IMG/VR virus record: IMGVR_UViG_3300028888_000085
Coordinates: 34,608-98,607 of that record
DNA from: a virus
Taxonomy: Duplodnaviria > Caudoviricetes
DNA length: 64,000 bases
Strand: one strand, 5' to 3'
Shown here: positions 1 to 64,000 of the stretch, piece after piece
Layout of the letters: each line of letters opens with the position of its first letter
How positions within the stretch are numbered: the stretch's first letter is position 1
Notes under the pieces: generated by a model
Told to the model about the DNA's origin: nothing
Database searches by the model: none
Seen by the model: only the letters and a program-made list of their open reading frames with translations
Position numbers and translations under genes: made by a program

Positions 1-2
1 AT

Positions 3-2921
3 TCGACAAAGAATTTCATTACGAAAGCATTGAACCAGATTGATGGCGGACGTGGAAGACGTGAGTGTGTCGTTAAAACGTTACGTGGCAAGACTTTGAA
101 CAGAACACGTAATCGTAAAGTTGAACGTACTGCGTATAATTCTGATGACATGATGCGTGCATCGTACAACCTTGTTGACCAGATTAAGTCGTATGCAAGA
201 AAGCATCAGGGAATCAAGTTCTATCAGTGCAAGCCACGTGACATGGTGAAAGTCTATGATTACGAGCAGTCAAAGTATGTATGGATTGACTGTGTAGGGT
301 TGGATTCGTCACATTACGGCGACCAACCTGTATTTTCAGACAGCCGTACAGGCATTGATTACACAAGGGATGATTTTAACCCTGCTGATGTGGTGAGACT
401 GTGTGCAACATTCTCATCCATGCTTAGTGTCGGTGAAGGTCGAAACACGAAGTCCAGGACACGTTATCTGCATAAGACGTTAGAAGGTTTTAACGATGGC
501 GATGTTGAAGAAATTTACGATACGGACGCAAATGGTAATCAGACGTTAGTTGACCGTCGTGTTTATGGTATCAGCATCATGCCTGACCCAAAAGGAAACA
601 TCCCTCTCATTGAAGAGATTAAGAGCTATGTTCGATTCCTGAAAACAGGACAAGTTCCGCGTAAAAGTAATCTTGAACCATCATCCACATCGAAGCAGCG
701 TCTCGCCGCATTGAAAGCTCAGTATGGTGATGACTGGAAATCGCATGTAAACAGTACGGATGTTGCACAGCCAAAGGATTCTGATTCGCTTATCGTTACT
801 GACTTCTCGAACAAGCGTGTTGCAATGGGTAATCTCAAGAAGCTGATGATTGCCGCTGTTAAGAACAATGTCATTTCTCAGGAAGAGCTTCTTGAGATTT
901 TGCACCCTCTGAATGATAACGATACTGCGGATTCGGTTCGTATGTCGATTCTTCGTGATAATCCGGAATTGGCGGATATTCTGCCGGTTGTGTTTGGTGA
1001 CATCGACACGAAAGAACTTGAGCATGGCGTAGGCTCGCACGCTCATGGAATGGACTTTGATGACCTCTTGGATGACCCTTCCAAACACGATGCGGCTGCA
1101 CGTATTACCGGTGATTCTCCGAAAGACCCGGAAACAGGAAAACGTGCAAGAACAGGCGGACCTGGAAAGCGTCTTGATTGGGAACAATCTTCTTACCGTG
1201 CAATCGCTGAACAAGAAGCGAATGCATACATTTCAATGCTTACGGATGTAACCGGCGGCAAAGGCTCAACTAAGGTTGTTGGTCGTGAAGAAGCTCTGAA
1301 CAAACAGGATGCGACTGACATGATTATTGCCATTCAGTCTGACTTCCAAGGCAAGGGTTCAAAAGCAACGGGACGCAATTTTGCTGATGCCTGGATGGGT
1401 GACCCGTCACGTGAGGATTACGGCTTTGATACTGAACATGCTGTTTATGGTGGTATCTCTGTGTCGTTCGGTGGTTTTGCCCGGCGTGAACCTGAGATAG
1501 GCAAGAGCGGTAAACCGTTACGTGGCGGAAAGGTAAGTTACAATGTCAGTGGTCGTGGTGCTAATGCACCTGACTGGAGTTGTTCATTAAGCATTAAAAT
1601 TGCTGCTCCGTATGTCGGCAGTCTTGATGACCCACAGGCAGAGCATGACCTCATTCCGTTCTGTGTCTCTGTAAGTCTTGGACAGATGAATGGTGTTCAG
1701 AGTGTTGGTCGTAAGAAACTCGAAGAGCATATTGACCGTGTGTTCTCAGGTCTGGTCAAAACCCGTGGTCGTGCTTATGGATGTTCCCTCGTGGATAACG
1801 TGTATAATGCGACTGCTATGTGCCGTGAAGTCGATGCCGACAAACAAGTGGAAGGGCTGAAATTCCTTACCCGTTGTGCATGTGCTGCCTTCGGTGAGTG
1901 TATTGACCTTGTTGATGGAATCGACATTGACGATTCTGCAAGCATTCGTAATATGGTTAATGTGAACGTGTTCGAGAGCCGCACACGTAAATCTTTACGT
2001 AACAGTAACAGTAAAAGACGTAATGAAGCTATGGTATACAGCAGAGATGAGGATTACCCAATTCAGGAGTTGATTGAATGGGTAAACATGAATGGAGTCC
2101 CTTCCATTGAGTCAGAAATAACTGCTTCTGATGTACGTGATTTCAGAGAGCTTTGCGCAGATGGGTGGGTAAAGTTGAATGACAATTACATTCAGCAGCT
2201 TCTTCGTGACATGAGCTATATTAAGAAGCATACCACATCTCGCCGTCAGTTCCTTACTCCATCGGAGAAAAAAGAACTGCGTGATGATATGGAAGAGTTG
2301 TTCGATGCCTTTGAGCGGTTTGACGATTCCATTGTGGATGACCCCGTTGCCATCTTTATCCGTGATAATGCGAACCGTGGCGGAAATGGAAGTGAGATGC
2401 CTTACTACCTTGAGTCGAGTATTCGCAACTGCCGTAACTGGGTTCAGGATAACAAGAAAGATAATGAAGAACTGTCGTTCTATGCGACAGATATTCTTGA
2501 CTGTCTTGACCAGATTGAGGATTCTTTTAATGAAAAACATTATTCCTGCGATGCTTCTCGCTTAGGGTATGGCGATGCTTCTTTTGAGATTAAAGATGAT
2601 TCGTCACTTCCAAAGTATTTGGACATTCTCAAAGGTCGTGGAAAAGTGTCGATGCAGGACTTTGAAGAGATGTATGAAGAAGTTGAGCGTATAGACGGTA
2701 CTGTCGAGGCTATGTTTGATTTAGACCTTGAGCAGATAGATTCACTTGAGGAATCTTTATCCATTGATTCTGACCTTGAAGGTCTGTTCAAAGATTTGCG
2801 TGATTTATGGCTAAAGGTGATTGATGCCATAGATGGATTCCCCGGACATCTTCAAAACAATTTAAGATTCTCGTGGGAAAGCGTTAATCGAAACAGCATA
2901 AGACGTAAGATGAATATCTAA
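3..2921 (+). CDS. Large hypothetical phage protein, 5'-truncated by the window; possible virion/internal protein
   Basis: The reading frame stays open back to position 3. No recognisable family motif; contains a basic ES-R/K-rich-E linker. Confidence 0.6.
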   Translation, partial: STKNFITKALNQIDGGRGRRECVVKTLRGKTLNRTRNRKVERTAYNSDDMMRASYNLVDQIKSYARKHQGIKFYQCKPRDMVKVYDYEQSKYVWIDCVGLDSSHYGDQPVFSDSRTGIDYTRDDFNPADVVRLCATFSSMLSVGEGRNTKSRTRYLHKTLEGFNDGDVEEIYDTDANGNQTLVDRRVYGISIMPDPKGNIPLIEEIKSYVRFLKTGQVPRKSNLEPSSTSKQRLAALKAQYGDDWKSHVNSTDVAQPKDSDSLIVTDFSNKRVAMGNLKKLMIAAVKNNVISQEELLEILHPLNDNDTADSVRMSILRDNPELADILPVVFGDIDTKELEHGVGSHAHGMDFDDLLDDPSKHDAAARITGDSPKDPETGKRARTGGPGKRLDWEQSSYRAIAEQEANAYISMLTDVTGGKGSTKVVGREEALNKQDATDMIIAIQSDFQGKGSKATGRNFADAWMGDPSREDYGFDTEHAVYGGISVSFGGFARREPEIGKSGKPLRGGKVSYNVSGRGANAPDWSCSLSIKIAAPYVGSLDDPQAEHDLIPFCVSVSLGQMNGVQSVGRKKLEEHIDRVFSGLVKTRGRAYGCSLVDNVYNATAMCREVDADKQVEGLKFLTRCACAAFGECIDLVDGIDIDDSASIRNMVNVNVFESRTRKSLRNSNSKRRNEAMVYSRDEDYPIQELIEWVNMNGVPSIESEITASDVRDFRELCADGWVKLNDNYIQQLLRDMSYIKKHTTSRRQFLTPSEKKELRDDMEELFDAFERFDDSIVDDPVAIFIRDNANRGGNGSEMPYYLESSIRNCRNWVQDNKKDNEELSFYATDILDCLDQIEDSFNEKHYSCDASRLGYGDASFEIKDDSSLPKYLDILKGRGKVSMQDFEEMYEEVERIDGTVEAMFDLDLEQIDSLEESLSIDSDLEGLFKDLRDLWLKVIDAIDGFPGHLQNNLRFSWESVNRNSIRRKMNI

Positions 2922-2951
2922 TCTGTGTGCAGTCCTCTTGCGTGTTTGAAG

Positions 2952-2986
2952 AAAAATCCCTGTGTTCTCCGTCATAGGGATTTTTC
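2952..2986 (+). terminator. Intrinsic terminator hairpin
   Basis: AAAAATCCCTG...TAGGGATTTTT inverted repeat with a T-tract, after the ORF stop. Confidence 0.7.
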
Positions 2987-2999
2987 TTTATATGGTACT

Positions 3000-3101
3000 C
3001 AAATTTGCCCTGTACTAAAAAGTTACGTCCTTATCCTGGTGAGTACACACATAAAACAAAAATGCGTCAGAACGCAAATTAGACCCATTTACGGATGTGT
3101 T
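3000..3101 (+). repeat. Dispersed ~100-bp intergenic element, copy 1
   Basis: CAAATTTGCCCTGTACTAAAAAGTTACG...CAAATTAGACCC, similar to 15223-15325 and to the reverse complement of 39040-39142. Confidence 0.85.
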
Positions 3102-3117
3102 TGTTCAGGAGGTAAAA

Positions 3118-3846
3118 ATGGCACGTAAAATCGTTGATATCCGTGATTACGATATGGGGTTGCTTCGTCGGTTTCAGTTCTTCTATCCAAACACGGTATG
3201 GGTGAATCGTGCGAGCATTTCCATCGCTGAAATCAGGGACAATAAGATTTACGAGGGGCAGGATATTTCATTTCCAGTCCTGATTCTTCGTAGAACCCAA
3301 TGTCCTGTGATTTATAAAGACAACAATACGTATTCGCAGTTAAAGACAGGTGACCGAAGAACGAACATGATGTCTCCTGAGCAGATAGCCGAGCATGGAT
3401 ATCCTGATGACCTTACCATTGTGAACAGTTCGTATGAGCTGAAATATGACCTTGAGATTATCGCTCTTGACCGGGATAACTTTGATGAACTTGTCGTTGA
3501 GGCACAGGAAAACCTTATACGTTTTCCATATCTTACGTTCGATGCTGATGATGCTATCGTTGATGGTATGAGTGTGCATTTGCTTTTTGATGGTATACAG
3601 GATAATTCCGATTTGGACAATTTCGATGAGCACACACCATTTTATCGTGCGACCTTGTCATTGACGTTGCGTGCCTGGATATTCCGTAAATATCGCAGGT
3701 ATCAGGTTGACGACATGGGTATTCACATGAAAGTTAAAGATACGGACAAATCAAAAGGTATTGTGACAGAGCTTGAGGTTCACGCACCACGTGAGGAATT
3801 TGTACCACAAGGAGGAATCGATGTTAAAACGGGTCTTAAAAAATAG
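3118..3846 (+). CDS. Putative tail completion/terminator protein (T4 gp15-like)
   Basis: SD AGGAGG before ATG 3118. FPVLILRR...YELKYDLEIIA pattern loosely resembles gp15-type proteins. Confidence 0.4.
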   Translation: MARKIVDIRDYDMGLLRRFQFFYPNTVWVNRASISIAEIRDNKIYEGQDISFPVLILRRTQCPVIYKDNNTYSQLKTGDRRTNMMSPEQIAEHGYPDDLTIVNSSYELKYDLEIIALDRDNFDELVVEAQENLIRFPYLTFDADDAIVDGMSVHLLFDGIQDNSDLDNFDEHTPFYRATLSLTLRAWIFRKYRRYQVDDMGIHMKVKDTDKSKGIVTELEVHAPREEFVPQGGIDVKTGLKK

Positions 3847-5029
3847 AGTTTTTTGTAATGAATCAGAAGCGCAAGATGCCAAGTGGCGTCTTGATGTGGC
3901 ACAGGACATCTGTCAGGCATTGAACATCGTTGACCATTTCTCTGATGGCGACAAGTGGGAAGTTATTCCACATGAATCTGACGGGTATGTTACTGTAAGG
4001 AACACTTCGGATGACGACTATATGGACGGGTTGTTCTGTGAAGTCGAAATCGACAATGTTTGGGCGAAATGTTTTGCAGCCCCAAACAGAGATGGCGGTG
4101 ATTACGTTCTTATCGGTAAGGTTCGGTGGATGGCACGTGACCTTCTGGACAAGGTTACGGCTCTTGTTGGTTGCGGTGCTGAATGTTCCATTGAATCAAG
4201 GAAACGTAAAAGAAATGAATCTGACTATGATGAAGATGAGTATGAAGATGAGGAAATGTCCGATGAGGATATTGAGGCATGGATTTCTGACCTGTATGAT
4301 GTGACAGTGGATGCATCACAGGAAGGTAAGATTTTCGTCCTTAAGGTAAGGCTGGATGCTCGTAAGATGCTCAAGGTTGAACTGTACAGGGATTCTTCCG
4401 GTCCTGGTACTTCCACATGGTATGCCCATTTCACGACTCCGAGATATGTTTATTCAAAAGAGTTTCATCTGAATGCAGAAGACGAAAGAGCTTATGCTGT
4501 AGAGCTTGCCATGAAGTTTGCGGACAGTAAAGATTGGTTCGCAGAAGACTTTGAAGATGACGTTGAAGACTATGATGAACAGCGTAATTTAGGCAATCAT
4601 CGTTTCCGTAAGGAAGCAAGATATGGTCGTAACCGTGTACGTAAATTTGAGAGTGCTGTTTATTCACAGAAATATGCAGACAGGGCAAAAGAACTGGATG
4701 GTCTTAAAGGACAGGAACTTTTTGATGCACTCAAACCCGGAGATATTCTTCAAGGAATTTGGGGTTACAACAGAACGATTACAGACTACTTTATCGTGAA
4801 ACGAAAGACCGCAAAGCGCGTTATTGTTCATCAGATTGAACGAAAGAATGGTGACCAACCGAACGATTCCTGGGGCGGTTGGTCTGTATGCCCTGTACTT
4901 CCACCGAAAGAGATGGAACGTGAAAAAGACCGCCAGGGAACTCCTGATGGTGATGCAATCAAATTGGCGGACTACCCAAAATACCTTCGCATTTACAAAG
5001 GCGATTACGGTTGGGAGAATATGGATTAG
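3821..5029 (+). CDS. Hypothetical multi-domain protein with basic linkers (putative head-internal protein)
   Basis: SD GGAGG before ATG 3821; linkers IESRKRKRNES and RKEARYGRNRVRKFES. Confidence 0.65.
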   Translation: MLKRVLKNRVFCNESEAQDAKWRLDVAQDICQALNIVDHFSDGDKWEVIPHESDGYVTVRNTSDDDYMDGLFCEVEIDNVWAKCFAAPNRDGGDYVLIGKVRWMARDLLDKVTALVGCGAECSIESRKRKRNESDYDEDEYEDEEMSDEDIEAWISDLYDVTVDASQEGKIFVLKVRLDARKMLKVELYRDSSGPGTSTWYAHFTTPRYVYSKEFHLNAEDERAYAVELAMKFADSKDWFAEDFEDDVEDYDEQRNLGNHRFRKEARYGRNRVRKFESAVYSQKYADRAKELDGLKGQELFDALKPGDILQGIWGYNRTITDYFIVKRKTAKRVIVHQIERKNGDQPNDSWGGWSVCPVLPPKEMEREKDRQGTPDGDAIKLADYPKYLRIYKGDYGWENMD

Positions 5030-5115
5030 TTCTGTCTTGTATCTAACTTAAAGAATCTATGGTGCACAATAGTCAAATCATGTGCACCTTTTGCACATGA
5101 TTTGGAGATTTCATT

Positions 5116-5508
5116 ATGTACAGAAACGATAAACTTGAAATTGCTTCACAGGATTTCGTTAAGTCATTGACTAAGACACGGGCGATGGAAGACAGTCAAC
5201 CTGCTGACCGTGTTTCTCTGGGTTTCGATGCTGTACTCGCACAGCTTCAGGAACTGGTTTCGACTCTGTCTGACCGTGTTGCACGTGGAGAAGCCGTAAT
5301 TGACCGTGTTGAAGAGGCATTGTCCAATATCGGTATCGACTTGGATGAAGCAGAGGCAGAAGCTGAGAATGCCGAAGACGAAGACAGTGAAAACGCTTCT
5401 GATGAGGAAACAGGCGGTGAGGGTGGTGAAGAACCATCACCTGAAGAAGGCGAAGAACCTGCACCAGAGGAAGGTGAAGAAGAGCCTGAAAACAACAACT
5501 TTGATTAA
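5116..5508 (+). CDS. Acidic coiled-coil hypothetical protein
   Basis: SD GGAG; E/D-rich C-terminus. Confidence 0.65.
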   Translation: MYRNDKLEIASQDFVKSLTKTRAMEDSQPADRVSLGFDAVLAQLQELVSTLSDRVARGEAVIDRVEEALSNIGIDLDEAEAEAENAEDEDSENASDEETGGEGGEEPSPEEGEEPAPEEGEEEPENNNFD

Positions 5509-5521
5509 CAGGAGATACGGT

Positions 5522-6625
5522 ATGCTTCGTACAGACAAACGAAACTTATTGCTTCGTAAGGAAGCATTAGGTGTCAAGTCAACAAATGTTCCTGATGTTC
5601 AGAATTTCAAGCATCTGGTGAAGCTCGCATGGAAGTTCCGTGATAAATCAGTTCAGGAGTTTTCTGACTGGTTGGAAAATAATCTCGTTGGTTTCGATGC
5701 TTATGATTATATGTATGCCATGGCTGCTTTCGGATGCCTTAACGACCAAAAACGTGTCGATGTGTGGGATGCTTTGTTCGCAGTTGTGGAACAATTATTC
5801 GGAAAGTCTTCACCGGAATATAAGTTTGCCCTTGAAACGTATTATACGGATGCTTCGCCATGTTCCAGCCGTAAAGACGTAATACAGCACTGTCTTTACG
5901 TGTACTGGCATGACACACCTGTTGCTGTTGCCATAAGGAAAATGTGCAAAGACTCAAGCTCTTACAGAGGTCAACTCACTTATGACGATGCTTACCCTGT
6001 TATTGCAGTATGTCGAGATACTAAAGTGAAAGGCAATGGTAATCTCTATTCCAGTTATGCTTCTGATATGGAAAAATGGTTTGAAGAGATGTTTGGTCAG
6101 AAGCAAGAGAGTCATTGTATTACACGTAAGCGTTCTACCGAGGCATCCATTCGGTTTGGAAGTGATTTGTGGCAGCAGACTGAACATATCGTGAACAAGG
6201 CCGTCCGGGATGTCATGTTTTCACATCCTCTTTGTAAGGATAGCCGTTTCAAGGTCACGGACATTGAAATTTATGCAGATGACGAACATTGGGTTGAAGG
6301 AAGCGGCGGAACGGTCGATTTTTGTGTTCAGTTTTTCAAGTCTGATTTGTTTGCTGTTGACATGGAAGTCTCGTTCTGTCCAAAAGGCGTTATCGACGGT
6401 GAATTTCGTTGTGATTACGAAGTGATTTTGAACGATGATTCAAAAGTTCGTGTGCGTCCATACAGAGTCGAAAAGGACTTCACTGTTGACTATAAACCAA
6501 CACAGAGTTCTGCTTTTACGTACCTTTCCAATTACTTGTATGACAGCCTGAAAGAGATGATGTTTGAAGCTCTTGAGCATTTGGCTGAGGGACTCGAAAT
6601 GAAAGGCATTTTGATGAACCGTTAA
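5522..6625 (+). CDS. Hypothetical protein with basic N-terminal leader
   Basis: SD AGGAG before ATG 5522 (MLRTDKRNLLLRKEA). Confidence 0.65.
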   Translation: MLRTDKRNLLLRKEALGVKSTNVPDVQNFKHLVKLAWKFRDKSVQEFSDWLENNLVGFDAYDYMYAMAAFGCLNDQKRVDVWDALFAVVEQLFGKSSPEYKFALETYYTDASPCSSRKDVIQHCLYVYWHDTPVAVAIRKMCKDSSSYRGQLTYDDAYPVIAVCRDTKVKGNGNLYSSYASDMEKWFEEMFGQKQESHCITRKRSTEASIRFGSDLWQQTEHIVNKAVRDVMFSHPLCKDSRFKVTDIEIYADDEHWVEGSGGTVDFCVQFFKSDLFAVDMEVSFCPKGVIDGEFRCDYEVILNDDSKVRVRPYRVEKDFTVDYKPTQSSAFTYLSNYLYDSLKEMMFEALEHLAEGLEMKGILMNR

Positions 6626-6671
6626 TCTGTTGGATTTGGTTCATAAGTTCTATTTGAACCCCTAGGAAGTG

Positions 6672-6699
6672 AAAAGGCACTCAAATGAGTGCCTTTTTT
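6672..6699. terminator. Bidirectional intrinsic terminator
   Basis: AAAAGGCACTCA-AA-TGAGTGCCTTTT between convergent genes. Confidence 0.8.
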
Positions 6700-6702
6700 G
6701 TA

Positions 6703-7812
6703 TCATGTGTTGAGGTATTGCTTGACCAAGCTGTCAATTTCTTCATCGGATGCTATCACGCTTTTTATTGCATCAAAGACCTCTTCAAATTCATTACGTT
6801 TCAGAGCTGTTTTGACGGCATTCTTGAGCATTCTGTACGGGTAGGATAACAGACAGTTGTATTTCGTTTCGTTGTCTCTTATGAAGGTGTAGGTTTTCAC
6901 ATACCGTAAAATGTCATTGAGTTTTTCTTCGGTGTCTTGTGGTACAAGTAAATTCAAAGGCTTCGGGCGGTTTGACTTCCACGAACGCATTATTGCGTTG
7001 AACATACTGTCTGCTTCGTAAAATCGTATGTTCAGTGACCTTGACATCTCGTCACGAACACTGTGATTTACCTGTGTTGTTATCACGCTTTTTATCATCG
7101 TGAACAGCCGTGAATTATCGCTGATTCCTTTTAAGAAAAACAGACGGTTGACAGAAGGAAGACGCATGAACTCCGGTACGGTGAAAAACACATCATCCTC
7201 AACGTGGTCTTTTATATCAGTGTGTTTCTCTGTCACTGAACTTTCCATGCAGTTCTGGGCTTCGAGTGTTTTGGTCACATCATACTCCTGATGTGGAGTG
7301 GTCTGTTTGAGTGACTGTTTGAGTGATGTGAAGTCATCGTTCATATTTTTAAGGCTTGTCTCCAACGTCTCTGTTTTCTTTTTAATGCTTTCGTACTCAG
7401 TTTTCATCGACTCTACAATGTAGGGGAACTCTTTAAGCGTAATGTCTTTACTTGTCTTTTCTTTTAGGTACAGCTCGCAGAGTTTCTTGGTCACGAATGC
7501 GATGAATCTGTTTGCAACTGTTGGTGCGTATTCTATCATAAGCATGATGGAAACAGACAGGTTGTACATCGTATCTTGCATTCCGTACCGTACACACTTG
7601 TCATCGTCAAGCACTCCGCTTGTCATTATGCGGTTGGCCTTAACGAATGCAACCGTCGCATTACACAGGTCGCTTATCTGTTCGGATGTGAGCCATACAG
7701 TGCAGTTTTCAAGGTCAAAATTTTCACGTGGTATGTCGATGTTTATCTGCTTGTCGCCATATACCGTGTCAAATGTGATGAGTTCGCTTGTTTCAAAATT
7801 TTTCTTTTTCAT
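6703..7812 (-). CDS. Protein with RhuM-like N-terminal domain and coiled coil
   Basis: TVWLTSEQISDL...YNLSV...ANRFIAFVTKKL resembles RhuM-family motifs. Confidence 0.45.
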   Translation of the reverse strand: MKKKNFETSELITFDTVYGDKQINIDIPRENFDLENCTVWLTSEQISDLCNATVAFVKANRIMTSGVLDDDKCVRYGMQDTMYNLSVSIMLMIEYAPTVANRFIAFVTKKLCELYLKEKTSKDITLKEFPYIVESMKTEYESIKKKTETLETSLKNMNDDFTSLKQSLKQTTPHQEYDVTKTLEAQNCMESSVTEKHTDIKDHVEDDVFFTVPEFMRLPSVNRLFFLKGISDNSRLFTMIKSVITTQVNHSVRDEMSRSLNIRFYEADSMFNAIMRSWKSNRPKPLNLLVPQDTEEKLNDILRYVKTYTFIRDNETKYNCLLSYPYRMLKNAVKTALKRNEFEEVFDAIKSVIASDEEIDSLVKQYLNT

Positions 7813-7938
7813 ACCTTTACCCTCTACCTATGAGTTACATGTGAGTAACAAAAAGACCAAAAAATCTTGGTCTTGTCTCTTAGTTCTATCATACTCATGT
7901 GTGTCTTTTGTTTCACAGCACCATAAGTTGAGCGTGCC

Positions 7939-8259
7939 ATGAGATTTGCAGTCAGGAATCCATACGACAACGGTTATGCCGGTGTTCTTGTTCAACGTGT
8001 TCTGGCACAGGGTCTTCTGTGTTTTATGCAGCTGTCAAAAATGGAACTTCGTAAATCAAAATTAAGGGAGTGTGACAGTGTTTTGCGCAGCATTGCGTAT
8101 GACGAGGTACGGCATGAGTTTTACTTCAAGCAGGACATTCGATTCAGACAGATGTATTACAACGACACCGTGCCGGTGCTGCGGTCGTGGGTATCGTCAT
8201 TTTTGCAGTATATAACGGTTTCGCCTTTGGTTGGAAATCTCAGGAGGTTTGGGTTATGA
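7939..8259 (+). CDS. Hypothetical protein
   Basis: ORF whose stop overlaps the next start (ATGA). Confidence 0.5.
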   Translation: MRFAVRNPYDNGYAGVLVQRVLAQGLLCFMQLSKMELRKSKLRECDSVLRSIAYDEVRHEFYFKQDIRFRQMYYNDTVPVLRSWVSSFLQYITVSPLVGNLRRFGL

Positions 8260-8843
8260 TTAAGAGCAGTAAAGACAGTCAGAAGAAAACACGTTACGAG
8301 CATCTTTCGTCCACAAAGAAAGGTTGTGTAAAGAAACTTCGTTGTGAGGGTGCTAATGAAAACAAGCGTACTACGTATGGATGCATCAATCCAGAGGACG
8401 CTGAGTATTGCGACGTACTTTATCAGGTAGGTATTTGGCCTGGTGCTGGGTATTTTCTTGATACGATGCTCGTATGGGGCGGAAAGTCCATCGAAGAAGT
8501 TCTCGAAACCGCTGTCGGGTGGTGTGAAGATAACGCTCCACACTTGCTTGTTTCCGATGAGGACGTTTACGATATTCAGGGTGATTATGTCCGTGATGCT
8601 ATTCTTGACGACCCTGAAAAATTCGGCTTTACACCTGAAGATGTTGAAAGCGTCAAAGACATGAGCATGGATGAAATCTGTAACCGTATTGGCGGTGATG
8701 ATGTTTGGTACGATTTGTGTGATGAAGCACTTGAGGCATACGACATTCTGTACGTTGACCCACAGCTTTACGTTCGTGGAGAAAATCTCCGTATCGAAGA
8801 GGTTGACCCTGCTGACTATCCTGATGACGGTGTTCGTCCTTAG
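8256..8843 (+). CDS. Hypothetical protein, basic leader plus acidic domain
   Basis: SD AGGAGG before ATG 8256. Confidence 0.65.
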   Translation: MIKSSKDSQKKTRYEHLSSTKKGCVKKLRCEGANENKRTTYGCINPEDAEYCDVLYQVGIWPGAGYFLDTMLVWGGKSIEEVLETAVGWCEDNAPHLLVSDEDVYDIQGDYVRDAILDDPEKFGFTPEDVESVKDMSMDEICNRIGGDDVWYDLCDEALEAYDILYVDPQLYVRGENLRIEEVDPADYPDDGVRP

Positions 8844-9316
8844 TATGAAATAACGTTTATCTTTGAAACGATGACAAAAAGTCCGCATGGGATTCTTCCT
8901 TTACGGACTTTTTTTATTTTGAACTTTGGTGGCACGATGAAATACTGTATCGAACTGAAACGTGTTAGTGATTCTGAATGGCGTCAGTATAAGACGTATG
9001 ATTCATGCATTGTTGCTCATTTCAATGCATTTAGGGGTCGTGTCTGGACAAACTTTTTGCTCTGTCTTCGTGGTGTAGACCAACGCATAGAAACACGTGT
9101 TGTACCTGTTTACGAATGACTCCTGGCACGCGTCATAAAGTCTTTTGTTTCTTTTGTTTCATAAACATAAGCATCCACCGTGTGACATTTATTATCAAAG
9201 TTTGGTGCTGACATTTACGTGCCGTATGTGCATTTAAGGTCTTCACCTGTTGTGCGCACATCGGTGCTGACCCGCACGGGCACGATTTTACGTTGTACAA
9301 CGAAAAGGAGATGCTT

Positions 9317-12277
9317 ATGAAACCTACAACGACGAGAGAGGCGGCTTACGTCCAGACATATATCAAGGACAATTCGCTTATTAAGAACGCACCTGATTTC
9401 GCCGGACTGTTCGCATGTGTCACGCCGTGGGGACCGAAGCCCAAGGCAGACTCGGATGAAATTGTTTACGAACCTGTGTTTATTCAAGATACAGATACGC
9501 TTGACCGTGTGTTTGGCGACCCACGTATTGACCCTGAAAAGTATCGTGACCTCTATGCAGTTCGTGAAATTGTACGTACCGGGTTCTCTGTTTACATCAG
9601 CAAAGTACCATCTGGTGACCCTGCTGAGTTTCTTTGTCTGTTGAATGATGCGTCAAAGAAAGACACTTCCACAGAGATAATGCGTACAGACGAAGACGGT
9701 GTGCTTCTTATTGACGGTCATACGAAACTTTCAGATATAACGAATGGAAATGGTATTCCTGTGCTTGGTTTTGAGACTGCTTTCGGTACGATTGATGAGG
9801 TCGCCAAGAAAGAACTTGATTCAACCAATACCATTTCGATGCGTCGAATGGGTGCTTTTGGTAACAACATTGCTGTAAAGGTTTCCCGTGAATCCACTAT
9901 GCAGGATGGCGTCGAAACAGGAAGCATCTATACCGTACATGTCGGTGAAAAGGTTTCTGATGGTTACAAAGAGGTTGAAAATCTTGCTTCAAGTGGTGAT
10001 ACAGTTGCGAACGCTTTCGATTCAAATACGGTAGTGTCTGGTTCTTTTGACAAGAGTGATGAAGAGCTTTTGACTGCTATGTCTGACTGGACTGCCCTTG
10101 AGGGTGGTGTCGGTAACTATCATGGTATCTGGAAAATCGGAGACTTGGCGAAACTTCGCAATCTCTATGGAATTGATGACAGTTCACCTGCGTATGAGAT
10201 TATTACGTACTGGTTCAATTCGGCTGGATGTGGTGAGTTTATTTTCGTACCGTTCCCGGCGTCCGAACCTGATATCGACATTGCAGATGCTTTCGGGAAA
10301 CTCTCCGCTATGGGAGCTTCAAAGAAATCCATTATTGCCATCGACACAACCGATACTGACTGGTATTCGCAGACAGAGGTTAAGAATGCCATTGAAGACA
10401 ATGATTATGTCGTGATTCTGTCGAGAGTCGCTACTGGGTCAGATACTCCGGGTGCTCTTGCACCTGTCGATATGTTTGCAACATACCCGTCAAGCGTTAA
10501 GATGGCTTCAACAAATACGAAGTTCGGGATGAACATTGCACTGGCTTGCGCAGTCAACCAAAAACGTAATCCTGTTGATGTTTCTGTAAAAACAGATGAC
10601 ATGCTTGGTCGTTTTCTCCCTGGTATCGTGCCATGCACGCTTTCAGGTGTTGAAGTACTGTACGATGCTACGAAATATGAAGATGCGAAGACAAACAATC
10701 TGATTACGTTTGCACCGACTGGTTCTGGTGAAACACGTCTTTATGTTGCTAACAGCCCTGTGTCGTGTACATACATGGTTGAGGGAATTGATTACAAGGT
10801 CGAGACCGTTATGGTTGACGGCGAAATCAAGACAAAAGTCACATTCCAGAAGCAGAAGAATTCTGAAGGTGATGAAATCCCTTACACAGATGGTCTTGAG
10901 GTTTCTGTTGAACATACGGCTGCGACAAAACCTTATGCTGATGTTGTTTCGAGCATCACCGATGAACTCTATTTGATGACAGCATTGATACAGCTCAAAC
11001 CGAAATCTTTGGGTCTGTATGCAATGGATGTACGTCTGTATTCTCATTACGATGCAGCGAATCCTGACCAGAACGTGATTGTTTCCACACGTGTTTCCCT
11101 GGCTGAGGGGTTATCCAATGGTGCTTTCATGGAGTCTTTGAACTCTGTGTTGGGCAGCTATCTGTCGTTTAATCTTATGGAACCCTATGAGGCAGAAGGT
11201 ACGGATGTTGTGGAGACTTTACGTGCTGTCGTTAAAAGCGGCCATACTTGTGGAGACCCAATCATTCTGTCACAGGGGAAAATGTCGTTCAGTGTCGGTG
11301 ATTATCAGCGTGCTTTTGAAGAGTTCAAGAATCCTGCATATAACGGATGCTTTATTTCCGAGCTGTCGGCGATGGTTACCGATGCTGATGGAAACATTGT
11401 CCATCTCCCTGAAACAACGGATGAGTCTCCAAGACGTGTGTTACATTACTACCTCAAACAGATTGCTGCTGACCGTAAGGATTTGACATGCGTCTTTACA
11501 ACGCCTTATGGTCTGTCGTTGGATGATGCGTGCAACTGGGTAAACAGCCTTGACCGTTATTCAGACCTGTGGGAATACGGTGTGTCAGAACCTGTGACTT
11601 ATGTCGAGCAGAGTTTTTACTGTGAGATGTACTGGGATTGGGTTCGTGTGACCTGTCAGAAACTGAATAACGGTGTCATTTCAAAGACTGTACGTGTTGA
11701 CATGTCGCCATGTTATCTCGTTATCATGCGTGGTCTTGCTTCATATCGTACACGAGGTACCTTCTATCCGGTTGCCGGTGAGCAGGGCGGTAAACTTCCA
11801 GATGGTGTTGCCGTTATTCGTAACCCATCGACAAAGACAGAACGAAACAAACTTATCAATCATCGAATCAATCCGATTTTCGATTTGGGCGTACTTGGTG
11901 TTCAAATTTACGGCAATGAAACCTTGAATTACAAGTACACAGATTTGAGTGCCGCCCACATCGCACGAACTCTTGTGTATATTCACCAACAGGTTGACCG
12001 TTACACGAACACACTTACTTTCTCGCTCAATGATCGCTCGCTCTGGCAGAAATGGAAACAGTATGTTTCGTCCAACATTCTTGACCCGATTTATGCTCTT
12101 GGCGGTCTTGCACAGTATTCTGTTGCAATGGGTTTTGACACGACATCGCCTGAACTTATCGCACAGCGTAAGATTAACGGTGTGATTCATTTACAGTTCG
12201 TTCCTGATGCTGAAATCTTTACTGTTGATTTCATCGTGGATTCGTCAGCAAATACAGTTGAATCTGGAGCAATCTAA
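9317..12277 (+). CDS. Tail sheath protein with large insertions
   Basis: C-terminal ERNKLINHRINPI...IYGNETL...IARTL...FSLND...KINGVIHLQFVPDAEIFTVDF is a typical sheath C-domain. SD AAGGAG. Confidence 0.85.
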   Translation: MKPTTTREAAYVQTYIKDNSLIKNAPDFAGLFACVTPWGPKPKADSDEIVYEPVFIQDTDTLDRVFGDPRIDPEKYRDLYAVREIVRTGFSVYISKVPSGDPAEFLCLLNDASKKDTSTEIMRTDEDGVLLIDGHTKLSDITNGNGIPVLGFETAFGTIDEVAKKELDSTNTISMRRMGAFGNNIAVKVSRESTMQDGVETGSIYTVHVGEKVSDGYKEVENLASSGDTVANAFDSNTVVSGSFDKSDEELLTAMSDWTALEGGVGNYHGIWKIGDLAKLRNLYGIDDSSPAYEIITYWFNSAGCGEFIFVPFPASEPDIDIADAFGKLSAMGASKKSIIAIDTTDTDWYSQTEVKNAIEDNDYVVILSRVATGSDTPGALAPVDMFATYPSSVKMASTNTKFGMNIALACAVNQKRNPVDVSVKTDDMLGRFLPGIVPCTLSGVEVLYDATKYEDAKTNNLITFAPTGSGETRLYVANSPVSCTYMVEGIDYKVETVMVDGEIKTKVTFQKQKNSEGDEIPYTDGLEVSVEHTAATKPYADVVSSITDELYLMTALIQLKPKSLGLYAMDVRLYSHYDAANPDQNVIVSTRVSLAEGLSNGAFMESLNSVLGSYLSFNLMEPYEAEGTDVVETLRAVVKSGHTCGDPIILSQGKMSFSVGDYQRAFEEFKNPAYNGCFISELSAMVTDADGNIVHLPETTDESPRRVLHYYLKQIAADRKDLTCVFTTPYGLSLDDACNWVNSLDRYSDLWEYGVSEPVTYVEQSFYCEMYWDWVRVTCQKLNNGVISKTVRVDMSPCYLVIMRGLASYRTRGTFYPVAGEQGGKLPDGVAVIRNPSTKTERNKLINHRINPIFDLGVLGVQIYGNETLNYKYTDLSAAHIARTLVYIHQQVDRYTNTLTFSLNDRSLWQKWKQYVSSNILDPIYALGGLAQYSVAMGFDTTSPELIAQRKINGVIHLQFVPDAEIFTVDFIVDSSANTVESGAI

Positions 12278-12411
12278 ATCCTTAGACACATCCTGTACGG
12301 CTATCGAAACAGACAGTAAATTCTATAATCTGTTTACTCGCCGTACAGGACGTTTACAGGGATTGTGAATTTGAAATTCTGCATAATTCATACGATATAG
12401 GAGATAAACCC

Positions 12412-13557
12412 ATGCTTATTAAACGAGAGCATAAAAATAGTGTACAGCGTAATGTGCAGCGTATGTCGGTACGGCGTGATGAGAAGAATGAGATTTCTGA
12501 CTCTCTGATTGAAGCAGAAGACCGAAAAGAGTTCGACATCCTGTGCAAAACAATGGGTGCAACAGATGAAGACCTTGCTGTCGAAGCAAGAACAAAGGAC
12601 ATCATTATCGGTCGTATCAGCAGTTCTCTTGAAATGAAGCGTTCGTTGATGTTTGATGTTATGAACACAACTGTTGATAAGGACAAGAAAGAAAAAGTCT
12701 TAACGTATCACATTAAAGTGTCGAAAGGCGACCTTGCTGATAGCTGCCTTAAATCCCTTGAGAAAGGTTGTTTAATTTGCATTGAGGGTGCTCTTACTGG
12801 AGACACAATGAAAGCGTCACGTATTTGCTTCCTCGGCAAACGAAAATCTGAATCGCTTCGCCTTATCAGCATGAAAATGAAGTCTGAGAAAGTGCATAAG
12901 GTTTCTTCTATCTGCAAAGCATCGGCAAATGAAGATGACCATCCGATTTACAAGGTGTCGTGTATTACTCGTGAGCATTCAGCGACACGTAAGAAGTACA
13001 GCGGTGAGTTTGACTCGCTTCAGGATGCCATGAAAGTTTGCGCACAGGCTTACAATGCAGGAGTTGATGTCTGTGTCGAATGCGGTGACCAACCTTTCGC
13101 AAAGATTTACACCAAAACGAAAGAGTTTGAAGACTTTACGGATGATTCAAGTGCCACGAGTGCTTTTCGTGAAGCTATGATGTGGTCGAAGTCGCCTGAA
13201 AGACGAAAGAAAGATGAAGAAGAAATCAGCACCCAGGTTCCTGATGTGAACTCTCTTGCGGAAATGATTCCTGACAATTCGGTTATTCCTGATGGTGATG
13301 AGATTCATTTCTCTGAATCTGATGGTAAAAGCGAATGTGATACGGACAAAGATGCCAAGAAAGAAACTGCATCGGATGTCAACCCTGACATCCTGTCGCA
13401 GGAATCGAATAACGAAGACCCGAACGACATTCGCATTTATGCTAAGAATCATCAGATGACTGTTATGACTGAAGCTCATGTAAACGGTGTCAAACTTACA
13501 CGCATGTGCCCTGGTGTTTCAGGTAAGTTTAACGGACGCAACCGTCTGAAACAGTAA
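12412..13557 (+). CDS. Hypothetical protein with internal SSB-like OB-fold
   Basis: IIIGRI...LADSCLKSLEKGCLICIEGAL...KASRICFL. Confidence 0.5.
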   Translation: MLIKREHKNSVQRNVQRMSVRRDEKNEISDSLIEAEDRKEFDILCKTMGATDEDLAVEARTKDIIIGRISSSLEMKRSLMFDVMNTTVDKDKKEKVLTYHIKVSKGDLADSCLKSLEKGCLICIEGALTGDTMKASRICFLGKRKSESLRLISMKMKSEKVHKVSSICKASANEDDHPIYKVSCITREHSATRKKYSGEFDSLQDAMKVCAQAYNAGVDVCVECGDQPFAKIYTKTKEFEDFTDDSSATSAFREAMMWSKSPERRKKDEEEISTQVPDVNSLAEMIPDNSVIPDGDEIHFSESDGKSECDTDKDAKKETASDVNPDILSQESNNEDPNDIRIYAKNHQMTVMTEAHVNGVKLTRMCPGVSGKFNGRNRLKQ

Positions 13558-13574
13558 TTAGTAGGAGGCTTATC

Positions 13575-14171
13575 ATGGCTGACAATGTAAAATTATCGCA
13601 GTATTACGGTGCGTCTCATTTCTCAAACAGTGTCAACTGGGAACCTCAACGTGACGCACACTGGGAACTTAAAATCGACCTTCCGACAACACAGTTCCCT
13701 GATAAAATTAACAGTGCCCGTCGTTCTTTCACGAATGTCGATGAGGAAGTTATCCGACTTGCTGTTCAGTCCGTAGGTCTTCCTCAGCTTGGTGTTACAC
13801 CCTCACCTGTACGTCGTGGTAATGACCAGGTGTTCTTTGCCACGAACCCGCAGATGGGAGGTAACTTCAACATCACGTGTATTGATGCCATTGGTTACGA
13901 TGTTCAGAATCTTCTTCTTGACTGGTTCCGTTTGATTTACAACTTTGACGGAAACCGACTGATGGGTCTTGCAGTGAATTACAAAACAACGGCTACGTTG
14001 TTTGTGTTTGCACCAGATGCTTCTGTTATCCGTGCATGGGAAGTTTACGGTCTGTTCCCAACCTCGTTGCAGATTCCACAGATGGGTACGCAGGGCGGTT
14101 TCACGACAATCAATGCAAGTTTTTCATGTGACCGTCTTGAACGTGTGTCCATTGCCACGTCTAACTCGTAA
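13575..14171 (+). CDS. Tail tube protein (T4 gp19-like)
   Basis: VQSVGLP...LLLDWFRLIYN...YKTTATL...WEVYGLFPTSL; lies downstream of the sheath gene. Confidence 0.8.
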   Translation: MADNVKLSQYYGASHFSNSVNWEPQRDAHWELKIDLPTTQFPDKINSARRSFTNVDEEVIRLAVQSVGLPQLGVTPSPVRRGNDQVFFATNPQMGGNFNITCIDAIGYDVQNLLLDWFRLIYNFDGNRLMGLAVNYKTTATLFVFAPDASVIRAWEVYGLFPTSLQIPQMGTQGGFTTINASFSCDRLERVSIATSNS

Positions 14172-14190
14172 TGTGATGGAGGACAGGTTT

Positions 14191-15132
14191 ATGGCTACTC
14201 TCTATAAGGAAACAAACCTGCTTCACTCTGATGAAGCACTTACGGATGTTTATGGTCGTGAAATCAAGCGTTCATTTTCATTGCCAAAGTACGAAAGTTT
14301 TGACCATGGTGACCGTGATGCTGATGCAGAAATTATGCAGGAATCACTGACCGTAAACAAGCCGACTGAAATCTTTGAGGATGAAGAATCACGTGAGGCT
14401 CTCGAAAACGTCATTGACGGTATTCTTACTCAGAATGGGTGTGGTAATGATGCGACACTCGATATTGTTCATCATACAGACGGTTCTGAAACATGGAATC
14501 TCAAAGCGTATGCAGATACTCTCACGTCTTCGTCTGATGGGACTGAGGATGACAGACCTGCAATGGTGATTTCGGTTGATGTGGATAACGGCGGAATCAT
14601 TACGCACATCGAAGGTCAAGACGGTATTTCTGCTGTTATTAACAGTCGTATCGATTCTCAGAGCTTCTTGGATTTCGTGCGTTCACAGGTTTCAGAATAT
14701 ATGGAACTCGTTGGTCACATTGAAAGTGAGGTTCAGGGTGATGCTGTCGATTTGGGTGTTGGCGTTACAGCACTGACAACTAATCTGCGTGAGACTTCTC
14801 AAAATATAGCACGTGCGATTGATTCTTCTGTGCAGAGCGTATGTGCTGATTACATTATTGATTTGACAAGGGTGTATAGCTCATCCCTGTCAGAGACTTC
14901 GCTTGTTTCTTATACTGGAAATTACGCTGATAAAGACCGAATGCCGCATAAATTGACTGTGGACGTTGTACCTTACAACAATGCTCTGGCGATGGTTATT
15001 ACCTCTGATGGTACTGCCGTTAAAACAGCTGAAGACATTAAGGACGCTTCTGCATTTGTTGACTGGGTCCGTGACTCTGCTTCGTATCGAATGAACGAAG
15101 GACGTAAACTTGTGTTGCGTTCTGTTCGATAA
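14191..15132 (+). CDS. Hypothetical structural-module protein
   Basis: SD GGAGG; lies between tube and tape-measure genes. Confidence 0.6.
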   Translation: MATLYKETNLLHSDEALTDVYGREIKRSFSLPKYESFDHGDRDADAEIMQESLTVNKPTEIFEDEESREALENVIDGILTQNGCGNDATLDIVHHTDGSETWNLKAYADTLTSSSDGTEDDRPAMVISVDVDNGGIITHIEGQDGISAVINSRIDSQSFLDFVRSQVSEYMELVGHIESEVQGDAVDLGVGVTALTTNLRETSQNIARAIDSSVQSVCADYIIDLTRVYSSSLSETSLVSYTGNYADKDRMPHKLTVDVVPYNNALAMVITSDGTAVKTAEDIKDASAFVDWVRDSASYRMNEGRKLVLRSVR

Positions 15133-15222
15133 TGCTTGATGCGTTTCAGAGTACGGTTCGGTTTCGTCAAGGGGATTTTCCAGTCAGGTTAATCCCCTTT
15201 TCTTTTTCGTTCATGTACCCAC

Positions 15223-15325
15223 CAAATTTGCCCTGTACTAAAAAGTTACGACCTTACCCTAGTGAGTACACGTCTAAAACAAAAAATCGAGTACAGAGCA
15301 AATTAGACCCCTTTACGGACGTGTT
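15223..15325 (+). repeat. Dispersed ~100-bp intergenic element, copy 2
   Basis: Similar to 3000-3101; follows hairpin AAGGGGATT...AATCCCCTT. Confidence 0.85.
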
Positions 15326-15361
15326 CAATTTTTACATTGAGTTCTTTGGAGATTTTATACC

Positions 15362-18300
15362 ATGCCGACAGTGACTTCTTCGACAGTGAATGCAGTGACA
15401 CAGACAAATGCCGTGATGGTAACAGACAACGATGTCCGTCAGGGCATTGATGCTTTAAACACACGTCTGCAGGAGATGCAGAAGAAGTCTGACGAGAACA
15501 TGGCCAAACTCTGGGGAAAGACCGCAGAGGCTTTGAATGGTGTTCTTCGCTCGATTAAAGAGACACAGAAAACGAATGACGCACTTGCGTCTGCGATGGG
15601 AGAACTTTCCAAACAGATAAGCAACAAGAACTCACAGCAATCTCAGCCTAGCACACAGACACCAAATCCCCAAACGGTACAACCTACAAGACCATTACCA
15701 TCTCAGAATGGTAACGATGCGTTACCTGCAATGGCGAACTCAGGCAGGGGAAATGGAAGTAACGGCAGTAAGTATGACCAGAGTCGAACCCCTGTTGGAA
15801 CACAGGCAGAGAATTTCAAACAGGCATTGGACAATTCATTACGTATGCAGCGTAATGACCGTTCTGACCAAAATACTTCCGGTCTTGGAGCAAGAGCAGA
15901 TAATAAAACAGGTCAGACATCACAGGAACAGGATGCTCTTGCCTTACAGCAGACTGCTGCCAGGAATGCAGTTATTGTCGAGGTTTTAAAGAAAATACAA
16001 GGTATTTTAACCAACAGTCTGTCCAAGTTTGAGCAGTTCAATGATGAGATGCGGCGTAATTACCACATGTCACGGGATACTTCTATTGCCATTATGGACA
16101 GTACGGTTGAAGCCCGTAATTCCGTTCGTGACAGTCTTGGTGTCCATATTTCGATGGAGGAATCTGTCAAGGCAATTAAAGAACAGGTGTTGAACAATGG
16201 CGTCAATGCTGAACATTTGAATTCAACGACTAGGGATATGGTCATCGGTTTGAACAAGTTCGGTATGAAAGTTGACCAAAACACCTTGATGACTCTTGAT
16301 GCCATGGACATGGACAATGAGTCACAGAAACAGATAATGGACCAGTTTATGAAGATGTCCTCAGGCGATAACACGTATCGTGCTGATGTTTCAAAGATGA
16401 ATGAGGACTTCAAGTATCTGGTTGCCCTGTCACGTCAACAGGGGATGAATAATGCAGAAACCTCAAAGCTAATGAAAGAGTATGGGGAAGCAGTTCAGCA
16501 GAACATGGCTTTGGGTATTTCTCAGCAGGAAGCACAAAAGGCAGCCATGGATGACATCCGAAAAGATATTCAGGGTATCGATATGCGTGGCAAAGACCAA
16601 CTGTTTAAAGACCTGTACAACATAGGTTCTCATGCAGGTGCGTCTGTCAATGAAAATATGTCCATGGCTGAAATGGTGCGTGCAATACGTAACGACATTG
16701 CAAATGGGAATACAGACGTTAAACGTGCGTTTGATGAACGTATTCAGCATGACATGCAGCAAGCAGGAATCACGGGTGACCAGAAAGCAATGGATAACGT
16801 GATGAAGCTGGACCGCATCATCAATGGAAAAGAAGGCACCATGGTTACCGACACGGAACAAGCCAAAGAAGGTTTTGAGACTCCGATGTTGGAACGGTGG
16901 AAAGATAATGTTGAGACATGGATAGGGTCGAAGTTTACAGGAGCTGTCGGCTCTATGTGGGGATTTAATGGTAAGGGTTCGACATCAGAAATAATCACCA
17001 AAGGTTTCAATGCAGTCATTGCCATACTGAACGCACAGACTATCGGTAACTTTTTAAGTAACACAAAGATTGGCAACCTTATGAAAGGAAGCGCCGGAAA
17101 GTTCGGTAATCTTTTAAAGGGCGGCGTGACCAAACTCGGCAGCGGTCTGTTAAAAGTGGCTGGACCTCTCGCTATTATCGTTGGTTTGGTAACAACGATT
17201 GTGGAGTTGGTCAAAGGAATAAAAGAGTCGAACGAGACAGAAGCAGACAGAAAGGCAAAACAGGAAGAGCTTGACCGTGTTACAAAGGAACTTAAAGATA
17301 ATCGTCAACGAGCTTCGATGGCTCAAGTCGAGGGAGACGCTTCGTCACAAAAAGTCTATGGAAACCGTGCCGCCTCTCTTGCTACACAACAGCAACAGAT
17401 TGCAGGTGAATTGATTGAAGCACGCTATCAGGAAAATGTCGCTAAGTACGGCACTGTCGGAACAGCCGTTGGTGCAGTTGGTGGTGGTGTTGCAGCAGGA
17501 ATTGCATCTGGCGGAAACCCTGTTGCCATCGGTGCAGGAATAACAGGCGGTGCACTCGCAGGTAAAGCCGGTGGTGGTGCTCTGGCAGGAGCGTTGTCTG
17601 ACAAGAATACAGCTTCAACACGTGCTGATGTTATTGCGGCAGCCAATGCAGGTCAGGTGTATTACAATTCAAACGGAAACATTATTGACAAGGACACAGT
17701 AACACATGTCGGAGAGGGCGGAAATGTAGAGGTCATTTTACCTGCGAACAATCCTGAACGTGTTAAATACCTTGCAGGTGAGATGTCAAAACGTGCAGAT
17801 GTGTCCGAAGAGGTTCGTGATTCATTCAATTCGATGGCAGATAGTTTGTCTTCAAATGAAAGAAAAGTTTCGACCGACGAAACTAACGGAGAGCTTTCTG
17901 ATGGGGCAAAGTCTGTGATTGAACGTCTGCTTAGGTTCGCTTCATCGAATGCGGGTAAGAAATATGAATTACATGGAAAAAAAGACCCTCGTGACGGTCA
18001 CGTGTGGGACGGATTTGTCTGTAATCAGTTAGTGTCCAATGCTTTTAAATCCATTGGCCGGAATGATTTGTTCAGTCGGTTTTCTTATGGCGTCTCGTCC
18101 ATTGTGTTTGGTTACGATGTCAAAGAAAAGCGTGACAAAAAAGGAAATGTAACGCGTCCTGCAGGACATGTGAAAGGATTGCTTGAGGATGATGACTGGG
18201 TGAGCGTCGGGTATGACGACATCAAACCAGGTATGATTGTCTTTACCGGCGTCAAGGAGAAACCCGGTCATGTCGGAATTGCATCCGGTGATGGGAAATA

Positions 18301-19129
18301 CTGGAATGCCTCCGGCAGTGCGGGGGATTACAGCACACCTGAAGTGTTTCTTTCCACAAGAACCAAAAACACCGGCGTTGTGAACAACCAAATTCCAAGA
18401 AAGAACTTTAAGTATGCAGGATACTTTAAATCGCTCTATGGAAACTATGCAAAAGCGTTGGACTTTGTTCCGAGCGGCGTTGCCAGTGAGACAGATTCCA
18501 TCGGTGACGAAATCGTCACTTCACAGCTTCCGCCTGTTAAGTCTTCTCCTGTAGTGTCCTCTGGTGGAAGTAACGAAAGTGGGTTAAATTCGTTGGGTTT
18601 GTTCGACATGATATCCTCGTTCGATATGTTGGAAAACAAATACAGGCATCAAAGTCGAAATGGTGTCTTAAAGGATGCTCTTGTCCGTGGTATTTTAAAC
18701 AGCAAAGCGGGTTCATTGTTTACGAATCCAATGATGAGAAAATTGCTTGGTAAAAACTTTGTCGATGTTACGCAGGATGGTGAAATTGCAACTTTGAATC
18801 CGTTACGAACATTCCGTGTAAGAGACGGAATGCCTACAGCATTCGGTTCTCTTGAAGAGGGATTTGAGGATTACATCAAATCCATAGAACATAATTACGC
18901 ATCGTTAAAGGAATTGACTGCACGGCAGCAGTTGAATTATCTGATGGAACAATCCATTATTAACAAGAATGAGGCTGAGTCTATTGCCGTTACTGAATCC
19001 ATGCAGGAACTTGCACGGGAAGTAAAGGAATTGACCAAGGAAGTTAAAGAACAAAACCGAACAAGCCGTACAAATGAATTACGAAATGCAGCTCTGCCTT
19101 TACGACCGGCGGTCGGTTTTGGAGTTTAG
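15362..19129 (+). CDS. Tape-measure-like protein with NlpC/P60 peptidoglycan hydrolase domain
   Basis: Long helical Q/A-rich protein with G/A-rich hydrophobic stretches; FVCNQLV...KPGMIVF...GHVGI (Cys/His motif). Confidence 0.7.
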   Translation: MPTVTSSTVNAVTQTNAVMVTDNDVRQGIDALNTRLQEMQKKSDENMAKLWGKTAEALNGVLRSIKETQKTNDALASAMGELSKQISNKNSQQSQPSTQTPNPQTVQPTRPLPSQNGNDALPAMANSGRGNGSNGSKYDQSRTPVGTQAENFKQALDNSLRMQRNDRSDQNTSGLGARADNKTGQTSQEQDALALQQTAARNAVIVEVLKKIQGILTNSLSKFEQFNDEMRRNYHMSRDTSIAIMDSTVEARNSVRDSLGVHISMEESVKAIKEQVLNNGVNAEHLNSTTRDMVIGLNKFGMKVDQNTLMTLDAMDMDNESQKQIMDQFMKMSSGDNTYRADVSKMNEDFKYLVALSRQQGMNNAETSKLMKEYGEAVQQNMALGISQQEAQKAAMDDIRKDIQGIDMRGKDQLFKDLYNIGSHAGASVNENMSMAEMVRAIRNDIANGNTDVKRAFDERIQHDMQQAGITGDQKAMDNVMKLDRIINGKEGTMVTDTEQAKEGFETPMLERWKDNVETWIGSKFTGAVGSMWGFNGKGSTSEIITKGFNAVIAILNAQTIGNFLSNTKIGNLMKGSAGKFGNLLKGGVTKLGSGLLKVAGPLAIIVGLVTTIVELVKGIKESNETEADRKAKQEELDRVTKELKDNRQRASMAQVEGDASSQKVYGNRAASLATQQQQIAGELIEARYQENVAKYGTVGTAVGAVGGGVAAGIASGGNPVAIGAGITGGALAGKAGGGALAGALSDKNTASTRADVIAAANAGQVYYNSNGNIIDKDTVTHVGEGGNVEVILPANNPERVKYLAGEMSKRADVSEEVRDSFNSMADSLSSNERKVSTDETNGELSDGAKSVIERLLRFASSNAGKKYELHGKKDPRDGHVWDGFVCNQLVSNAFKSIGRNDLFSRFSYGVSSIVFGYDVKEKRDKKGNVTRPAGHVKGLLEDDDWVSVGYDDIKPGMIVFTGVKEKPGHVGIASGDGKYWNASGSAGDYSTPEVFLSTRTKNTGVVNNQIPRKNFKYAGYFKSLYGNYAKALDFVPSGVASETDSIGDEIVTSQLPPVKSSPVVSSGGSNESGLNSLGLFDMISSFDMLENKYRHQSRNGVLKDALVRGILNSKAGSLFTNPMMRKLLGKNFVDVTQDGEIATLNPLRTFRVRDGMPTAFGSLEEGFEDYIKSIEHNYASLKELTARQQLNYLMEQSIINKNEAESIAVTESMQELAREVKELTKEVKEQNRTSRTNELRNAALPLRPAVGFGV

Positions 19130-19286
19130 TTCTTGGAACATTTCGTAGTCGTCATCAAAAATTTTTGTGGTTTGTACAAGGGTAATTGTCCAGTAGCCTG
19201 TTTTCTAACAAATCTTAACTTTTTTTAACTTTTACACTTGATTTCCTTTGCAATGTGACTATACTCCATACTCAAGGAGGCGGCTT

Positions 19287-20927
19287 ATGCCGATAGTCTT
19301 ATGTACGTACCTAGTCGTAAGGCTTGCCTTGAGTTGGGAGTTCATGCAAACACACTGCGGAGATGGGCAGATGAAGGAAAAATTCGATACATCAGGACAG
19401 CCGGGGGTAAACGCCTCTATGACTGTTCAAGCATCGAACAAAGCAGTAGTACGAAAAAGAACTACTGCTACTGCCGCGTCTCATCGTCAAAGCAAAAGGA
19501 CGACCTCGAAAGGCAAGTCAGTTTCATGTCAGAAAGATACCCAGACCACACCATTCTCAAAGATGTTGGGTCTGGTCTCAATTTCAAAAGAAAACAACTT
19601 CTCTTCTTGCTTGAAGAATGTGCAATGGGAAGGGTTGGAGAAGTTGTCGTTGCCTACCGAGACAGACTTTGCAGATTTGGATTTGAACTGCTTGAATGGT
19701 TCTTCTCTCAAAACTCTGTCAAACTCATGGTTCTCGAACAACAAGAATTATCGCCTCAACAGGAGCTTGTTGCAGACCTCATCTCAGTTATCACGGACTT
19801 TTCAAGTAGAGTTCACGGACTCAGAAAATACCGTACAGCGGTCAAGGAAGATACGAGTTTACCCAACGCAGGAACAGAAGAAGATTCTGAGTAACTGGTT
19901 TGGTGCTTCGAGATTCGCTTATAACAAGACCGTTGAATTTCTTAAACAGCCAGACACAAAAGCTCAATGGAAGTCTGTCAAGACGAACTTGTTGCATGAA
20001 ATGCCTGAATGGGCAAAAGAAGTTCCGTACCAAATTAAGTCTGTTGCGATACGTGACTGCTGTCAGGCAGTGTCGAATGCTAAAAAGAAATTCAAACAGA
20101 CGGGCAAGTTTCAGGAAGTGAAATTCCGTTCAAAGAAACGAGGTGATAACAACCTGTTCATTCCACAAAGTGCTGTTTCAGAGAATGGTGTGTACCACAC
20201 TATTCTTGGTAAACTGAAAACGGCAGAGCCTTTGTGGAAACCTGTACATGACTGCCGTGTGGTTTTACAGAACGGACGTTATTTCGTCATAATACCTATT
20301 GATGTTGCGGTTAAAAGACCTGAGAACCAAAGGCTTTCTGCCTGTGCATTGGACTGTGGTGTTAGGACGTTCCAGACTGTTTTCTCAAAAGAGCTGATTT
20401 TGAAAGTCGGTGAGCATGATTTTCAACGAATCTTCCGATATTGCTATGCTTTGGACAAGTTGATTTCTCGTAAGAAAAAAGAGCGAAGCAATAAGTTTAA
20501 TAAAGCAATGCAGAGAATCCGTTGGAGAGTTCGTGACCTCATTGACGAAATCCACAACAAACTCGCTATTGCACTGTGTCGAATGTTTGAGGTTATTTAT
20601 ATCCCGACATTCGAGACGCATGACATGGTTTCAAAATTGAAACACAAAACATCCAGAGCAATGCTTGGATGGGCACATTATCGTTTCAAGATGAAGCTCA
20701 AAGCAAAAGCAGAAGAGTATTCCTGCAAAGTGGTTGATTGTACAGAACAGTACACGTCAAAGACTTGTGGAAATTGTGGATTGGAGAATCAAATAGGTGG
20801 AAACGAAGTCTGGACGTGCAAGCATTGTGGTTGTATGCATGACAGAGATATAAACGGAGCAAGAAATATCCTGCTAAAGCAGATATTTCTTGCGATGAGA
20901 GATTCCTCCACGTCTTGTTTGGCGTGA
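19287..20927 (+). CDS. tnpB: IS607 TnpB RNA-guided nuclease (start uncertain; frame overlaps all of tnpA)
   Basis: KIRVYPTQEQ, ALDCGVRTF (RuvC-I), EQYTSKTCGNCG...CKHCG zinc finger, DRDINGARNI (RuvC-III). Confidence 0.9.
   Translation: MPIVLCTYLVVRLALSWEFMQTHCGDGQMKEKFDTSGQPGVNASMTVQASNKAVVRKRTTATAASHRQSKRTTSKGKSVSCQKDTQTTPFSKMLGLVSISKENNFSSCLKNVQWEGLEKLSLPTETDFADLDLNCLNGSSLKTLSNSWFSNNKNYRLNRSLLQTSSQLSRTFQVEFTDSENTVQRSRKIRVYPTQEQKKILSNWFGASRFAYNKTVEFLKQPDTKAQWKSVKTNLLHEMPEWAKEVPYQIKSVAIRDCCQAVSNAKKKFKQTGKFQEVKFRSKKRGDNNLFIPQSAVSENGVYHTILGKLKTAEPLWKPVHDCRVVLQNGRYFVIIPIDVAVKRPENQRLSACALDCGVRTFQTVFSKELILKVGEHDFQRIFRYCYALDKLISRKKKERSNKFNKAMQRIRWRVRDLIDEIHNKLAIALCRMFEVIYIPTFETHDMVSKLKHKTSRAMLGWAHYRFKMKLKAKAEEYSCKVVDCTEQYTSKTCGNCGLENQIGGNEVWTCKHCGCMHDRDINGARNILLKQIFLAMRDSSTSCLA
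19301..19894 (+). CDS. tnpA: IS607 TnpA serine recombinase (N-terminal HTH)
   Basis: LGVHANTLRRWADEGKI HTH; YCRVSSSKQKDDLERQ; DVGSGLNFKRK; DRLCRFGFEL. Confidence 0.93.
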   Translation: MYVPSRKACLELGVHANTLRRWADEGKIRYIRTAGGKRLYDCSSIEQSSSTKKNYCYCRVSSSKQKDDLERQVSFMSERYPDHTILKDVGSGLNFKRKQLLFLLEECAMGRVGEVVVAYRDRLCRFGFELLEWFFSQNSVKLMVLEQQELSPQQELVADLISVITDFSSRVHGLRKYRTAVKEDTSLPNAGTEEDSE

Positions 20928-20981
20928 TTTAATAGTAGCTATTGGTAACAATGGCGAATGAAAATGGATCGGAGTGCCGTT

Positions 20982-22946
20982 ATGAGCATTGGTATTAGCA
21001 TGAAAGCATTGAAAAAGATTCTTTTTGTCCAGAGTCTTGAACAGGAAGCTCGCCTTGGAACTTCCAATGTCGTTCCTTCCGCAGAGTCTTTTGCAGACGA
21101 CATCAAAGACTTTGAACTGGCAAGTGGAGATGGTACGGCAACAAAGCACCTTCGTGTTGGTCGTGTTTGTCCGGGTAATGCAGAGGTAATGATTCTTCCG
21201 TATCTGAAAGAGACTTTTGGCGATGATACCGTAAGTCTCGGTCACAAAATAGATGTGATGTCAAAGTTTAGCTACACGGATAAGAATGGAAAGGTTTATT
21301 ATCGTGTTCGACTTGACACCACACAGGTGAAGAAACTTGATGGCGATGCACATGGACGCAATTTCCTGGAACGCTCTCCTGTATCGAAATGGGTATGGAC
21401 AAGCAGCTTGCTTCCTGTTCCGTCAGAAGAAGTGGTCGAGAGTCAGGACATTGTGCATGACCCGCATACTCAGTACGTGGTCAAGAGCGGTCATGTTTTG
21501 GTTCTTCATCCAACACTGGATTCCGAAATCGGTGAAACTCATACATTGATTGAAGGCACTCGATGTGCGGTTTCAAAAGAGAAAAAGAATCCTGAGTTGC
21601 TCGGTGACTCACCGTTGTTCTGTACCGTTATGGTCGATGGTGTGGAATACAATGTCGAAGGAAGACTCTTTGACGATGCAACTGAAATCGTCCGTATCGG
21701 TCTTGCTCTGGCAATCCTTACAGATGAAGACACTGGCGAAAAGAGCATTCTTCCTGTCAACCTTCGCAGCTCGTTTATGGATAATGGCGTTAAGAAATAC
21801 ATCTGTCAGTATCCTGTTGATGCCAATGGCGAGCCGACTCTTGCAGGGTACAACAAGATTGGCACACCAGAGGTTCAAATCGCAACTCTGGTTGTTCCTG
21901 AAAGCGACCTTGCGATGCCTGTTGCTGACTTTGAGGCTGATGATTCGGATAAACCTCGTGGTCTTGTTATGGGCGATTCCGACCTCAATGAAGATGGTGA
22001 AATCGGAGACCTCGCTATTCGTCTCAAAGCATTCGGTCATGGTGATGATGTCTATTACGAGTGCCTGTCTTACAATGAAGACAGAGACGGAAACCTCATT
22101 ATCGTTCCTGAACGTCCTGCGGACAATGAAGACTTCATTGATGGTGCTTACTTCGTCAAGGCAAGCGACATTCTTTCTTCGCATGAGATTATTGACTGGC
22201 TTGGTGGCGACAAACGTGCAGAGGGTATCGGACTTGGAACTGCAGAAGAGCAGGCTGCCGCATTCAACGCATCTCTCGAACATGGTGGCTTGAAGAAATA
22301 CTATGAGAAATATCCTGAAGAGGATATTTGGGATACCGTAAATAATGCACCTGGTAACTGGAACAATGTTGGCTGCACCTTTACGTCTTATGACATGGAC
22401 GGAAACAAACTTGCCGATGGTAAAGCCGCCAAGGTTTGGGAAGATGGTAATGGTACAGACACGTTCATCAAAGTACGTGTTGTCGAAAACAGTGTTGCTG
22501 AATGGATTGGTCGTACCTTCTATGTCCAGGGCGATGCGACGGTAGGCGATACCATGTATGAGCTGTTTGCAGATAAGGACCTCACAGAACCTGTAAATGT
22601 CAAAGTCCAGATTCACGAGAAAGTTCTTGTGAATGCTGAACATAATATCCTTGGTGCTATCTATGCCGGTGGCGCACAGTATCCGTGGATTGTTTTGAAT
22701 TTCGATGAGGATGTCAATGCACGTGTACAGCTCACGTACAAAAATCCTGAGAATGATGAGTCAGTCACAGTGTCCCCGTGGGGAGATAAGGTGTTCCATA
22801 AAGGGTTTGGATGTTCTTCACTTCCGCGTGAGTTTAGTGGCATAATCACGGCCACGAACTATCGTTCAGATATCAAGGATGGTTCTATCATCACACCGAG
22901 CAACTTCGTTCCTGAGAACCTTACGGTCGAACTTCTTAGAGATTAG
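20982..22946 (+). CDS. Hypothetical acidic beta-rich protein, possibly a virion component
   Basis: Long ORF with GGAG SD. Confidence 0.6.
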   Translation: MSIGISMKALKKILFVQSLEQEARLGTSNVVPSAESFADDIKDFELASGDGTATKHLRVGRVCPGNAEVMILPYLKETFGDDTVSLGHKIDVMSKFSYTDKNGKVYYRVRLDTTQVKKLDGDAHGRNFLERSPVSKWVWTSSLLPVPSEEVVESQDIVHDPHTQYVVKSGHVLVLHPTLDSEIGETHTLIEGTRCAVSKEKKNPELLGDSPLFCTVMVDGVEYNVEGRLFDDATEIVRIGLALAILTDEDTGEKSILPVNLRSSFMDNGVKKYICQYPVDANGEPTLAGYNKIGTPEVQIATLVVPESDLAMPVADFEADDSDKPRGLVMGDSDLNEDGEIGDLAIRLKAFGHGDDVYYECLSYNEDRDGNLIIVPERPADNEDFIDGAYFVKASDILSSHEIIDWLGGDKRAEGIGLGTAEEQAAAFNASLEHGGLKKYYEKYPEEDIWDTVNNAPGNWNNVGCTFTSYDMDGNKLADGKAAKVWEDGNGTDTFIKVRVVENSVAEWIGRTFYVQGDATVGDTMYELFADKDLTEPVNVKVQIHEKVLVNAEHNILGAIYAGGAQYPWIVLNFDEDVNARVQLTYKNPENDESVTVSPWGDKVFHKGFGCSSLPREFSGIITATNYRSDIKDGSIITPSNFVPENLTVELLRD

Positions 22947-23062
22947 TTCTCTATGTTAGTTTGTTGACACATCTGAAAGAGCTCATGGACATTGTTCTGT
23001 GAGCTCTTTTTCTATATTATCAAAACAGTTGTACTCACAGGGGCATAATAGGATTTATCGTT

Positions 23063-23518
23063 ATGAAGACAGATTTTAATTATGCGAACTTGCGTTCCCC
23101 TGTTGTATGGCTTCTTTTTTTATGGCAGTTGCCACAAGTACTTGCCGCATTGTTTGTTCTCATCGTGCTTCACGATATAGAACCTTGGAAAAACAAACAT
23201 ACAGGCATGACTGTTTGGTGCATCAAGCATAAGTGGCTTACGTGTTGGTCATTGGGGCCTTTCATTTTCACATACAAAGATGCACAAGAGGACACGTGCC
23301 GACATGAGTCTGGTCACAGTGTTCAGTCTTTGTTTTTGGGTCCTCTTTATTTGTTTGTGGTAGCGATTCCATCAGTCATTCTCTACTGGAGAAGACGTAA
23401 AGGGAATTACAGCATAATCTGGTACTACTGTCATTTCCCGGAGAACTGGGCTAATACGTTGGGCGGTGTTTCCATTGCGACCGAAGAACATGGCAGCATC
23501 AGCCGAACGCAAATTTGA
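23063..23518 (+). CDS. Membrane protein with HExxH zinc-peptidase-like motif
   Basis: Hydrophobic segments; RHESGHSVQS...ENWA. Confidence 0.55.
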   Translation: MKTDFNYANLRSPVVWLLFLWQLPQVLAALFVLIVLHDIEPWKNKHTGMTVWCIKHKWLTCWSLGPFIFTYKDAQEDTCRHESGHSVQSLFLGPLYLFVVAIPSVILYWRRRKGNYSIIWYYCHFPENWANTLGGVSIATEEHGSISRTQI

Positions 23519-23564
23519 AGGTTTCGACCATGATGAGCGAGGTGTTCATGTCAACCGGAAGTCT

Positions 23565-24320
23565 TTACGATTCCGGTTGTTTTGTCAAGATGCTTCTAAT
23601 CCGTTTCTTTGCGACCTCAAAGTAATGTTCATCTTTTTCGATGCCTATGAAATCCCTGTCCAGGTTTACGCAGGCGATGCCGGTTGTTCCGCTTCCCATA
23701 CAGTTGTCAAGAACGGCCATACCTTCTTGTGTGTACGTCTTAATCAGGTATTCACAGAGAGCAACCGGTTTCTGTGTCGGATGAAGTTGGTCCTGTCGCC
23801 GCCATTTCTGCTGAAATCTGAGTATCGTCGTTGGATAACGAAATCCATCATTTGTGCTTTCAACCTCACGGCGATTGAATCCGATTCCATGATTGTTTAC
23901 ATCACATTCGCTTATCTTATGTGTTCGATGGTATGGTTCGCCTGATTCCATGATGGGATAATACTGCGTCCGTTTACCGTTCAAACTGAATACGCTTATC
24001 GTCTCATGCTTGCAGACTGGGCGGTACTTAGCCGTGAACGCAGACCCGGATTTCGATTTCTCCCATACCCAGTCATATTTGAACTCTTTCAGATTGGACA
24101 TTCTCAATGCACTGCTGAATGGTTCAGCACCAAACAGGCATATTGCACAATTAGGCTTTATGATGCGGCGATATTGCGTCCACAATGCATCGAACGGAAT
24201 AGGAGTGTCCCATTTGCATGAGGTTGTTCCGTAAGGCAGGTCGCACAGAATCATGTCGATTGAACGGTCTGGAATCTGCTTCATTATGTTCAGACAATCG
24301 CCGTTAAAAAGCTGCATCAT
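23565..24320 (-). CDS. DNA N4-C/N6-A methyltransferase (beta class)
   Basis: DLPYG, HPTQKP, LDNCMGSGTTG. Confidence 0.92.
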   Translation of the reverse strand: MMQLFNGDCLNIMKQIPDRSIDMILCDLPYGTTSCKWDTPIPFDALWTQYRRIIKPNCAICLFGAEPFSSALRMSNLKEFKYDWVWEKSKSGSAFTAKYRPVCKHETISVFSLNGKRTQYYPIMESGEPYHRTHKISECDVNNHGIGFNRREVESTNDGFRYPTTILRFQQKWRRQDQLHPTQKPVALCEYLIKTYTQEGMAVLDNCMGSGTTGIACVNLDRDFIGIEKDEHYFEVAKKRIRSILTKQPES

Positions 24321-24337
24321 ATTTTCCTTAGTCAGTC

Positions 24338-24378
24338 GTGGTGCTGTGAAAGTTTCATCCAGTCTATGGTGCTATAAC
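24338..24378 (+). promoter_or_regulatory. Phage promoter motif GTGGTGCTGT-N22-TGCTATAAC
   Basis: One of 9 intergenic copies with conserved spacing. Confidence 0.65.
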
Positions 24379-24425
24379 ACTTACGCACTATTATGGTGAT
24401 AGTGCATTGAGTAAGGAGAGAGGAA

Positions 24426-24785
24426 ATGAGGACTTTGGAGAGAATTGAAACAGCAGTTTTAATGGAGGACTTTGATGGTGGGAATCTGTGTGATGCGATT
24501 GATTTACGTACCGACGTTTTTGTTTCTCGGTGTGGTTCTGAAGTTACGTTACAGTTTGAAATCACACAGGGCAACCTTGTTGATTTGGCAGACAAGATTC
24601 AGAACATTTCACGTCCGTGTAAATGCGAGAACTGTGAAAAAGCGTGCATGAATCCGAAACGTTGTCGGTTTTACTTCTCTGATAGATTTATTGAATGTTA
24701 TGTGTCACATGTAATATGCGAGTTTTCAGAGAATGGTGAGTGTGCTTCGTTCACAATAACAGGAATAGTAGGACTTACTTTATGA
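24426..24785 (+). CDS. Hypothetical Cys-containing protein
   Basis: SD GAGG/AAGGAG upstream. Confidence 0.6.
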   Translation: MRTLERIETAVLMEDFDGGNLCDAIDLRTDVFVSRCGSEVTLQFEITQGNLVDLADKIQNISRPCKCENCEKACMNPKRCRFYFSDRFIECYVSHVICEFSENGECASFTITGIVGLTL

Positions 24786-24870
24786 AAGAATATGACATTC
24801 AAGTGCCTTGCATGATGTACGACAACATAACCTATTGGAGAGTGTAGGATGTCTCTTGAGCAATTCAAAT

Positions 24871-25102
24871 GTCTCAGAGGTATGGCATTTATTATGGGTG
24901 TAATACCTCTAAATCACCCGTAACGAATGCCATGCTAATGAGAACAGACTAAGTTCTTTATTGAACTACGCATCAACTTTAAGAAACGTTTGAATGCCTC
25001 CCCAGTTCATTCAATTCTGTTGATGCCTTGTCGAGGGGAAGTCGTATCGCCCTTACGGGAGGTACGCACTACACCAACTTTCATGTTGGTGGCTTATAGC
25101 GA
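24871..25102 (+). ncRNA. Orphan cassette A: single 36-nt repeat fused to anti-repeat and omegaRNA-like scaffold
   Basis: Repeat GTCTCAGAGGTATGGCATTTATTATGGGTGTAATAC (24871-24906); scaffold homologous to 48414-48608. Confidence 0.85.
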
Positions 25103-25256
25103 AAATTAGCAACATGATAACCTAAAAAGCCAGGCACTTTCTGAACAAATTTGGTGTGCGAACAGTTGTCGTTGAGGTTACAAAGGAAATCACGGTGAAG
25201 AAAACTATCTGTGTCCATAACAGGTATGAACCAAATAATGACGTTGATAATGGAGA

Positions 25257-25862
25257 GTGACAATGGAAATCACATGGCATGACGGTAAACAGACACCAAA
25301 CGACGAAACCGGCAGCTACATTATTCTGACGAATAAGGGCAACATCGCCGAGGCAGAATGGAGAAACAATCATTGGTATCAGTATCGTTGGAGTTCGCAG
25401 TATGAACCACATGAGGTAAAAGCATGGTGTCGTCTGGACGATGTAAAAGAGACGTATACTCCAGCTAATGTACGATACAGCAGGCAGACTGTGTTTTGTG
25501 TTAAATTTGAAAAAGACGGGTTGGACAATTCGGTTATTTACGATGTGTCTTCCGTACAAGGAACTGGTCAAACTTTCAAATCATACGGTCACACGTTCAG
25601 TTTTGTGAAGTTCAAAGCTATCTGTGAGCATGATTCTCAGTTGGAGAAGTGGTTTTATGATTACCACGACAAACCTAAGGACAACGTAGGAACGGCACGT
25701 TTATTTGCAATCAATGGAGAAACCGGCGAAACCGTTCGGACGTATAATTTACAGGACGTGTACCCCGCAAACTGTAAGAGGTTCGATTGTTGCGATGGTG
25801 AGTATTTATCAGTCGAGTTCAATGGTTTGTTTCCGCATGACATGGTAACTGAATCCGTATGA
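25257..25862 (+). CDS. Hypothetical protein; C-terminal half weakly tail-tube (gp19)-like
   Basis: LEKWF...GETVRTYNLQDVYP. Confidence 0.5.
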   Translation: MTMEITWHDGKQTPNDETGSYIILTNKGNIAEAEWRNNHWYQYRWSSQYEPHEVKAWCRLDDVKETYTPANVRYSRQTVFCVKFEKDGLDNSVIYDVSSVQGTGQTFKSYGHTFSFVKFKAICEHDSQLEKWFYDYHDKPKDNVGTARLFAINGETGETVRTYNLQDVYPANCKRFDCCDGEYLSVEFNGLFPHDMVTESV

Positions 25863-25870
25863 GCTTTGTC

Positions 25871-25911
25871 GTGGTGCTGTGCATCATCTGAGCAGTTAAA
25901 CGTGCTATACA
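25871..25911 (+). promoter_or_regulatory. Phage promoter motif GTGGTGCTGT-N22-TGCTATACA
   Basis: Same motif and spacing as the 24338 copy. Confidence 0.65.
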
Positions 25912-25953
25912 TGTGTTTGTCGTTAGGTCGTTTCGTCATAAGGAGACAAACAC

Positions 25954-26334
25954 ATGGCTACATTCACAAGCAAAAAAGAAATTGTCACGAAACTCAAAAC
26001 ACAAATTTCCGAGAAGGATGAAACTGCGATTCATGCACTGTTATTCGTTTATGCGTATCAGGAAGCATCGGAGCAGGACAATTCTGTTACGTCGTTTAAT
26101 AATGGCGTAGGATTTAATAAGCATGATGCAGAGTTCTGTACCAGTCTTGTGAACCAATATAACGAACGCGGTTCGTTTTCACGCAAGCAGCTTGAATGCA
26201 TCAAGCGTGTGATGCAGAAGTATGCCGGTCAAATCGTCGAAATAAAACTTGGAAATGGCGACATAGTGAAGAATGGTCGTGTTTACACATGGACTGCAAA
26301 TGGAGTAAACTATGAGACAGCTATCCCCGCTTGA
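25954..26334 (+). CDS. Hypothetical phage protein
   Basis: SD AAGGAG; NGVGFNKHDA motif. Confidence 0.7.
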   Translation: MATFTSKKEIVTKLKTQISEKDETAIHALLFVYAYQEASEQDNSVTSFNNGVGFNKHDAEFCTSLVNQYNERGSFSRKQLECIKRVMQKYAGQIVEIKLGNGDIVKNGRVYTWTANGVNYETAIPA

Positions 26335-26869
26335 ATACAGACGTTTTATCGTATGGACGTTTCCGACAGTCATCGACATGCTTTCCGTTCTTGATAACCG
26401 ATGGGTTGCTGTTGAACATGACACTTATTCTGAACGCATTACATCGAGAGTGGAGAAACGTAAAGGCAAGGACGTGACGTGTTATGGCGTAAAACCGTTA
26501 GACAAACGTGTATTTCTCGAAGCAATCGACAAGGACGGTTTTATTCCGTTCATCGGTCATCTCATTCAAACGTTATATGAGCTTACGCCAGAAAATACAG
26601 ATTCAACTGAACTGTATAGTGATGCACATGAAGCGATTTCGGCTCTTCCTGATGCACCTGATTTGCCAGAATCAAGCGACCCAGATGAAATTTCTCGATG
26701 CATAAGTGCTATGCGTTATGTCCTCGGCATGGGGTTTGGCAATCTTGAAAAGTTCAACAAGATTTGCGTTTACCTTGCAAAGGTTTCGATTGAGATGCTT
26801 TTTTGGTATCTTTACCCTTCACAGACGCTTTCTTATGGCAAAGTTGTCGATAACGATGAATCACACTGA
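26312..26869 (+). CDS. Hypothetical protein
   Basis: ORF with GGAG SD. Confidence 0.6.
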   Translation: MRQLSPLEYRRFIVWTFPTVIDMLSVLDNRWVAVEHDTYSERITSRVEKRKGKDVTCYGVKPLDKRVFLEAIDKDGFIPFIGHLIQTLYELTPENTDSTELYSDAHEAISALPDAPDLPESSDPDEISRCISAMRYVLGMGFGNLEKFNKICVYLAKVSIEMLFWYLYPSQTLSYGKVVDNDESH

Positions 26870-26886
26870 CAGATTAAAGGATAACA

Positions 26887-27375
26887 ATGATGCTTATTAA
26901 GAAACAAAGGGCATACAGAAGCAGACGACGTGCTTTTGAGATGGCACTGGACAAAGCAAAGTTTCAGGCTGTTGTGTCAGATCATTCCGAACAAGTGTTG
27001 CAGAGCTGGTGTCTGATGGAATATTGCCGTTGTTATCGTCACGATCTCGCAGACACCTATGAGCATTGGCGTACAGAGCTTGAGACACAGCTCAACACCA
27101 TTGCACGAAAACTCGTAAAGGGCGACAAGCTCAAATGGACGAAACAGGTGATGATTGACGAGGAAGAGTTTGATCGTGTAGAGAATGTGTTTAATGCTTG
27201 TCGCGTCAAATTCAGACATGAAAACAGAGATGGCTTAGGAATTACAGACAAGGAACAGCATACGGTTTGCATTCATTGTGCTGATGAAATATACGACATC
27301 ATAGAGTGCATGGCATCACAAGACATCACCATTTACACTGACAGGCGGTTTCCACCTATGGAAACACTTGCATAA
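26887..27375 (+). CDS. Hypothetical protein with basic leader (MLIKKQRAYRSRRRAFE)
   Basis: ORF with SD. Confidence 0.6.
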   Translation: MMLIKKQRAYRSRRRAFEMALDKAKFQAVVSDHSEQVLQSWCLMEYCRCYRHDLADTYEHWRTELETQLNTIARKLVKGDKLKWTKQVMIDEEEFDRVENVFNACRVKFRHENRDGLGITDKEQHTVCIHCADEIYDIIECMASQDITIYTDRRFPPMETLA

Positions 27376-27515
27376 CCAATCAACAAAACCGAAATTAGGA
27401 TTAAAGCAATGAGTATGCAGAAATTTAAGTCACAGTGTACACAGTTTATGACTTTGCGTACACTGTGGGAGTGTTCGTTGTGAAGACAATTATAGAGACA
27501 TGTGAGAGGTGAACC

Positions 27516-28142
27516 ATGGGATTAGACGCATATTTCTATATAAAACCCAGATTTCCGAAAGCATCAGAACCGGTCACACCTGAATTGTTGACAGAAACTT
27601 TAAAGAGCTCTGGTGTTAGATACGAACTTGAACGTCTTAAAGTGTGGGCTGAGAAGAATGAAGTTGAGTTCGAGCACGCTCTGTGCAATGCTCTGTCTCA
27701 GTTTAATGCTTCATGTGACGCTACAGAGACGTTCGGTTCGGAAGCTCTTTACTTTCGCAAGTTCCATTTCCTTTTGGAGTTCTTTGGGTACGATGACGAT
27801 TATTATGCAAAAGATATGGTCATCACCAGAGCCAAATGTGAGGAACTTTTCGACCGTGCTAAAAAATGCCTGAATGATGTAGAGAATTACCTAAAGAAGC
27901 AGAAAAGCTGTGTTCTTGGGTATGATGATTTCGGCGTTTTGATTTCATACACGGTGACCGCAAACGAAAAAACAAAAAATCGTATTCATGGTATGGTCAA
28001 CCAAATAACAAACAAAGCATTTCCTTGCAGGTGTTCGGACTCATATTTCGACCATGTGTCGGAACTGCTCACAGGAATACGTTCCATACTGAGAGATATT
28101 GACTGGGATACGGAATGCGTTGTGTTCAATGCAGACTGGTGA
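27516..28142 (+). CDS. Hypothetical phage protein (MGLD...YFRK type)
   Basis: SD GAGGTG. Confidence 0.65.
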   Translation: MGLDAYFYIKPRFPKASEPVTPELLTETLKSSGVRYELERLKVWAEKNEVEFEHALCNALSQFNASCDATETFGSEALYFRKFHFLLEFFGYDDDYYAKDMVITRAKCEELFDRAKKCLNDVENYLKKQKSCVLGYDDFGVLISYTVTANEKTKNRIHGMVNQITNKAFPCRCSDSYFDHVSELLTGIRSILRDIDWDTECVVFNADW

Positions 28143-28162
28143 TTACAGGACAAGGAACCAAC

Positions 28163-29848
28163 ATGACAAAGAAAAAAACTGACTTTAGAGATACGTGGGT
28201 TTACACGGGTTATTCCTTAAAACCAGAGCAGTTGGCTGCGTTGGACAAGCTGAGAAAGATGAAGTCTGCCGTCATTGCCCTTGCTTGTGGGATGGGTAAA
28301 ACTTTGGTTTCTTTGCATTATGCAATGGAGCTTTGTGAACGAGGCGTCGATGGGTACAAAGCTCCTGTTCGGTGTATCTTTGCAGTGCCGAAAGCCGCTT
28401 CCATTGCGTATGAACGTGAGTGCGTTACAAAGTTAGGCAAGCCGTATCTTTTGCTTACGGTAAAAAACAAAGATGCCACATGGGAACAGGTTATGAACCA
28501 TGAAATCATAATCGTGGAACACACCTATCTGAAACAGATTGTTCCGGCTTTGTTACGAATTACCGAAACCTTCCCTACGTACCTGTTTATCGACGAAGCA
28601 CACTGCCTTCAGAACGACAAAAGCGAACTGTCAAAGTCGTTATGGTCTGTACGTCAGAAATGTCTTGGTGTGTATTGCCTCACCGGTACTCCGCTCGTAA
28701 ACAGCATTGAGGGACTTTACAATCTGTACCACTTCACGTTTCCTCGTGTGTTCACTTCATGGTTCGCATTTCGTGACCGTTATTGTGTGACAAAAGACCG
28801 TGAGATTTACATGCGTAAAAAGGGTCAGGCGTTCAATCCGTATCAGCAAAAACGCATCATCAAGGAAATCATCGGCTACCAGAATATGGAAGAGCTGAAC
28901 AAGTACATCGACATGCTAACGATAAAAGGCGCAAAGCATTATGATGTCGAATATTCATTCCTGAAAACCACATTGGATGACGAACTTACGGATGCCTATG
29001 TGAGTGCTGCACAGGGTCTCCTGGTGACCAAGGATGAAAAGGACTGGGGAGCAAGACTTCACGATTTGCAGCGTGTCGTTGATGGAAATCCGATAACGGA
29101 TGAGGAAGGAAATACGGTATCGCTCCAGGAAGGTTTCGTCTCAAACAAATTCCGACTGATGGCAGATACGTTAAAGTCGGTTATGGACCGAAACGAAGCG
29201 TGTTTGATTTATGTTGAGTATTTGGAAACTGTTGATCTTGTACGTTCATATATTGAACAACATAAGGATGAATTTGGTGTCAATAGAGTGCATATTCTTT
29301 CCGGAGAAATTCCAGAAAAGACGCGTGCAGAGATTGAGGTCATCATGCAGCCGCGTGATGTCGTCATTATGACTTCGTCTGGAACAGCCTCGCGTAATCT
29401 TCAAAAAGCAAACAACATCATCATGTTCAACACGTCATTCAGTGTCCAGAACGTTATTCAGACAGTTGGCCGGATATGTCGAGTTGATTCAGCATACGAT
29501 CAACAGCATGTTTATCTGCTTGAAGTTGAAGGAACCATTGACTCTTATAAAATCATGCTTTTCAAGGATCACCTAGCTCTTATTGATCGCCTCATGGGTG
29601 AAGAATGTCGCTCTTCTGTAACTTGTGATTATGTCGAGATCGACCGTAGCCGGATGGACTACATTAAGAAGTCTCTGCTATGGCAGAAAGGACTTGGAAA
29701 GACGATAAAAAGTCGTGGTAAAAACGGGAATAAAGCCTCAACTAAAGCAAAGAAAGAAGCAGTCGAAAACACAGAAAACATAAAAGGAGGAAAAGGTCTT
29801 ATAGGTTCGTATAACGATTTTCTTAACGGAAACTGGTCGTTGTCTTAA
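28163..29848 (+). CDS. SNF2-like SF2 helicase/ATPase
   Basis: CGMGKT, IDEAH, LTGTP, QTVGRICR. Confidence 0.85.
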   Translation: MTKKKTDFRDTWVYTGYSLKPEQLAALDKLRKMKSAVIALACGMGKTLVSLHYAMELCERGVDGYKAPVRCIFAVPKAASIAYERECVTKLGKPYLLLTVKNKDATWEQVMNHEIIIVEHTYLKQIVPALLRITETFPTYLFIDEAHCLQNDKSELSKSLWSVRQKCLGVYCLTGTPLVNSIEGLYNLYHFTFPRVFTSWFAFRDRYCVTKDREIYMRKKGQAFNPYQQKRIIKEIIGYQNMEELNKYIDMLTIKGAKHYDVEYSFLKTTLDDELTDAYVSAAQGLLVTKDEKDWGARLHDLQRVVDGNPITDEEGNTVSLQEGFVSNKFRLMADTLKSVMDRNEACLIYVEYLETVDLVRSYIEQHKDEFGVNRVHILSGEIPEKTRAEIEVIMQPRDVVIMTSSGTASRNLQKANNIIMFNTSFSVQNVIQTVGRICRVDSAYDQQHVYLLEVEGTIDSYKIMLFKDHLALIDRLMGEECRSSVTCDYVEIDRSRMDYIKKSLLWQKGLGKTIKSRGKNGNKASTKAKKEAVENTENIKGGKGLIGSYNDFLNGNWSLS

Positions 29849-29924
29849 TTATTGGTTTTTCTTGTATGCCTCCCGGTCATTCGATACGGGTCTTGTATGT
29901 GAGACACTTAAACCTCCATTAGAT

Positions 29925-30025
29925 GTCTCAGAGGTATAGCATTTCTATTGGTGTGATACTTAACAAGTATGACCTGACCAACTACCGCTGTCTCAGAGGT
30001 ATGGCATTTATTATGGGTGTAATAC
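29925..30025 (+). CRISPR. Mini array B: 2 repeats, one 30-nt spacer
   Basis: Repeats 29925-29959 (degenerate, 35 nt) and 29990-30025; spacer TTAACAAGTATGACCTGACCAACTACCGCT. Confidence 0.85.
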
Positions 30026-30224
30026 CTCTAAAACACCCGTAGTAAATGTCATACTGAAGGGAACAGACTAAGTTCTTTACTGAACTATGCATCAACTTTA
30101 AAAAGAAACGTTCTGATACCTCCCCAGTCAGTTCAATTCTGTTGATGCCTTGTCGAGAGGAAGCCGCACTGTCGTAAATGATACTGCGCATCACATCGGC
30201 TCTCATGCTGATGGCTTATAGCAA
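30026..30224 (+). ncRNA. Anti-repeat + omegaRNA-like scaffold B
   Basis: CACCCGTAGTAAATGTCATAC pairs with the repeat; homologous to the other four scaffolds. Confidence 0.85.
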
Positions 30225-30385
30225 TAAATATCAACATGATAACCCTTGAGGTTATCAAAGATGTGTAGGTGTTGCGTTACCATACTAACGCAACCTTTTG
30301 TTTCCTTTGGGAAGGGCAGACTGCACATCTCAAAGGAAATCTTTTTGTCTTATGTCTTCATCTGACTTATTCATTGAGGCTTGCG

Positions 30386-31960
30386 ATGATTTTGTTCAGT
30401 AAAAATAAATCCAATATGACAACTGCAAACAGAACTTTCACAGAAGCACGTGGAGACGGTGGTTCTGAAAGTACATTAGAACTCAACAAACTGTCGTTGA
30501 AAAGCAAGTCATTCTATCGCAGGACTAAACCATGCATTGAAGAGAGCCGTTTAAAGACCGTAGAAAAGCTATTTCGTGAGGGTCTTTGTGATGTCGCAAA
30601 ACAGCAAGGTCAGATTTACGTTGAATTTCCTGCCAGTGCGGGTGAAAGTCTGAAAGGTTTTGAGGCAAAAACAGCGAATGGTCAAACCCGTTTGATTTCA
30701 ACGCAAACCAATCCAGTAAAGTTTGTTGGCGGCGACAGCAATACGTTCTACGACATGATTAACAGAGACGCTTTTGATGACAGCGTGATTGTGGTCGGTA
30801 CCGCATGTTATGACTCGAAAGGTTACGCTGAGGGTGCGACAATTTACTTGTTACAGATATTGGAAGTTGCCTCTGTAAATCAGGTGGATGACAACAAACC
30901 TGATGAAGAACCTAAACAAGCTCAACAAACACAGAGCACCCAGGATGATGCTCTTGCAGCTCAGGCACAAGCAAGTAAAGGTTCGGATAACGCAACCGCA
31001 AATACAGGTAATACAGGTGAAGACGGTAAAAAGGAATCGTTTGTTCGCAGGGACAAGAACGGAAATATGATTCCTTTTAAGATTTTGCGTGCTTATGAGG
31101 CTGATGGCGATAATCAGAGTGCGAACTCAAATACGTCAGAAACTGAAAGCGACTCGAAGTCCTTACTTGAGATGTTTGAAGAAGCCGCTCCTCTGTTCCT
31201 AAAAGGACAGTTTACGCAGGGAATGACTGCGTTGTCAGGCTCTAACTACCAGGCAAAACTCGTTGCATCCATGTCTGCTGTCCGTACAGATAAATTACCA
31301 TGGCTTGGCAGGTGCACATTCTCTGTTGGAACCAACCAGACGACTGATGGTATTCCATGCATTAACATGGTTATTATTCCATGGAACCATGAGTCCCAGT
31401 CAAGTAAAGACGATGCATGGAGTGCATTAAGACCGTTAGCCAATGCAGCCGAATTAGATGACTCTCTTGCCAAGTCCATCGGTAAATCAATGAATGACAA
31501 TGCAGGTGGTTCTGGTACACAGCAGGCAACCCAACAAACGACACAGGGTACGACAGGAAATGCTTTGCTTGATGCCGCAACCGCAAATGGTCAGGATGTC
31601 GTTGCAAAGGCACAGCCACCTGCGAATCAGATACAAGCACAGCAGCAGATGGGTCATAGTCCTGAAACTGAAGACCCGTCACAGGTTCGTACACAATTAC
31701 AACAGATGCAGACTTCGGACAAAGCATCGTATGCTAAAGTTCTTGTGAACCAGATTAAAAGCATTTTTGGCAACTCTGCAGGTACGGACAACATGACTTC
31801 TTATCGTGTTTTTGAGAAATGGCGTGATGTCATCTTTAGTACTGATGCCGACGTGTGTAAAAAGAATGGTCTTCAGCAAATGAAGTCTCAGAGTGACATT
31901 GTGGCAAAGTACACGAGTTTCCGAACGTCCACGAATGCTTCTGCATTCGTTCTGTATTAA
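30386..31960 (+). CDS. Hypothetical Q/T-rich protein, possibly virion-internal
   Basis: Long ORF with low-complexity linkers; start uncertain. Confidence 0.6.
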   Translation: MILFSKNKSNMTTANRTFTEARGDGGSESTLELNKLSLKSKSFYRRTKPCIEESRLKTVEKLFREGLCDVAKQQGQIYVEFPASAGESLKGFEAKTANGQTRLISTQTNPVKFVGGDSNTFYDMINRDAFDDSVIVVGTACYDSKGYAEGATIYLLQILEVASVNQVDDNKPDEEPKQAQQTQSTQDDALAAQAQASKGSDNATANTGNTGEDGKKESFVRRDKNGNMIPFKILRAYEADGDNQSANSNTSETESDSKSLLEMFEEAAPLFLKGQFTQGMTALSGSNYQAKLVASMSAVRTDKLPWLGRCTFSVGTNQTTDGIPCINMVIIPWNHESQSSKDDAWSALRPLANAAELDDSLAKSIGKSMNDNAGGSGTQQATQQTTQGTTGNALLDAATANGQDVVAKAQPPANQIQAQQQMGHSPETEDPSQVRTQLQQMQTSDKASYAKVLVNQIKSIFGNSAGTDNMTSYRVFEKWRDVIFSTDADVCKKNGLQQMKSQSDIVAKYTSFRTSTNASAFVLY

Positions 31961-31993
31961 GCAACACAACTTTGGAACATATAGGTAACTGAA

Positions 31994-32221
31994 ATGAACG
32001 TAATAAAAAGCATTTATATGGTGTTCACTATCCTTGTTTGCGCTGTACTTCTTGCTTTGTTCTACGGAAACGATACGACGCAAGCACAACCTTTACCTCA
32101 AGAAACCTCAACAGTTTCAGATATGGTAGAATCTCATACTTCAGTGATGAACTCTTCCACTGTTGCAGAGAAACAAGATTCGCTAAAGAATGGTACTTTG
32201 TATTCTGCTTTCAACAAATGA
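31994..32221 (+). CDS. Small membrane-anchored protein
   Basis: N-terminal hydrophobic helix. Confidence 0.5.
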   Translation: MNVIKSIYMVFTILVCAVLLALFYGNDTTQAQPLPQETSTVSDMVESHTSVMNSSTVAEKQDSLKNGTLYSAFNK

Positions 32222-32282
32222 AAAAGTAAGCAGTAGCATTCTTATGGCTGTTAAAAGCCAGTTACTGTTACTGCAAAGAGCT

Positions 32283-33143
32283 TCACAGAACATCAAGACA
32301 CGAAGCAATCTCTGGAGGTATGAACTCAGTTCCACCATGCATCCATTCATCCTGACACATATAGAATGAGTCTATAAGAAGTGCTTTGTAACGCATCATG
32401 TCTGTGTTGTAAATGTCGAAGAACTGTTCAAGTTTTCGCAGATTAGGGTCTTGTGACCCGCGTCTCATACGAATCAGCCAGTCTTCCCATGATTTGGTGA
32501 AATAATGGTTAATCCATACGTTGCCTGTGTCTAATTCCTGTGCATGTGGCTTGCTCGGCTGTATCTGGTCTTCTCTCATTGCACGCTGGATGCAGAAGAA
32601 CTTGTACGGTCTTGAAACATTGACGACCGATTTACACAGCATATCGTGTTCTCTGTATTCCCAGTGTTTGTATGCTTGTACGGTAGGTACGTTTGGAGCA
32701 TAGATGTGACCGTCTGCATTGAAGTTTCGCAATACGATGTATGAAAACCAATCGCCGGTTTCACGGGCTTTTGTGTTCAAGTCGAACATCCAGTTGTTGA
32801 GTGTGTACCCATCTTTAAACATCAGGAACTCATCCGTGTCAAGAAACACACACCATTCGTCTTTATGTGGCTGTACCAATCCAGTAGAGAAGAACCTGTT
32901 GTACATCCATACCTGACGCCACGGGGTGTAATTTTTCGGCTCATCGATGATTCCGAAGTCTTCCATGCGGTGAAGCGATAACGTCTTCGTCTGTATGTAT
33001 TTGTCAAGAAGCTCACGATGGCTTGAAGAGTTGAAATCTTCGACCACGTATATGTGGTCGAAGCCTAGGTTCAGATGGTGTTCAAGCCATTCTGGCAGGT
33101 AGCGGTGTTCGTCTTTGACGTTAATCAGTATGGAACGGTACAT
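32283..33143 (-). CDS. GT-A fold glycosyltransferase (GT2/GT92-like)
   Basis: VKDEHRYLPEWLEHHLNLGFDHIYV, FLDTDEFL (DxD), INHYFTKS. Confidence 0.8.
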   Translation of the reverse strand: MYRSILINVKDEHRYLPEWLEHHLNLGFDHIYVVEDFNSSSHRELLDKYIQTKTLSLHRMEDFGIIDEPKNYTPWRQVWMYNRFFSTGLVQPHKDEWCVFLDTDEFLMFKDGYTLNNWMFDLNTKARETGDWFSYIVLRNFNADGHIYAPNVPTVQAYKHWEYREHDMLCKSVVNVSRPYKFFCIQRAMREDQIQPSKPHAQELDTGNVWINHYFTKSWEDWLIRMRRGSQDPNLRKLEQFFDIYNTDMMRYKALLIDSFYMCQDEWMHGGTEFIPPEIASCLDVL

Positions 33144-33148
33144 GGTAT

Positions 33149-33346
33149 TTAGGTGTCTTCGATTCGGTTTCTGATGTTCCGAGCGATGATCCAAACCTGA
33201 GCAACGATGTTGTCCATGCTGTAGAGGGCATCCATCTCGGAATGTCTGGCGTTATAGCGTGCAAGAGCTTCTTGCAGCTCACTAGACAGTTTGATTATTT
33301 TCTCAAGGGATTCGAGGTCTTTTTCTTTCTTTGTTTTTTCGTTCAT
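33149..33346 (-). CDS. Small hypothetical protein
   Basis: SD AAGGAG before ATG 33346. Confidence 0.55.
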   Translation of the reverse strand: MNEKTKKEKDLESLEKIIKLSSELQEALARYNARHSEMDALYSMDNIVAQVWIIARNIRNRIEDT

Positions 33347-33510
33347 CGTCTGTCTCCTTATCTGATGTGATGACCGTTTACATCTGCACATTATCACGGA
33401 TTTCATTTTCTTCAGGTGACAGCACCATGCAGAAATTTTGCGTCTCAAATTTTGAGGATTTTGGTATAATATCTATGTAGTAGATACTCTGTGGACGGGA
33501 GATATGCATA

Positions 33511-34386
33511 ATGGCTAAGAAAAAAGACAAAGAACAGAAAACATCGACGAAAGCTGTCAGACAGGTCAAACAGGTTAAACCAACTGAACAGGTGGATGAC
33601 GTATGGTCGCTTGGGAACATGGACAAACACTCGTCTGAGCAGAAAGTGTCAGGTAAAGAGAAATCGACCACTCGAACACGAAAAAAGACGACAAAAGAAC
33701 CTGTGAAGAAATCTTCAAAGACTACCGGACGTAATTCCAAAAAGACGAAACCAGCTGCTGAAAAGAAGTCGTCTCAAAAGAAACCTACGATGCAAGCCGT
33801 TCAAAAAAGCACAAAACGGCAGACGAAGAAAGAGCCGGAGGTTGTGGTTGAAACTCCAGAACAGGTACAGTCGAACGAATTTCCAATCACACCCTCCACA
33901 CCGATTCGCAAGGTTTCCTTTGTCGAAGAGCCTGAAATACAATTTGCAGGACTTGAGCAGGTGTTGTCTGACTTGCCACAGGATGTTGTGGACAACATGC
34001 CTACAATTCAAAGCCGAATCAATGCGTACCTGACGTACTTTTCTGCCATGCGCTTGGGTAGCCTTCCCAGGCTGTTTCGTTTCATTGATGCAGCTGAGCA
34101 GATAATCTTTAATCCGGATGATCTTCTTCATTTAGACTTTGACCAGATAAAGTCCGTTTACAGTGGTGCGAAAGCCACGGCAATGGAAACGCTTGAACAG
34201 GCAAGAAAAGTGACGCAGACCGTACAGACAGAGAATGACAAGAGGGTTGATTCGCTGTATAACATGCTTACCGCCATGTCTCCTGACACGGTTGCACGTA
34301 TGTTAGAGATGGCGACAGAGGCAGAGCGTGAAAATAAAAACAACAAGGAATATACTCAGGATAAAGAACAAGATGACACGGAATGA
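33511..34386 (+). CDS. Hypothetical protein, K-rich N-terminus plus helical domain
   Basis: SD GGGAG; TGGTATAAT extended -10 upstream. Confidence 0.65.
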   Translation: MAKKKDKEQKTSTKAVRQVKQVKPTEQVDDVWSLGNMDKHSSEQKVSGKEKSTTRTRKKTTKEPVKKSSKTTGRNSKKTKPAAEKKSSQKKPTMQAVQKSTKRQTKKEPEVVVETPEQVQSNEFPITPSTPIRKVSFVEEPEIQFAGLEQVLSDLPQDVVDNMPTIQSRINAYLTYFSAMRLGSLPRLFRFIDAAEQIIFNPDDLLHLDFDQIKSVYSGAKATAMETLEQARKVTQTVQTENDKRVDSLYNMLTAMSPDTVARMLEMATEAERENKNNKEYTQDKEQDDTE

Positions 34387-34756
34387 AGAAGTCAGTTTAG
34401 AGCAGATTGAAACACTCATTGAAACACATCCACATGGAGACAAACATCTTGATGCAGTAACTGAAAGAGGCGAAATTCTTGGTGTTCAAACTGGGCGAAA
34501 CAGTAAGAAATGCACTTTATGTGTCAAGTATTACCATTACCCAAAAAGACCTTTACCATGGCGCAATCTTAATGTGTTCACAACAATGTACGATGCTTGT
34601 CATATCATGCTCGGATGTCTTCGTGGTCTGTCCGGCGATGATGAGTTCTACTGCGAAGCCACAATTACCACTCAGAAAGGAAACAGGTTGCCTGGTTTAT
34701 CAAACAAACGTGAGAATGGATTTGAGGATGGAAGGGTTCATTGGAAGTCTGTGTGA
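34373..34756 (+). CDS. Hypothetical protein
   Basis: Start overlaps the previous gene's end. Confidence 0.5.
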   Translation: MTRNEEVSLEQIETLIETHPHGDKHLDAVTERGEILGVQTGRNSKKCTLCVKYYHYPKRPLPWRNLNVFTTMYDACHIMLGCLRGLSGDDEFYCEATITTQKGNRLPGLSNKRENGFEDGRVHWKSV

Positions 34757-35049
34757 GAGGCTTTATTTGGTCAAGGATGACGTAAATGTTGATACGAAAC
34801 ATTGTGATACCTATAAAGAGTTACAGGAATGTGGCTGACCTTGAAGCCCTTATTATGATCTTATTTGGGGTTTTATGTGCCGTGTCCTTTTTCGCGGTTA
34901 TCACAGTCATTACGTTGGTAGTGCGTTGGCTGTCACAGGTTTTGGGATATTCGTATTAAAAGAGAAATTCGTATCAATCGGCGATGTGAAAGCGAACGGA
35001 ATTACGCTTAGTTTCAGTTAGCCTTTTTTTCTGACACATGTGAGGAATT

Positions 35050-35796
35050 ATGCAGCTGTATCAAGGTGATTGTTTAGAGATAATGAAGCAGATTCCTGAC
35101 AATAGTATCGACATGGTGTTGTGTGATTTACCCTATGGAATGACAAACTGCAAATGGGATTGCGTCATTCCATTTGAGGATTTGTGGTCAGCCTACAAAC
35201 GCATTTGCACGAAGAACGCGGCGATTGTCTTGTTCGGTTCTTTTCCATTCTCTGCTTTGCTGGTTACAAGTAATCTTAAAGCATATAAGCATGACTGGAT
35301 ATGGCAAAAGAATGCAGGGTCTAACTTCGGTTGTGTCAAGTATCAGCCAATGAGGGAGCATGAACAGATTATGGTGTTCTGTTATGGGAAACCAGTTTAC
35401 AATCCAATTATGCAGGAACGTGCGGAGAGTGGGAAAGATCGTATTGTTTATAATGTCTTATATAACACTAAGACAGAATGTTATGAGAGTAGTTTGAGAA
35501 ATGAAAAATTGTCAAAACGTCCAGAATTACGCTACCCATCATCCATACAAAAATTTAACCGTGAGCGCGGCTTACATCCGACACAGAAGCCTATTGCTTT
35601 ATGTGAATACCTGATTAAAACCTATACGAATGATGGGATGATTGTGCTGGATAATTGTATGGGGTCTGGAACAACTGGTGTTGCTTGCGTGAACCTTGAT
35701 CGTGATTTTATCGGCATTGAACTGGATAAGCATTATTTCGAGGTTGCAAAGAGTCGAATAGAAAAAGCACAAGAAACCAAGCATACAGTTCCATAA
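35050..35796 (+). CDS. DNA N4-C/N6-A methyltransferase (paralog of 23565-24320)
   Basis: DLPYG, HPTQKP, LDNCMGSGTTG. Confidence 0.92.
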   Translation: MQLYQGDCLEIMKQIPDNSIDMVLCDLPYGMTNCKWDCVIPFEDLWSAYKRICTKNAAIVLFGSFPFSALLVTSNLKAYKHDWIWQKNAGSNFGCVKYQPMREHEQIMVFCYGKPVYNPIMQERAESGKDRIVYNVLYNTKTECYESSLRNEKLSKRPELRYPSSIQKFNRERGLHPTQKPIALCEYLIKTYTNDGMIVLDNCMGSGTTGVACVNLDRDFIGIELDKHYFEVAKSRIEKAQETKHTVP

Positions 35797-35808
35797 AAGT
35801 GAGGAAAT

Positions 35809-36588
35809 ATGACTGTGTTACAGCTTTTTCACGGCAACTGTCTTGACGTGTTACCTGACATTCCGTCTTCGTCTGTTCAGCTGTTCCTGTGTGACCTTCC
35901 ATACGGCGTACTGAACAAGCAAAATCCAAATGCTTCATGGGATAAACCGTTGGACTTGAAAGCTCTTTGGAAAGAAATGAAGCGTATAGGCACACCAAAC
36001 TGTGCCTATGTGTTTTTTGCGTCAGGATTGTTCACGCATGACTTAATCGAAAGTAACAGAAAGGATTTCAAGTACACATTGGTGTGGGATAAGAAAGTAA
36101 CTACCGGGTTTCTAAACGCTAAGAAACAACCATTACGTCGGCATGAGGATATCGTTGTGTTCTATCAGAAGCAATGCAAGTATAATCCTCAGTTCACGAA
36201 AGGAACACCGAGCCATATTCGGGGCGCGAATGCCAAAGACGGAGACAGTGTTTATGGTTCGTACAAGATGCCTAGTACGAAGAAGTTCACAGACGACAAA
36301 TACCCGACTTCAATTATTTGTTTCGAGAAGAACAAACACGTCCTTAAACATCCGACAGAGAAGCCAGTGGGTATTCTTGAATGGTTGGTTAAGACATACA
36401 CTGATGAGGGCGATACCGTCTGTGACCCAACGATGGGTAGCGGAAGTTGCGGTGAAGCGTGCAACAATACCGGACGTAACTTTATCGGTATTGAGATGGA
36501 CAAGGCATGGTACGACTATGCTCAGTTTCGTTTAAACTATCATAACTGTGTTGATGCCTATATGGGAGATAAGAACGATGGGAATTGA
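35809..36588 (+). CDS. DNA N4-C/N6-A methyltransferase
   Basis: DLPYG, HPTEKP, DPTMGSGS. Confidence 0.9.
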   Translation: MTVLQLFHGNCLDVLPDIPSSSVQLFLCDLPYGVLNKQNPNASWDKPLDLKALWKEMKRIGTPNCAYVFFASGLFTHDLIESNRKDFKYTLVWDKKVTTGFLNAKKQPLRRHEDIVVFYQKQCKYNPQFTKGTPSHIRGANAKDGDSVYGSYKMPSTKKFTDDKYPTSIICFEKNKHVLKHPTEKPVGILEWLVKTYTDEGDTVCDPTMGSGSCGEACNNTGRNFIGIEMDKAWYDYAQFRLNYHNCVDAYMGDKNDGN

Positions 36589-38122
36589 CTTTGTACGCAG
36601 CCGTGAATCACATTTGACGATAACGCATGATGCCGTTTACCGAAAACTTTACAAGGTCGTGGAGTCTGAGTCCTTTGCACAAGGCGACCGTGTCCTGGTA
36701 GAGTTGACGAATGGAATGTACGAGCACTGCATTGTTGTTTCATCCGACCCACTCAACTTAGCACCATACGAAAAAAAGCATTACGTAAGTGAGGATAAAA
36801 TGTATCGAGGTACGTTTATTCCAGAGTACTTACGTAAAGGAACCGTAAGTGAAACCGCCGATGGTGCAGGTACGTCTTCATCAGATTCAGGTTCATCTAG
36901 TACAGACACTTCATCCGATTCGGGTTCTGGTGATACAGGTACGGACTCTGCGAGTACATCTGATGGAAGTGATTTCATTCCAAATGCGGATGATATGAAG
37001 GATTTACCCAATCCTAACGATTGGCATGATTACTCACATCTTTATAAGCCATGTACTTGTGCAGATGGATGTGAAGGATGCAAAGGAAAAGATTGTGGAA
37101 AATCCATGCTTGGTCATTGGGGGTACGAACATCTTTACTGTCATTGTCACGATGATGAGGATACACCAACTGACGATATTCCACCGGTTGACCCGGGCGA
37201 CACTCCAGGAACTGGTGATGACGATGAGCCGCCAACTGAGCCTGCTTACCCTGACGTTCCTTGCTTCTGTAAAGTGTGTCATCGAATTTGTTTGTCTGAC
37301 TGCCCTTACACTAAGACTGTGTTTGACCTTGAGCTGCCTGAAAGCATACTTCCTGAGGCATCATCCATTGAAGGTAAAATCGTATTGCCAAAGGCAGCTC
37401 CCTTTGACATGCTGTTCCGTGTTGAATGCGAGGACGACCTTGGAATCGCAAGTCTCGTTGTTGTCGTAAATAAAGGAGAAACAGAGGCTGCCTTCTCTGA
37501 CAGTTTCGATGGTTTGGAAACTGTTGTTCGTGCAAGCTATAACGGAAAAACCGTGGAGAAAAAGGTCACGGTGGCGGAATCTCCATTGGAGTTCGAGTCC
37601 TTTACGTGTGAGACTGAAACCATATCAGTCGGTAAACCACTTGAAATGAAACTGAAGTTTTCACGCCCGGTAACGGAGCAGACAATCGTCCGGCTGTCTG
37701 TTGACCGTCTTATGGTTTGTCCTGAGAGAATTGTGTTCGATGCAGGAGAACAGGAAAAGAGTTTTACGGTGGTTATCTGGGATGACGAAAATGAAATTAC
37801 AGCACATCTTAACGACAAGGAAATTTCATGTCGTGTCGATGAAGAAAAGTTCCCATACACAATAGCGTATGTCACGGCGACCGATGACATTGTTGTCGGC
37901 GAAACGTTTTCCCTTCACGTAATACTTGACAGACCTGTTGACCGTCGTAAAACTCTTTATATCGATGTGTCGGATGATTCCATGATGATGTTCCCTCCGA
38001 CAGCTGTGTTTCAAACAGGTGAAGACGTTGTGACTGTGCAAGGTATGTTTGCTCATGCAGGAACAGGTACTGTAACGTTGACTTTCGGTGAAAGCAGCTT
38101 CACAAAATCGTTGTCTTGTTAA
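36578..38122 (+). CDS. Putative structural protein with Cys/His-rich segment and tandem Ig-like beta repeats
   Basis: S/D-rich linker, C-rich clusters, three similar ~90-aa beta modules. Confidence 0.55.
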   Translation: MGIDFVRSRESHLTITHDAVYRKLYKVVESESFAQGDRVLVELTNGMYEHCIVVSSDPLNLAPYEKKHYVSEDKMYRGTFIPEYLRKGTVSETADGAGTSSSDSGSSSTDTSSDSGSGDTGTDSASTSDGSDFIPNADDMKDLPNPNDWHDYSHLYKPCTCADGCEGCKGKDCGKSMLGHWGYEHLYCHCHDDEDTPTDDIPPVDPGDTPGTGDDDEPPTEPAYPDVPCFCKVCHRICLSDCPYTKTVFDLELPESILPEASSIEGKIVLPKAAPFDMLFRVECEDDLGIASLVVVVNKGETEAAFSDSFDGLETVVRASYNGKTVEKKVTVAESPLEFESFTCETETISVGKPLEMKLKFSRPVTEQTIVRLSVDRLMVCPERIVFDAGEQEKSFTVVIWDDENEITAHLNDKEISCRVDEEKFPYTIAYVTATDDIVVGETFSLHVILDRPVDRRKTLYIDVSDDSMMMFPPTAVFQTGEDVVTVQGMFAHAGTGTVTLTFGESSFTKSLSC

Positions 38123-38211
38123 AGACCTTGGTATATCAAACATTTCGTTGGTTTCGTGTTTCGCCTTAAACACGACAGAAGATTCGCGAAATTTCTGTGA
38201 GGAGAATGATT

Positions 38212-39012
38212 ATGATTCGCAAAAACAACATTCGTAGAGTTAGCAGTATTCGTCGTGAAGAACGTGAAGAGCGTCCTGCACGCCGTACCATCGTAAATTT
38301 CCGTAAAGATGAACGTGAAGAGCGTCCTGCACGCACTGTTCGTCCTGCACTTCGTTTGAAACGTGATGCTCGTGAAGAACGAACGACACGTCCATCCGTT
38401 GGCAATCTCCGCCGTCCTGCACGTCGTTTGGAACGTGATGAAATTATTGCCCGTCGTTCGCTCCGTGCTCGCCGTTATGAAGAAGATGAGAAAGAAGACG
38501 ACAAGGCTGAGAATCTTATCGACACGATGGAAGTTGCAGACATCGTGGACAAAGCTGTCGATGCCCTTAAAGGTTATGACTGTCCTGAAAAAGAATACGA
38601 TGATGAAGAGAAAGAAAATCTTCCTGAGTCGGAAGCTATCTGCATGATGGATGATGCCGAAGTTCCTGTCAAAGTCGATGAAGACGGCGCAAAAATCATT
38701 ATCGACCTGGATGATGAAAACAGCGTTGAAGTTTCTCTGGAACAGCCGGAAGAAGATGTCGATGCCGAACTCGCTGAAAGCCTTGAGGAATATTTCAATC
38801 CTGAAGACGAAGAGGGCGATGATGAGGACAAAAAAGACAAAGATGCTAAAGAATCTTTCCGTCAGCGTAAAATTCGTCGTGATATGGAACAGCGTATGGA
38901 AGCATTCAAACGTCGTCAGGCTTTGGAACGCCGCCGTCAGGCTCTCAAACGTGCTCGCAACGAAGAGCGTAAAGAAGCTCCCCGTCGTCCCGCTCCGAGA
39001 GGCCGTCGGTAA
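38212..39012 (+). CDS. Arg-rich/acidic tripartite protein (putative head core/scaffold)
   Basis: ERPARR repeats at the N-terminus, acidic middle, R-rich C-terminus; SD GAGGAG. Confidence 0.65.
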   Translation: MIRKNNIRRVSSIRREEREERPARRTIVNFRKDEREERPARTVRPALRLKRDAREERTTRPSVGNLRRPARRLERDEIIARRSLRARRYEEDEKEDDKAENLIDTMEVADIVDKAVDALKGYDCPEKEYDDEEKENLPESEAICMMDDAEVPVKVDEDGAKIIIDLDDENSVEVSLEQPEEDVDAELAESLEEYFNPEDEEGDDEDKKDKDAKESFRQRKIRRDMEQRMEAFKRRQALERRRQALKRARNEERKEAPRRPAPRGRR

Positions 39013-39039
39013 TTCCGACACCCTTTTACGGTAAAAATG

Positions 39040-48608: not shown

Positions 48609-48829
48609 GTATTACACTCATAACAAATGTCATACCTCTGAGACAGTCGGTACGGGCAAGAGTATTACACCCGTTACAAATGTCATACCTCTGAGACCAC
48701 GTATCCGTTGAGTCAGACGGTTTCGTCGTATTACACTCATAACAAATGTCATACCTCTGAGACTAATCAGTGCCATATCACCACCTCACCTGGGTATAAC
48801 ACTCGTAACAAATGCCACGCCTATGAGAC
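48609..48829 (-). CRISPR. Array D: 4 repeats; spacers 17, 30, 30 nt
   Basis: Repeats at 48609, 48662, 48728, 48794; transcribed consensus GTCTCAGAGGTATGACATTTGTTATGAGTGTAATAC. Confidence 0.93.
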
Positions 48830-48890
48830 GAATGCATGTAGCATAACAACCTCCAATACATAAGAGCCGTCACTATTGACGACAAGAGAA

Positions 48891-48931
48891 ACCTTAACAC
48901 AGAACCTCACTGCATAAATTTACAGCACCAT
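48891..48931 (-). promoter_or_regulatory. Phage promoter motif for array D-scaffold-iscB
   Basis: ATGGTGCTGT-N22-TGTTAAGGT. Confidence 0.6.
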
Positions 48932-48973
48932 GATATCCAAATGTTACGTCACAAACACTTATATGGAGACGAC

Positions 48974-49819
48974 ATGAAAGAAAACGAAACCAGAACAGTG
49001 CTTTCACCTGTCATTAAATGGAGCGGAAGCAAACGACATATCGCAAAGGATATTATTGAGTATTTTCCAAAAACCGTAAACACGTACTATGAACCATTCA
49101 TCGGCGGCGGTTCGGTGCTTGGACGAATGCTTTACATACAAGACACTGTAGCACAGAGATACGTCGCAGGTGATACGTGCAGCCATCTTATCTGTCTTTG
49201 GAACATGGTACAGCACAAACCATGCGAACTCATACAGCATTACACACAAGAATGGGAGCGTCTGCAAACGTGTGGTCAGACCGTTTATTATGAAGTTCGG
49301 CAACGCTTCAACAATACCCATTTACCAGAAGACTTGTTGTTTTTGTCAAGAACATGTATGAACGGACTGATAAGATTCAATGAAAAGGGAGAGTTCAACA
49401 GCTCGTTTCATATCGGAAGACCTGGCATCCACCCAGACAAACTTTCACAGATAGTCGGCACATGGTCTTCGGCAGTTCAAGACGTATCATTCGTATGTGC
49501 AGACTATGAAGAGACAACAAAAGATGCAACAGGTGAAGACATTGTGTACCTAGACCCGCCGTACATGGGAACAAAGGGAATGTATGCAGGAAAATTCGAC
49601 CACGGTAGGTTCTTTTCTTATCTCGAAAAGCTAAACCATCGTGGTGTGCACTGGGTATTGTCATACGACGGGAAACGCGGCGAACGTGACATGACAGCAG
49701 ATGTACCAAAGCACCTGTATAAGAGGCATCTGTATTTGGAATCTGGCGGTTCGTCATTCAGTCGGATTAAGGAACAAGGTATCGTACCGGTGAAAGAATC
49801 TCTGTTCCTTAACTACTGA
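48974..49819 (+). CDS. Dam-like D12-class adenine methyltransferase
   Basis: IKWSGSK, YYEPFIGGGSV, YLDPPY. Confidence 0.9.
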   Translation: MKENETRTVLSPVIKWSGSKRHIAKDIIEYFPKTVNTYYEPFIGGGSVLGRMLYIQDTVAQRYVAGDTCSHLICLWNMVQHKPCELIQHYTQEWERLQTCGQTVYYEVRQRFNNTHLPEDLLFLSRTCMNGLIRFNEKGEFNSSFHIGRPGIHPDKLSQIVGTWSSAVQDVSFVCADYEETTKDATGEDIVYLDPPYMGTKGMYAGKFDHGRFFSYLEKLNHRGVHWVLSYDGKRGERDMTADVPKHLYKRHLYLESGGSSFSRIKEQGIVPVKESLFLNY

Positions 49820-49839
49820 TGCGGTTGGTGGTTGACTTT

Positions 49840-50679
49840 TCAAACTCTAACCAGATACTCGGTTTTGAAGCCATTATCCTTGTTCACACGATTGGTACGA
49901 TTAGCAACTTCTTTCGTAAAGATGACCTCAGAATCCTTTGGCACAGTACGCTCACTCACATACACATCAAATAGTTGTGACTTCGCCCACTTCCAAAACA
50001 TTTCATGGTCAAATCCTGAGTTTTGGTACTGTGTGCATCGTGTTTCATTATATGGAATGTCACAGTACACGACATCACCGTCACGATGTGAATACCGTTC
50101 ATAGGACAGATAGGATAGTGAAAGAGCGTCAGGGCTTTCAGGTAGCCGTAAACTTTCGAGACGTTGCATACGTTCCAAACGCTCAAGACGTGTAACAGAT
50201 GCCACATTCTTATGTGTTCTCCACCAATCGTATCTTTCTTTGATTGATAATAACTCAGGTAATTGTGTGTTATCGAAAGTCTGACATTCGTCAGTAATTA
50301 CACCGTCAACTATCCATGTTTCGATGGAATGTTTTACAGCCTCTACATTTTTACCGTAGATGTAATCCAAACCATTGTTCCCGAAACTCCAAACGTATCT
50401 TGTAGCCCAATCCTGTGATTTAAAGTCGTCACGTGATACCCACTTGTAGGACACAGGATTCCTACCACACAAGCATTGAGCATACAAATACAGAGGTTCC
50501 GGGTTTATGTCGTTAATCAGGAAGGATTCCCATTTGTTTTGGAATTTACGTATTGCACAGTCAGTAACAGCACAACCTCCAGCGAACAAATCAACCAGTC
50601 GCTTTCCTGGCGGCAGTGCATCGCATATCTGTTTTGCATAAATACTTTTCGACCCCTTGTATGGAATACCAAACGACAT
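49840..50679 (-). CDS. D12-class adenine methyltransferase-like protein
   Basis: PYKGSK, DLFAGG, YCDIPY. Confidence 0.8.
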   Translation of the reverse strand: MSFGIPYKGSKSIYAKQICDALPPGKRLVDLFAGGCAVTDCAIRKFQNKWESFLINDINPEPLYLYAQCLCGRNPVSYKWVSRDDFKSQDWATRYVWSFGNNGLDYIYGKNVEAVKHSIETWIVDGVITDECQTFDNTQLPELLSIKERYDWWRTHKNVASVTRLERLERMQRLESLRLPESPDALSLSYLSYERYSHRDGDVVYCDIPYNETRCTQYQNSGFDHEMFWKWAKSQLFDVYVSERTVPKDSEVIFTKEVANRTNRVNKDNGFKTEYLVRV

Positions 50680-50681
50680 AC

Positions 50682-51104
50682 TTACCTCTTATCACGAATA
50701 CCGACTACACGGTATAAGGTATCCGTCGGACATGAATCAATCTTTCTCAGTTTGAATAAAGATTTCCAGAAAGCCTGTGCAGTCTTGTTTCCACGCACTA
50801 TATGAAGAGTTTCAATCTCTCCGCCTTCTTCTATAAATTGCATCACAGCTTTTCTTGCAAAACCTTTACGTCTGTGTTCCGGCATCACATAGATGCCGTT
50901 GACATACTTGTCGATGACCATAAGAAATCCAACAGGCTTGCCATCACACATGATAAGTCTGTACCCGTTAGAGTCCACAGACCATTTACGCAGGTCAGGA
51001 AAGCAGAGGCGGTCAACGGTTTCTCTGAACGCAAGGTACATCTCTTGTTCCAGATTGTCGTCAAAAATGCTTTTTAGCAGTTCAAAGTGTTGTTCTGGAA
51101 TCAT
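50682..51104 (-). CDS. GNAT acetyltransferase
   Basis: IYVMPEHRRKGFA...NKTAQAFW. Confidence 0.75.
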   Translation of the reverse strand: MIPEQHFELLKSIFDDNLEQEMYLAFRETVDRLCFPDLRKWSVDSNGYRLIMCDGKPVGFLMVIDKYVNGIYVMPEHRRKGFARKAVMQFIEEGGEIETLHIVRGNKTAQAFWKSLFKLRKIDSCPTDTLYRVVGIRDKR

Positions 51105-51421
51105 ACGAAAACATCTTCCTCATAATAGGACCATCCTGTCCATCCCATCGTCGAAGGCGTGAATGAGTTTGACAGTTCTTCAGATGACATAAGAATTGGT
51201 ATTCCTTGTTCCGTATGCCTGAACACCCTTAACTGTACTGTCAGCTCCTGTCCACGGAACGTCTCGTCAGAAAGGGCGTTTAGGTAGGTTTTCTTTAAGG
51301 TGTTGACCACGGTTCTTACCTCTACTTCTGTTTCAAACGTGAGCCTTCCAGTCTCATACACGAAACCATCCTCATACGCCACGGTTTGGACTAACTCGTA
51401 ACCTTTACTTTTATCAGACAT
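51101..51421 (-). CDS. Hypothetical protein
   Basis: Tightly packed operon ORF. Confidence 0.6.
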   Translation of the reverse strand: MSDKSKGYELVQTVAYEDGFVYETGRLTFETEVEVRTVVNTLKKTYLNALSDETFRGQELTVQLRVFRHTEQGIPILMSSEELSNSFTPSTMGWTGWSYYEEDVFV

Positions 51422-51424
51422 ATT

Positions 51425-52096
51425 CTACTCCAATTCGACGGCATTGATAAGCAGCTCAGAAATTGAGGCTCCGATGTCAGACACTTCATCACGTCGAAGC
51501 TCTGCATCCTCAATGGATGTAAACACTTCGTAAATCACTTTGTTTGTGAAATGGTCTTTGTACATCAGACGGTAAAGCACCGAGTGCGGATAATCCGAAA
51601 CGAACAGAGGCGTTGGGGAATCGTGACGTTCTGCCAAATAAAACGAATCGACATGAAGCGTCATTTCGATATCTTTACGGTCAGGAAAAGTGAAGCTATC
51701 TTCAATGGAAACTTTTGTAGGGTGAACACCTTCAATATTCAAACGATATTTCAGTTTGTCAGATGGATAATACTTGCACAAGAACCCTTTTGTTTTTACC
51801 TGTATGCATAAACTAGGTTTGCATACCCCTTTGTATGCCAAATCGACCCAAGACTGTAATGTTTCTGCAACCTCGTTAGTAACCGTGGAACGAACAATTA
51901 TTTCGTTGTCAGTGTTTCCTCTTATCCGAACTTGGTCGATACCACAAAACGAATTACAGGTCTTGGTATTCAGATGTGCATAGGCACATCGGAACTTCAC
52001 ACCAAGTGTCTTGTCTGTACCTGGAATGCTGTCAATGACAACCTCAGTAAAATCATCTTCAGCTGTACACGAAAACTCTCTTCCGCAACCACTCAT
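51425..52096 (-). CDS. Hypothetical protein, weakly tail-tube-like
   Basis: LQSWVDL...IEGVHPTKV...IEMTLHVD; SD GGAGG. Confidence 0.55.
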   Translation of the reverse strand: MSGCGREFSCTAEDDFTEVVIDSIPGTDKTLGVKFRCAYAHLNTKTCNSFCGIDQVRIRGNTDNEIIVRSTVTNEVAETLQSWVDLAYKGVCKPSLCIQVKTKGFLCKYYPSDKLKYRLNIEGVHPTKVSIEDSFTFPDRKDIEMTLHVDSFYLAERHDSPTPLFVSDYPHSVLYRLMYKDHFTNKVIYEVFTSIEDAELRRDEVSDIGASISELLINAVELE

Positions 52097-52176
52097 TACA
52101 ACCCTCCATCAAACATCTCCAAAGAGATGCGTAAAATAATAGGAACAGAAACAGGAGCATCCACACGTGGGGGAAA

Positions 52177-52422
52177 CTAAATTTCCTTAAAAAGGTAAAA
52201 TGCTTCCAGTATATGTTCCTTCCATTCTCCCTTAATGCAAATCAGCATCCCCTTTTTCATATCTCGCATCACCAATTCGGCTTGCTTACCGGTCGCTACA
52301 CAGTGTGTAAATTGTGTGTGTTCGCCATTAACGTTTACAAGTTCTAATTTGGCTCTTTTGTTACAATCCATTATAGGGTCATTAGCAAGTCTGCCAATCG
52401 TGATTACCATCCTGTTGTCCAT
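52177..52422 (-). CDS. Minimal SSB-like OB-fold protein
   Basis: IGRLANDP...HCVATGKQAE...KKGMLICIKG. Confidence 0.65.
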   Translation of the reverse strand: MDNRMVITIGRLANDPIMDCNKRAKLELVNVNGEHTQFTHCVATGKQAELVMRDMKKGMLICIKGEWKEHILEAFYLFKEI

Positions 52423-52431
52423 TTGAATCTC

Positions 52432-52608
52432 CTACTTGTTGGAAATGTCAAGAATGACTGTATTCCCCTTTACTTTGACATCGTCTTCGTCAAAGTCTTC
52501 AAGGTCTTTCCAGCACGACCCATAAGCGTCGCCATTCAGAAACTGAATGAGAACCTGTGAATTAAGGTCGAACTCTAATAATAGTTTAATCAATTCCTTT
52601 ACTGTCAT
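52432..52608 (-). CDS. Small hypothetical protein (MTVKELI..., 58 aa, not in the ORF track)
   Basis: SD AAGGAG; N-terminus similar to the neighbouring MKVKELI gene. Confidence 0.6.
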   Translation of the reverse strand: MTVKELIKLLLEFDLNSQVLIQFLNGDAYGSCWKDLEDFDEDDVKVKGNTVILDISNK

Positions 52609-52856
52609 TGCTCTTTCTCCTTAAACCAATGTCGGTGGTAAAAGTCTATTTTATCCTCGTCCTCATCGTCCAGATAACCTGAAATAATAATATCTCCCGT
52701 AACCTCATCTACCATATAATACTTCTCGTCAAATTCCACTAACTTTGGGTTAAAACATTGCTCATCTTGTATGTACTCTTCATGCCAAGCCTCTATAAGA
52801 ACTTCTCGGTCTGGGTCAAGTGTTTTCAGTGAATCAATCAACTCTTTCACTTTCAT
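52605..52856 (-). CDS. Small hypothetical protein (MKVKELI...)
   Basis: SD GGAG. Confidence 0.6.
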   Translation of the reverse strand: MKVKELIDSLKTLDPDREVLIEAWHEEYIQDEQCFNPKLVEFDEKYYMVDEVTGDIIISGYLDDEDEDKIDFYHRHWFKEKEQ

Positions 52857-52882
52857 TGCCCTTTCTCCCTTGTATAACGTTA

Positions 52883-53284
52883 TTAAAGAAGTTCCCATCC
52901 GCCCAAATCTTCCGGCAGATGGATTACCATGTGAGCATAAAAATCTAACGGCATACTGCTTACATTGTTTCGTGCATGTTCAACAACACTCTCACCTTCG
53001 CAAATGCAGACAAAGTCCATGCCGTCTCCGTCCAATGGTTTGTTCATGTTGACGTAACCGTAAATCCATTCTCGAAGAACGTTTGCTTCATGGGACGCAT
53101 AAGATGGAGATACGTCCCACCCTTTGAAATTACGCCATTCGAGCACATACACGTCACGTCCTTCACATACAGAATGACGTATCATGTCCGGTTCACAATG
53201 CTGCATCCTGTCCTGAACAAACATCTTGAAGTCCTGATAAGCATGTTCCTGACACATCACATAAATATCATAAAGCACTGCCAT
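52883..53284 (-). CDS. Hypothetical protein
   Basis: SD GGAGG. Confidence 0.6.
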   Translation of the reverse strand: MAVLYDIYVMCQEHAYQDFKMFVQDRMQHCEPDMIRHSVCEGRDVYVLEWRNFKGWDVSPSYASHEANVLREWIYGYVNMNKPLDGDGMDFVCICEGESVVEHARNNVSSMPLDFYAHMVIHLPEDLGGWELL

Positions 53285-53303
53285 ACGCTTCCTCCATTAA
53301 ACT

Positions 53304-53738
53304 TCACTGTCCATTAGGAACAACAACGATTTCAAAGTACCATAGATCATACTTGTCGGATGACAGGATGTGTATCCCGTCCACATCAATGCTGTCTGCC
53401 ATGCCGAACGGAACGACGTGAATTGTGTCACATCTACGAAACGCTTCTTCGATCAGTCTGCCACACGGCGTGTCCAGAATAAGTAACTCTGCCATCAGTT
53501 GATGTTTGGATTCATCTATCCACAAGTTGACTATTTTCCCTGCTACATCTGGATAATACAGCTCACATCTCTCTTTATTGAGTTTGGATTGAGGCACACA
53601 AAGCATCATCTCACGAAATTTCTCGTCTTCATTGAACTGTTTGACGATACGTTCCATAAGACGTTTCGTGTACAGATTCCCTGATGGGAGCACTGTGTCA
53701 TACCATACGCTTTCAGATACAATACGATGTTCATTCAT
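53304..53738 (-). CDS. Prohead protease (T4 gp21)-like fold, apparently non-catalytic
   Basis: GNLYTKRLM...KIVNLWID...AELLILDTPCGRLI. Confidence 0.5.
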   Translation of the reverse strand: MNEHRIVSESVWYDTVLPSGNLYTKRLMERIVKQFNEDEKFREMMLCVPQSKLNKERCELYYPDVAGKIVNLWIDESKHQLMAELLILDTPCGRLIEEAFRRCDTIHVVPFGMADSIDVDGIHILSSDKYDLWYFEIVVVPNGQ

Positions 53739-54448
53739 AACGTGATTCCTTTAGGATTTTTCTTCTTAGGGATTAAGTCATCAAAGTGGATTTCTGAATG
53801 ACGAAGTTTCGAGGCATCAGGAAAATCGAAGCAATAAGGGACGACACCTGAACCGCAAAATACCTTTATGTCTAAACAGTCTTTAAAGGGATACCACGTC
53901 AATCCGAGTAATGCCATGAAACATCCTCTGAAAAAGTATCCGTCAGAGGAAAAGTCTGTGTTGTTCATGTCGTCCGATAAATCCACAATCATGCGATAAG
54001 GCGTAATATCTCCAACATTGATACGTTCCGTAAACTCTTGAACCAGGAAGTTCATTTCACGCTCCCACTGTTCTGCACCTCCAAAGTGAAGAAGAGCAAT
54101 GTCACATGACCACGACTTCATAAAGTCTTTTGTGTCGTTGTGAAGATACCGGTCAATAAGACACTTGAAAAAACTTTTCCACACAACACGGGAAGGAATT
54201 AAGAATCGTGAGTCTCTTGAACACTGTGCATTAAATGATGCTTGTATGAAGTCTGCCCTTGTTTTGTATGATGGAGACATGTTCGGGCCGTAAATCAGAT
54301 GCGTGTCACATGCTGCCTGCATAACCTCAGACACACACCTGTCTCTAAGCTCTTTCTGTGATGGGTGAAACCATGCGAGACGTGAAATACATACACTCTC
54401 CGTGCAGAGTTTCCTAATTCTGTTGTCAATCCATTCCGATTGTTTCAT
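53735..54448 (-). CDS. Hypothetical protein
   Basis: SD GGAG; first gene after the promoter motif at 54523. Confidence 0.6.
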   Translation of the reverse strand: MKQSEWIDNRIRKLCTESVCISRLAWFHPSQKELRDRCVSEVMQAACDTHLIYGPNMSPSYKTRADFIQASFNAQCSRDSRFLIPSRVVWKSFFKCLIDRYLHNDTKDFMKSWSCDIALLHFGGAEQWEREMNFLVQEFTERINVGDITPYRMIVDLSDDMNNTDFSSDGYFFRGCFMALLGLTWYPFKDCLDIKVFCGSGVVPYCFDFPDASKLRHSEIHFDDLIPKKKNPKGITL

Positions 54449-54610
54449 AGCTGTGCTCCAGATTCATGGTTAAAATCACGACCTGTTGAGAAGTATATAA
54501 CTTCTTGGTCGGAGAAAAATCTGTAGCACCACGACAATGCGCAAGTCTTTAAAAACAAAGAGCGCACAGGTATTGTCCTGTACGCTCTTTCGAGAAATCT
54601 GACGAAAGCC

Positions 54611-55717
54611 TTAAAGTTCGGACTTCAAGACCTCCATAACCTGGCTGAGATGGTTCGACACCTCTGAATAAGTTTCGCATCGACGACTTCCTATGGGCTT
54701 TACCAACTCACATGATGCAGTCATTCCGTGGACTTTAATAGCAAGGTCAGCATCTTCATGGTCGATGTGTGCAAGAATGAGAGTCCCTCCGTCATCCAGG
54801 CGTTCACTTGAAATCGTATCAAACATGTCACCATAGCTGGCATGAAGTTCGTCTTTCAAGACATCAACCAGAGGTTTCTGGAGTTCATCGCCTTTTGACC
54901 AAACCTCTTTTTTCACCGAAGCTCTTCTTGAACGAGATTTGACATTGCAGCATTCCACTTTCTTATCCAGAATGTTCAGTGCCCAGTTGACGATTTTTGA
55001 ACACAAACTGCGCATGTCGTCTTCCCAATCACCTGTCCATGTGATGCGGAACTCGTCATCGCTGATGGGTTCGTATTCGTCATCAATAATCTCTTCGAGT
55101 TCAACATTGTAAACAGCTGTGGCACGTCCAGACAAACCAGACTCACGAACATCAAGAGAGAATACACGGTTGTTCTTTGCACCATTTTCAGTTTCAAGCG
55201 TATAAGTCCATCGAGTGAGGTCAGAATCCAACTGGTATTCTACATCGTAAGACCCGATTATCTCCTGGCATGAATCATCGATGATGTCTTCAAGCGAAAT
55301 TTCAACGGCATCGTCTTCAATAGACATCTCTTCAAATCGACGGTTCCTTGACTCGCCAATTTTTATCTGGGCATGTCCGTCTTTGAGCATCTTGTTTGTT
55401 GCATAAGCAACGAGGTCGAGTGCCTTAATAAGGGATGCTTTGCTGACTGGTTTCCCGGCTTCAACAGCTTTCTGAGCCTTGTCGTCTCTCTGTAACGCTT
55501 TGCATAAAAATTTGTAACCGGACTTGTTACCACAATAGAATCCGTAACCGTAAGCACGTGTGAAGCTGAGTCCCATGTCCTGCAGCATGGTCACTAGGTC
55601 TTGTTGGTCCCAGCCGCTTTCCGTGAGTTCGACGACCTTTCCTTTCACCTTTACGAACACACTAGCGGGTAAGTCATTATCAGCTTCTCTTTTAATGGGT
55701 TTTTGGTTTATTAACAT
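54611..55717 (-). CDS. Multi-domain protein with basic linkers (putative head-internal protein)
   Basis: SD GAGGTG; MLINQKPIKREA, GESRNRRFEE. Confidence 0.65.
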   Translation of the reverse strand: MLINQKPIKREADNDLPASVFVKVKGKVVELTESGWDQQDLVTMLQDMGLSFTRAYGYGFYCGNKSGYKFLCKALQRDDKAQKAVEAGKPVSKASLIKALDLVAYATNKMLKDGHAQIKIGESRNRRFEEMSIEDDAVEISLEDIIDDSCQEIIGSYDVEYQLDSDLTRWTYTLETENGAKNNRVFSLDVRESGLSGRATAVYNVELEEIIDDEYEPISDDEFRITWTGDWEDDMRSLCSKIVNWALNILDKKVECCNVKSRSRRASVKKEVWSKGDELQKPLVDVLKDELHASYGDMFDTISSERLDDGGTLILAHIDHEDADLAIKVHGMTASCELVKPIGSRRCETYSEVSNHLSQVMEVLKSEL

Positions 55718-55746
55718 TTCGCACCTCTCTTCTACTTGAAACAAGA

Positions 55747-56028
55747 CTATTTGTCATAGTCGTAAGCGTAACACGGGCAGAACCCAGATGGATTGATAAC
55801 TTCTGAACGTGGATTTGAAACGAAAGCTATCCGGGTGACCAACTCCATGGAAGTTCCATCATTCCGTTCCAGAGTGACAAATACTCCATTACGCTTCTTT
55901 ACTATGTACTGAACGGACAGCCCAAGTTCCTCTGTAATCTGGTCGTATGGCGTAATATTGATTATTTGACCCTCAACAAAAACCGATGTACGGTCTTCAT
56001 CTGTTTTATTCTTTCGTTTGTACGACAT
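55747..56028 (-). CDS. Hypothetical protein
   Basis: SD GGAG. Confidence 0.55.
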   Translation of the reverse strand: MSYKRKNKTDEDRTSVFVEGQIINITPYDQITEELGLSVQYIVKKRNGVFVTLERNDGTSMELVTRIAFVSNPRSEVINPSGFCPCYAYDYDK

Positions 56029-56108
56029 CGGAACTCCAAAAAGAAAGAGAGGAATCGCTGTTGCTGTTCCTCTCTTAGATAGAACTCAGAGTCCTTAAAG
56101 CAAACCGT

Positions 56109-56480
56109 TTAGAGTATGTGAAGTTGACGCAAGATGCGTTTCGCTTCAGTAACGTCGAAGTCGCTGGAATACTCGCCAGTTTCATTATCTATGGCGCACA
56201 TGAGAATGTTGCCGAACAAAGGCTGCTGAAAGATACGCATACGATAAGGAAGAATCGAAAATGCGTTGATGTTTCCGTCTTCCATATTCTCGCCGACAAT
56301 CATACCCTCATCATCACAGATGAAATCATAGCTGATGTTTGGATTCTTTTTGGACTCGCCGACAGAGAACATCGTAATCAGGCGACAGCCGATTTTGTTA
56401 TAAATGCTCTCCAACGAGTCATCAATCGTGATTGTTTCAATCTTGCCGGTTTTCGGAATAAAAATCATCTTGCGTCTCAT
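56109..56480 (-). CDS. DUF3846-like protein
   Basis: LESIYNKIGC...ICDDEG...LFGNIL. Confidence 0.5.
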   Translation of the reverse strand: MRRKMIFIPKTGKIETITIDDSLESIYNKIGCRLITMFSVGESKKNPNISYDFICDDEGMIVGENMEDGNINAFSILPYRMRIFQQPLFGNILMCAIDNETGEYSSDFDVTEAKRILRQLHIL

Positions 56481-56682
56481 GCGTTTCTCCTGTGAACTGC
56501 TCTTTTAAGAACTTTCTGAACATGTCCAGAGTACGAGACCCATTTACTCCGTACTCGGGACATCATTCATACTAGCACTAAAAAGAAAACTTGCTTTTAC
56601 AGCACCACGAAAGCAACGAAACCTTATTAACTTGCACGGCGGAGTGTCGCTATTCAGAAAAGCCGTATAAAATCTATGGATG

Positions 56683-57336
56683 CTAACTTGCGAACACACG
56701 CAAAATTCCTTGTGCTATACCACGTGCAAGGGCTTTCTTGTACTCATCTGTCGAAAGCAATTCGACTTCATTAGCATGAGACATAAAGCCGCATTCAACC
56801 ACCAAAGACGGCATAGTCGTATGCTTGAGTGTGTAGTATGTGCTGTTTGCTTTCGCACCACGGTTCTTTATTGGATGCTTCGTACCGTCTTTGTCTGTTA
56901 CAGTAAAATTCTTTACCTGTTCCATGATACTGCTATGTACAACAGAAGCGAATGTCTTTGATTTCGAGCTCGTGGAAAAATACCAGGTTTCAATTCCGTT
57001 AGCAGTTTCACCTTTATACGAGTTGCAATGAATGGAAACGAAGCATGAAGCCTTGTTCAGATTGGCAATGTTACAGCGTGACTGCAAGGTAACCGTATCA
57101 TCTGAAGCTCTTGTCATAATGACGGAAACAGGCGGTTTGGGGTCTTCAGGACAAAAGTCGTTCATCACGAAATCGCCGCTTAAAGAATCTCGTGTCGCAT
57201 AAAGCAGATAAGAAGCGACATAGAGTGATATGTCCAGCACGATGTCTTTTTCTTTATGCTTTTGATCATGCGACACCGCACCAGGCTGTTGTCCCCCATG
57301 TCCAGGGTCTATGCAAACATTTGGTAATTTAGCCAT
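56683..57336 (-). CDS. N-acetylmuramoyl-L-alanine amidase (Amidase_3; endolysin candidate)
   Basis: IDPGHGG, KEK, FVSIHCN, LVVECGFM. Confidence 0.9.
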   Translation of the reverse strand: MAKLPNVCIDPGHGGQQPGAVSHDQKHKEKDIVLDISLYVASYLLYATRDSLSGDFVMNDFCPEDPKPPVSVIMTRASDDTVTLQSRCNIANLNKASCFVSIHCNSYKGETANGIETWYFSTSSKSKTFASVVHSSIMEQVKNFTVTDKDGTKHPIKNRGAKANSTYYTLKHTTMPSLVVECGFMSHANEVELLSTDEYKKALARGIAQGILRVFAS

Positions 57337-57441
57337 TATCTGTTGCCCTTCCTTGCCCCAAAGGTTCTGTTTTTTTTGATACACAGCGGTCACAAATCCA
57401 TCCGCTTTATCGTGTGGCTTGTGACTGATACTGCCAATCTC

Positions 57442-60249
57442 TCAAAGTGTTTTTATCATCTTCTGTGCATAGAAGTAACCAATCAAATCACCTACACGAC
57501 GACCGTTTCCAAGCTGCCGTGCATATCTAGCTCTTTTGTTTTCTTTTTCGTCTTCTGTTTTTCCACGTGTATTAGCATATTCAACACAGTATGCGTTATA
57601 CTGTGCTTTTGGAGCAACCGCTGTTCCGTCACGCTTACAGCATGTGTCTGCTTTGGCGGGTGTCGAATTGGAGATGCGTGCAATGCAGAAGATGTCGTTT
57701 AAGGTTGCATTCTTTAGTTTGTTACGCTGTTCCATCCAGAAATGGTCAACCCAATATCTGAAAAGAATCCGCTGATACGGATACGAACCATCACTGTTTT
57801 GTGCATACAGAATTTCATGTGCCCAATCCTGCCACGGTTTGGACGGAAAAGGACTGGACGCAGAAAACCTTGAGGCGAGACCGGAACGTTTTGACGCATT
57901 TGTTCCCATACCGTCAAAGTTACAGATGCACTTTCCACCGTTATCCAGATATGGAATTTTTCGTCCGCTTCCGTCACTCATATCCTGCCATACTGCACTG
58001 TTTGCATTCGTGTAGAATATAAGATTCAGCATTTCTCTTGTAGCGTACTTCGCAGGGAATCCGATTAGACGATAAAGGTTATACAACGCACCAGAATCGA
58101 AATGGGCGATACCGAGTCCGCCAACTTTGTAATCAAACAGTCCTTTTCCGTGTGCTTCATCCGGTGCATCCCATCCTTTACGTTTTCGACCGTCTTTGCA
58201 TAAGGTCATACAGTCAGTTACTCCACTTGGGACGTTTGAGAATCCCCAGTTACCTGCACCACCAAGCAAACCGAGAAGTGCCATGTTGCATTCTTCGAGA
58301 ATGTGTTTCTTGAACCAGTCTGACGACACATCCAAAACTCTTTTTGTTCCTACAGAAGAAATAAGTTCATCGACGGCTTTGTCGAATTTACCATTCTTCA
58401 TGTTTTCGGGAGTTCTGTCTACGGAGACCGGAACTGGATTTGCGTAACCAGAACACAGATACGAACAGAAATTTGCACTTGAAGCCATACTGCCTCCATC
58501 GTTATCGGGTTCGCCTCTATCTTCAGACGAAACGTAATCATCATCAATCGTTCCTTCACTGCCACTGCTTCCAGTTCCAGAAGAGTTTAGCAACGACTTG
58601 ATGATTCCAGTTTGTGTTTGTAATGCACTGGAATCATGGACCCCAGCCATTGTGGAACCGCCGCCCCTGACTGCATTCATAGCGTTTTGTTCCAATGCGG
58701 TTGGCATATTGGCCAACTGTACTGAGGTTGAAACCACCCCACCGGACCATTGAAATGTAACGCTTTCAACACGATAAAAACCTTGTACGACACCAGCAAG
58801 CCCGTTACTCGTATAGCTGTAAATCTCAGCATACTGTGAGAGTCCGTCACCCCAATGGATGAAATTCCTGCAAGAGATTTGAACTTTTGCACCCTCGGTA
58901 TTGTTCCTTAGTGCAATCATTGCAAGTCTCATATAGGTGCTTGTTGCATTGTCGTTTGCCATAAAACGACCGCTGGGTGTAAACACCATTGTGCCGTTCG
59001 GCGTATCCTGAACGTCGAAATTCACATTCATCAGGAAGCTACTGTCAACTGTCGAAGACACTGAGTCCAAAGGTATGGCAACTTTGTTATTCCATAATCC
59101 GTATGGTTTAGGAGCATTATAAAGAAACACGACACGGTCTAACGACAAGTCGGTTCCTTCCATATCAGCCGGGGTTAATGATTCATCGTCCTTTCTTACA
59201 GCAACAAGGTACGACCCTGAATTGTTCACATCCTTACGTGGTATATAAATCTCTCGCTCAGATTCTGGGAGACTTGTTATGTCTGAGACAGACTCTAACC
59301 CTTCTTTTGCAGCGAACAGATTGTCGATGATGTTGCTAAATTCTCTCTCATACATGGATGATGCAGAAGAGGCGTTTGCCGAACTGTTCAGTACGGCAAA
59401 CTCGTACATACCGTTTCGGAAATAAAATTTCTTCTTTTCTTTTTTTAATTCCGAAATCCATTCTTCTAATGTGAAGAACTTGTCAGTACCTTTCAAACAG
59501 GAAGCAAATCGAACATCCACTTTGTAAAGTGTCTTGAAGGCTTTAAAAACCTCTTCTGGTTCTGAATAACGCTCACCGACGACGCCACGGCACATATTTG
59601 GTGATGACTGGTCAGGCATGGACGCTAAAGAAGATTCGTTAGAAGTCCCGCCCGTACTCCCCTCTGTTGCTTGAAGTGAATTGATGGCATCCTGTATGGC
59701 TTGCTTGTGTTTATCGTAAGCCATGTTTGAACCTTCAACAGAGCTTCCGAAGTCAAGCATGTGAAAGTCCTGCAACGACTGGTACGTGTTACCCATATTT
59801 CCTGACGAGTTCATGTCCAGTTGAAATGTTATCGTGGATGGTGTCCCCATGTTGTAGGACCACCCTTTCACATTCAGAAACCACACACGTGTTCCACTGT
59901 AACACTTTATCCCGATTGCCATAGTACCGAAATTTCCTTCGGCAGCTATACCATACTGTGTGTTGCCTGTTGATACGGCAGTACGATTAGCGTTATTTAC
60001 TAGACTTTCAAGATTTGAGTCTTTCTTCGATGATGCAACAACGGACAACAGGGTAAACAAGTCTTCGTAGTAATCGACTACCGTAATCGTACCCTCTACG
60101 GAAGCCATACCTGACTCAGAACTTGTTGAGACGTTCTGCACGAGGTTCACACTCTGTACGGCTTTCATACGTGTAAAGTCGAACTGGTACGAACCGATGC
60201 CTAACACAGCTTTGACGAATGTGCTGTTCTTGTAGTTCTCAAGGCTCAT
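57442..60249 (-). CDS. Putative baseplate hub/tail protein with C-terminal extra domain
   Basis: GFYRVESVTFQW...STSVQL resembles a hub-domain end; followed by an S/G linker and a ~340-aa domain. Confidence 0.45.
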   Translation of the reverse strand: MSLENYKNSTFVKAVLGIGSYQFDFTRMKAVQSVNLVQNVSTSSESGMASVEGTITVVDYYEDLFTLLSVVASSKKDSNLESLVNNANRTAVSTGNTQYGIAAEGNFGTMAIGIKCYSGTRVWFLNVKGWSYNMGTPSTITFQLDMNSSGNMGNTYQSLQDFHMLDFGSSVEGSNMAYDKHKQAIQDAINSLQATEGSTGGTSNESSLASMPDQSSPNMCRGVVGERYSEPEEVFKAFKTLYKVDVRFASCLKGTDKFFTLEEWISELKKEKKKFYFRNGMYEFAVLNSSANASSASSMYEREFSNIIDNLFAAKEGLESVSDITSLPESEREIYIPRKDVNNSGSYLVAVRKDDESLTPADMEGTDLSLDRVVFLYNAPKPYGLWNNKVAIPLDSVSSTVDSSFLMNVNFDVQDTPNGTMVFTPSGRFMANDNATSTYMRLAMIALRNNTEGAKVQISCRNFIHWGDGLSQYAEIYSYTSNGLAGVVQGFYRVESVTFQWSGGVVSTSVQLANMPTALEQNAMNAVRGGGSTMAGVHDSSALQTQTGIIKSLLNSSGTGSSGSEGTIDDDYVSSEDRGEPDNDGGSMASSANFCSYLCSGYANPVPVSVDRTPENMKNGKFDKAVDELISSVGTKRVLDVSSDWFKKHILEECNMALLGLLGGAGNWGFSNVPSGVTDCMTLCKDGRKRKGWDAPDEAHGKGLFDYKVGGLGIAHFDSGALYNLYRLIGFPAKYATREMLNLIFYTNANSAVWQDMSDGSGRKIPYLDNGGKCICNFDGMGTNASKRSGLASRFSASSPFPSKPWQDWAHEILYAQNSDGSYPYQRILFRYWVDHFWMEQRNKLKNATLNDIFCIARISNSTPAKADTCCKRDGTAVAPKAQYNAYCVEYANTRGKTEDEKENKRARYARQLGNGRRVGDLIGYFYAQKMIKTL

Positions 60250-60270
60250 TGATGCTTACCCACGATATGT

Positions 60271-61014
60271 CTATTTGAGGTCTATGATTGCTTTACATAG
60301 TGATTCTGGTTTCGTTGTACTGTCCGCACGTAAAACACGAATGTGATGTCGTCCAAGGTACGCTTTTCGTTCATGTTCCTTTTCTTCATCGTACCATCTA
60401 TGACCGGGTTCATCGTATTCGACAGCACATACGAATCGGTTATTCTCGTCAAAAACAGCGAAGTCTATTCTGTATGTACCGACGGAAAACTGACGTTCTA
60501 TCCTGTACCCCCATTGTGAAAGCATGGAATAAATGCGGTCATAAAAATGTGTCTCAGGACGTGAGGGACAGATTATTTCACGTTCAATTCCCAAAGAACT
60601 GCACAGCGCCTTTTTCACCCTGTCAGAGGTCATCGTATTGTGCGACAGGATAAAGATTATTCCGTCTATGGTTGTGAAGCATGAACGCTTTTTGAACTCT
60701 AAAAATTCGTCAGGCACAAGGCAGTTCAGTTCGCATACGAAATCTTCAAAGGTCGGCTCAAAGTCGTCGAAGTCAATACGGTCAAGAAGGTACGGTCGAA
60801 AAGCATCATCCATCGTGAGAAGAAATTCAGGAGCTTGCGACAGAAGCATTTTCAGCCCCTGAACTCTTCTGTACCCGAGAATACTTGCAAGATTGGACAA
60901 TGGGTACATTACGGTTTCAGCGATACGTAATTCCCATAAGCACAGTTCAAACCCTCTCAGATTACGTCTGTGTGCTTCCAAAGCTCCTGTACTATCCCGG
61001 TAAATGTACTGCAT
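60271..61014 (-). CDS. BRO-like N-terminus plus DUF559/Vsr-like endonuclease domain
   Basis: RQFSVGTYRIDF...VEYDEPGH. Confidence 0.65.
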   Translation of the reverse strand: MQYIYRDSTGALEAHRRNLRGFELCLWELRIAETVMYPLSNLASILGYRRVQGLKMLLSQAPEFLLTMDDAFRPYLLDRIDFDDFEPTFEDFVCELNCLVPDEFLEFKKRSCFTTIDGIIFILSHNTMTSDRVKKALCSSLGIEREIICPSRPETHFYDRIYSMLSQWGYRIERQFSVGTYRIDFAVFDENNRFVCAVEYDEPGHRWYDEEKEHERKAYLGRHHIRVLRADSTTKPESLCKAIIDLK

Positions 61015-61017
61015 GGT

Positions 61018-61260
61018 TTACTTCACACTCTGCTTCTTATAGTTTGACATTGCTCTTCGGACAACAGACGCAATACCAGAACGTGCGTCTTCAAAGGATT
61101 CATTGGACACTGTACGAGATGAAGTGTCTCCAAATGGTGTTCTTACATCATTCGTAGAGTAACCTTCGACTGCAAGGTAATGGGCCAGTGATCCGTGATC
61201 AACCATCTCAACCTGTACTGGTGTGTGTTTTTTCTTGTTAGTTTCTTTCTTGATAAGCAT
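61018..61260 (-). CDS. Small hypothetical protein (MLIKKE leader)
   Basis: SD AGGAG. Confidence 0.6.
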   Translation of the reverse strand: MLIKKETNKKKHTPVQVEMVDHGSLAHYLAVEGYSTNDVRTPFGDTSSRTVSNESFEDARSGIASVVRRAMSNYKKQSVK

Positions 61261-61345
61261 AACGTCTTCTCCTGTTTATGATTTGGCCGAACATAAAGTT
61301 GTCGGCATAGAAACTTTTTACCTTTGGTTTGATTGCAAGTGACAA

Positions 61346-61375
61346 TAAAAAAGCCGCTTCTCATGGAAGCGGCTT
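61346..61375 (-). terminator. Intrinsic terminator of cassette E
   Basis: AAGCCGCTTC-TCATG-GAAGCGGCTT with a T-tract on the minus strand. Confidence 0.8.
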
Positions 61376-61396
61376 GATGAAAATCTTGGTTATTTA

Positions 61397-61592
61397 TTGC
61401 TGTAAGCCATCAGCATGAAAGCCGATGTAATGCGTACCGCCCGTAAGGGCGATACGGCTTCCCCTCGACAAGGCATCAACAGAATTGAATGAACTGGGGC
61501 GGTATTCAAACGTTTCATTAAAGTTGATGCATAGCTCAAAAGAGCTGCGTCTGTTCTCATTAGTGTGACATTTGTTACGGGTGTTTTTAGAG
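61397..61592 (-). ncRNA. Anti-repeat + omegaRNA-like scaffold E
   Basis: Homologous to scaffolds A and D. Confidence 0.87.
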
Positions 61593-62014
61593 GCACCACA
61601 CCCATAACAAATGCCATACCTCTGAGACACCTATGGCTGTATGAAGACCTGTCTGTATGTATCACACCCATAACAAATGTCATACCTCTGAGACAATCTC
61701 TCTGGGCTCTGTATACGACGCCCCGTATCACACCTGTAAGAAATGTCACACCTCTGAGACCAGTTGATAGCGCACCCAACCCTCAGGCGTGTATCACACC
61801 TATAAAAATGTCATACCTATGAGACCTGAGAAATGATTGTCTGTGATTCCGGACAGTATCACACCTGTGTTAAATGCTATACCTCTGAGACAGCGCAAAC
61901 ATAGCGGTCACGAGATGCTCAGTGTTACACCTATGTTAAATGTCATCCATCTGAGACCTCCTCATTAAAAAGTGGGCGAAATTGCCAAGTCAATAAATGC
62001 CATACCTCTGATAC
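61593..62014 (-). CRISPR. Array E: 6 repeats plus 1 partial; five 30-nt spacers
   Basis: Repeats at 61593, 61659, 61725, 61791, 61856, 61922; partial repeat 61992-62014. Confidence 0.93.
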
Positions 62015-62042
62015 GCAGTAAGGTCTTTGCCTTACACAGTGA

Positions 62043-62082
62043 ATTATACCACAGTTCTTTAAATCAAAGCTCACAGCACCAC
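62043..62082 (-). promoter_or_regulatory. Phage promoter motif for cassette E
   Basis: GTGGTGCTGT-N21-TGGTATAAT (consensus extended -10). Confidence 0.75.
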
Positions 62083-62138
62083 ACAATCAAATCAGTGGGT
62101 CGTCTTTTTGGTTATTGATGCAACGATTAGGTGAATCT

Positions 62139-64000
62139 ATGTCAATAAGAATACGAAAATCTCATGGCGGTAAATTCCTTGTTTCACACAGAAGCGTCCA
62201 TTATCACGACATCATGTCAAATACAGTGTTGCAGAGAGATGTGGCTCGCTCTGGGAACATGTATGTCAGACATTCGTTCAAGCATTTCCTGAACGTAAAG
62301 ATGGCCTCTTACGCATTACCGTCTTTCCGTCCTCTGTCAGGAAAGTGCATTGGAAAAGACTGCATACAGCCGGATATGTCCTGTCATTCAGGAATCGTTC
62401 GTGAGTTGGACGAAGGGCTTACGCCTGAGATGTACCTGAATATGAGTGCTCTTGCGTGCACAGACGGAGTCAGGTTTGTTAAAGGCGGGCAGTTCTACTA
62501 TGTAAATTTAAATGACGGAAATCTGTTACGTGATGACTCATTCACTCGAAAGCAGTATCCGTTTGGGATTTACTATGGATGGTTCAAAGTCCGTGTATGG
62601 ACGACTTCAAAGGATTACAAGAAGGAGTACAACCAAAGCGGGTACATGTATGAAAAATTCGTCAAAGGATTTCTCTTACAGAAACGAACCGCAAAGTTCC
62701 TTTGTGGCCGTGTCGTGTGGATTGACGAGATAACAAGCAGGAAACGAACAAACAACACGTATTCACGAGAGGTTGAATATCCTGCTGAAACTGCTTACTT
62801 TGTTGGTGATGAATTAAAACAGGGATTGTTCAAACGATGTGCGTGCAAGAACTTTGTCCCTGCAAACCCACTGTTTTATATTCCATTTGAAGCCTATGAT
62901 GCACTGCCTTTCATTGACGCCTTTATACCTGTCAATTTCAGAAATCCTGTCTGTGCAGGAATGAAACTTCCGCCTTCTCTTGAACTGTCTTATGTGAAAA
63001 ATGTCAAGTGGATTTCTACGGCACCTGGTGTGACTTCGTCATCCGGAAATGTCTTTATGGAAGACCCAACGGAGCGTCTGTTTGAGTACACGATGGTTCG
63101 TATACCGACAGAGAAAGAATGGGTAAGGCTCGTTACTCCGAAAAACATCGAAGACCACAAAAAGAATCTTGCGTTGAAAGCCTTTGCGAAATTCTTGTCT
63201 CAGCACACTTCACACACAGGAAGCAGAGGCACTTTAAAATTCAAATACATTGACCTGAAAAAATGGCTTGCAGAAAACAAAGTAACCCTCCAGGAAATGA
63301 CGAACCGTCTGCTTATCACGCAGCTCAAAGATGCCATGGTACAAGGGATGACTCAGTACACCAATGACATGGTAATTTATGAAACCACGCAGCTGACACC
63401 ACGCGACAAAAAAGAGTTCTTTTCTGAGCAGAAGTACACAGAGACGCCGCTTTATCTGAATGGTCAACAGGTGAAGTCAATAATCAAGTCTGACACAGAG
63501 ACAATAAAGAAACCAATACGTATCGTAACTTCGACAACAACATACACGACGGTAGTAAACAAGTATGACTTTTCTTCCGGAGAGTTTATCAGCAGAACAG
63601 AAACGCATGAGACACAAGTCAGACCCGTTTCAACATTACTTCTTGGCGGGAAAGAAGTGTTCAAAGAAATGGCAATGACGCCTACAATAAGTGCCGGATT
63701 TACGATGACATTAGCCTCAAGTACAGTCAAGTCCTTAATTAAGACATACAACACATACGCATCAGGAAACGGCTTGCCTCAGTTATCGCAATACATTTTC
63801 AATCCGATAGAGGTTATACGTTCAATTATGTACGATGCAGAGAACGAATGCTACAGAAAACTCCGTATCGACACGAAAGACCCAAAAGGCGATACGATTC
63901 CTGTTACAATGGACTCAATGGTTATTGGCTTTTCATTGCCAAAGTCTCTTCAGGACAGTGAATCAGAAGGCGATGCCTATTACTTTGCACTCATAAACAG
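62139..64000 (+). CDS. Large hypothetical protein running off the window (MSIRIRKSH...)
   Basis: SD AGGTG before ATG 62139. The frame appears open to the window end by manual reading, which would explain its absence from the track. Confidence 0.55.
   Translation, partial: MSIRIRKSHGGKFLVSHRSVHYHDIMSNTVLQRDVARSGNMYVRHSFKHFLNVKMASYALPSFRPLSGKCIGKDCIQPDMSCHSGIVRELDEGLTPEMYLNMSALACTDGVRFVKGGQFYYVNLNDGNLLRDDSFTRKQYPFGIYYGWFKVRVWTTSKDYKKEYNQSGYMYEKFVKGFLLQKRTAKFLCGRVVWIDEITSRKRTNNTYSREVEYPAETAYFVGDELKQGLFKRCACKNFVPANPLFYIPFEAYDALPFIDAFIPVNFRNPVCAGMKLPPSLELSYVKNVKWISTAPGVTSSSGNVFMEDPTERLFEYTMVRIPTEKEWVRLVTPKNIEDHKKNLALKAFAKFLSQHTSHTGSRGTLKFKYIDLKKWLAENKVTLQEMTNRLLITQLKDAMVQGMTQYTNDMVIYETTQLTPRDKKEFFSEQKYTETPLYLNGQQVKSIIKSDTETIKKPIRIVTSTTTYTTVVNKYDFSSGEFISRTETHETQVRPVSTLLLGGKEVFKEMAMTPTISAGFTMTLASSTVKSLIKTYNTYASGNGLPQLSQYIFNPIEVIRSIMYDAENECYRKLRIDTKDPKGDTIPVTMDSMVIGFSLPKSLQDSESEGDAYYFALIN

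Follow-up and report, generated by a model that had tools for sequence, protein, structure and literature searches.

CRISPR-associated IscB systems have already been published, as have standalone omegaRNAs that act in trans, and both precedents are single-locus and come from cellular or unplaced metagenomic DNA. PMC12660989 describes for CRISPR-associated IscB, for example the 457-aa DelIscB (Altae-Tran et al., 2021), a non-coding RNA upstream of the ORF that is made up of spacers, repeats, an anti-repeat, and an omegaRNA-like scaffold, and PMC9581776 cites Altae-Tran (2021) for omegaRNAs that stand alone and serve IscB in trans. A further comparison is offered by the free-standing homing endonucleases of T-even phages, which cut a co-infecting relative's differing allele, the attacker's version then being copied by repair (localized marker exclusion; PMC13565253).

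Here, we analyzed a large uncultured rumen phage, known from a viral contig of 98.6 kb, of which a stretch of 64,000 nucleotides is called the window below. The contig carries at least six cassettes (A to F) that join guide-bearing repeats to an omegaRNA-type scaffold; five of these (A, B, C, E, and F) are orphans with no adjacent nuclease gene, and D immediately precedes the sole iscB. The repeats form a multi-repeat array in five of the six, A having a single repeat. Scored with our covariance model R1, the orphans reach 162–186 bits. Positions are those of the window, except for F.

24841–25115, plus strand: cassette A, orphan (R1, 171 bits); flank-derived guide at 24841–24870, single 36-nt repeat at 24871–24906, then a loop and the anti-repeat, scaffold core at 24941–25099
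29894–30240, plus strand: cassette B, orphan (R1, 174 bits), with an SNF2-type helicase gene upstream; repeats at 29925–29959 and 29990–30025, spacer at 29960–29989, a decayed partial repeat farther upstream, anti-repeat, scaffold core at 30060–30221
39432–39964, minus strand: cassette C, orphan (R1, 162 bits); six repeats at 39649–39964, four of them good (39649–39881) and two degenerate on the promoter side (39884–39964), three spacers of 29–30 nt, scaffold core at 39459–39614
46567–48390, minus strand: iscB, 607 aa, with Pfam RRXRR and HNH
48391–48931, minus strand: cassette D, linked to iscB (R1, 180 bits); promoter box at 48931–48922, four repeats at 48609–48829, three spacers of 30, 30, and 17 nt, anti-repeat, scaffold core at 48417–48574, ribosome-binding site
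61351–62082, minus strand: cassette E, orphan and self-contained (R1, 186 bits); promoter-like box at 62082–62073 and extended -10 near 62040 (element 62082–62035), 23-nt partial repeat at 61979–62014, six repeats at 61593–61957, five 30-nt spacers, scaffold core at 61400–61557, terminator hairpin at 61375–61351
Contig positions 21768–22191, minus strand: cassette F, the sixth, orphan and outside the window; four repeats

The initial annotation had listed A, B, C, and E as cassettes without an adjacent nuclease, and this was borne out, both by repeats and scaffolds located at the positions it had given and by Pfam and PHROGs searches of the neighboring ORFs, which returned nothing nuclease-like. 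It was likewise right that all spacers differ, within this genome, and that E is a self-contained unit between a promoter motif and a terminator; a promoter box precedes D as well. The further cassettes and iscB or cas genes for which it had proposed a search came down to cassette F, with no second iscB and no cas1 on the contig. Its count of at least five loci for one IscB thus becomes six, while the single iscB stands for 98.6 kb, which CheckV rates as 38% complete. About 60% of the genome therefore lies outside the data, and 'one IscB' is valid for the DNA seen, further iscB genes being possible.

Judged by its sequence, the 607-aa protein has the features of an IscB, with a PLMP domain, an HNH inserted in a split RuvC, and an omegaRNA 5' of the ORF. 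Pfam places RRXRR at residues 2–122 (E 8e-44) and HNH at residues 263–310 (E 2e-13), and a phmmer comparison with OgeuIscB (7utn) gave E 2e-42. The PLMP motif at residues 11–14 aligns with that of OgeuIscB, as do those of RuvC-I, RuvC-II, HNH, and RuvC-III with their counterparts in 7utn, and the catalytic motifs are present. A tblastn search of the contig found a single iscB match and no second IscB or Cas9-like gene, and a database of 5.8 billion proteins held no close IscB relative or paralogue apart from one in a phage that is 97% identical to ours (L113). A TnpB-like nuclease of 559 aa is likewise encoded in the window; TnpB works with an RNA of an unrelated kind, which is encoded at its 3' end.

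In cassette D, the last repeat pairs with the adjoining anti-repeat, and array and anti-repeat are joined to a scaffold that terminates at the iscB ribosome-binding site. Together with iscB, this is the layout of CRISPR-associated IscB, and both are without adaptation genes. Unlike CRISPR-associated IscB, with DelIscB compared by description only, the present protein has 607 aa and belongs to a large phage, five further nuclease-free copies of array and scaffold lie elsewhere in the same genome, and related phages reveal natural targets along with a candidate 3' motif. The resemblance to type II CRISPR-Cas9 extends to the 36-nt repeat, 30-nt spacers, repeat:anti-repeat duplex, a guide that precedes the scaffold on its 5' side, a motif on the 3' side of the protospacer, and HNH inserted into RuvC. 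However, the PLMP motif and RRXRR profile are those of IscB and not Cas9, a large omegaRNA forms the scaffold, the last repeat and the anti-repeat are fused with no separate tracrRNA, and there is no cas1, cas2, or csn2. To judge from the sequence alone, the repeat begins in a way reminiscent of type II repeats; the repeat itself was not found in 185,579 bacterial and archaeal species genomes.

Among the cassettes, the scaffolds are 80–88% identical and match one another at E 1e-41 to 1e-67, which is far beyond chance. Across nine copies, 71 base pairs are kept and 95.8% paired, and 19 of the 71 are altered on both sides in a compensatory manner; none of 500 shuffles reached this, and slid controls were 32–45% paired. 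The single-stranded motifs that contact protein are invariant. As to kinship, model R1 also matches the segment immediately preceding the gene of a canonical IscB of 420 aa (E 9e-9), and this segment in turn matches Rfam HEARO (RF02033) with 64.5 bits (E 8e-13). An Rfam search of the cassettes gave no match at gathering score; against HEARO, A gave a weak 19.9 bits (E 0.044, cut-off 83) and D nothing at E<=1. We thus read the scaffolds as a probable divergent relative of the HEARO omegaRNA that falls below Rfam's own threshold. Since they are alike, covarying, and probably homologous to omegaRNA, the orphans appear to be maintained RNAs and not wrecks. In having scaffolds without an adjacent nuclease gene, they resemble standalone omegaRNAs and the protein-less IS200/IS605 derivatives, which are presumed to borrow a nuclease from another locus. 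Cassette A, with one flank-derived guide, is of the standalone-omegaRNA type, but the other four orphans have multi-spacer arrays, the genome is viral, and a Y1_Tnp search of the contig found no TnpA.

Protospacers were found for guides of A, C, D, and the B cassette of a 243-kb sibling phage (85% identity), all in accessory genes of related rumen phages. The closest is that of spacer D2, which matches at 28/30 in phages of the G001 type, at the 3' end of a gene for 385 aa, with its 18 motif-proximal bases perfect. The other four match at 25–27/30. Here, C3 lies within the same 385-aa gene and has five mismatches, all synonymous, and the sibling's B spacer matches the same site in this gene on the opposite strand. 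Spacer D1 (25/30) and the guide of A hit two adjoining genes of the sibling, both missing from our phage. The 3' flank reads N-R-A-A-R in all five protospacers, against a background of 2.8%, and such a shared motif argues for one type of effector. Shuffled spacers gave 0.037 matches per spacer, and 24 spacers compared with 1.05 Mb of unrelated viral DNA gave no match. About 13 of 18 spacers had no match at all, and no perfect 30/30 protospacer was found. Outside its arrays, the phage's own contig has no spacer match, and within them the sequence after every spacer is GTCTC, the start of the repeat, and not the motif.

Comparison with relatives revealed that whole cassettes come and go. The sibling is without A, D with iscB, and E (exactly window positions 61399–62062), it has a 15-nt repeat scar for C, and it retains B in the same location, where the cassette carries another spacer; the boundaries are sharp, and this pattern suggests that cassettes are gained and lost as units. 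No iscB accompanies B in the approximately 55 kb of the sibling that were covered, and since the protein database held no close IscB beyond that of L113, the retention of B fits a relic as well as use in trans. Cassette A occupies the place of a 188-aa ORF of the sibling, with no clean insertion. Its guide is its own native flank and matches the start of this ORF (the cassette-free allele), with the motif following, as homing would require; its alignment with the one cassette-free allele seen contains a mismatch, two bases in from the motif end. One spacer is identical between D here and C of L113, which carries this cassette with otherwise different spacers, and the repeat counts here and in L113 are 4 vs 5 for D and 6 vs 4 for C. 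The initial annotation had taken a 1-2-4-6-7 repeat series for snapshots of growing arrays. This was not supported, as turnover goes both ways, the promoter-end repeats are decayed in every multi-repeat array in the window (B, C, D, and E), and entire cassettes are present or absent between siblings.

With some guides matching genes of rival phages, the whole looks like a dispersed RNA-guided phage-versus-phage weapon, and our preferred explanation, to which we give a probability of roughly 0.6, is that the dispersed omegaRNA-array cassettes serve one type of IscB in this role. All six cassettes would derive from an IscB omegaRNA whose guide-adaptor stem at the 5' end turned into the 36-nt repeat paired with the anti-repeat, and in five of them the repeat would have multiplied into a short CRISPR-like array. 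Transcription is expected from an own phage promoter for D and E, and by read-through from the upstream gene for A, B, C, and F. The final spacer and repeat would fold with the scaffold into a natural single-guide RNA, with the upstream spacer-repeat units presumably excised and then paired with the anti-repeat of a free scaffold RNA. We note that each cassette has one anti-repeat, though the arrays hold internal spacers, and this counts against the explanation. All cassette RNAs would load one kind of nuclease, the 607-aa IscB next to D, with intact RuvC and HNH sites, and the complex would cut DNA in which a matching protospacer is followed 3' by N-R-A-A-R. Because the guides point at accessory genes of large related phages from the same habitat, rivals may be excluded or damaged in co-infection, to the carrier's competitive benefit; the arrays themselves would be spared since their spacers precede GTCTC. 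Cassettes would be gained, lost, and exchanged as units through recombination, and A, whose guide is its own flank, would be placed to cut the cassette-free allele and be copied in by repair (homing). A shared, trans-supplied pool of guides for one type of IscB is partly supported, as suggested by four indirect results: the covarying orphan scaffolds with their probable homology to omegaRNA, the common 3' motif of the guides of A, C, D, and the sibling's B, the spacer found in D here and in C of L113, and a contig with one iscB, no cas1, and no tnpA.

That the cassettes work but are divided among several IscB-type nucleases, each with its own subset and encoded in the unseen genome or by a co-infecting or host element, we regard as improbable. 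The 38% completeness of the contig would leave room for them, helix variants split the scaffolds into two subtypes (A, E, and F vs B, C, and D), and both the TnpB-like gene and the sibling's B without iscB could be taken the same way. However, guides from A, B, C, and D share one 3' motif, the scaffolds retain their high identity and invariant protein-contacting motifs, no second IscB was found on 98.6 kb and no close paralogue in the protein database, and the RNA of TnpB is of an unrelated kind.

Less probable still is that the orphans are dead remnants of duplicated IscB elements, which lost the nuclease gene and have no present function. Remnants might look like the tail of C, where an iscB-type 5'UTR and ribosome-binding site are retained with the ORF missing, and the decayed promoter-side repeats, the sibling's scar at the C site, and the truncated scaffold of phage G001, with no repeat and no guide, point the same way. 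Against this, every helix in the orphans is kept by compensatory changes, their arrays hold unique spacers of a regular 30 nt, protospacers of C3 and the guide of A share the 3' motif with guides of D, E has a predicted promoter and terminator of its own, and B persists at the same site in the 85%-identity sibling with a different spacer.

Of similarly low probability is the view of the cassettes as selfish, nuclease-parasitic mobile units, akin to protein-less IS200/IS605 derivatives, that mainly spread themselves by homing, with harm to rival phages as a by-product. The polymorphism of A, C, D, and E between siblings, with its sharp boundaries, and the flank-derived guide of A with the motif after its match in the empty allele would suit it, and relatives carry inteins with homing endonucleases in their helicase and ligase genes (missing from this phage), so homing traffic occurs in this group. 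Yet most guides sit in arrays and are aimed at genes of the more distant G001-type phages and not at their own empty sites, the contig has no TnpA, and A replaces an ORF. Finally, decoys for a host or rival Cas9 or IscB in the manner of RNA anti-CRISPRs, or guides for non-cutting repression of self genes, are very improbable: G001, of the targeted clade, does have a guide-less scaffold and the repeat start is type II-like, but the own contig lacks spacer matches outside the arrays, foreign protospacers come with the motif, the catalytic motifs of IscB are intact, and the repeat is absent from the cellular genomes searched.

As regards the preferred reading of guides aimed at rivals, viruses reportedly carry mini-CRISPR arrays, and huge phages CRISPR systems, that target rival viruses (attributed to Medvedeva in 2019, Faure in 2019, and Al-Shayeb in 2020). 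The likeness lies in short viral arrays that lack an adaptation module, in spacers that match related viruses, and in the conflict between viruses that they are presumed to serve; unlike mini-arrays, which need Cas effectors from the host or the phage and have no built-in scaffold, every array here has an omegaRNA scaffold, and the effector would be IscB. As with T-even homing endonucleases, cassette A and spacer D1 are both directed at a locus for which the sibling has the alternative allele. Recognition by an RNA guide would, unlike theirs, make this reprogrammable and multiplexed, with allele conversion being putative here.

A more far-reaching picture, which we consider doubtful as a whole, is that of a modular network of RNA-guided warfare and homing among rumen jumbo phages, with mobile nuclease-free cassettes, one iscB island arming them all, spacers swapped between loci, and guide-less scaffold copies of targeted phages (as in G001) as RNA decoys for the attacker's IscB. 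If true, cassettes would spread between co-infecting phages via IscB-dependent cutting of cassette-free alleles, and living genomes would display the step from a one-guide omegaRNA to a crRNA array plus tracrRNA. What is new beyond the published systems is one viral genome with six scaffold-bearing guide loci and, as far as seen, one nuclease, whose natural targets and candidate target-adjacent motif are readable from sibling genomes. With it come a compact nuclease, a candidate motif that is short and rich in purines, and six naturally varying guide scaffolds, across which covariation maps the positions that tolerate change. The phage thus provides a setting in which to ask how a fused omegaRNA becomes a multi-guide crRNA/tracrRNA system, how spacers turn over in arrays without cas1-cas2, and whether RNA-guided nucleases may drive allele exclusion and homing between phages, in the manner of the T-even homing endonucleases.

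That one IscB would be served in trans by many cassettes is a plausible reading, to which we give a probability of roughly 0.6, with support from indirect evidence. The four nuclease-free units, each an array joined to a scaffold (A, B, C, and E), were recovered by searching for repeats, by alignment, and by fuzzy matching of the 36-nt repeat at the positions and with the repeat numbers that the initial annotation had assigned to them, and cassette D was confirmed directly upstream of the 607-aa ORF. At least five such loci had been proposed, and when the whole contig was searched for further cassettes by BLAST with the D scaffold as query, six scaffold copies with 80-88% identity were found, including that of a sixth cassette, F. 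In all cassettes, the last repeat is followed by a short loop, an anti-repeat, and a scaffold of ~160 nt. The ORFs downstream of the cassettes were considered as separate effectors and rejected as such, having no Pfam or PHROG match. Among other IMG/VR records, none contained the exact 30-base scaffold pattern or the repeat pattern, and an 18-base degenerate pattern gave only chance matches across IMG/VR. Likewise, the scaffold and repeat patterns were not found in 185,579 bacterial and archaeal species genomes, and thus neither a host array with this repeat nor a bacterial source element exists among them.

Cassettes, nuclease gene, and promoter-like boxes (window coordinates, unless marked as contig)
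24871-25102, plus strand: cassette A, one repeat
29925-30224, plus strand: cassette B, two repeats
39456-39964, minus strand: cassette C, six repeats
46567-48390, minus strand: iscB ORF, 607 aa (Pfam RRXRR 8e-44, HNH 2e-13)
48391-48931, minus strand: cassette D
61397-62014, minus strand: cassette E, six repeats plus one
contig 21768-22191, outside the window: cassette F, four repeats and a terminator-like hairpin (BLAST, repeat scan)
7924, 24338, 25871, 33428, 48931, 56608, and 62082 (span 7915-62082): exact RTGGTGCTGT boxes

Identification of the 607-aa protein as an IscB is decisive at the sequence level, with a PLMP motif at the N-terminus and a match to OgeuIscB structures (E 2e-42) in which the RuvC and HNH motifs are aligned. 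All but one of its relatives are ordinary IscBs of ~420 aa (41-49% identity), against which it carries insertions near residues 120-180, 345-365, and 435-500. It is also the only IscB-like gene on the 98.6-kb contig, an IMG/VR viral record that is 38% complete by CheckV and whose bases 34608-98607 make up the window. Neither Cas1 nor the Y1 transposase TnpA was found on the contig, and a tblastn-based search of IMG/VR gave no IscB relatives. Directly downstream of iscB is a radical-SAM gene (45010-46209, minus strand), which is kept with iscB in L113, an 11-kb contig from a relative with a 97%-identical IscB, and on the other side of cassette D are two D12-class adenine methylase genes (48941-50679).

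The scaffolds were compared in an alignment of nine copies, comprising six of this phage, D of a relative, B of a 243-kb sibling phage (~85% nucleotide identity), and a truncated copy from G001 (IMGVR_UViG_3300028888_000061). Here, RNAalifold predicted 71 pairs, with 95.8% of cells paired on that structure and changes on both sides in 19 pairs; no shuffle out of 500 came up to these values, and pairing fell to 32-45% once the partners were slid by 1-3 columns. Most of the compensatory changes distinguish one orphan copy from another, so structural selection acts on the orphans. A covariance model built from the scaffold core (R1) finds all copies at 156-186 bits, with no further match in the window. 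Moreover, R1 matches (43 bits, E 9e-9) a stretch of 224 nt that lies immediately before the gene for a canonical 420-aa IscB in an unrelated metagenome, and this RNA itself matches the Rfam HEARO family (RF02033) at 64.5 bits (E 8e-13). Taken together, these two matches argue that the scaffold, as judged by homology, is an IscB omegaRNA that has diverged, its 5' stem having been extended into a duplex of repeat and anti-repeat. Direct comparison with HEARO gave a weak match for cassette A (19.9 bits, E 0.044) and none for cassette D in Rfam at E<=1; at the gathering score, no Rfam family matched the window.

Guide targets were sought on the phage's own contig and in the DNA retrieved for related phages. 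Outside the arrays, no spacer matched its own contig, and five guides have matches in the related phage DNA, none of them 30/30, with most spacers being matchless. In four contigs of G001-type phages, spacer D2 has a 28/30 match at the 3' end of a gene for a 385-aa protein, spanning the last three codons and the stop (for instance, L134:11136-11165), and in two of the four the 18 bases adjoining the 3' flank are free of mismatches. Within the same gene, the orphan-cassette spacer C3 has a match of 25-26/30, and against G001 all five mismatches are synonymous, keeping the peptide HSFLSSLSK. The B spacer of the 243-kb sibling matches the other strand of the D2 site with an offset of one base, so this site is covered by guides of three phages from three different cassettes (window 48698-48727, L113:10861-10890, and L116:6593-6622 for the sibling), and it has the purine-rich motif described below on both sides. 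Two further guides match neighboring genes in the sibling, with D1 (25/30) at the start of a 334-aa ORF and the flank-guide of A (27/30) at the start of a 188-aa ORF (L116:11738-11767), in a region that is replaced in the present phage. As controls, shuffled spacers gave 0.037 matches per spacer at <=8 mismatches, and none of the 24 spacers, with <=6 mismatches allowed, matched anywhere in unrelated viral contigs totaling 1.05 Mb.

On the spacer-sense strand, the 3' flanks of the five protospacers read AAAAG, CAAAA, TGAAA, GAAAA, and GGAAA, all fitting N-R-A-A-R, which has a background frequency of 2.8%. The nominal probability of ~2e-8 is too small, since the motif was set after the flanks were seen; even with this post hoc definition, the agreement of the five flanks is still striking. 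A motif on the 3' side is what would be expected for IscB and Cas9. Inside the arrays, the spacers are followed by GTCTC, which does not fit N-R-A-A-R and would spare the phage's own DNA. Of all the evidence at hand, the sharing of this motif by guides of A, B, C, and D argues most strongly that one kind of effector uses them all.

The series of 1, 2, 4, 6, and 7 repeats had been taken for snapshots of arrays growing from an omegaRNA 5' end, a view that finds no support here, as arrays both gain and lose units, decayed repeats lie at the promoter end in all multi-repeat arrays, and whole cassettes are present or absent. In L113, D has five repeats and C has four, and all spacers differ from those of the present phage except one in its C array, which is identical to D2; spacer turnover is therefore fast, with spacers moving from one cassette to another. 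In the 243-kb sibling, B is retained in place with a different spacer, the C site holds a 15-nt scar of the repeat, and exactly window 61399-62062 is lacking, a stretch that takes in cassette E from the -10 element up to where the scaffold ends. Beside its ligase gene, the radical-SAM gene, iscB, D, and the methylases are all missing, and they therefore behave as one accessory island. An iscB hidden beyond the sibling's inverted block was considered; in the 20 kb followed there, iscB, the radical-SAM gene, the methylases, and cassette E are all missing. Where A lies in the present phage, the sibling carries the 188-aa ORF intact. The ~20 nt before A's single repeat come from the beginning of this ORF, which A replaced, and in the sibling the same sequence is followed by GGAAA, so the A guide matches the cassette-free allele beside the motif apart from a single mismatch, located two bases from the motif end. 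Such an arrangement is as would be expected for homing or localized marker exclusion, the latter described in T-even phages for their protein homing endonucleases (PMC13565253), and is not proof of either.

G001 itself has a scaffold copy without repeat and guide (L115:1491-1865, contig 40886-41260), with 87% identity and all helices kept, within a 375-bp insertion that is specific to the strain and lies behind a LysC-like gene. Across the 138 kb of G001, no iscB was found. Conservation in the clade, as might be seen with a dedicated decoy, was tested for, and the copy is missing at the same locus in six related contigs and is thus strain-specific. This guide-less scaffold may be a relic or a scar left by recombination, or may act as an RNA decoy, with the decoy role being speculative. 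A ~100-nt element follows it (L115:1745-1850) that is similar to one conserved at window 3000-3101 and 15223-15325, upstream of two large ORFs (76-90% identity between the two window copies), which may be a leader or small RNA.

As for expression, an intergenic box, RTGGTGCTGT, recurs with a TG-extended -10-like element ~20 nt later (21 boxes at <=1 mismatch vs 8.2 expected), and is probably part of a class of phage promoter. Boxes lie upstream of D (48931), E (62082), and the small ORF preceding A (24338). Cassette E, described as a self-contained unit, does sit between its box and a terminator, both of which we located. B, C, and F each have an ORF immediately upstream and would be transcribed by read-through.

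Because close relatives assemble to ~243 kb, the present phage is a jumbo phage; these relatives come from rumen metagenomes, the 243-kb sibling being contig k141_462726 of ENA ERZ27246314. Its SF1 helicase (755 aa, 40754-43021) and ATP-dependent ligase (470 aa, 43620-45032) are intein-free, and the versions in relatives (1113 and 791 aa; compared in L113, L125, and L128) carry LAGLIDADG intein/homing-endonuclease insertions, a difference that points to active homing traffic among these phages. Among GenBank phages, the helicase has no relatives, and the matches to array E were at chance level (E about 5). In the sibling (L128, L143), a 6.4-kb block (window 50965-57336) is inverted with respect to the ligase gene. 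A TnpB-like ORF (559 aa, 19248-20927, plus strand) with Cas12f1-like TNB, HTH_OrfB_IS605, and OrfB_IS605 domains has an N-terminal extension of ~195 aa, and a TnpB of 440 aa is encoded at another locus in the sibling (L125:11492-12814); these phages thus carry a second RNA-guided nuclease family.

A published CRISPR-associated IscB, DelIscB, has upstream of its ORF an RNA that holds spacers, repeats, and an anti-repeat, as recounted in PMC12660989 from Altae-Tran 2021; in that account, whether and how the RNA is processed is still open. Standalone omegaRNAs working with IscB in trans are likewise published (PMC9581776, citing Altae-Tran 2021). Searches of the literature turned up no account of an IscB in a jumbo phage, nor of dispersed orphan scaffolds that bear arrays. 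The present case stands out for how many scaffold-bearing guide loci there are per nuclease, in combination with targets that can be read, a motif common to the guides, and polymorphism between sibling genomes.

Follow-up and report, generated by a model that had tools for sequence, protein, structure and literature searches.

A large phage of the rumen gut carries one gene for IscB, a small relative and likely ancestor of Cas9, and its genome also holds at least six copies of a structured element, each fused to a small CRISPR array. I propose that every one of these elements is a guide-RNA scaffold gene of the phage's own IscB, one nuclease being served by at least six dispersed cassettes, and I put the probability of this reading at about 80%. 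The argument is built from the copies themselves, the covariation in their stems, their homology to omegaRNA, the intact IscB gene beside one of them, and the terminators and promoter-like box that accompany them. From these I infer that the cassettes are expressed, that their RNAs are processed and can load the nuclease in trans, and that the nuclease so loaded cleaves DNA. The system is best read as a phage CRISPR-associated IscB, a kind that has been published. The service of one nuclease by at least six dispersed array-plus-scaffold cassettes looks to be unreported: the literature yielded no description of such an arrangement, nor of this 607-amino-acid protein, and nothing usable on stand-alone or trans-acting omegaRNAs.

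The window analysed is a stretch of 64,000 nucleotides, part of a 98.6-kb viral record (G000 in the coordinates below) whose completeness CheckV estimates at about 38%. The sequencing runs that bear the sequence are sheep, goat and cattle gut metagenomes from 11 studies.

The cassettes and the nuclease gene

A search of the window with the stretch flagged in the first-pass annotation returned five full-length copies (A to E), and a sixth, F, lies elsewhere in the parent record (G000:21768-21993, - strand). The copies are 79-90% identical to one another, hence 10-21% diverged. Each scaffold element is about 230 bases long, and its parts come in the same order in every copy: a 36-nt CRISPR-type repeat, an 8-nt linker, an anti-repeat and about 160 nt of structured sequence. 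What varies, reading in the direction of the element, is the number of further repeats upstream.

Cassette A (24871-25102, + strand) has the fused repeat and no other. That repeat (24871-24906) and the linker are followed by the anti-repeat, which forms the 3' strand of helix P1 (24914-24943), the nexus hairpin (24952-24967), helices 4 and 5 (24970-25026), the two strands of a candidate pseudoknot (24999-25003 with 25035-25039), helix 6 (25041-25067), the terminal hairpin (25072-25091) and helix 8 (25092-25100). Cassette B (29925-30222, + strand) has one additional repeat, a degenerate one at 29925, then a 29-nt spacer; its element runs from the terminal repeat (29990-30025) to the end of the scaffold at 30222. 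In copies C, D, E and F the extra repeats are separated by unique spacers, mostly of 29-30 nt. Cassette C (39458-39964, - strand) has six repeats, the two farthest from the scaffold degenerate and with collapsed spacers, then three spacers of 29-30 nt; its element (39684-39458) begins with the terminal repeat, 39684-39649. Cassette D (48416-48829, - strand) has four repeats and three unique spacers of 30, 30 and 17 nt, with the terminal repeat at 48644-48609 and the element at 48644-48416. Cassette E (61399-62014, - strand) has six full repeats and a partial one, together with five spacers of 29-30 nt; its terminal repeat is at 61628-61593 and the element at 61628-61399. The arrays hold 16 unique spacers in total.

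Copy D ends 3 nt before the ATG of iscB (46567-48390, - strand), and its leader continues into the gene; this is exactly where IscB guide RNAs are encoded. The other five copies lie 9-60 kb from iscB. The first-pass annotation had called the scaffolds orphans, which holds for position and for nothing else: the cognate gene lies within this window, immediately beyond copy D, and since IscB adjoins that copy, the scaffolds are not truly orphan. The 3' tail of copy C retains the iscB ribosome-binding site and a remnant of the start codon with one base deleted, so the cassettes away from the gene can be traced to duplication of a locus like D.

The protein itself is intact. It has 607 residues, with RRXRR/PLMP, RuvC and HNH parts, and Pfam recognizes RRXRR (PF14239, E = 8e-44) and HNH (E = 2e-13), the match to RuvC being weak. 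The residues D58, E213, H281/H282, N296, H400 and D403 are catalytic and occupy invariant columns in an alignment with 17 relatives. It thus has what marks the effector of CasIscB: an N-terminal PLMP/RRXRR, a split RuvC, an inserted HNH and unbroken catalytic residues. Against solved OgeuIscB structures it scores E = 2e-42, and against YnpsCas9 (9K31), the sole small Cas9 returned, E = 2e-9. Insertions stand at four places in all, one of about 56 residues at the REC site and the others at three further places. Among 5.8 billion proteins its sole close relative is one 97% identical, a scan of viral contigs seeded with the single protein sequence gave no relative, and there is no second IscB in the 98.6-kb record. 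An AlphaFold2 model from an 18-sequence alignment was poor (mean pLDDT 52.7, pTM 0.44).

A Cas9 effector was considered and set aside: the protein is 607 residues long, starts with RRXRR/PLMP, has at the REC site an insert of just 56 residues or so, and finds its best structures among the IscBs. A type II adaptation module (cas1, cas2) fared no better, for Cas1 was not found in the 98.6-kb record, about 38% of the phage genome, by a search that detected it in control genomes.

Putative signals for transcription accompany most of the cassettes. Downstream of B, C, E and F, at distances of 12-65 nt (about 50 nt for B, 65 nt for C and 25 nt for E), lies a G+C-rich hairpin, followed in B, E and F by a run of T; in C the stretch read stops at the first Ts. 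Four of the five copies away from iscB thus appear to end in intrinsic terminators. No clear terminator lies downstream of cassette A. At the other end, a 9-nt box occurs eight times in the window, where 0.53 occurrences are expected, and is likely to mark a promoter class specific to the phage. It starts at 7915, 24339, 25872, 33419, 48922, 56599 and 62073, one more copy sits inside a spacer of array C, and in the parent record it is also found at G000 3779 and 16456. Every box of the window except the one in the spacer has a -10-like element, often TG-extended, 24-27 nt after it. The box at 48922-48930 (- strand) is about 93 nt upstream of array D, with its -10-like element 24-27 nt downstream, and that at 62073-62081 (- strand) is about 59 nt upstream of array E and is followed by an extended -10; none stands directly before A, B or C. 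In RNA libraries (runs X19 and X20) there are contigs that span phage genes and a portion of scaffold D, though such contigs carry no strand, ends or level and could reflect DNA carry-over.

Arrays, strains and targets

A related strain (L013) has an IscB 97% identical to this one, and yet the spacers of its array D are entirely different, some of them only 18-21 nt long. One 30-nt spacer of array D here (48698-48727) is found in L013 (L013:10861-10890), where it sits in the equivalent of array C. Arrays therefore turn over and are exchanged, and they do so between strains with no cas1 or cas2 in view. The scaffolds differ as well. Those of the two D loci (48416-48644 and L013:1029-1258) differ at 13% of positions, as against 3.6% of positions overall and 9.7% of fourfold sites in the adjacent iscB. 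By this comparison the scaffold changes faster than silent sites, either through exchange between cassettes or through selection to diverge.

This traffic invites a different account, in which the cassettes are non-autonomous homing or mobile elements, selfish passengers from the iscB locus that lack the nuclease. The guide nearest the scaffold would direct IscB to cut cassette-free alleles in co-infecting relatives, and repair would copy the cassette in, much as the guide RNAs of IS200/IS605 elements serve to preserve the transposon that carries them. The iscB remnant in copy C, a sign of duplication from a locus like D, suits it; so do the difference in cassette content between strains and the spacer that has changed arrays. 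Cassette A, with its single repeat, would take flanking DNA as its guide, and IscB was ancestrally a transposon protein (PMC8730458). Homing, however, has no need of arrays with several unique 30-nt spacers, transposon ends and TnpA are not seen, and no cassette-free allele was recovered for comparison. I regard this account as unlikely, and were it true the RNAs would still be functional and constrained in structure.

The spacer nearest scaffold D (48645-48661) has 17 nt, and all other scaffold-proximal spacers have 29-30. The guide length reported for IscB is about 16 nt, close to the exceptional spacer of D. Within the first full spacer of array C (39816-39845) the promoter-like box appears as its reverse complement (39821-39829, + strand), a coincidence whose probability is about 0.003 for 16 spacers and which hints that this spacer was taken from the promoter region of a related phage. 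Rival phages are the probable targets. In the searches made, none of the spacers had a protospacer: arrays C and E gave chance-level matches to GenBank phages, the 98.6-kb record contains no self-target, and three spacers used as exact patterns found nothing in viral contigs.

Two other features of the window were seen in passing. A Dda/RecD-like helicase gene (40754-43021, - strand) encodes 755 residues here and 1113 in the related strain (L013:6649-9990), where the product matches Hom_end and LAGLIDADG domains, and a cattle-gut run has 1059 extra letters in the gene at 41992/41993; the difference in length looks like an insertion polymorphism of an intein or homing endonuclease. Two stretches of about 100 nt (3000-3101 and 15223-15325) are 76-90% identical, the second spanning the start of a 1255-residue open reading frame (15362-19129).

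Scaffold structure and kinship with omegaRNA

The first-pass annotation listed stems in which both strands change and pairing survives, and those it named within the scaffold are all as described. In the nexus hairpin, the pair at alignment columns 85:96 is U-A in A, B and C and C-G in D and E; it is C-G also in the L013 orthologue of D (D2), and U.G, an intermediate, in F and in a partial second cassette of L013 (C'). Three pairs of helix 5 (125:143, 126:142 and 127:141) switch together, with B, C and D on one side and A and E on the other; F sides with A and E, and the related strain has a third version, likewise paired. The terminal hairpin (207-212 with 219-224) comes in three different versions, all fully paired, and in helix 6 the pair 179:198 goes from U-A to C-G in B. 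For the repeat and anti-repeat the claim stands in part. Covariation is real at pair 15:61, which is G-C in A, A-U in D and G.U in the other four copies, but it does not tie a repeat to its own cassette: nearly any repeat pairs with nearly any anti-repeat at 25-28 of the 28 positions of the P1 duplex, 93% of whose cells are paired. The duplex is thus not private to a cassette.

The check proposed for these changes, alignment and RNAalifold, was applied to the five copies and then to seven sequences, and both times covariation exceeded the controls. RNAalifold finds eight helices with 75 pairs. Among the five copies, 13 pairs change on both sides, a number that none of 500 column shuffles reached (5.9±1.6) and that falls to 0-2 once the 3' partners have been slid along by 1-3 columns. 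The seven sequences are A to F and the L013 orthologue of D, and with five candidate pseudoknot pairs included, 17 of 80 pairs change on both sides, as against 10.0±1.9 in shuffles (none of 500 reaching 17) and 1-4 when slid. In these seven, 95.5% of cells are paired, a figure that overcounts events to the extent that exchange between cassettes has spread a compensated stem, the sequences being paralogues or close orthologues. Variation is as common in paired columns (62 of 160) as in unpaired ones (24 of 75), from which it follows that change is frequent but accepted only when compensated. Each copy folds much better than its own dinucleotide shuffles (z from -2.9 to -8.2) and is 7-22 kcal/mol more stable than its own reverse complement, as would suit transcripts that run the same way as the arrays.

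To what family do such RNAs belong? The HEARO model of Rfam (RF02033) finds nothing in the window at its gathering score, and nothing around copy D at E values up to 10. A covariance model of the full element does better in the opposite direction. It matches the 5' leader of an ordinary IscB gene of 420 residues (L014:1243-1492; 39 bits, E = 9e-11), with the nexus, the conserved single-stranded motifs, helix 6 and the terminal hairpin all in register, and that leader in turn scores 64.5 bits (E = 8e-13) with HEARO, whose cut-off is 83. Run on 240 IscB loci, the full model gave just five weak matches, and because it matched so few, a model of the core was built that omits the repeat duplex. The core model matches 17 IscB loci from phages and from gut or soil bacteria, always on the strand of the gene, and 15 of the 17 matches stop no more than about 35 nt from the iscB start. 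The scaffold, finding the leaders of ordinary IscB genes in this way, is by sequence and predicted fold a derivative of omegaRNA/HEARO. Scaffold D has no match among GenBank phages. A 17-base pattern from the scaffold hit 19 loci in viral contigs, none of them carrying the scaffold, and the lone match of the model there was partial (L031, 12.7 bits).

Seven phage sequences and 16 ordinary IscB leaders make an alignment of 23 that, being fitted to the model, leans towards the structure; even so, its controls fall far below the observed values. Changes on both sides affect 36 of 46 core pairs (25.5±2.3 in shuffles, 10-19 when slid), and 91% of cells pair (68% shuffled, 29-42% slid). Helix 4 is nearly invariant in the phage, but the wider family shows covariation there. 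The family core is retained in all copies: where the 16 ordinary omegaRNAs have conserved columns (30 in all), the phage copies match them in 192 of 210 cells, and two paired columns that changed together, so that pairing is compensated, account for 14 of the 18 departures. A core pseudoknot of 5 bp, joining the loop of helix 5 to a segment after the long-range helix, is probable. Its middle pair, 136:170, is C-G, U-A or U.G in six of the seven phage sequences and a mismatch in B, and ordinary omegaRNAs have other complementary versions at the site, as judged by eye and by script.

Set beside canonical omegaRNA (Rfam RF02033; OgeuIscB structures 7UTN and 7XHT), the phage scaffold has the long-range 3-bp helix, nexus hairpin, helices 4 to 6, terminal hairpin and single-stranded motifs, probably the pseudoknot too, and in copy D alone the position directly 5' of iscB. 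Three things set it apart, besides its going unrecognized by the Rfam model. The guide-adaptor hairpin of the canonical RNA has grown into the 28-bp repeat:anti-repeat duplex. The multi-stem insertion in helix 5 is missing, leaving about 42 nt inside helix 4 in place of about 100. And canonical guides come from the transposon flank, whereas those of the phage come from arrays.

With the scaffold placed in this family, it is very hard to credit that the cassettes are decoys, a form of RNA anti-CRISPR imitating the crRNA and tracrRNA of a host Cas9 or IscB so as to sequester the host's nuclease or supply it with guides of the phage's choosing, for although the geometry of 36-nt repeats and 30-nt spacers and the first bases of the repeat look type II, and adaptation genes are absent from the record, the scaffold is homologous to IscB leaders and not to Cas9 tracrRNAs, an intact cognate IscB is encoded beside copy D, and a degenerate 20-nt pattern of the repeat has no exact match (the one kind sought) in 185,579 species-representative genomes.

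It is no more credible that the distant copies are dead leftovers of duplicated iscB loci, their covariation a product of shared ancestry or gene conversion. They are indeed paralogues in one genome, relatedness of that sort can inflate shuffle tests, and copy C does carry its remnant of the iscB start. Yet sequences that have diverged by 10-21% should not, if decaying, keep nearly all their pairs, nor show 17 pairs changed on both sides where slid controls show 1-4. Nor would decay leave wobble intermediates in F and C', preserve the conserved core columns in every copy, retain terminators, or let paired columns vary as freely as unpaired ones while tolerating only compensated change. The original contention, which takes the RNAs to be functional and structured as opposed to decaying, is supported by the two-sided changes, the covariation in the 16 IscB leaders, the conserved columns, the terminators of B, C, E and F and the box before D and E.

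One nuclease, many scaffolds

CRISPR-associated IscBs with an array, an anti-repeat and a scaffold upstream of the ORF have been described as DelIscB (PMC12660989) and CasIscB (PMC13180657), both reports citing Altae-Tran et al. 2021. The phage system resembles them in that array, anti-repeat and omegaRNA-like scaffold occupy non-coding RNA upstream of the ORF, a repeat/anti-repeat hairpin joins array to scaffold, and no adaptation genes lie nearby; copy D with its iscB has the very layout of DelIscB. The likeness to CasIscB is one of layout. Unlike either, the system is borne by a phage, has at least six cassettes to one nuclease gene, five of them 9-60 kb away, and has a protein of 607 residues with its four insertions and its single close relative.

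Cas9d of type II-D (PMC9755519, PMC11903963) is comparable: another small RuvC-HNH effector from the IscB/Cas9 lineage, it is accompanied by a CRISPR array and by a scaffold RNA that is large and structured, and cas1 and cas2 are often missing. The phage protein differs in fitting IscB structures far better than it fits YnpsCas9 (by the E values given above), in keeping the N-terminal PLMP/RRXRR and in having at the REC site no more than the one insert.

Mini-CRISPR arrays borne by viruses are thought to target rival elements, and they usually make use of a host effector or of a phage Cas12 or Cascade. Those arrays and the CRISPR systems of huge phages (PMC11656645) share with the present case short phage arrays and a want of adaptation genes. 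Here, in contrast, each array comes joined to a scaffold RNA of its own, with the phage IscB as effector.

How might such a system work? In the proposed mechanism the 5' strand of the lengthened guide-adaptor duplex would have been copied repeatedly to make a small CRISPR array. A transcribed cassette would yield array and scaffold as one RNA, whose last spacer, last repeat, anti-repeat and scaffold would fold in cis as a natural single-guide RNA and load IscB. The spacer-repeat units farther upstream, perhaps once the long duplex has been cut, could pair in trans with the scaffold of any cassette; they could do so because repeats and anti-repeats are compatible from cassette to cassette. The stems would be free to drift in sequence but must keep pairing, the RNA fold supplying much of the role that the REC lobe plays in Cas9, and it is this need to keep pairing that would account for the compensatory changes.

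A further idea, which I offer tentatively and think may well prove wrong, is that the phage has replayed, independently, the step from omegaRNA to crRNA and tracrRNA, and has taken it further: its one IscB gene would be served by at least six self-contained genes of array plus scaffold spread over the genome, their scaffolds equivalent in structure and driven apart in sequence. One possible reason for driving them apart is avoidance of recombination between cassettes.

CRISPR-associated IscBs are viewed as living intermediates between the guide RNAs of transposons and the two-RNA system of Cas9, and how they use an RNA that joins array to scaffold is an open question (PMC12660989). The phage amounts to a natural experiment on that question: six diverged, structurally equivalent scaffolds for one nuclease, which mark off the stems where pairing is all that is needed from the nucleotides that stay fixed. 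The set is a ready-made mutational map for shrinking IscB guide scaffolds or ridding them of repeats. It also suggests that a single small nuclease might be programmed from many unlinked loci of a phage.
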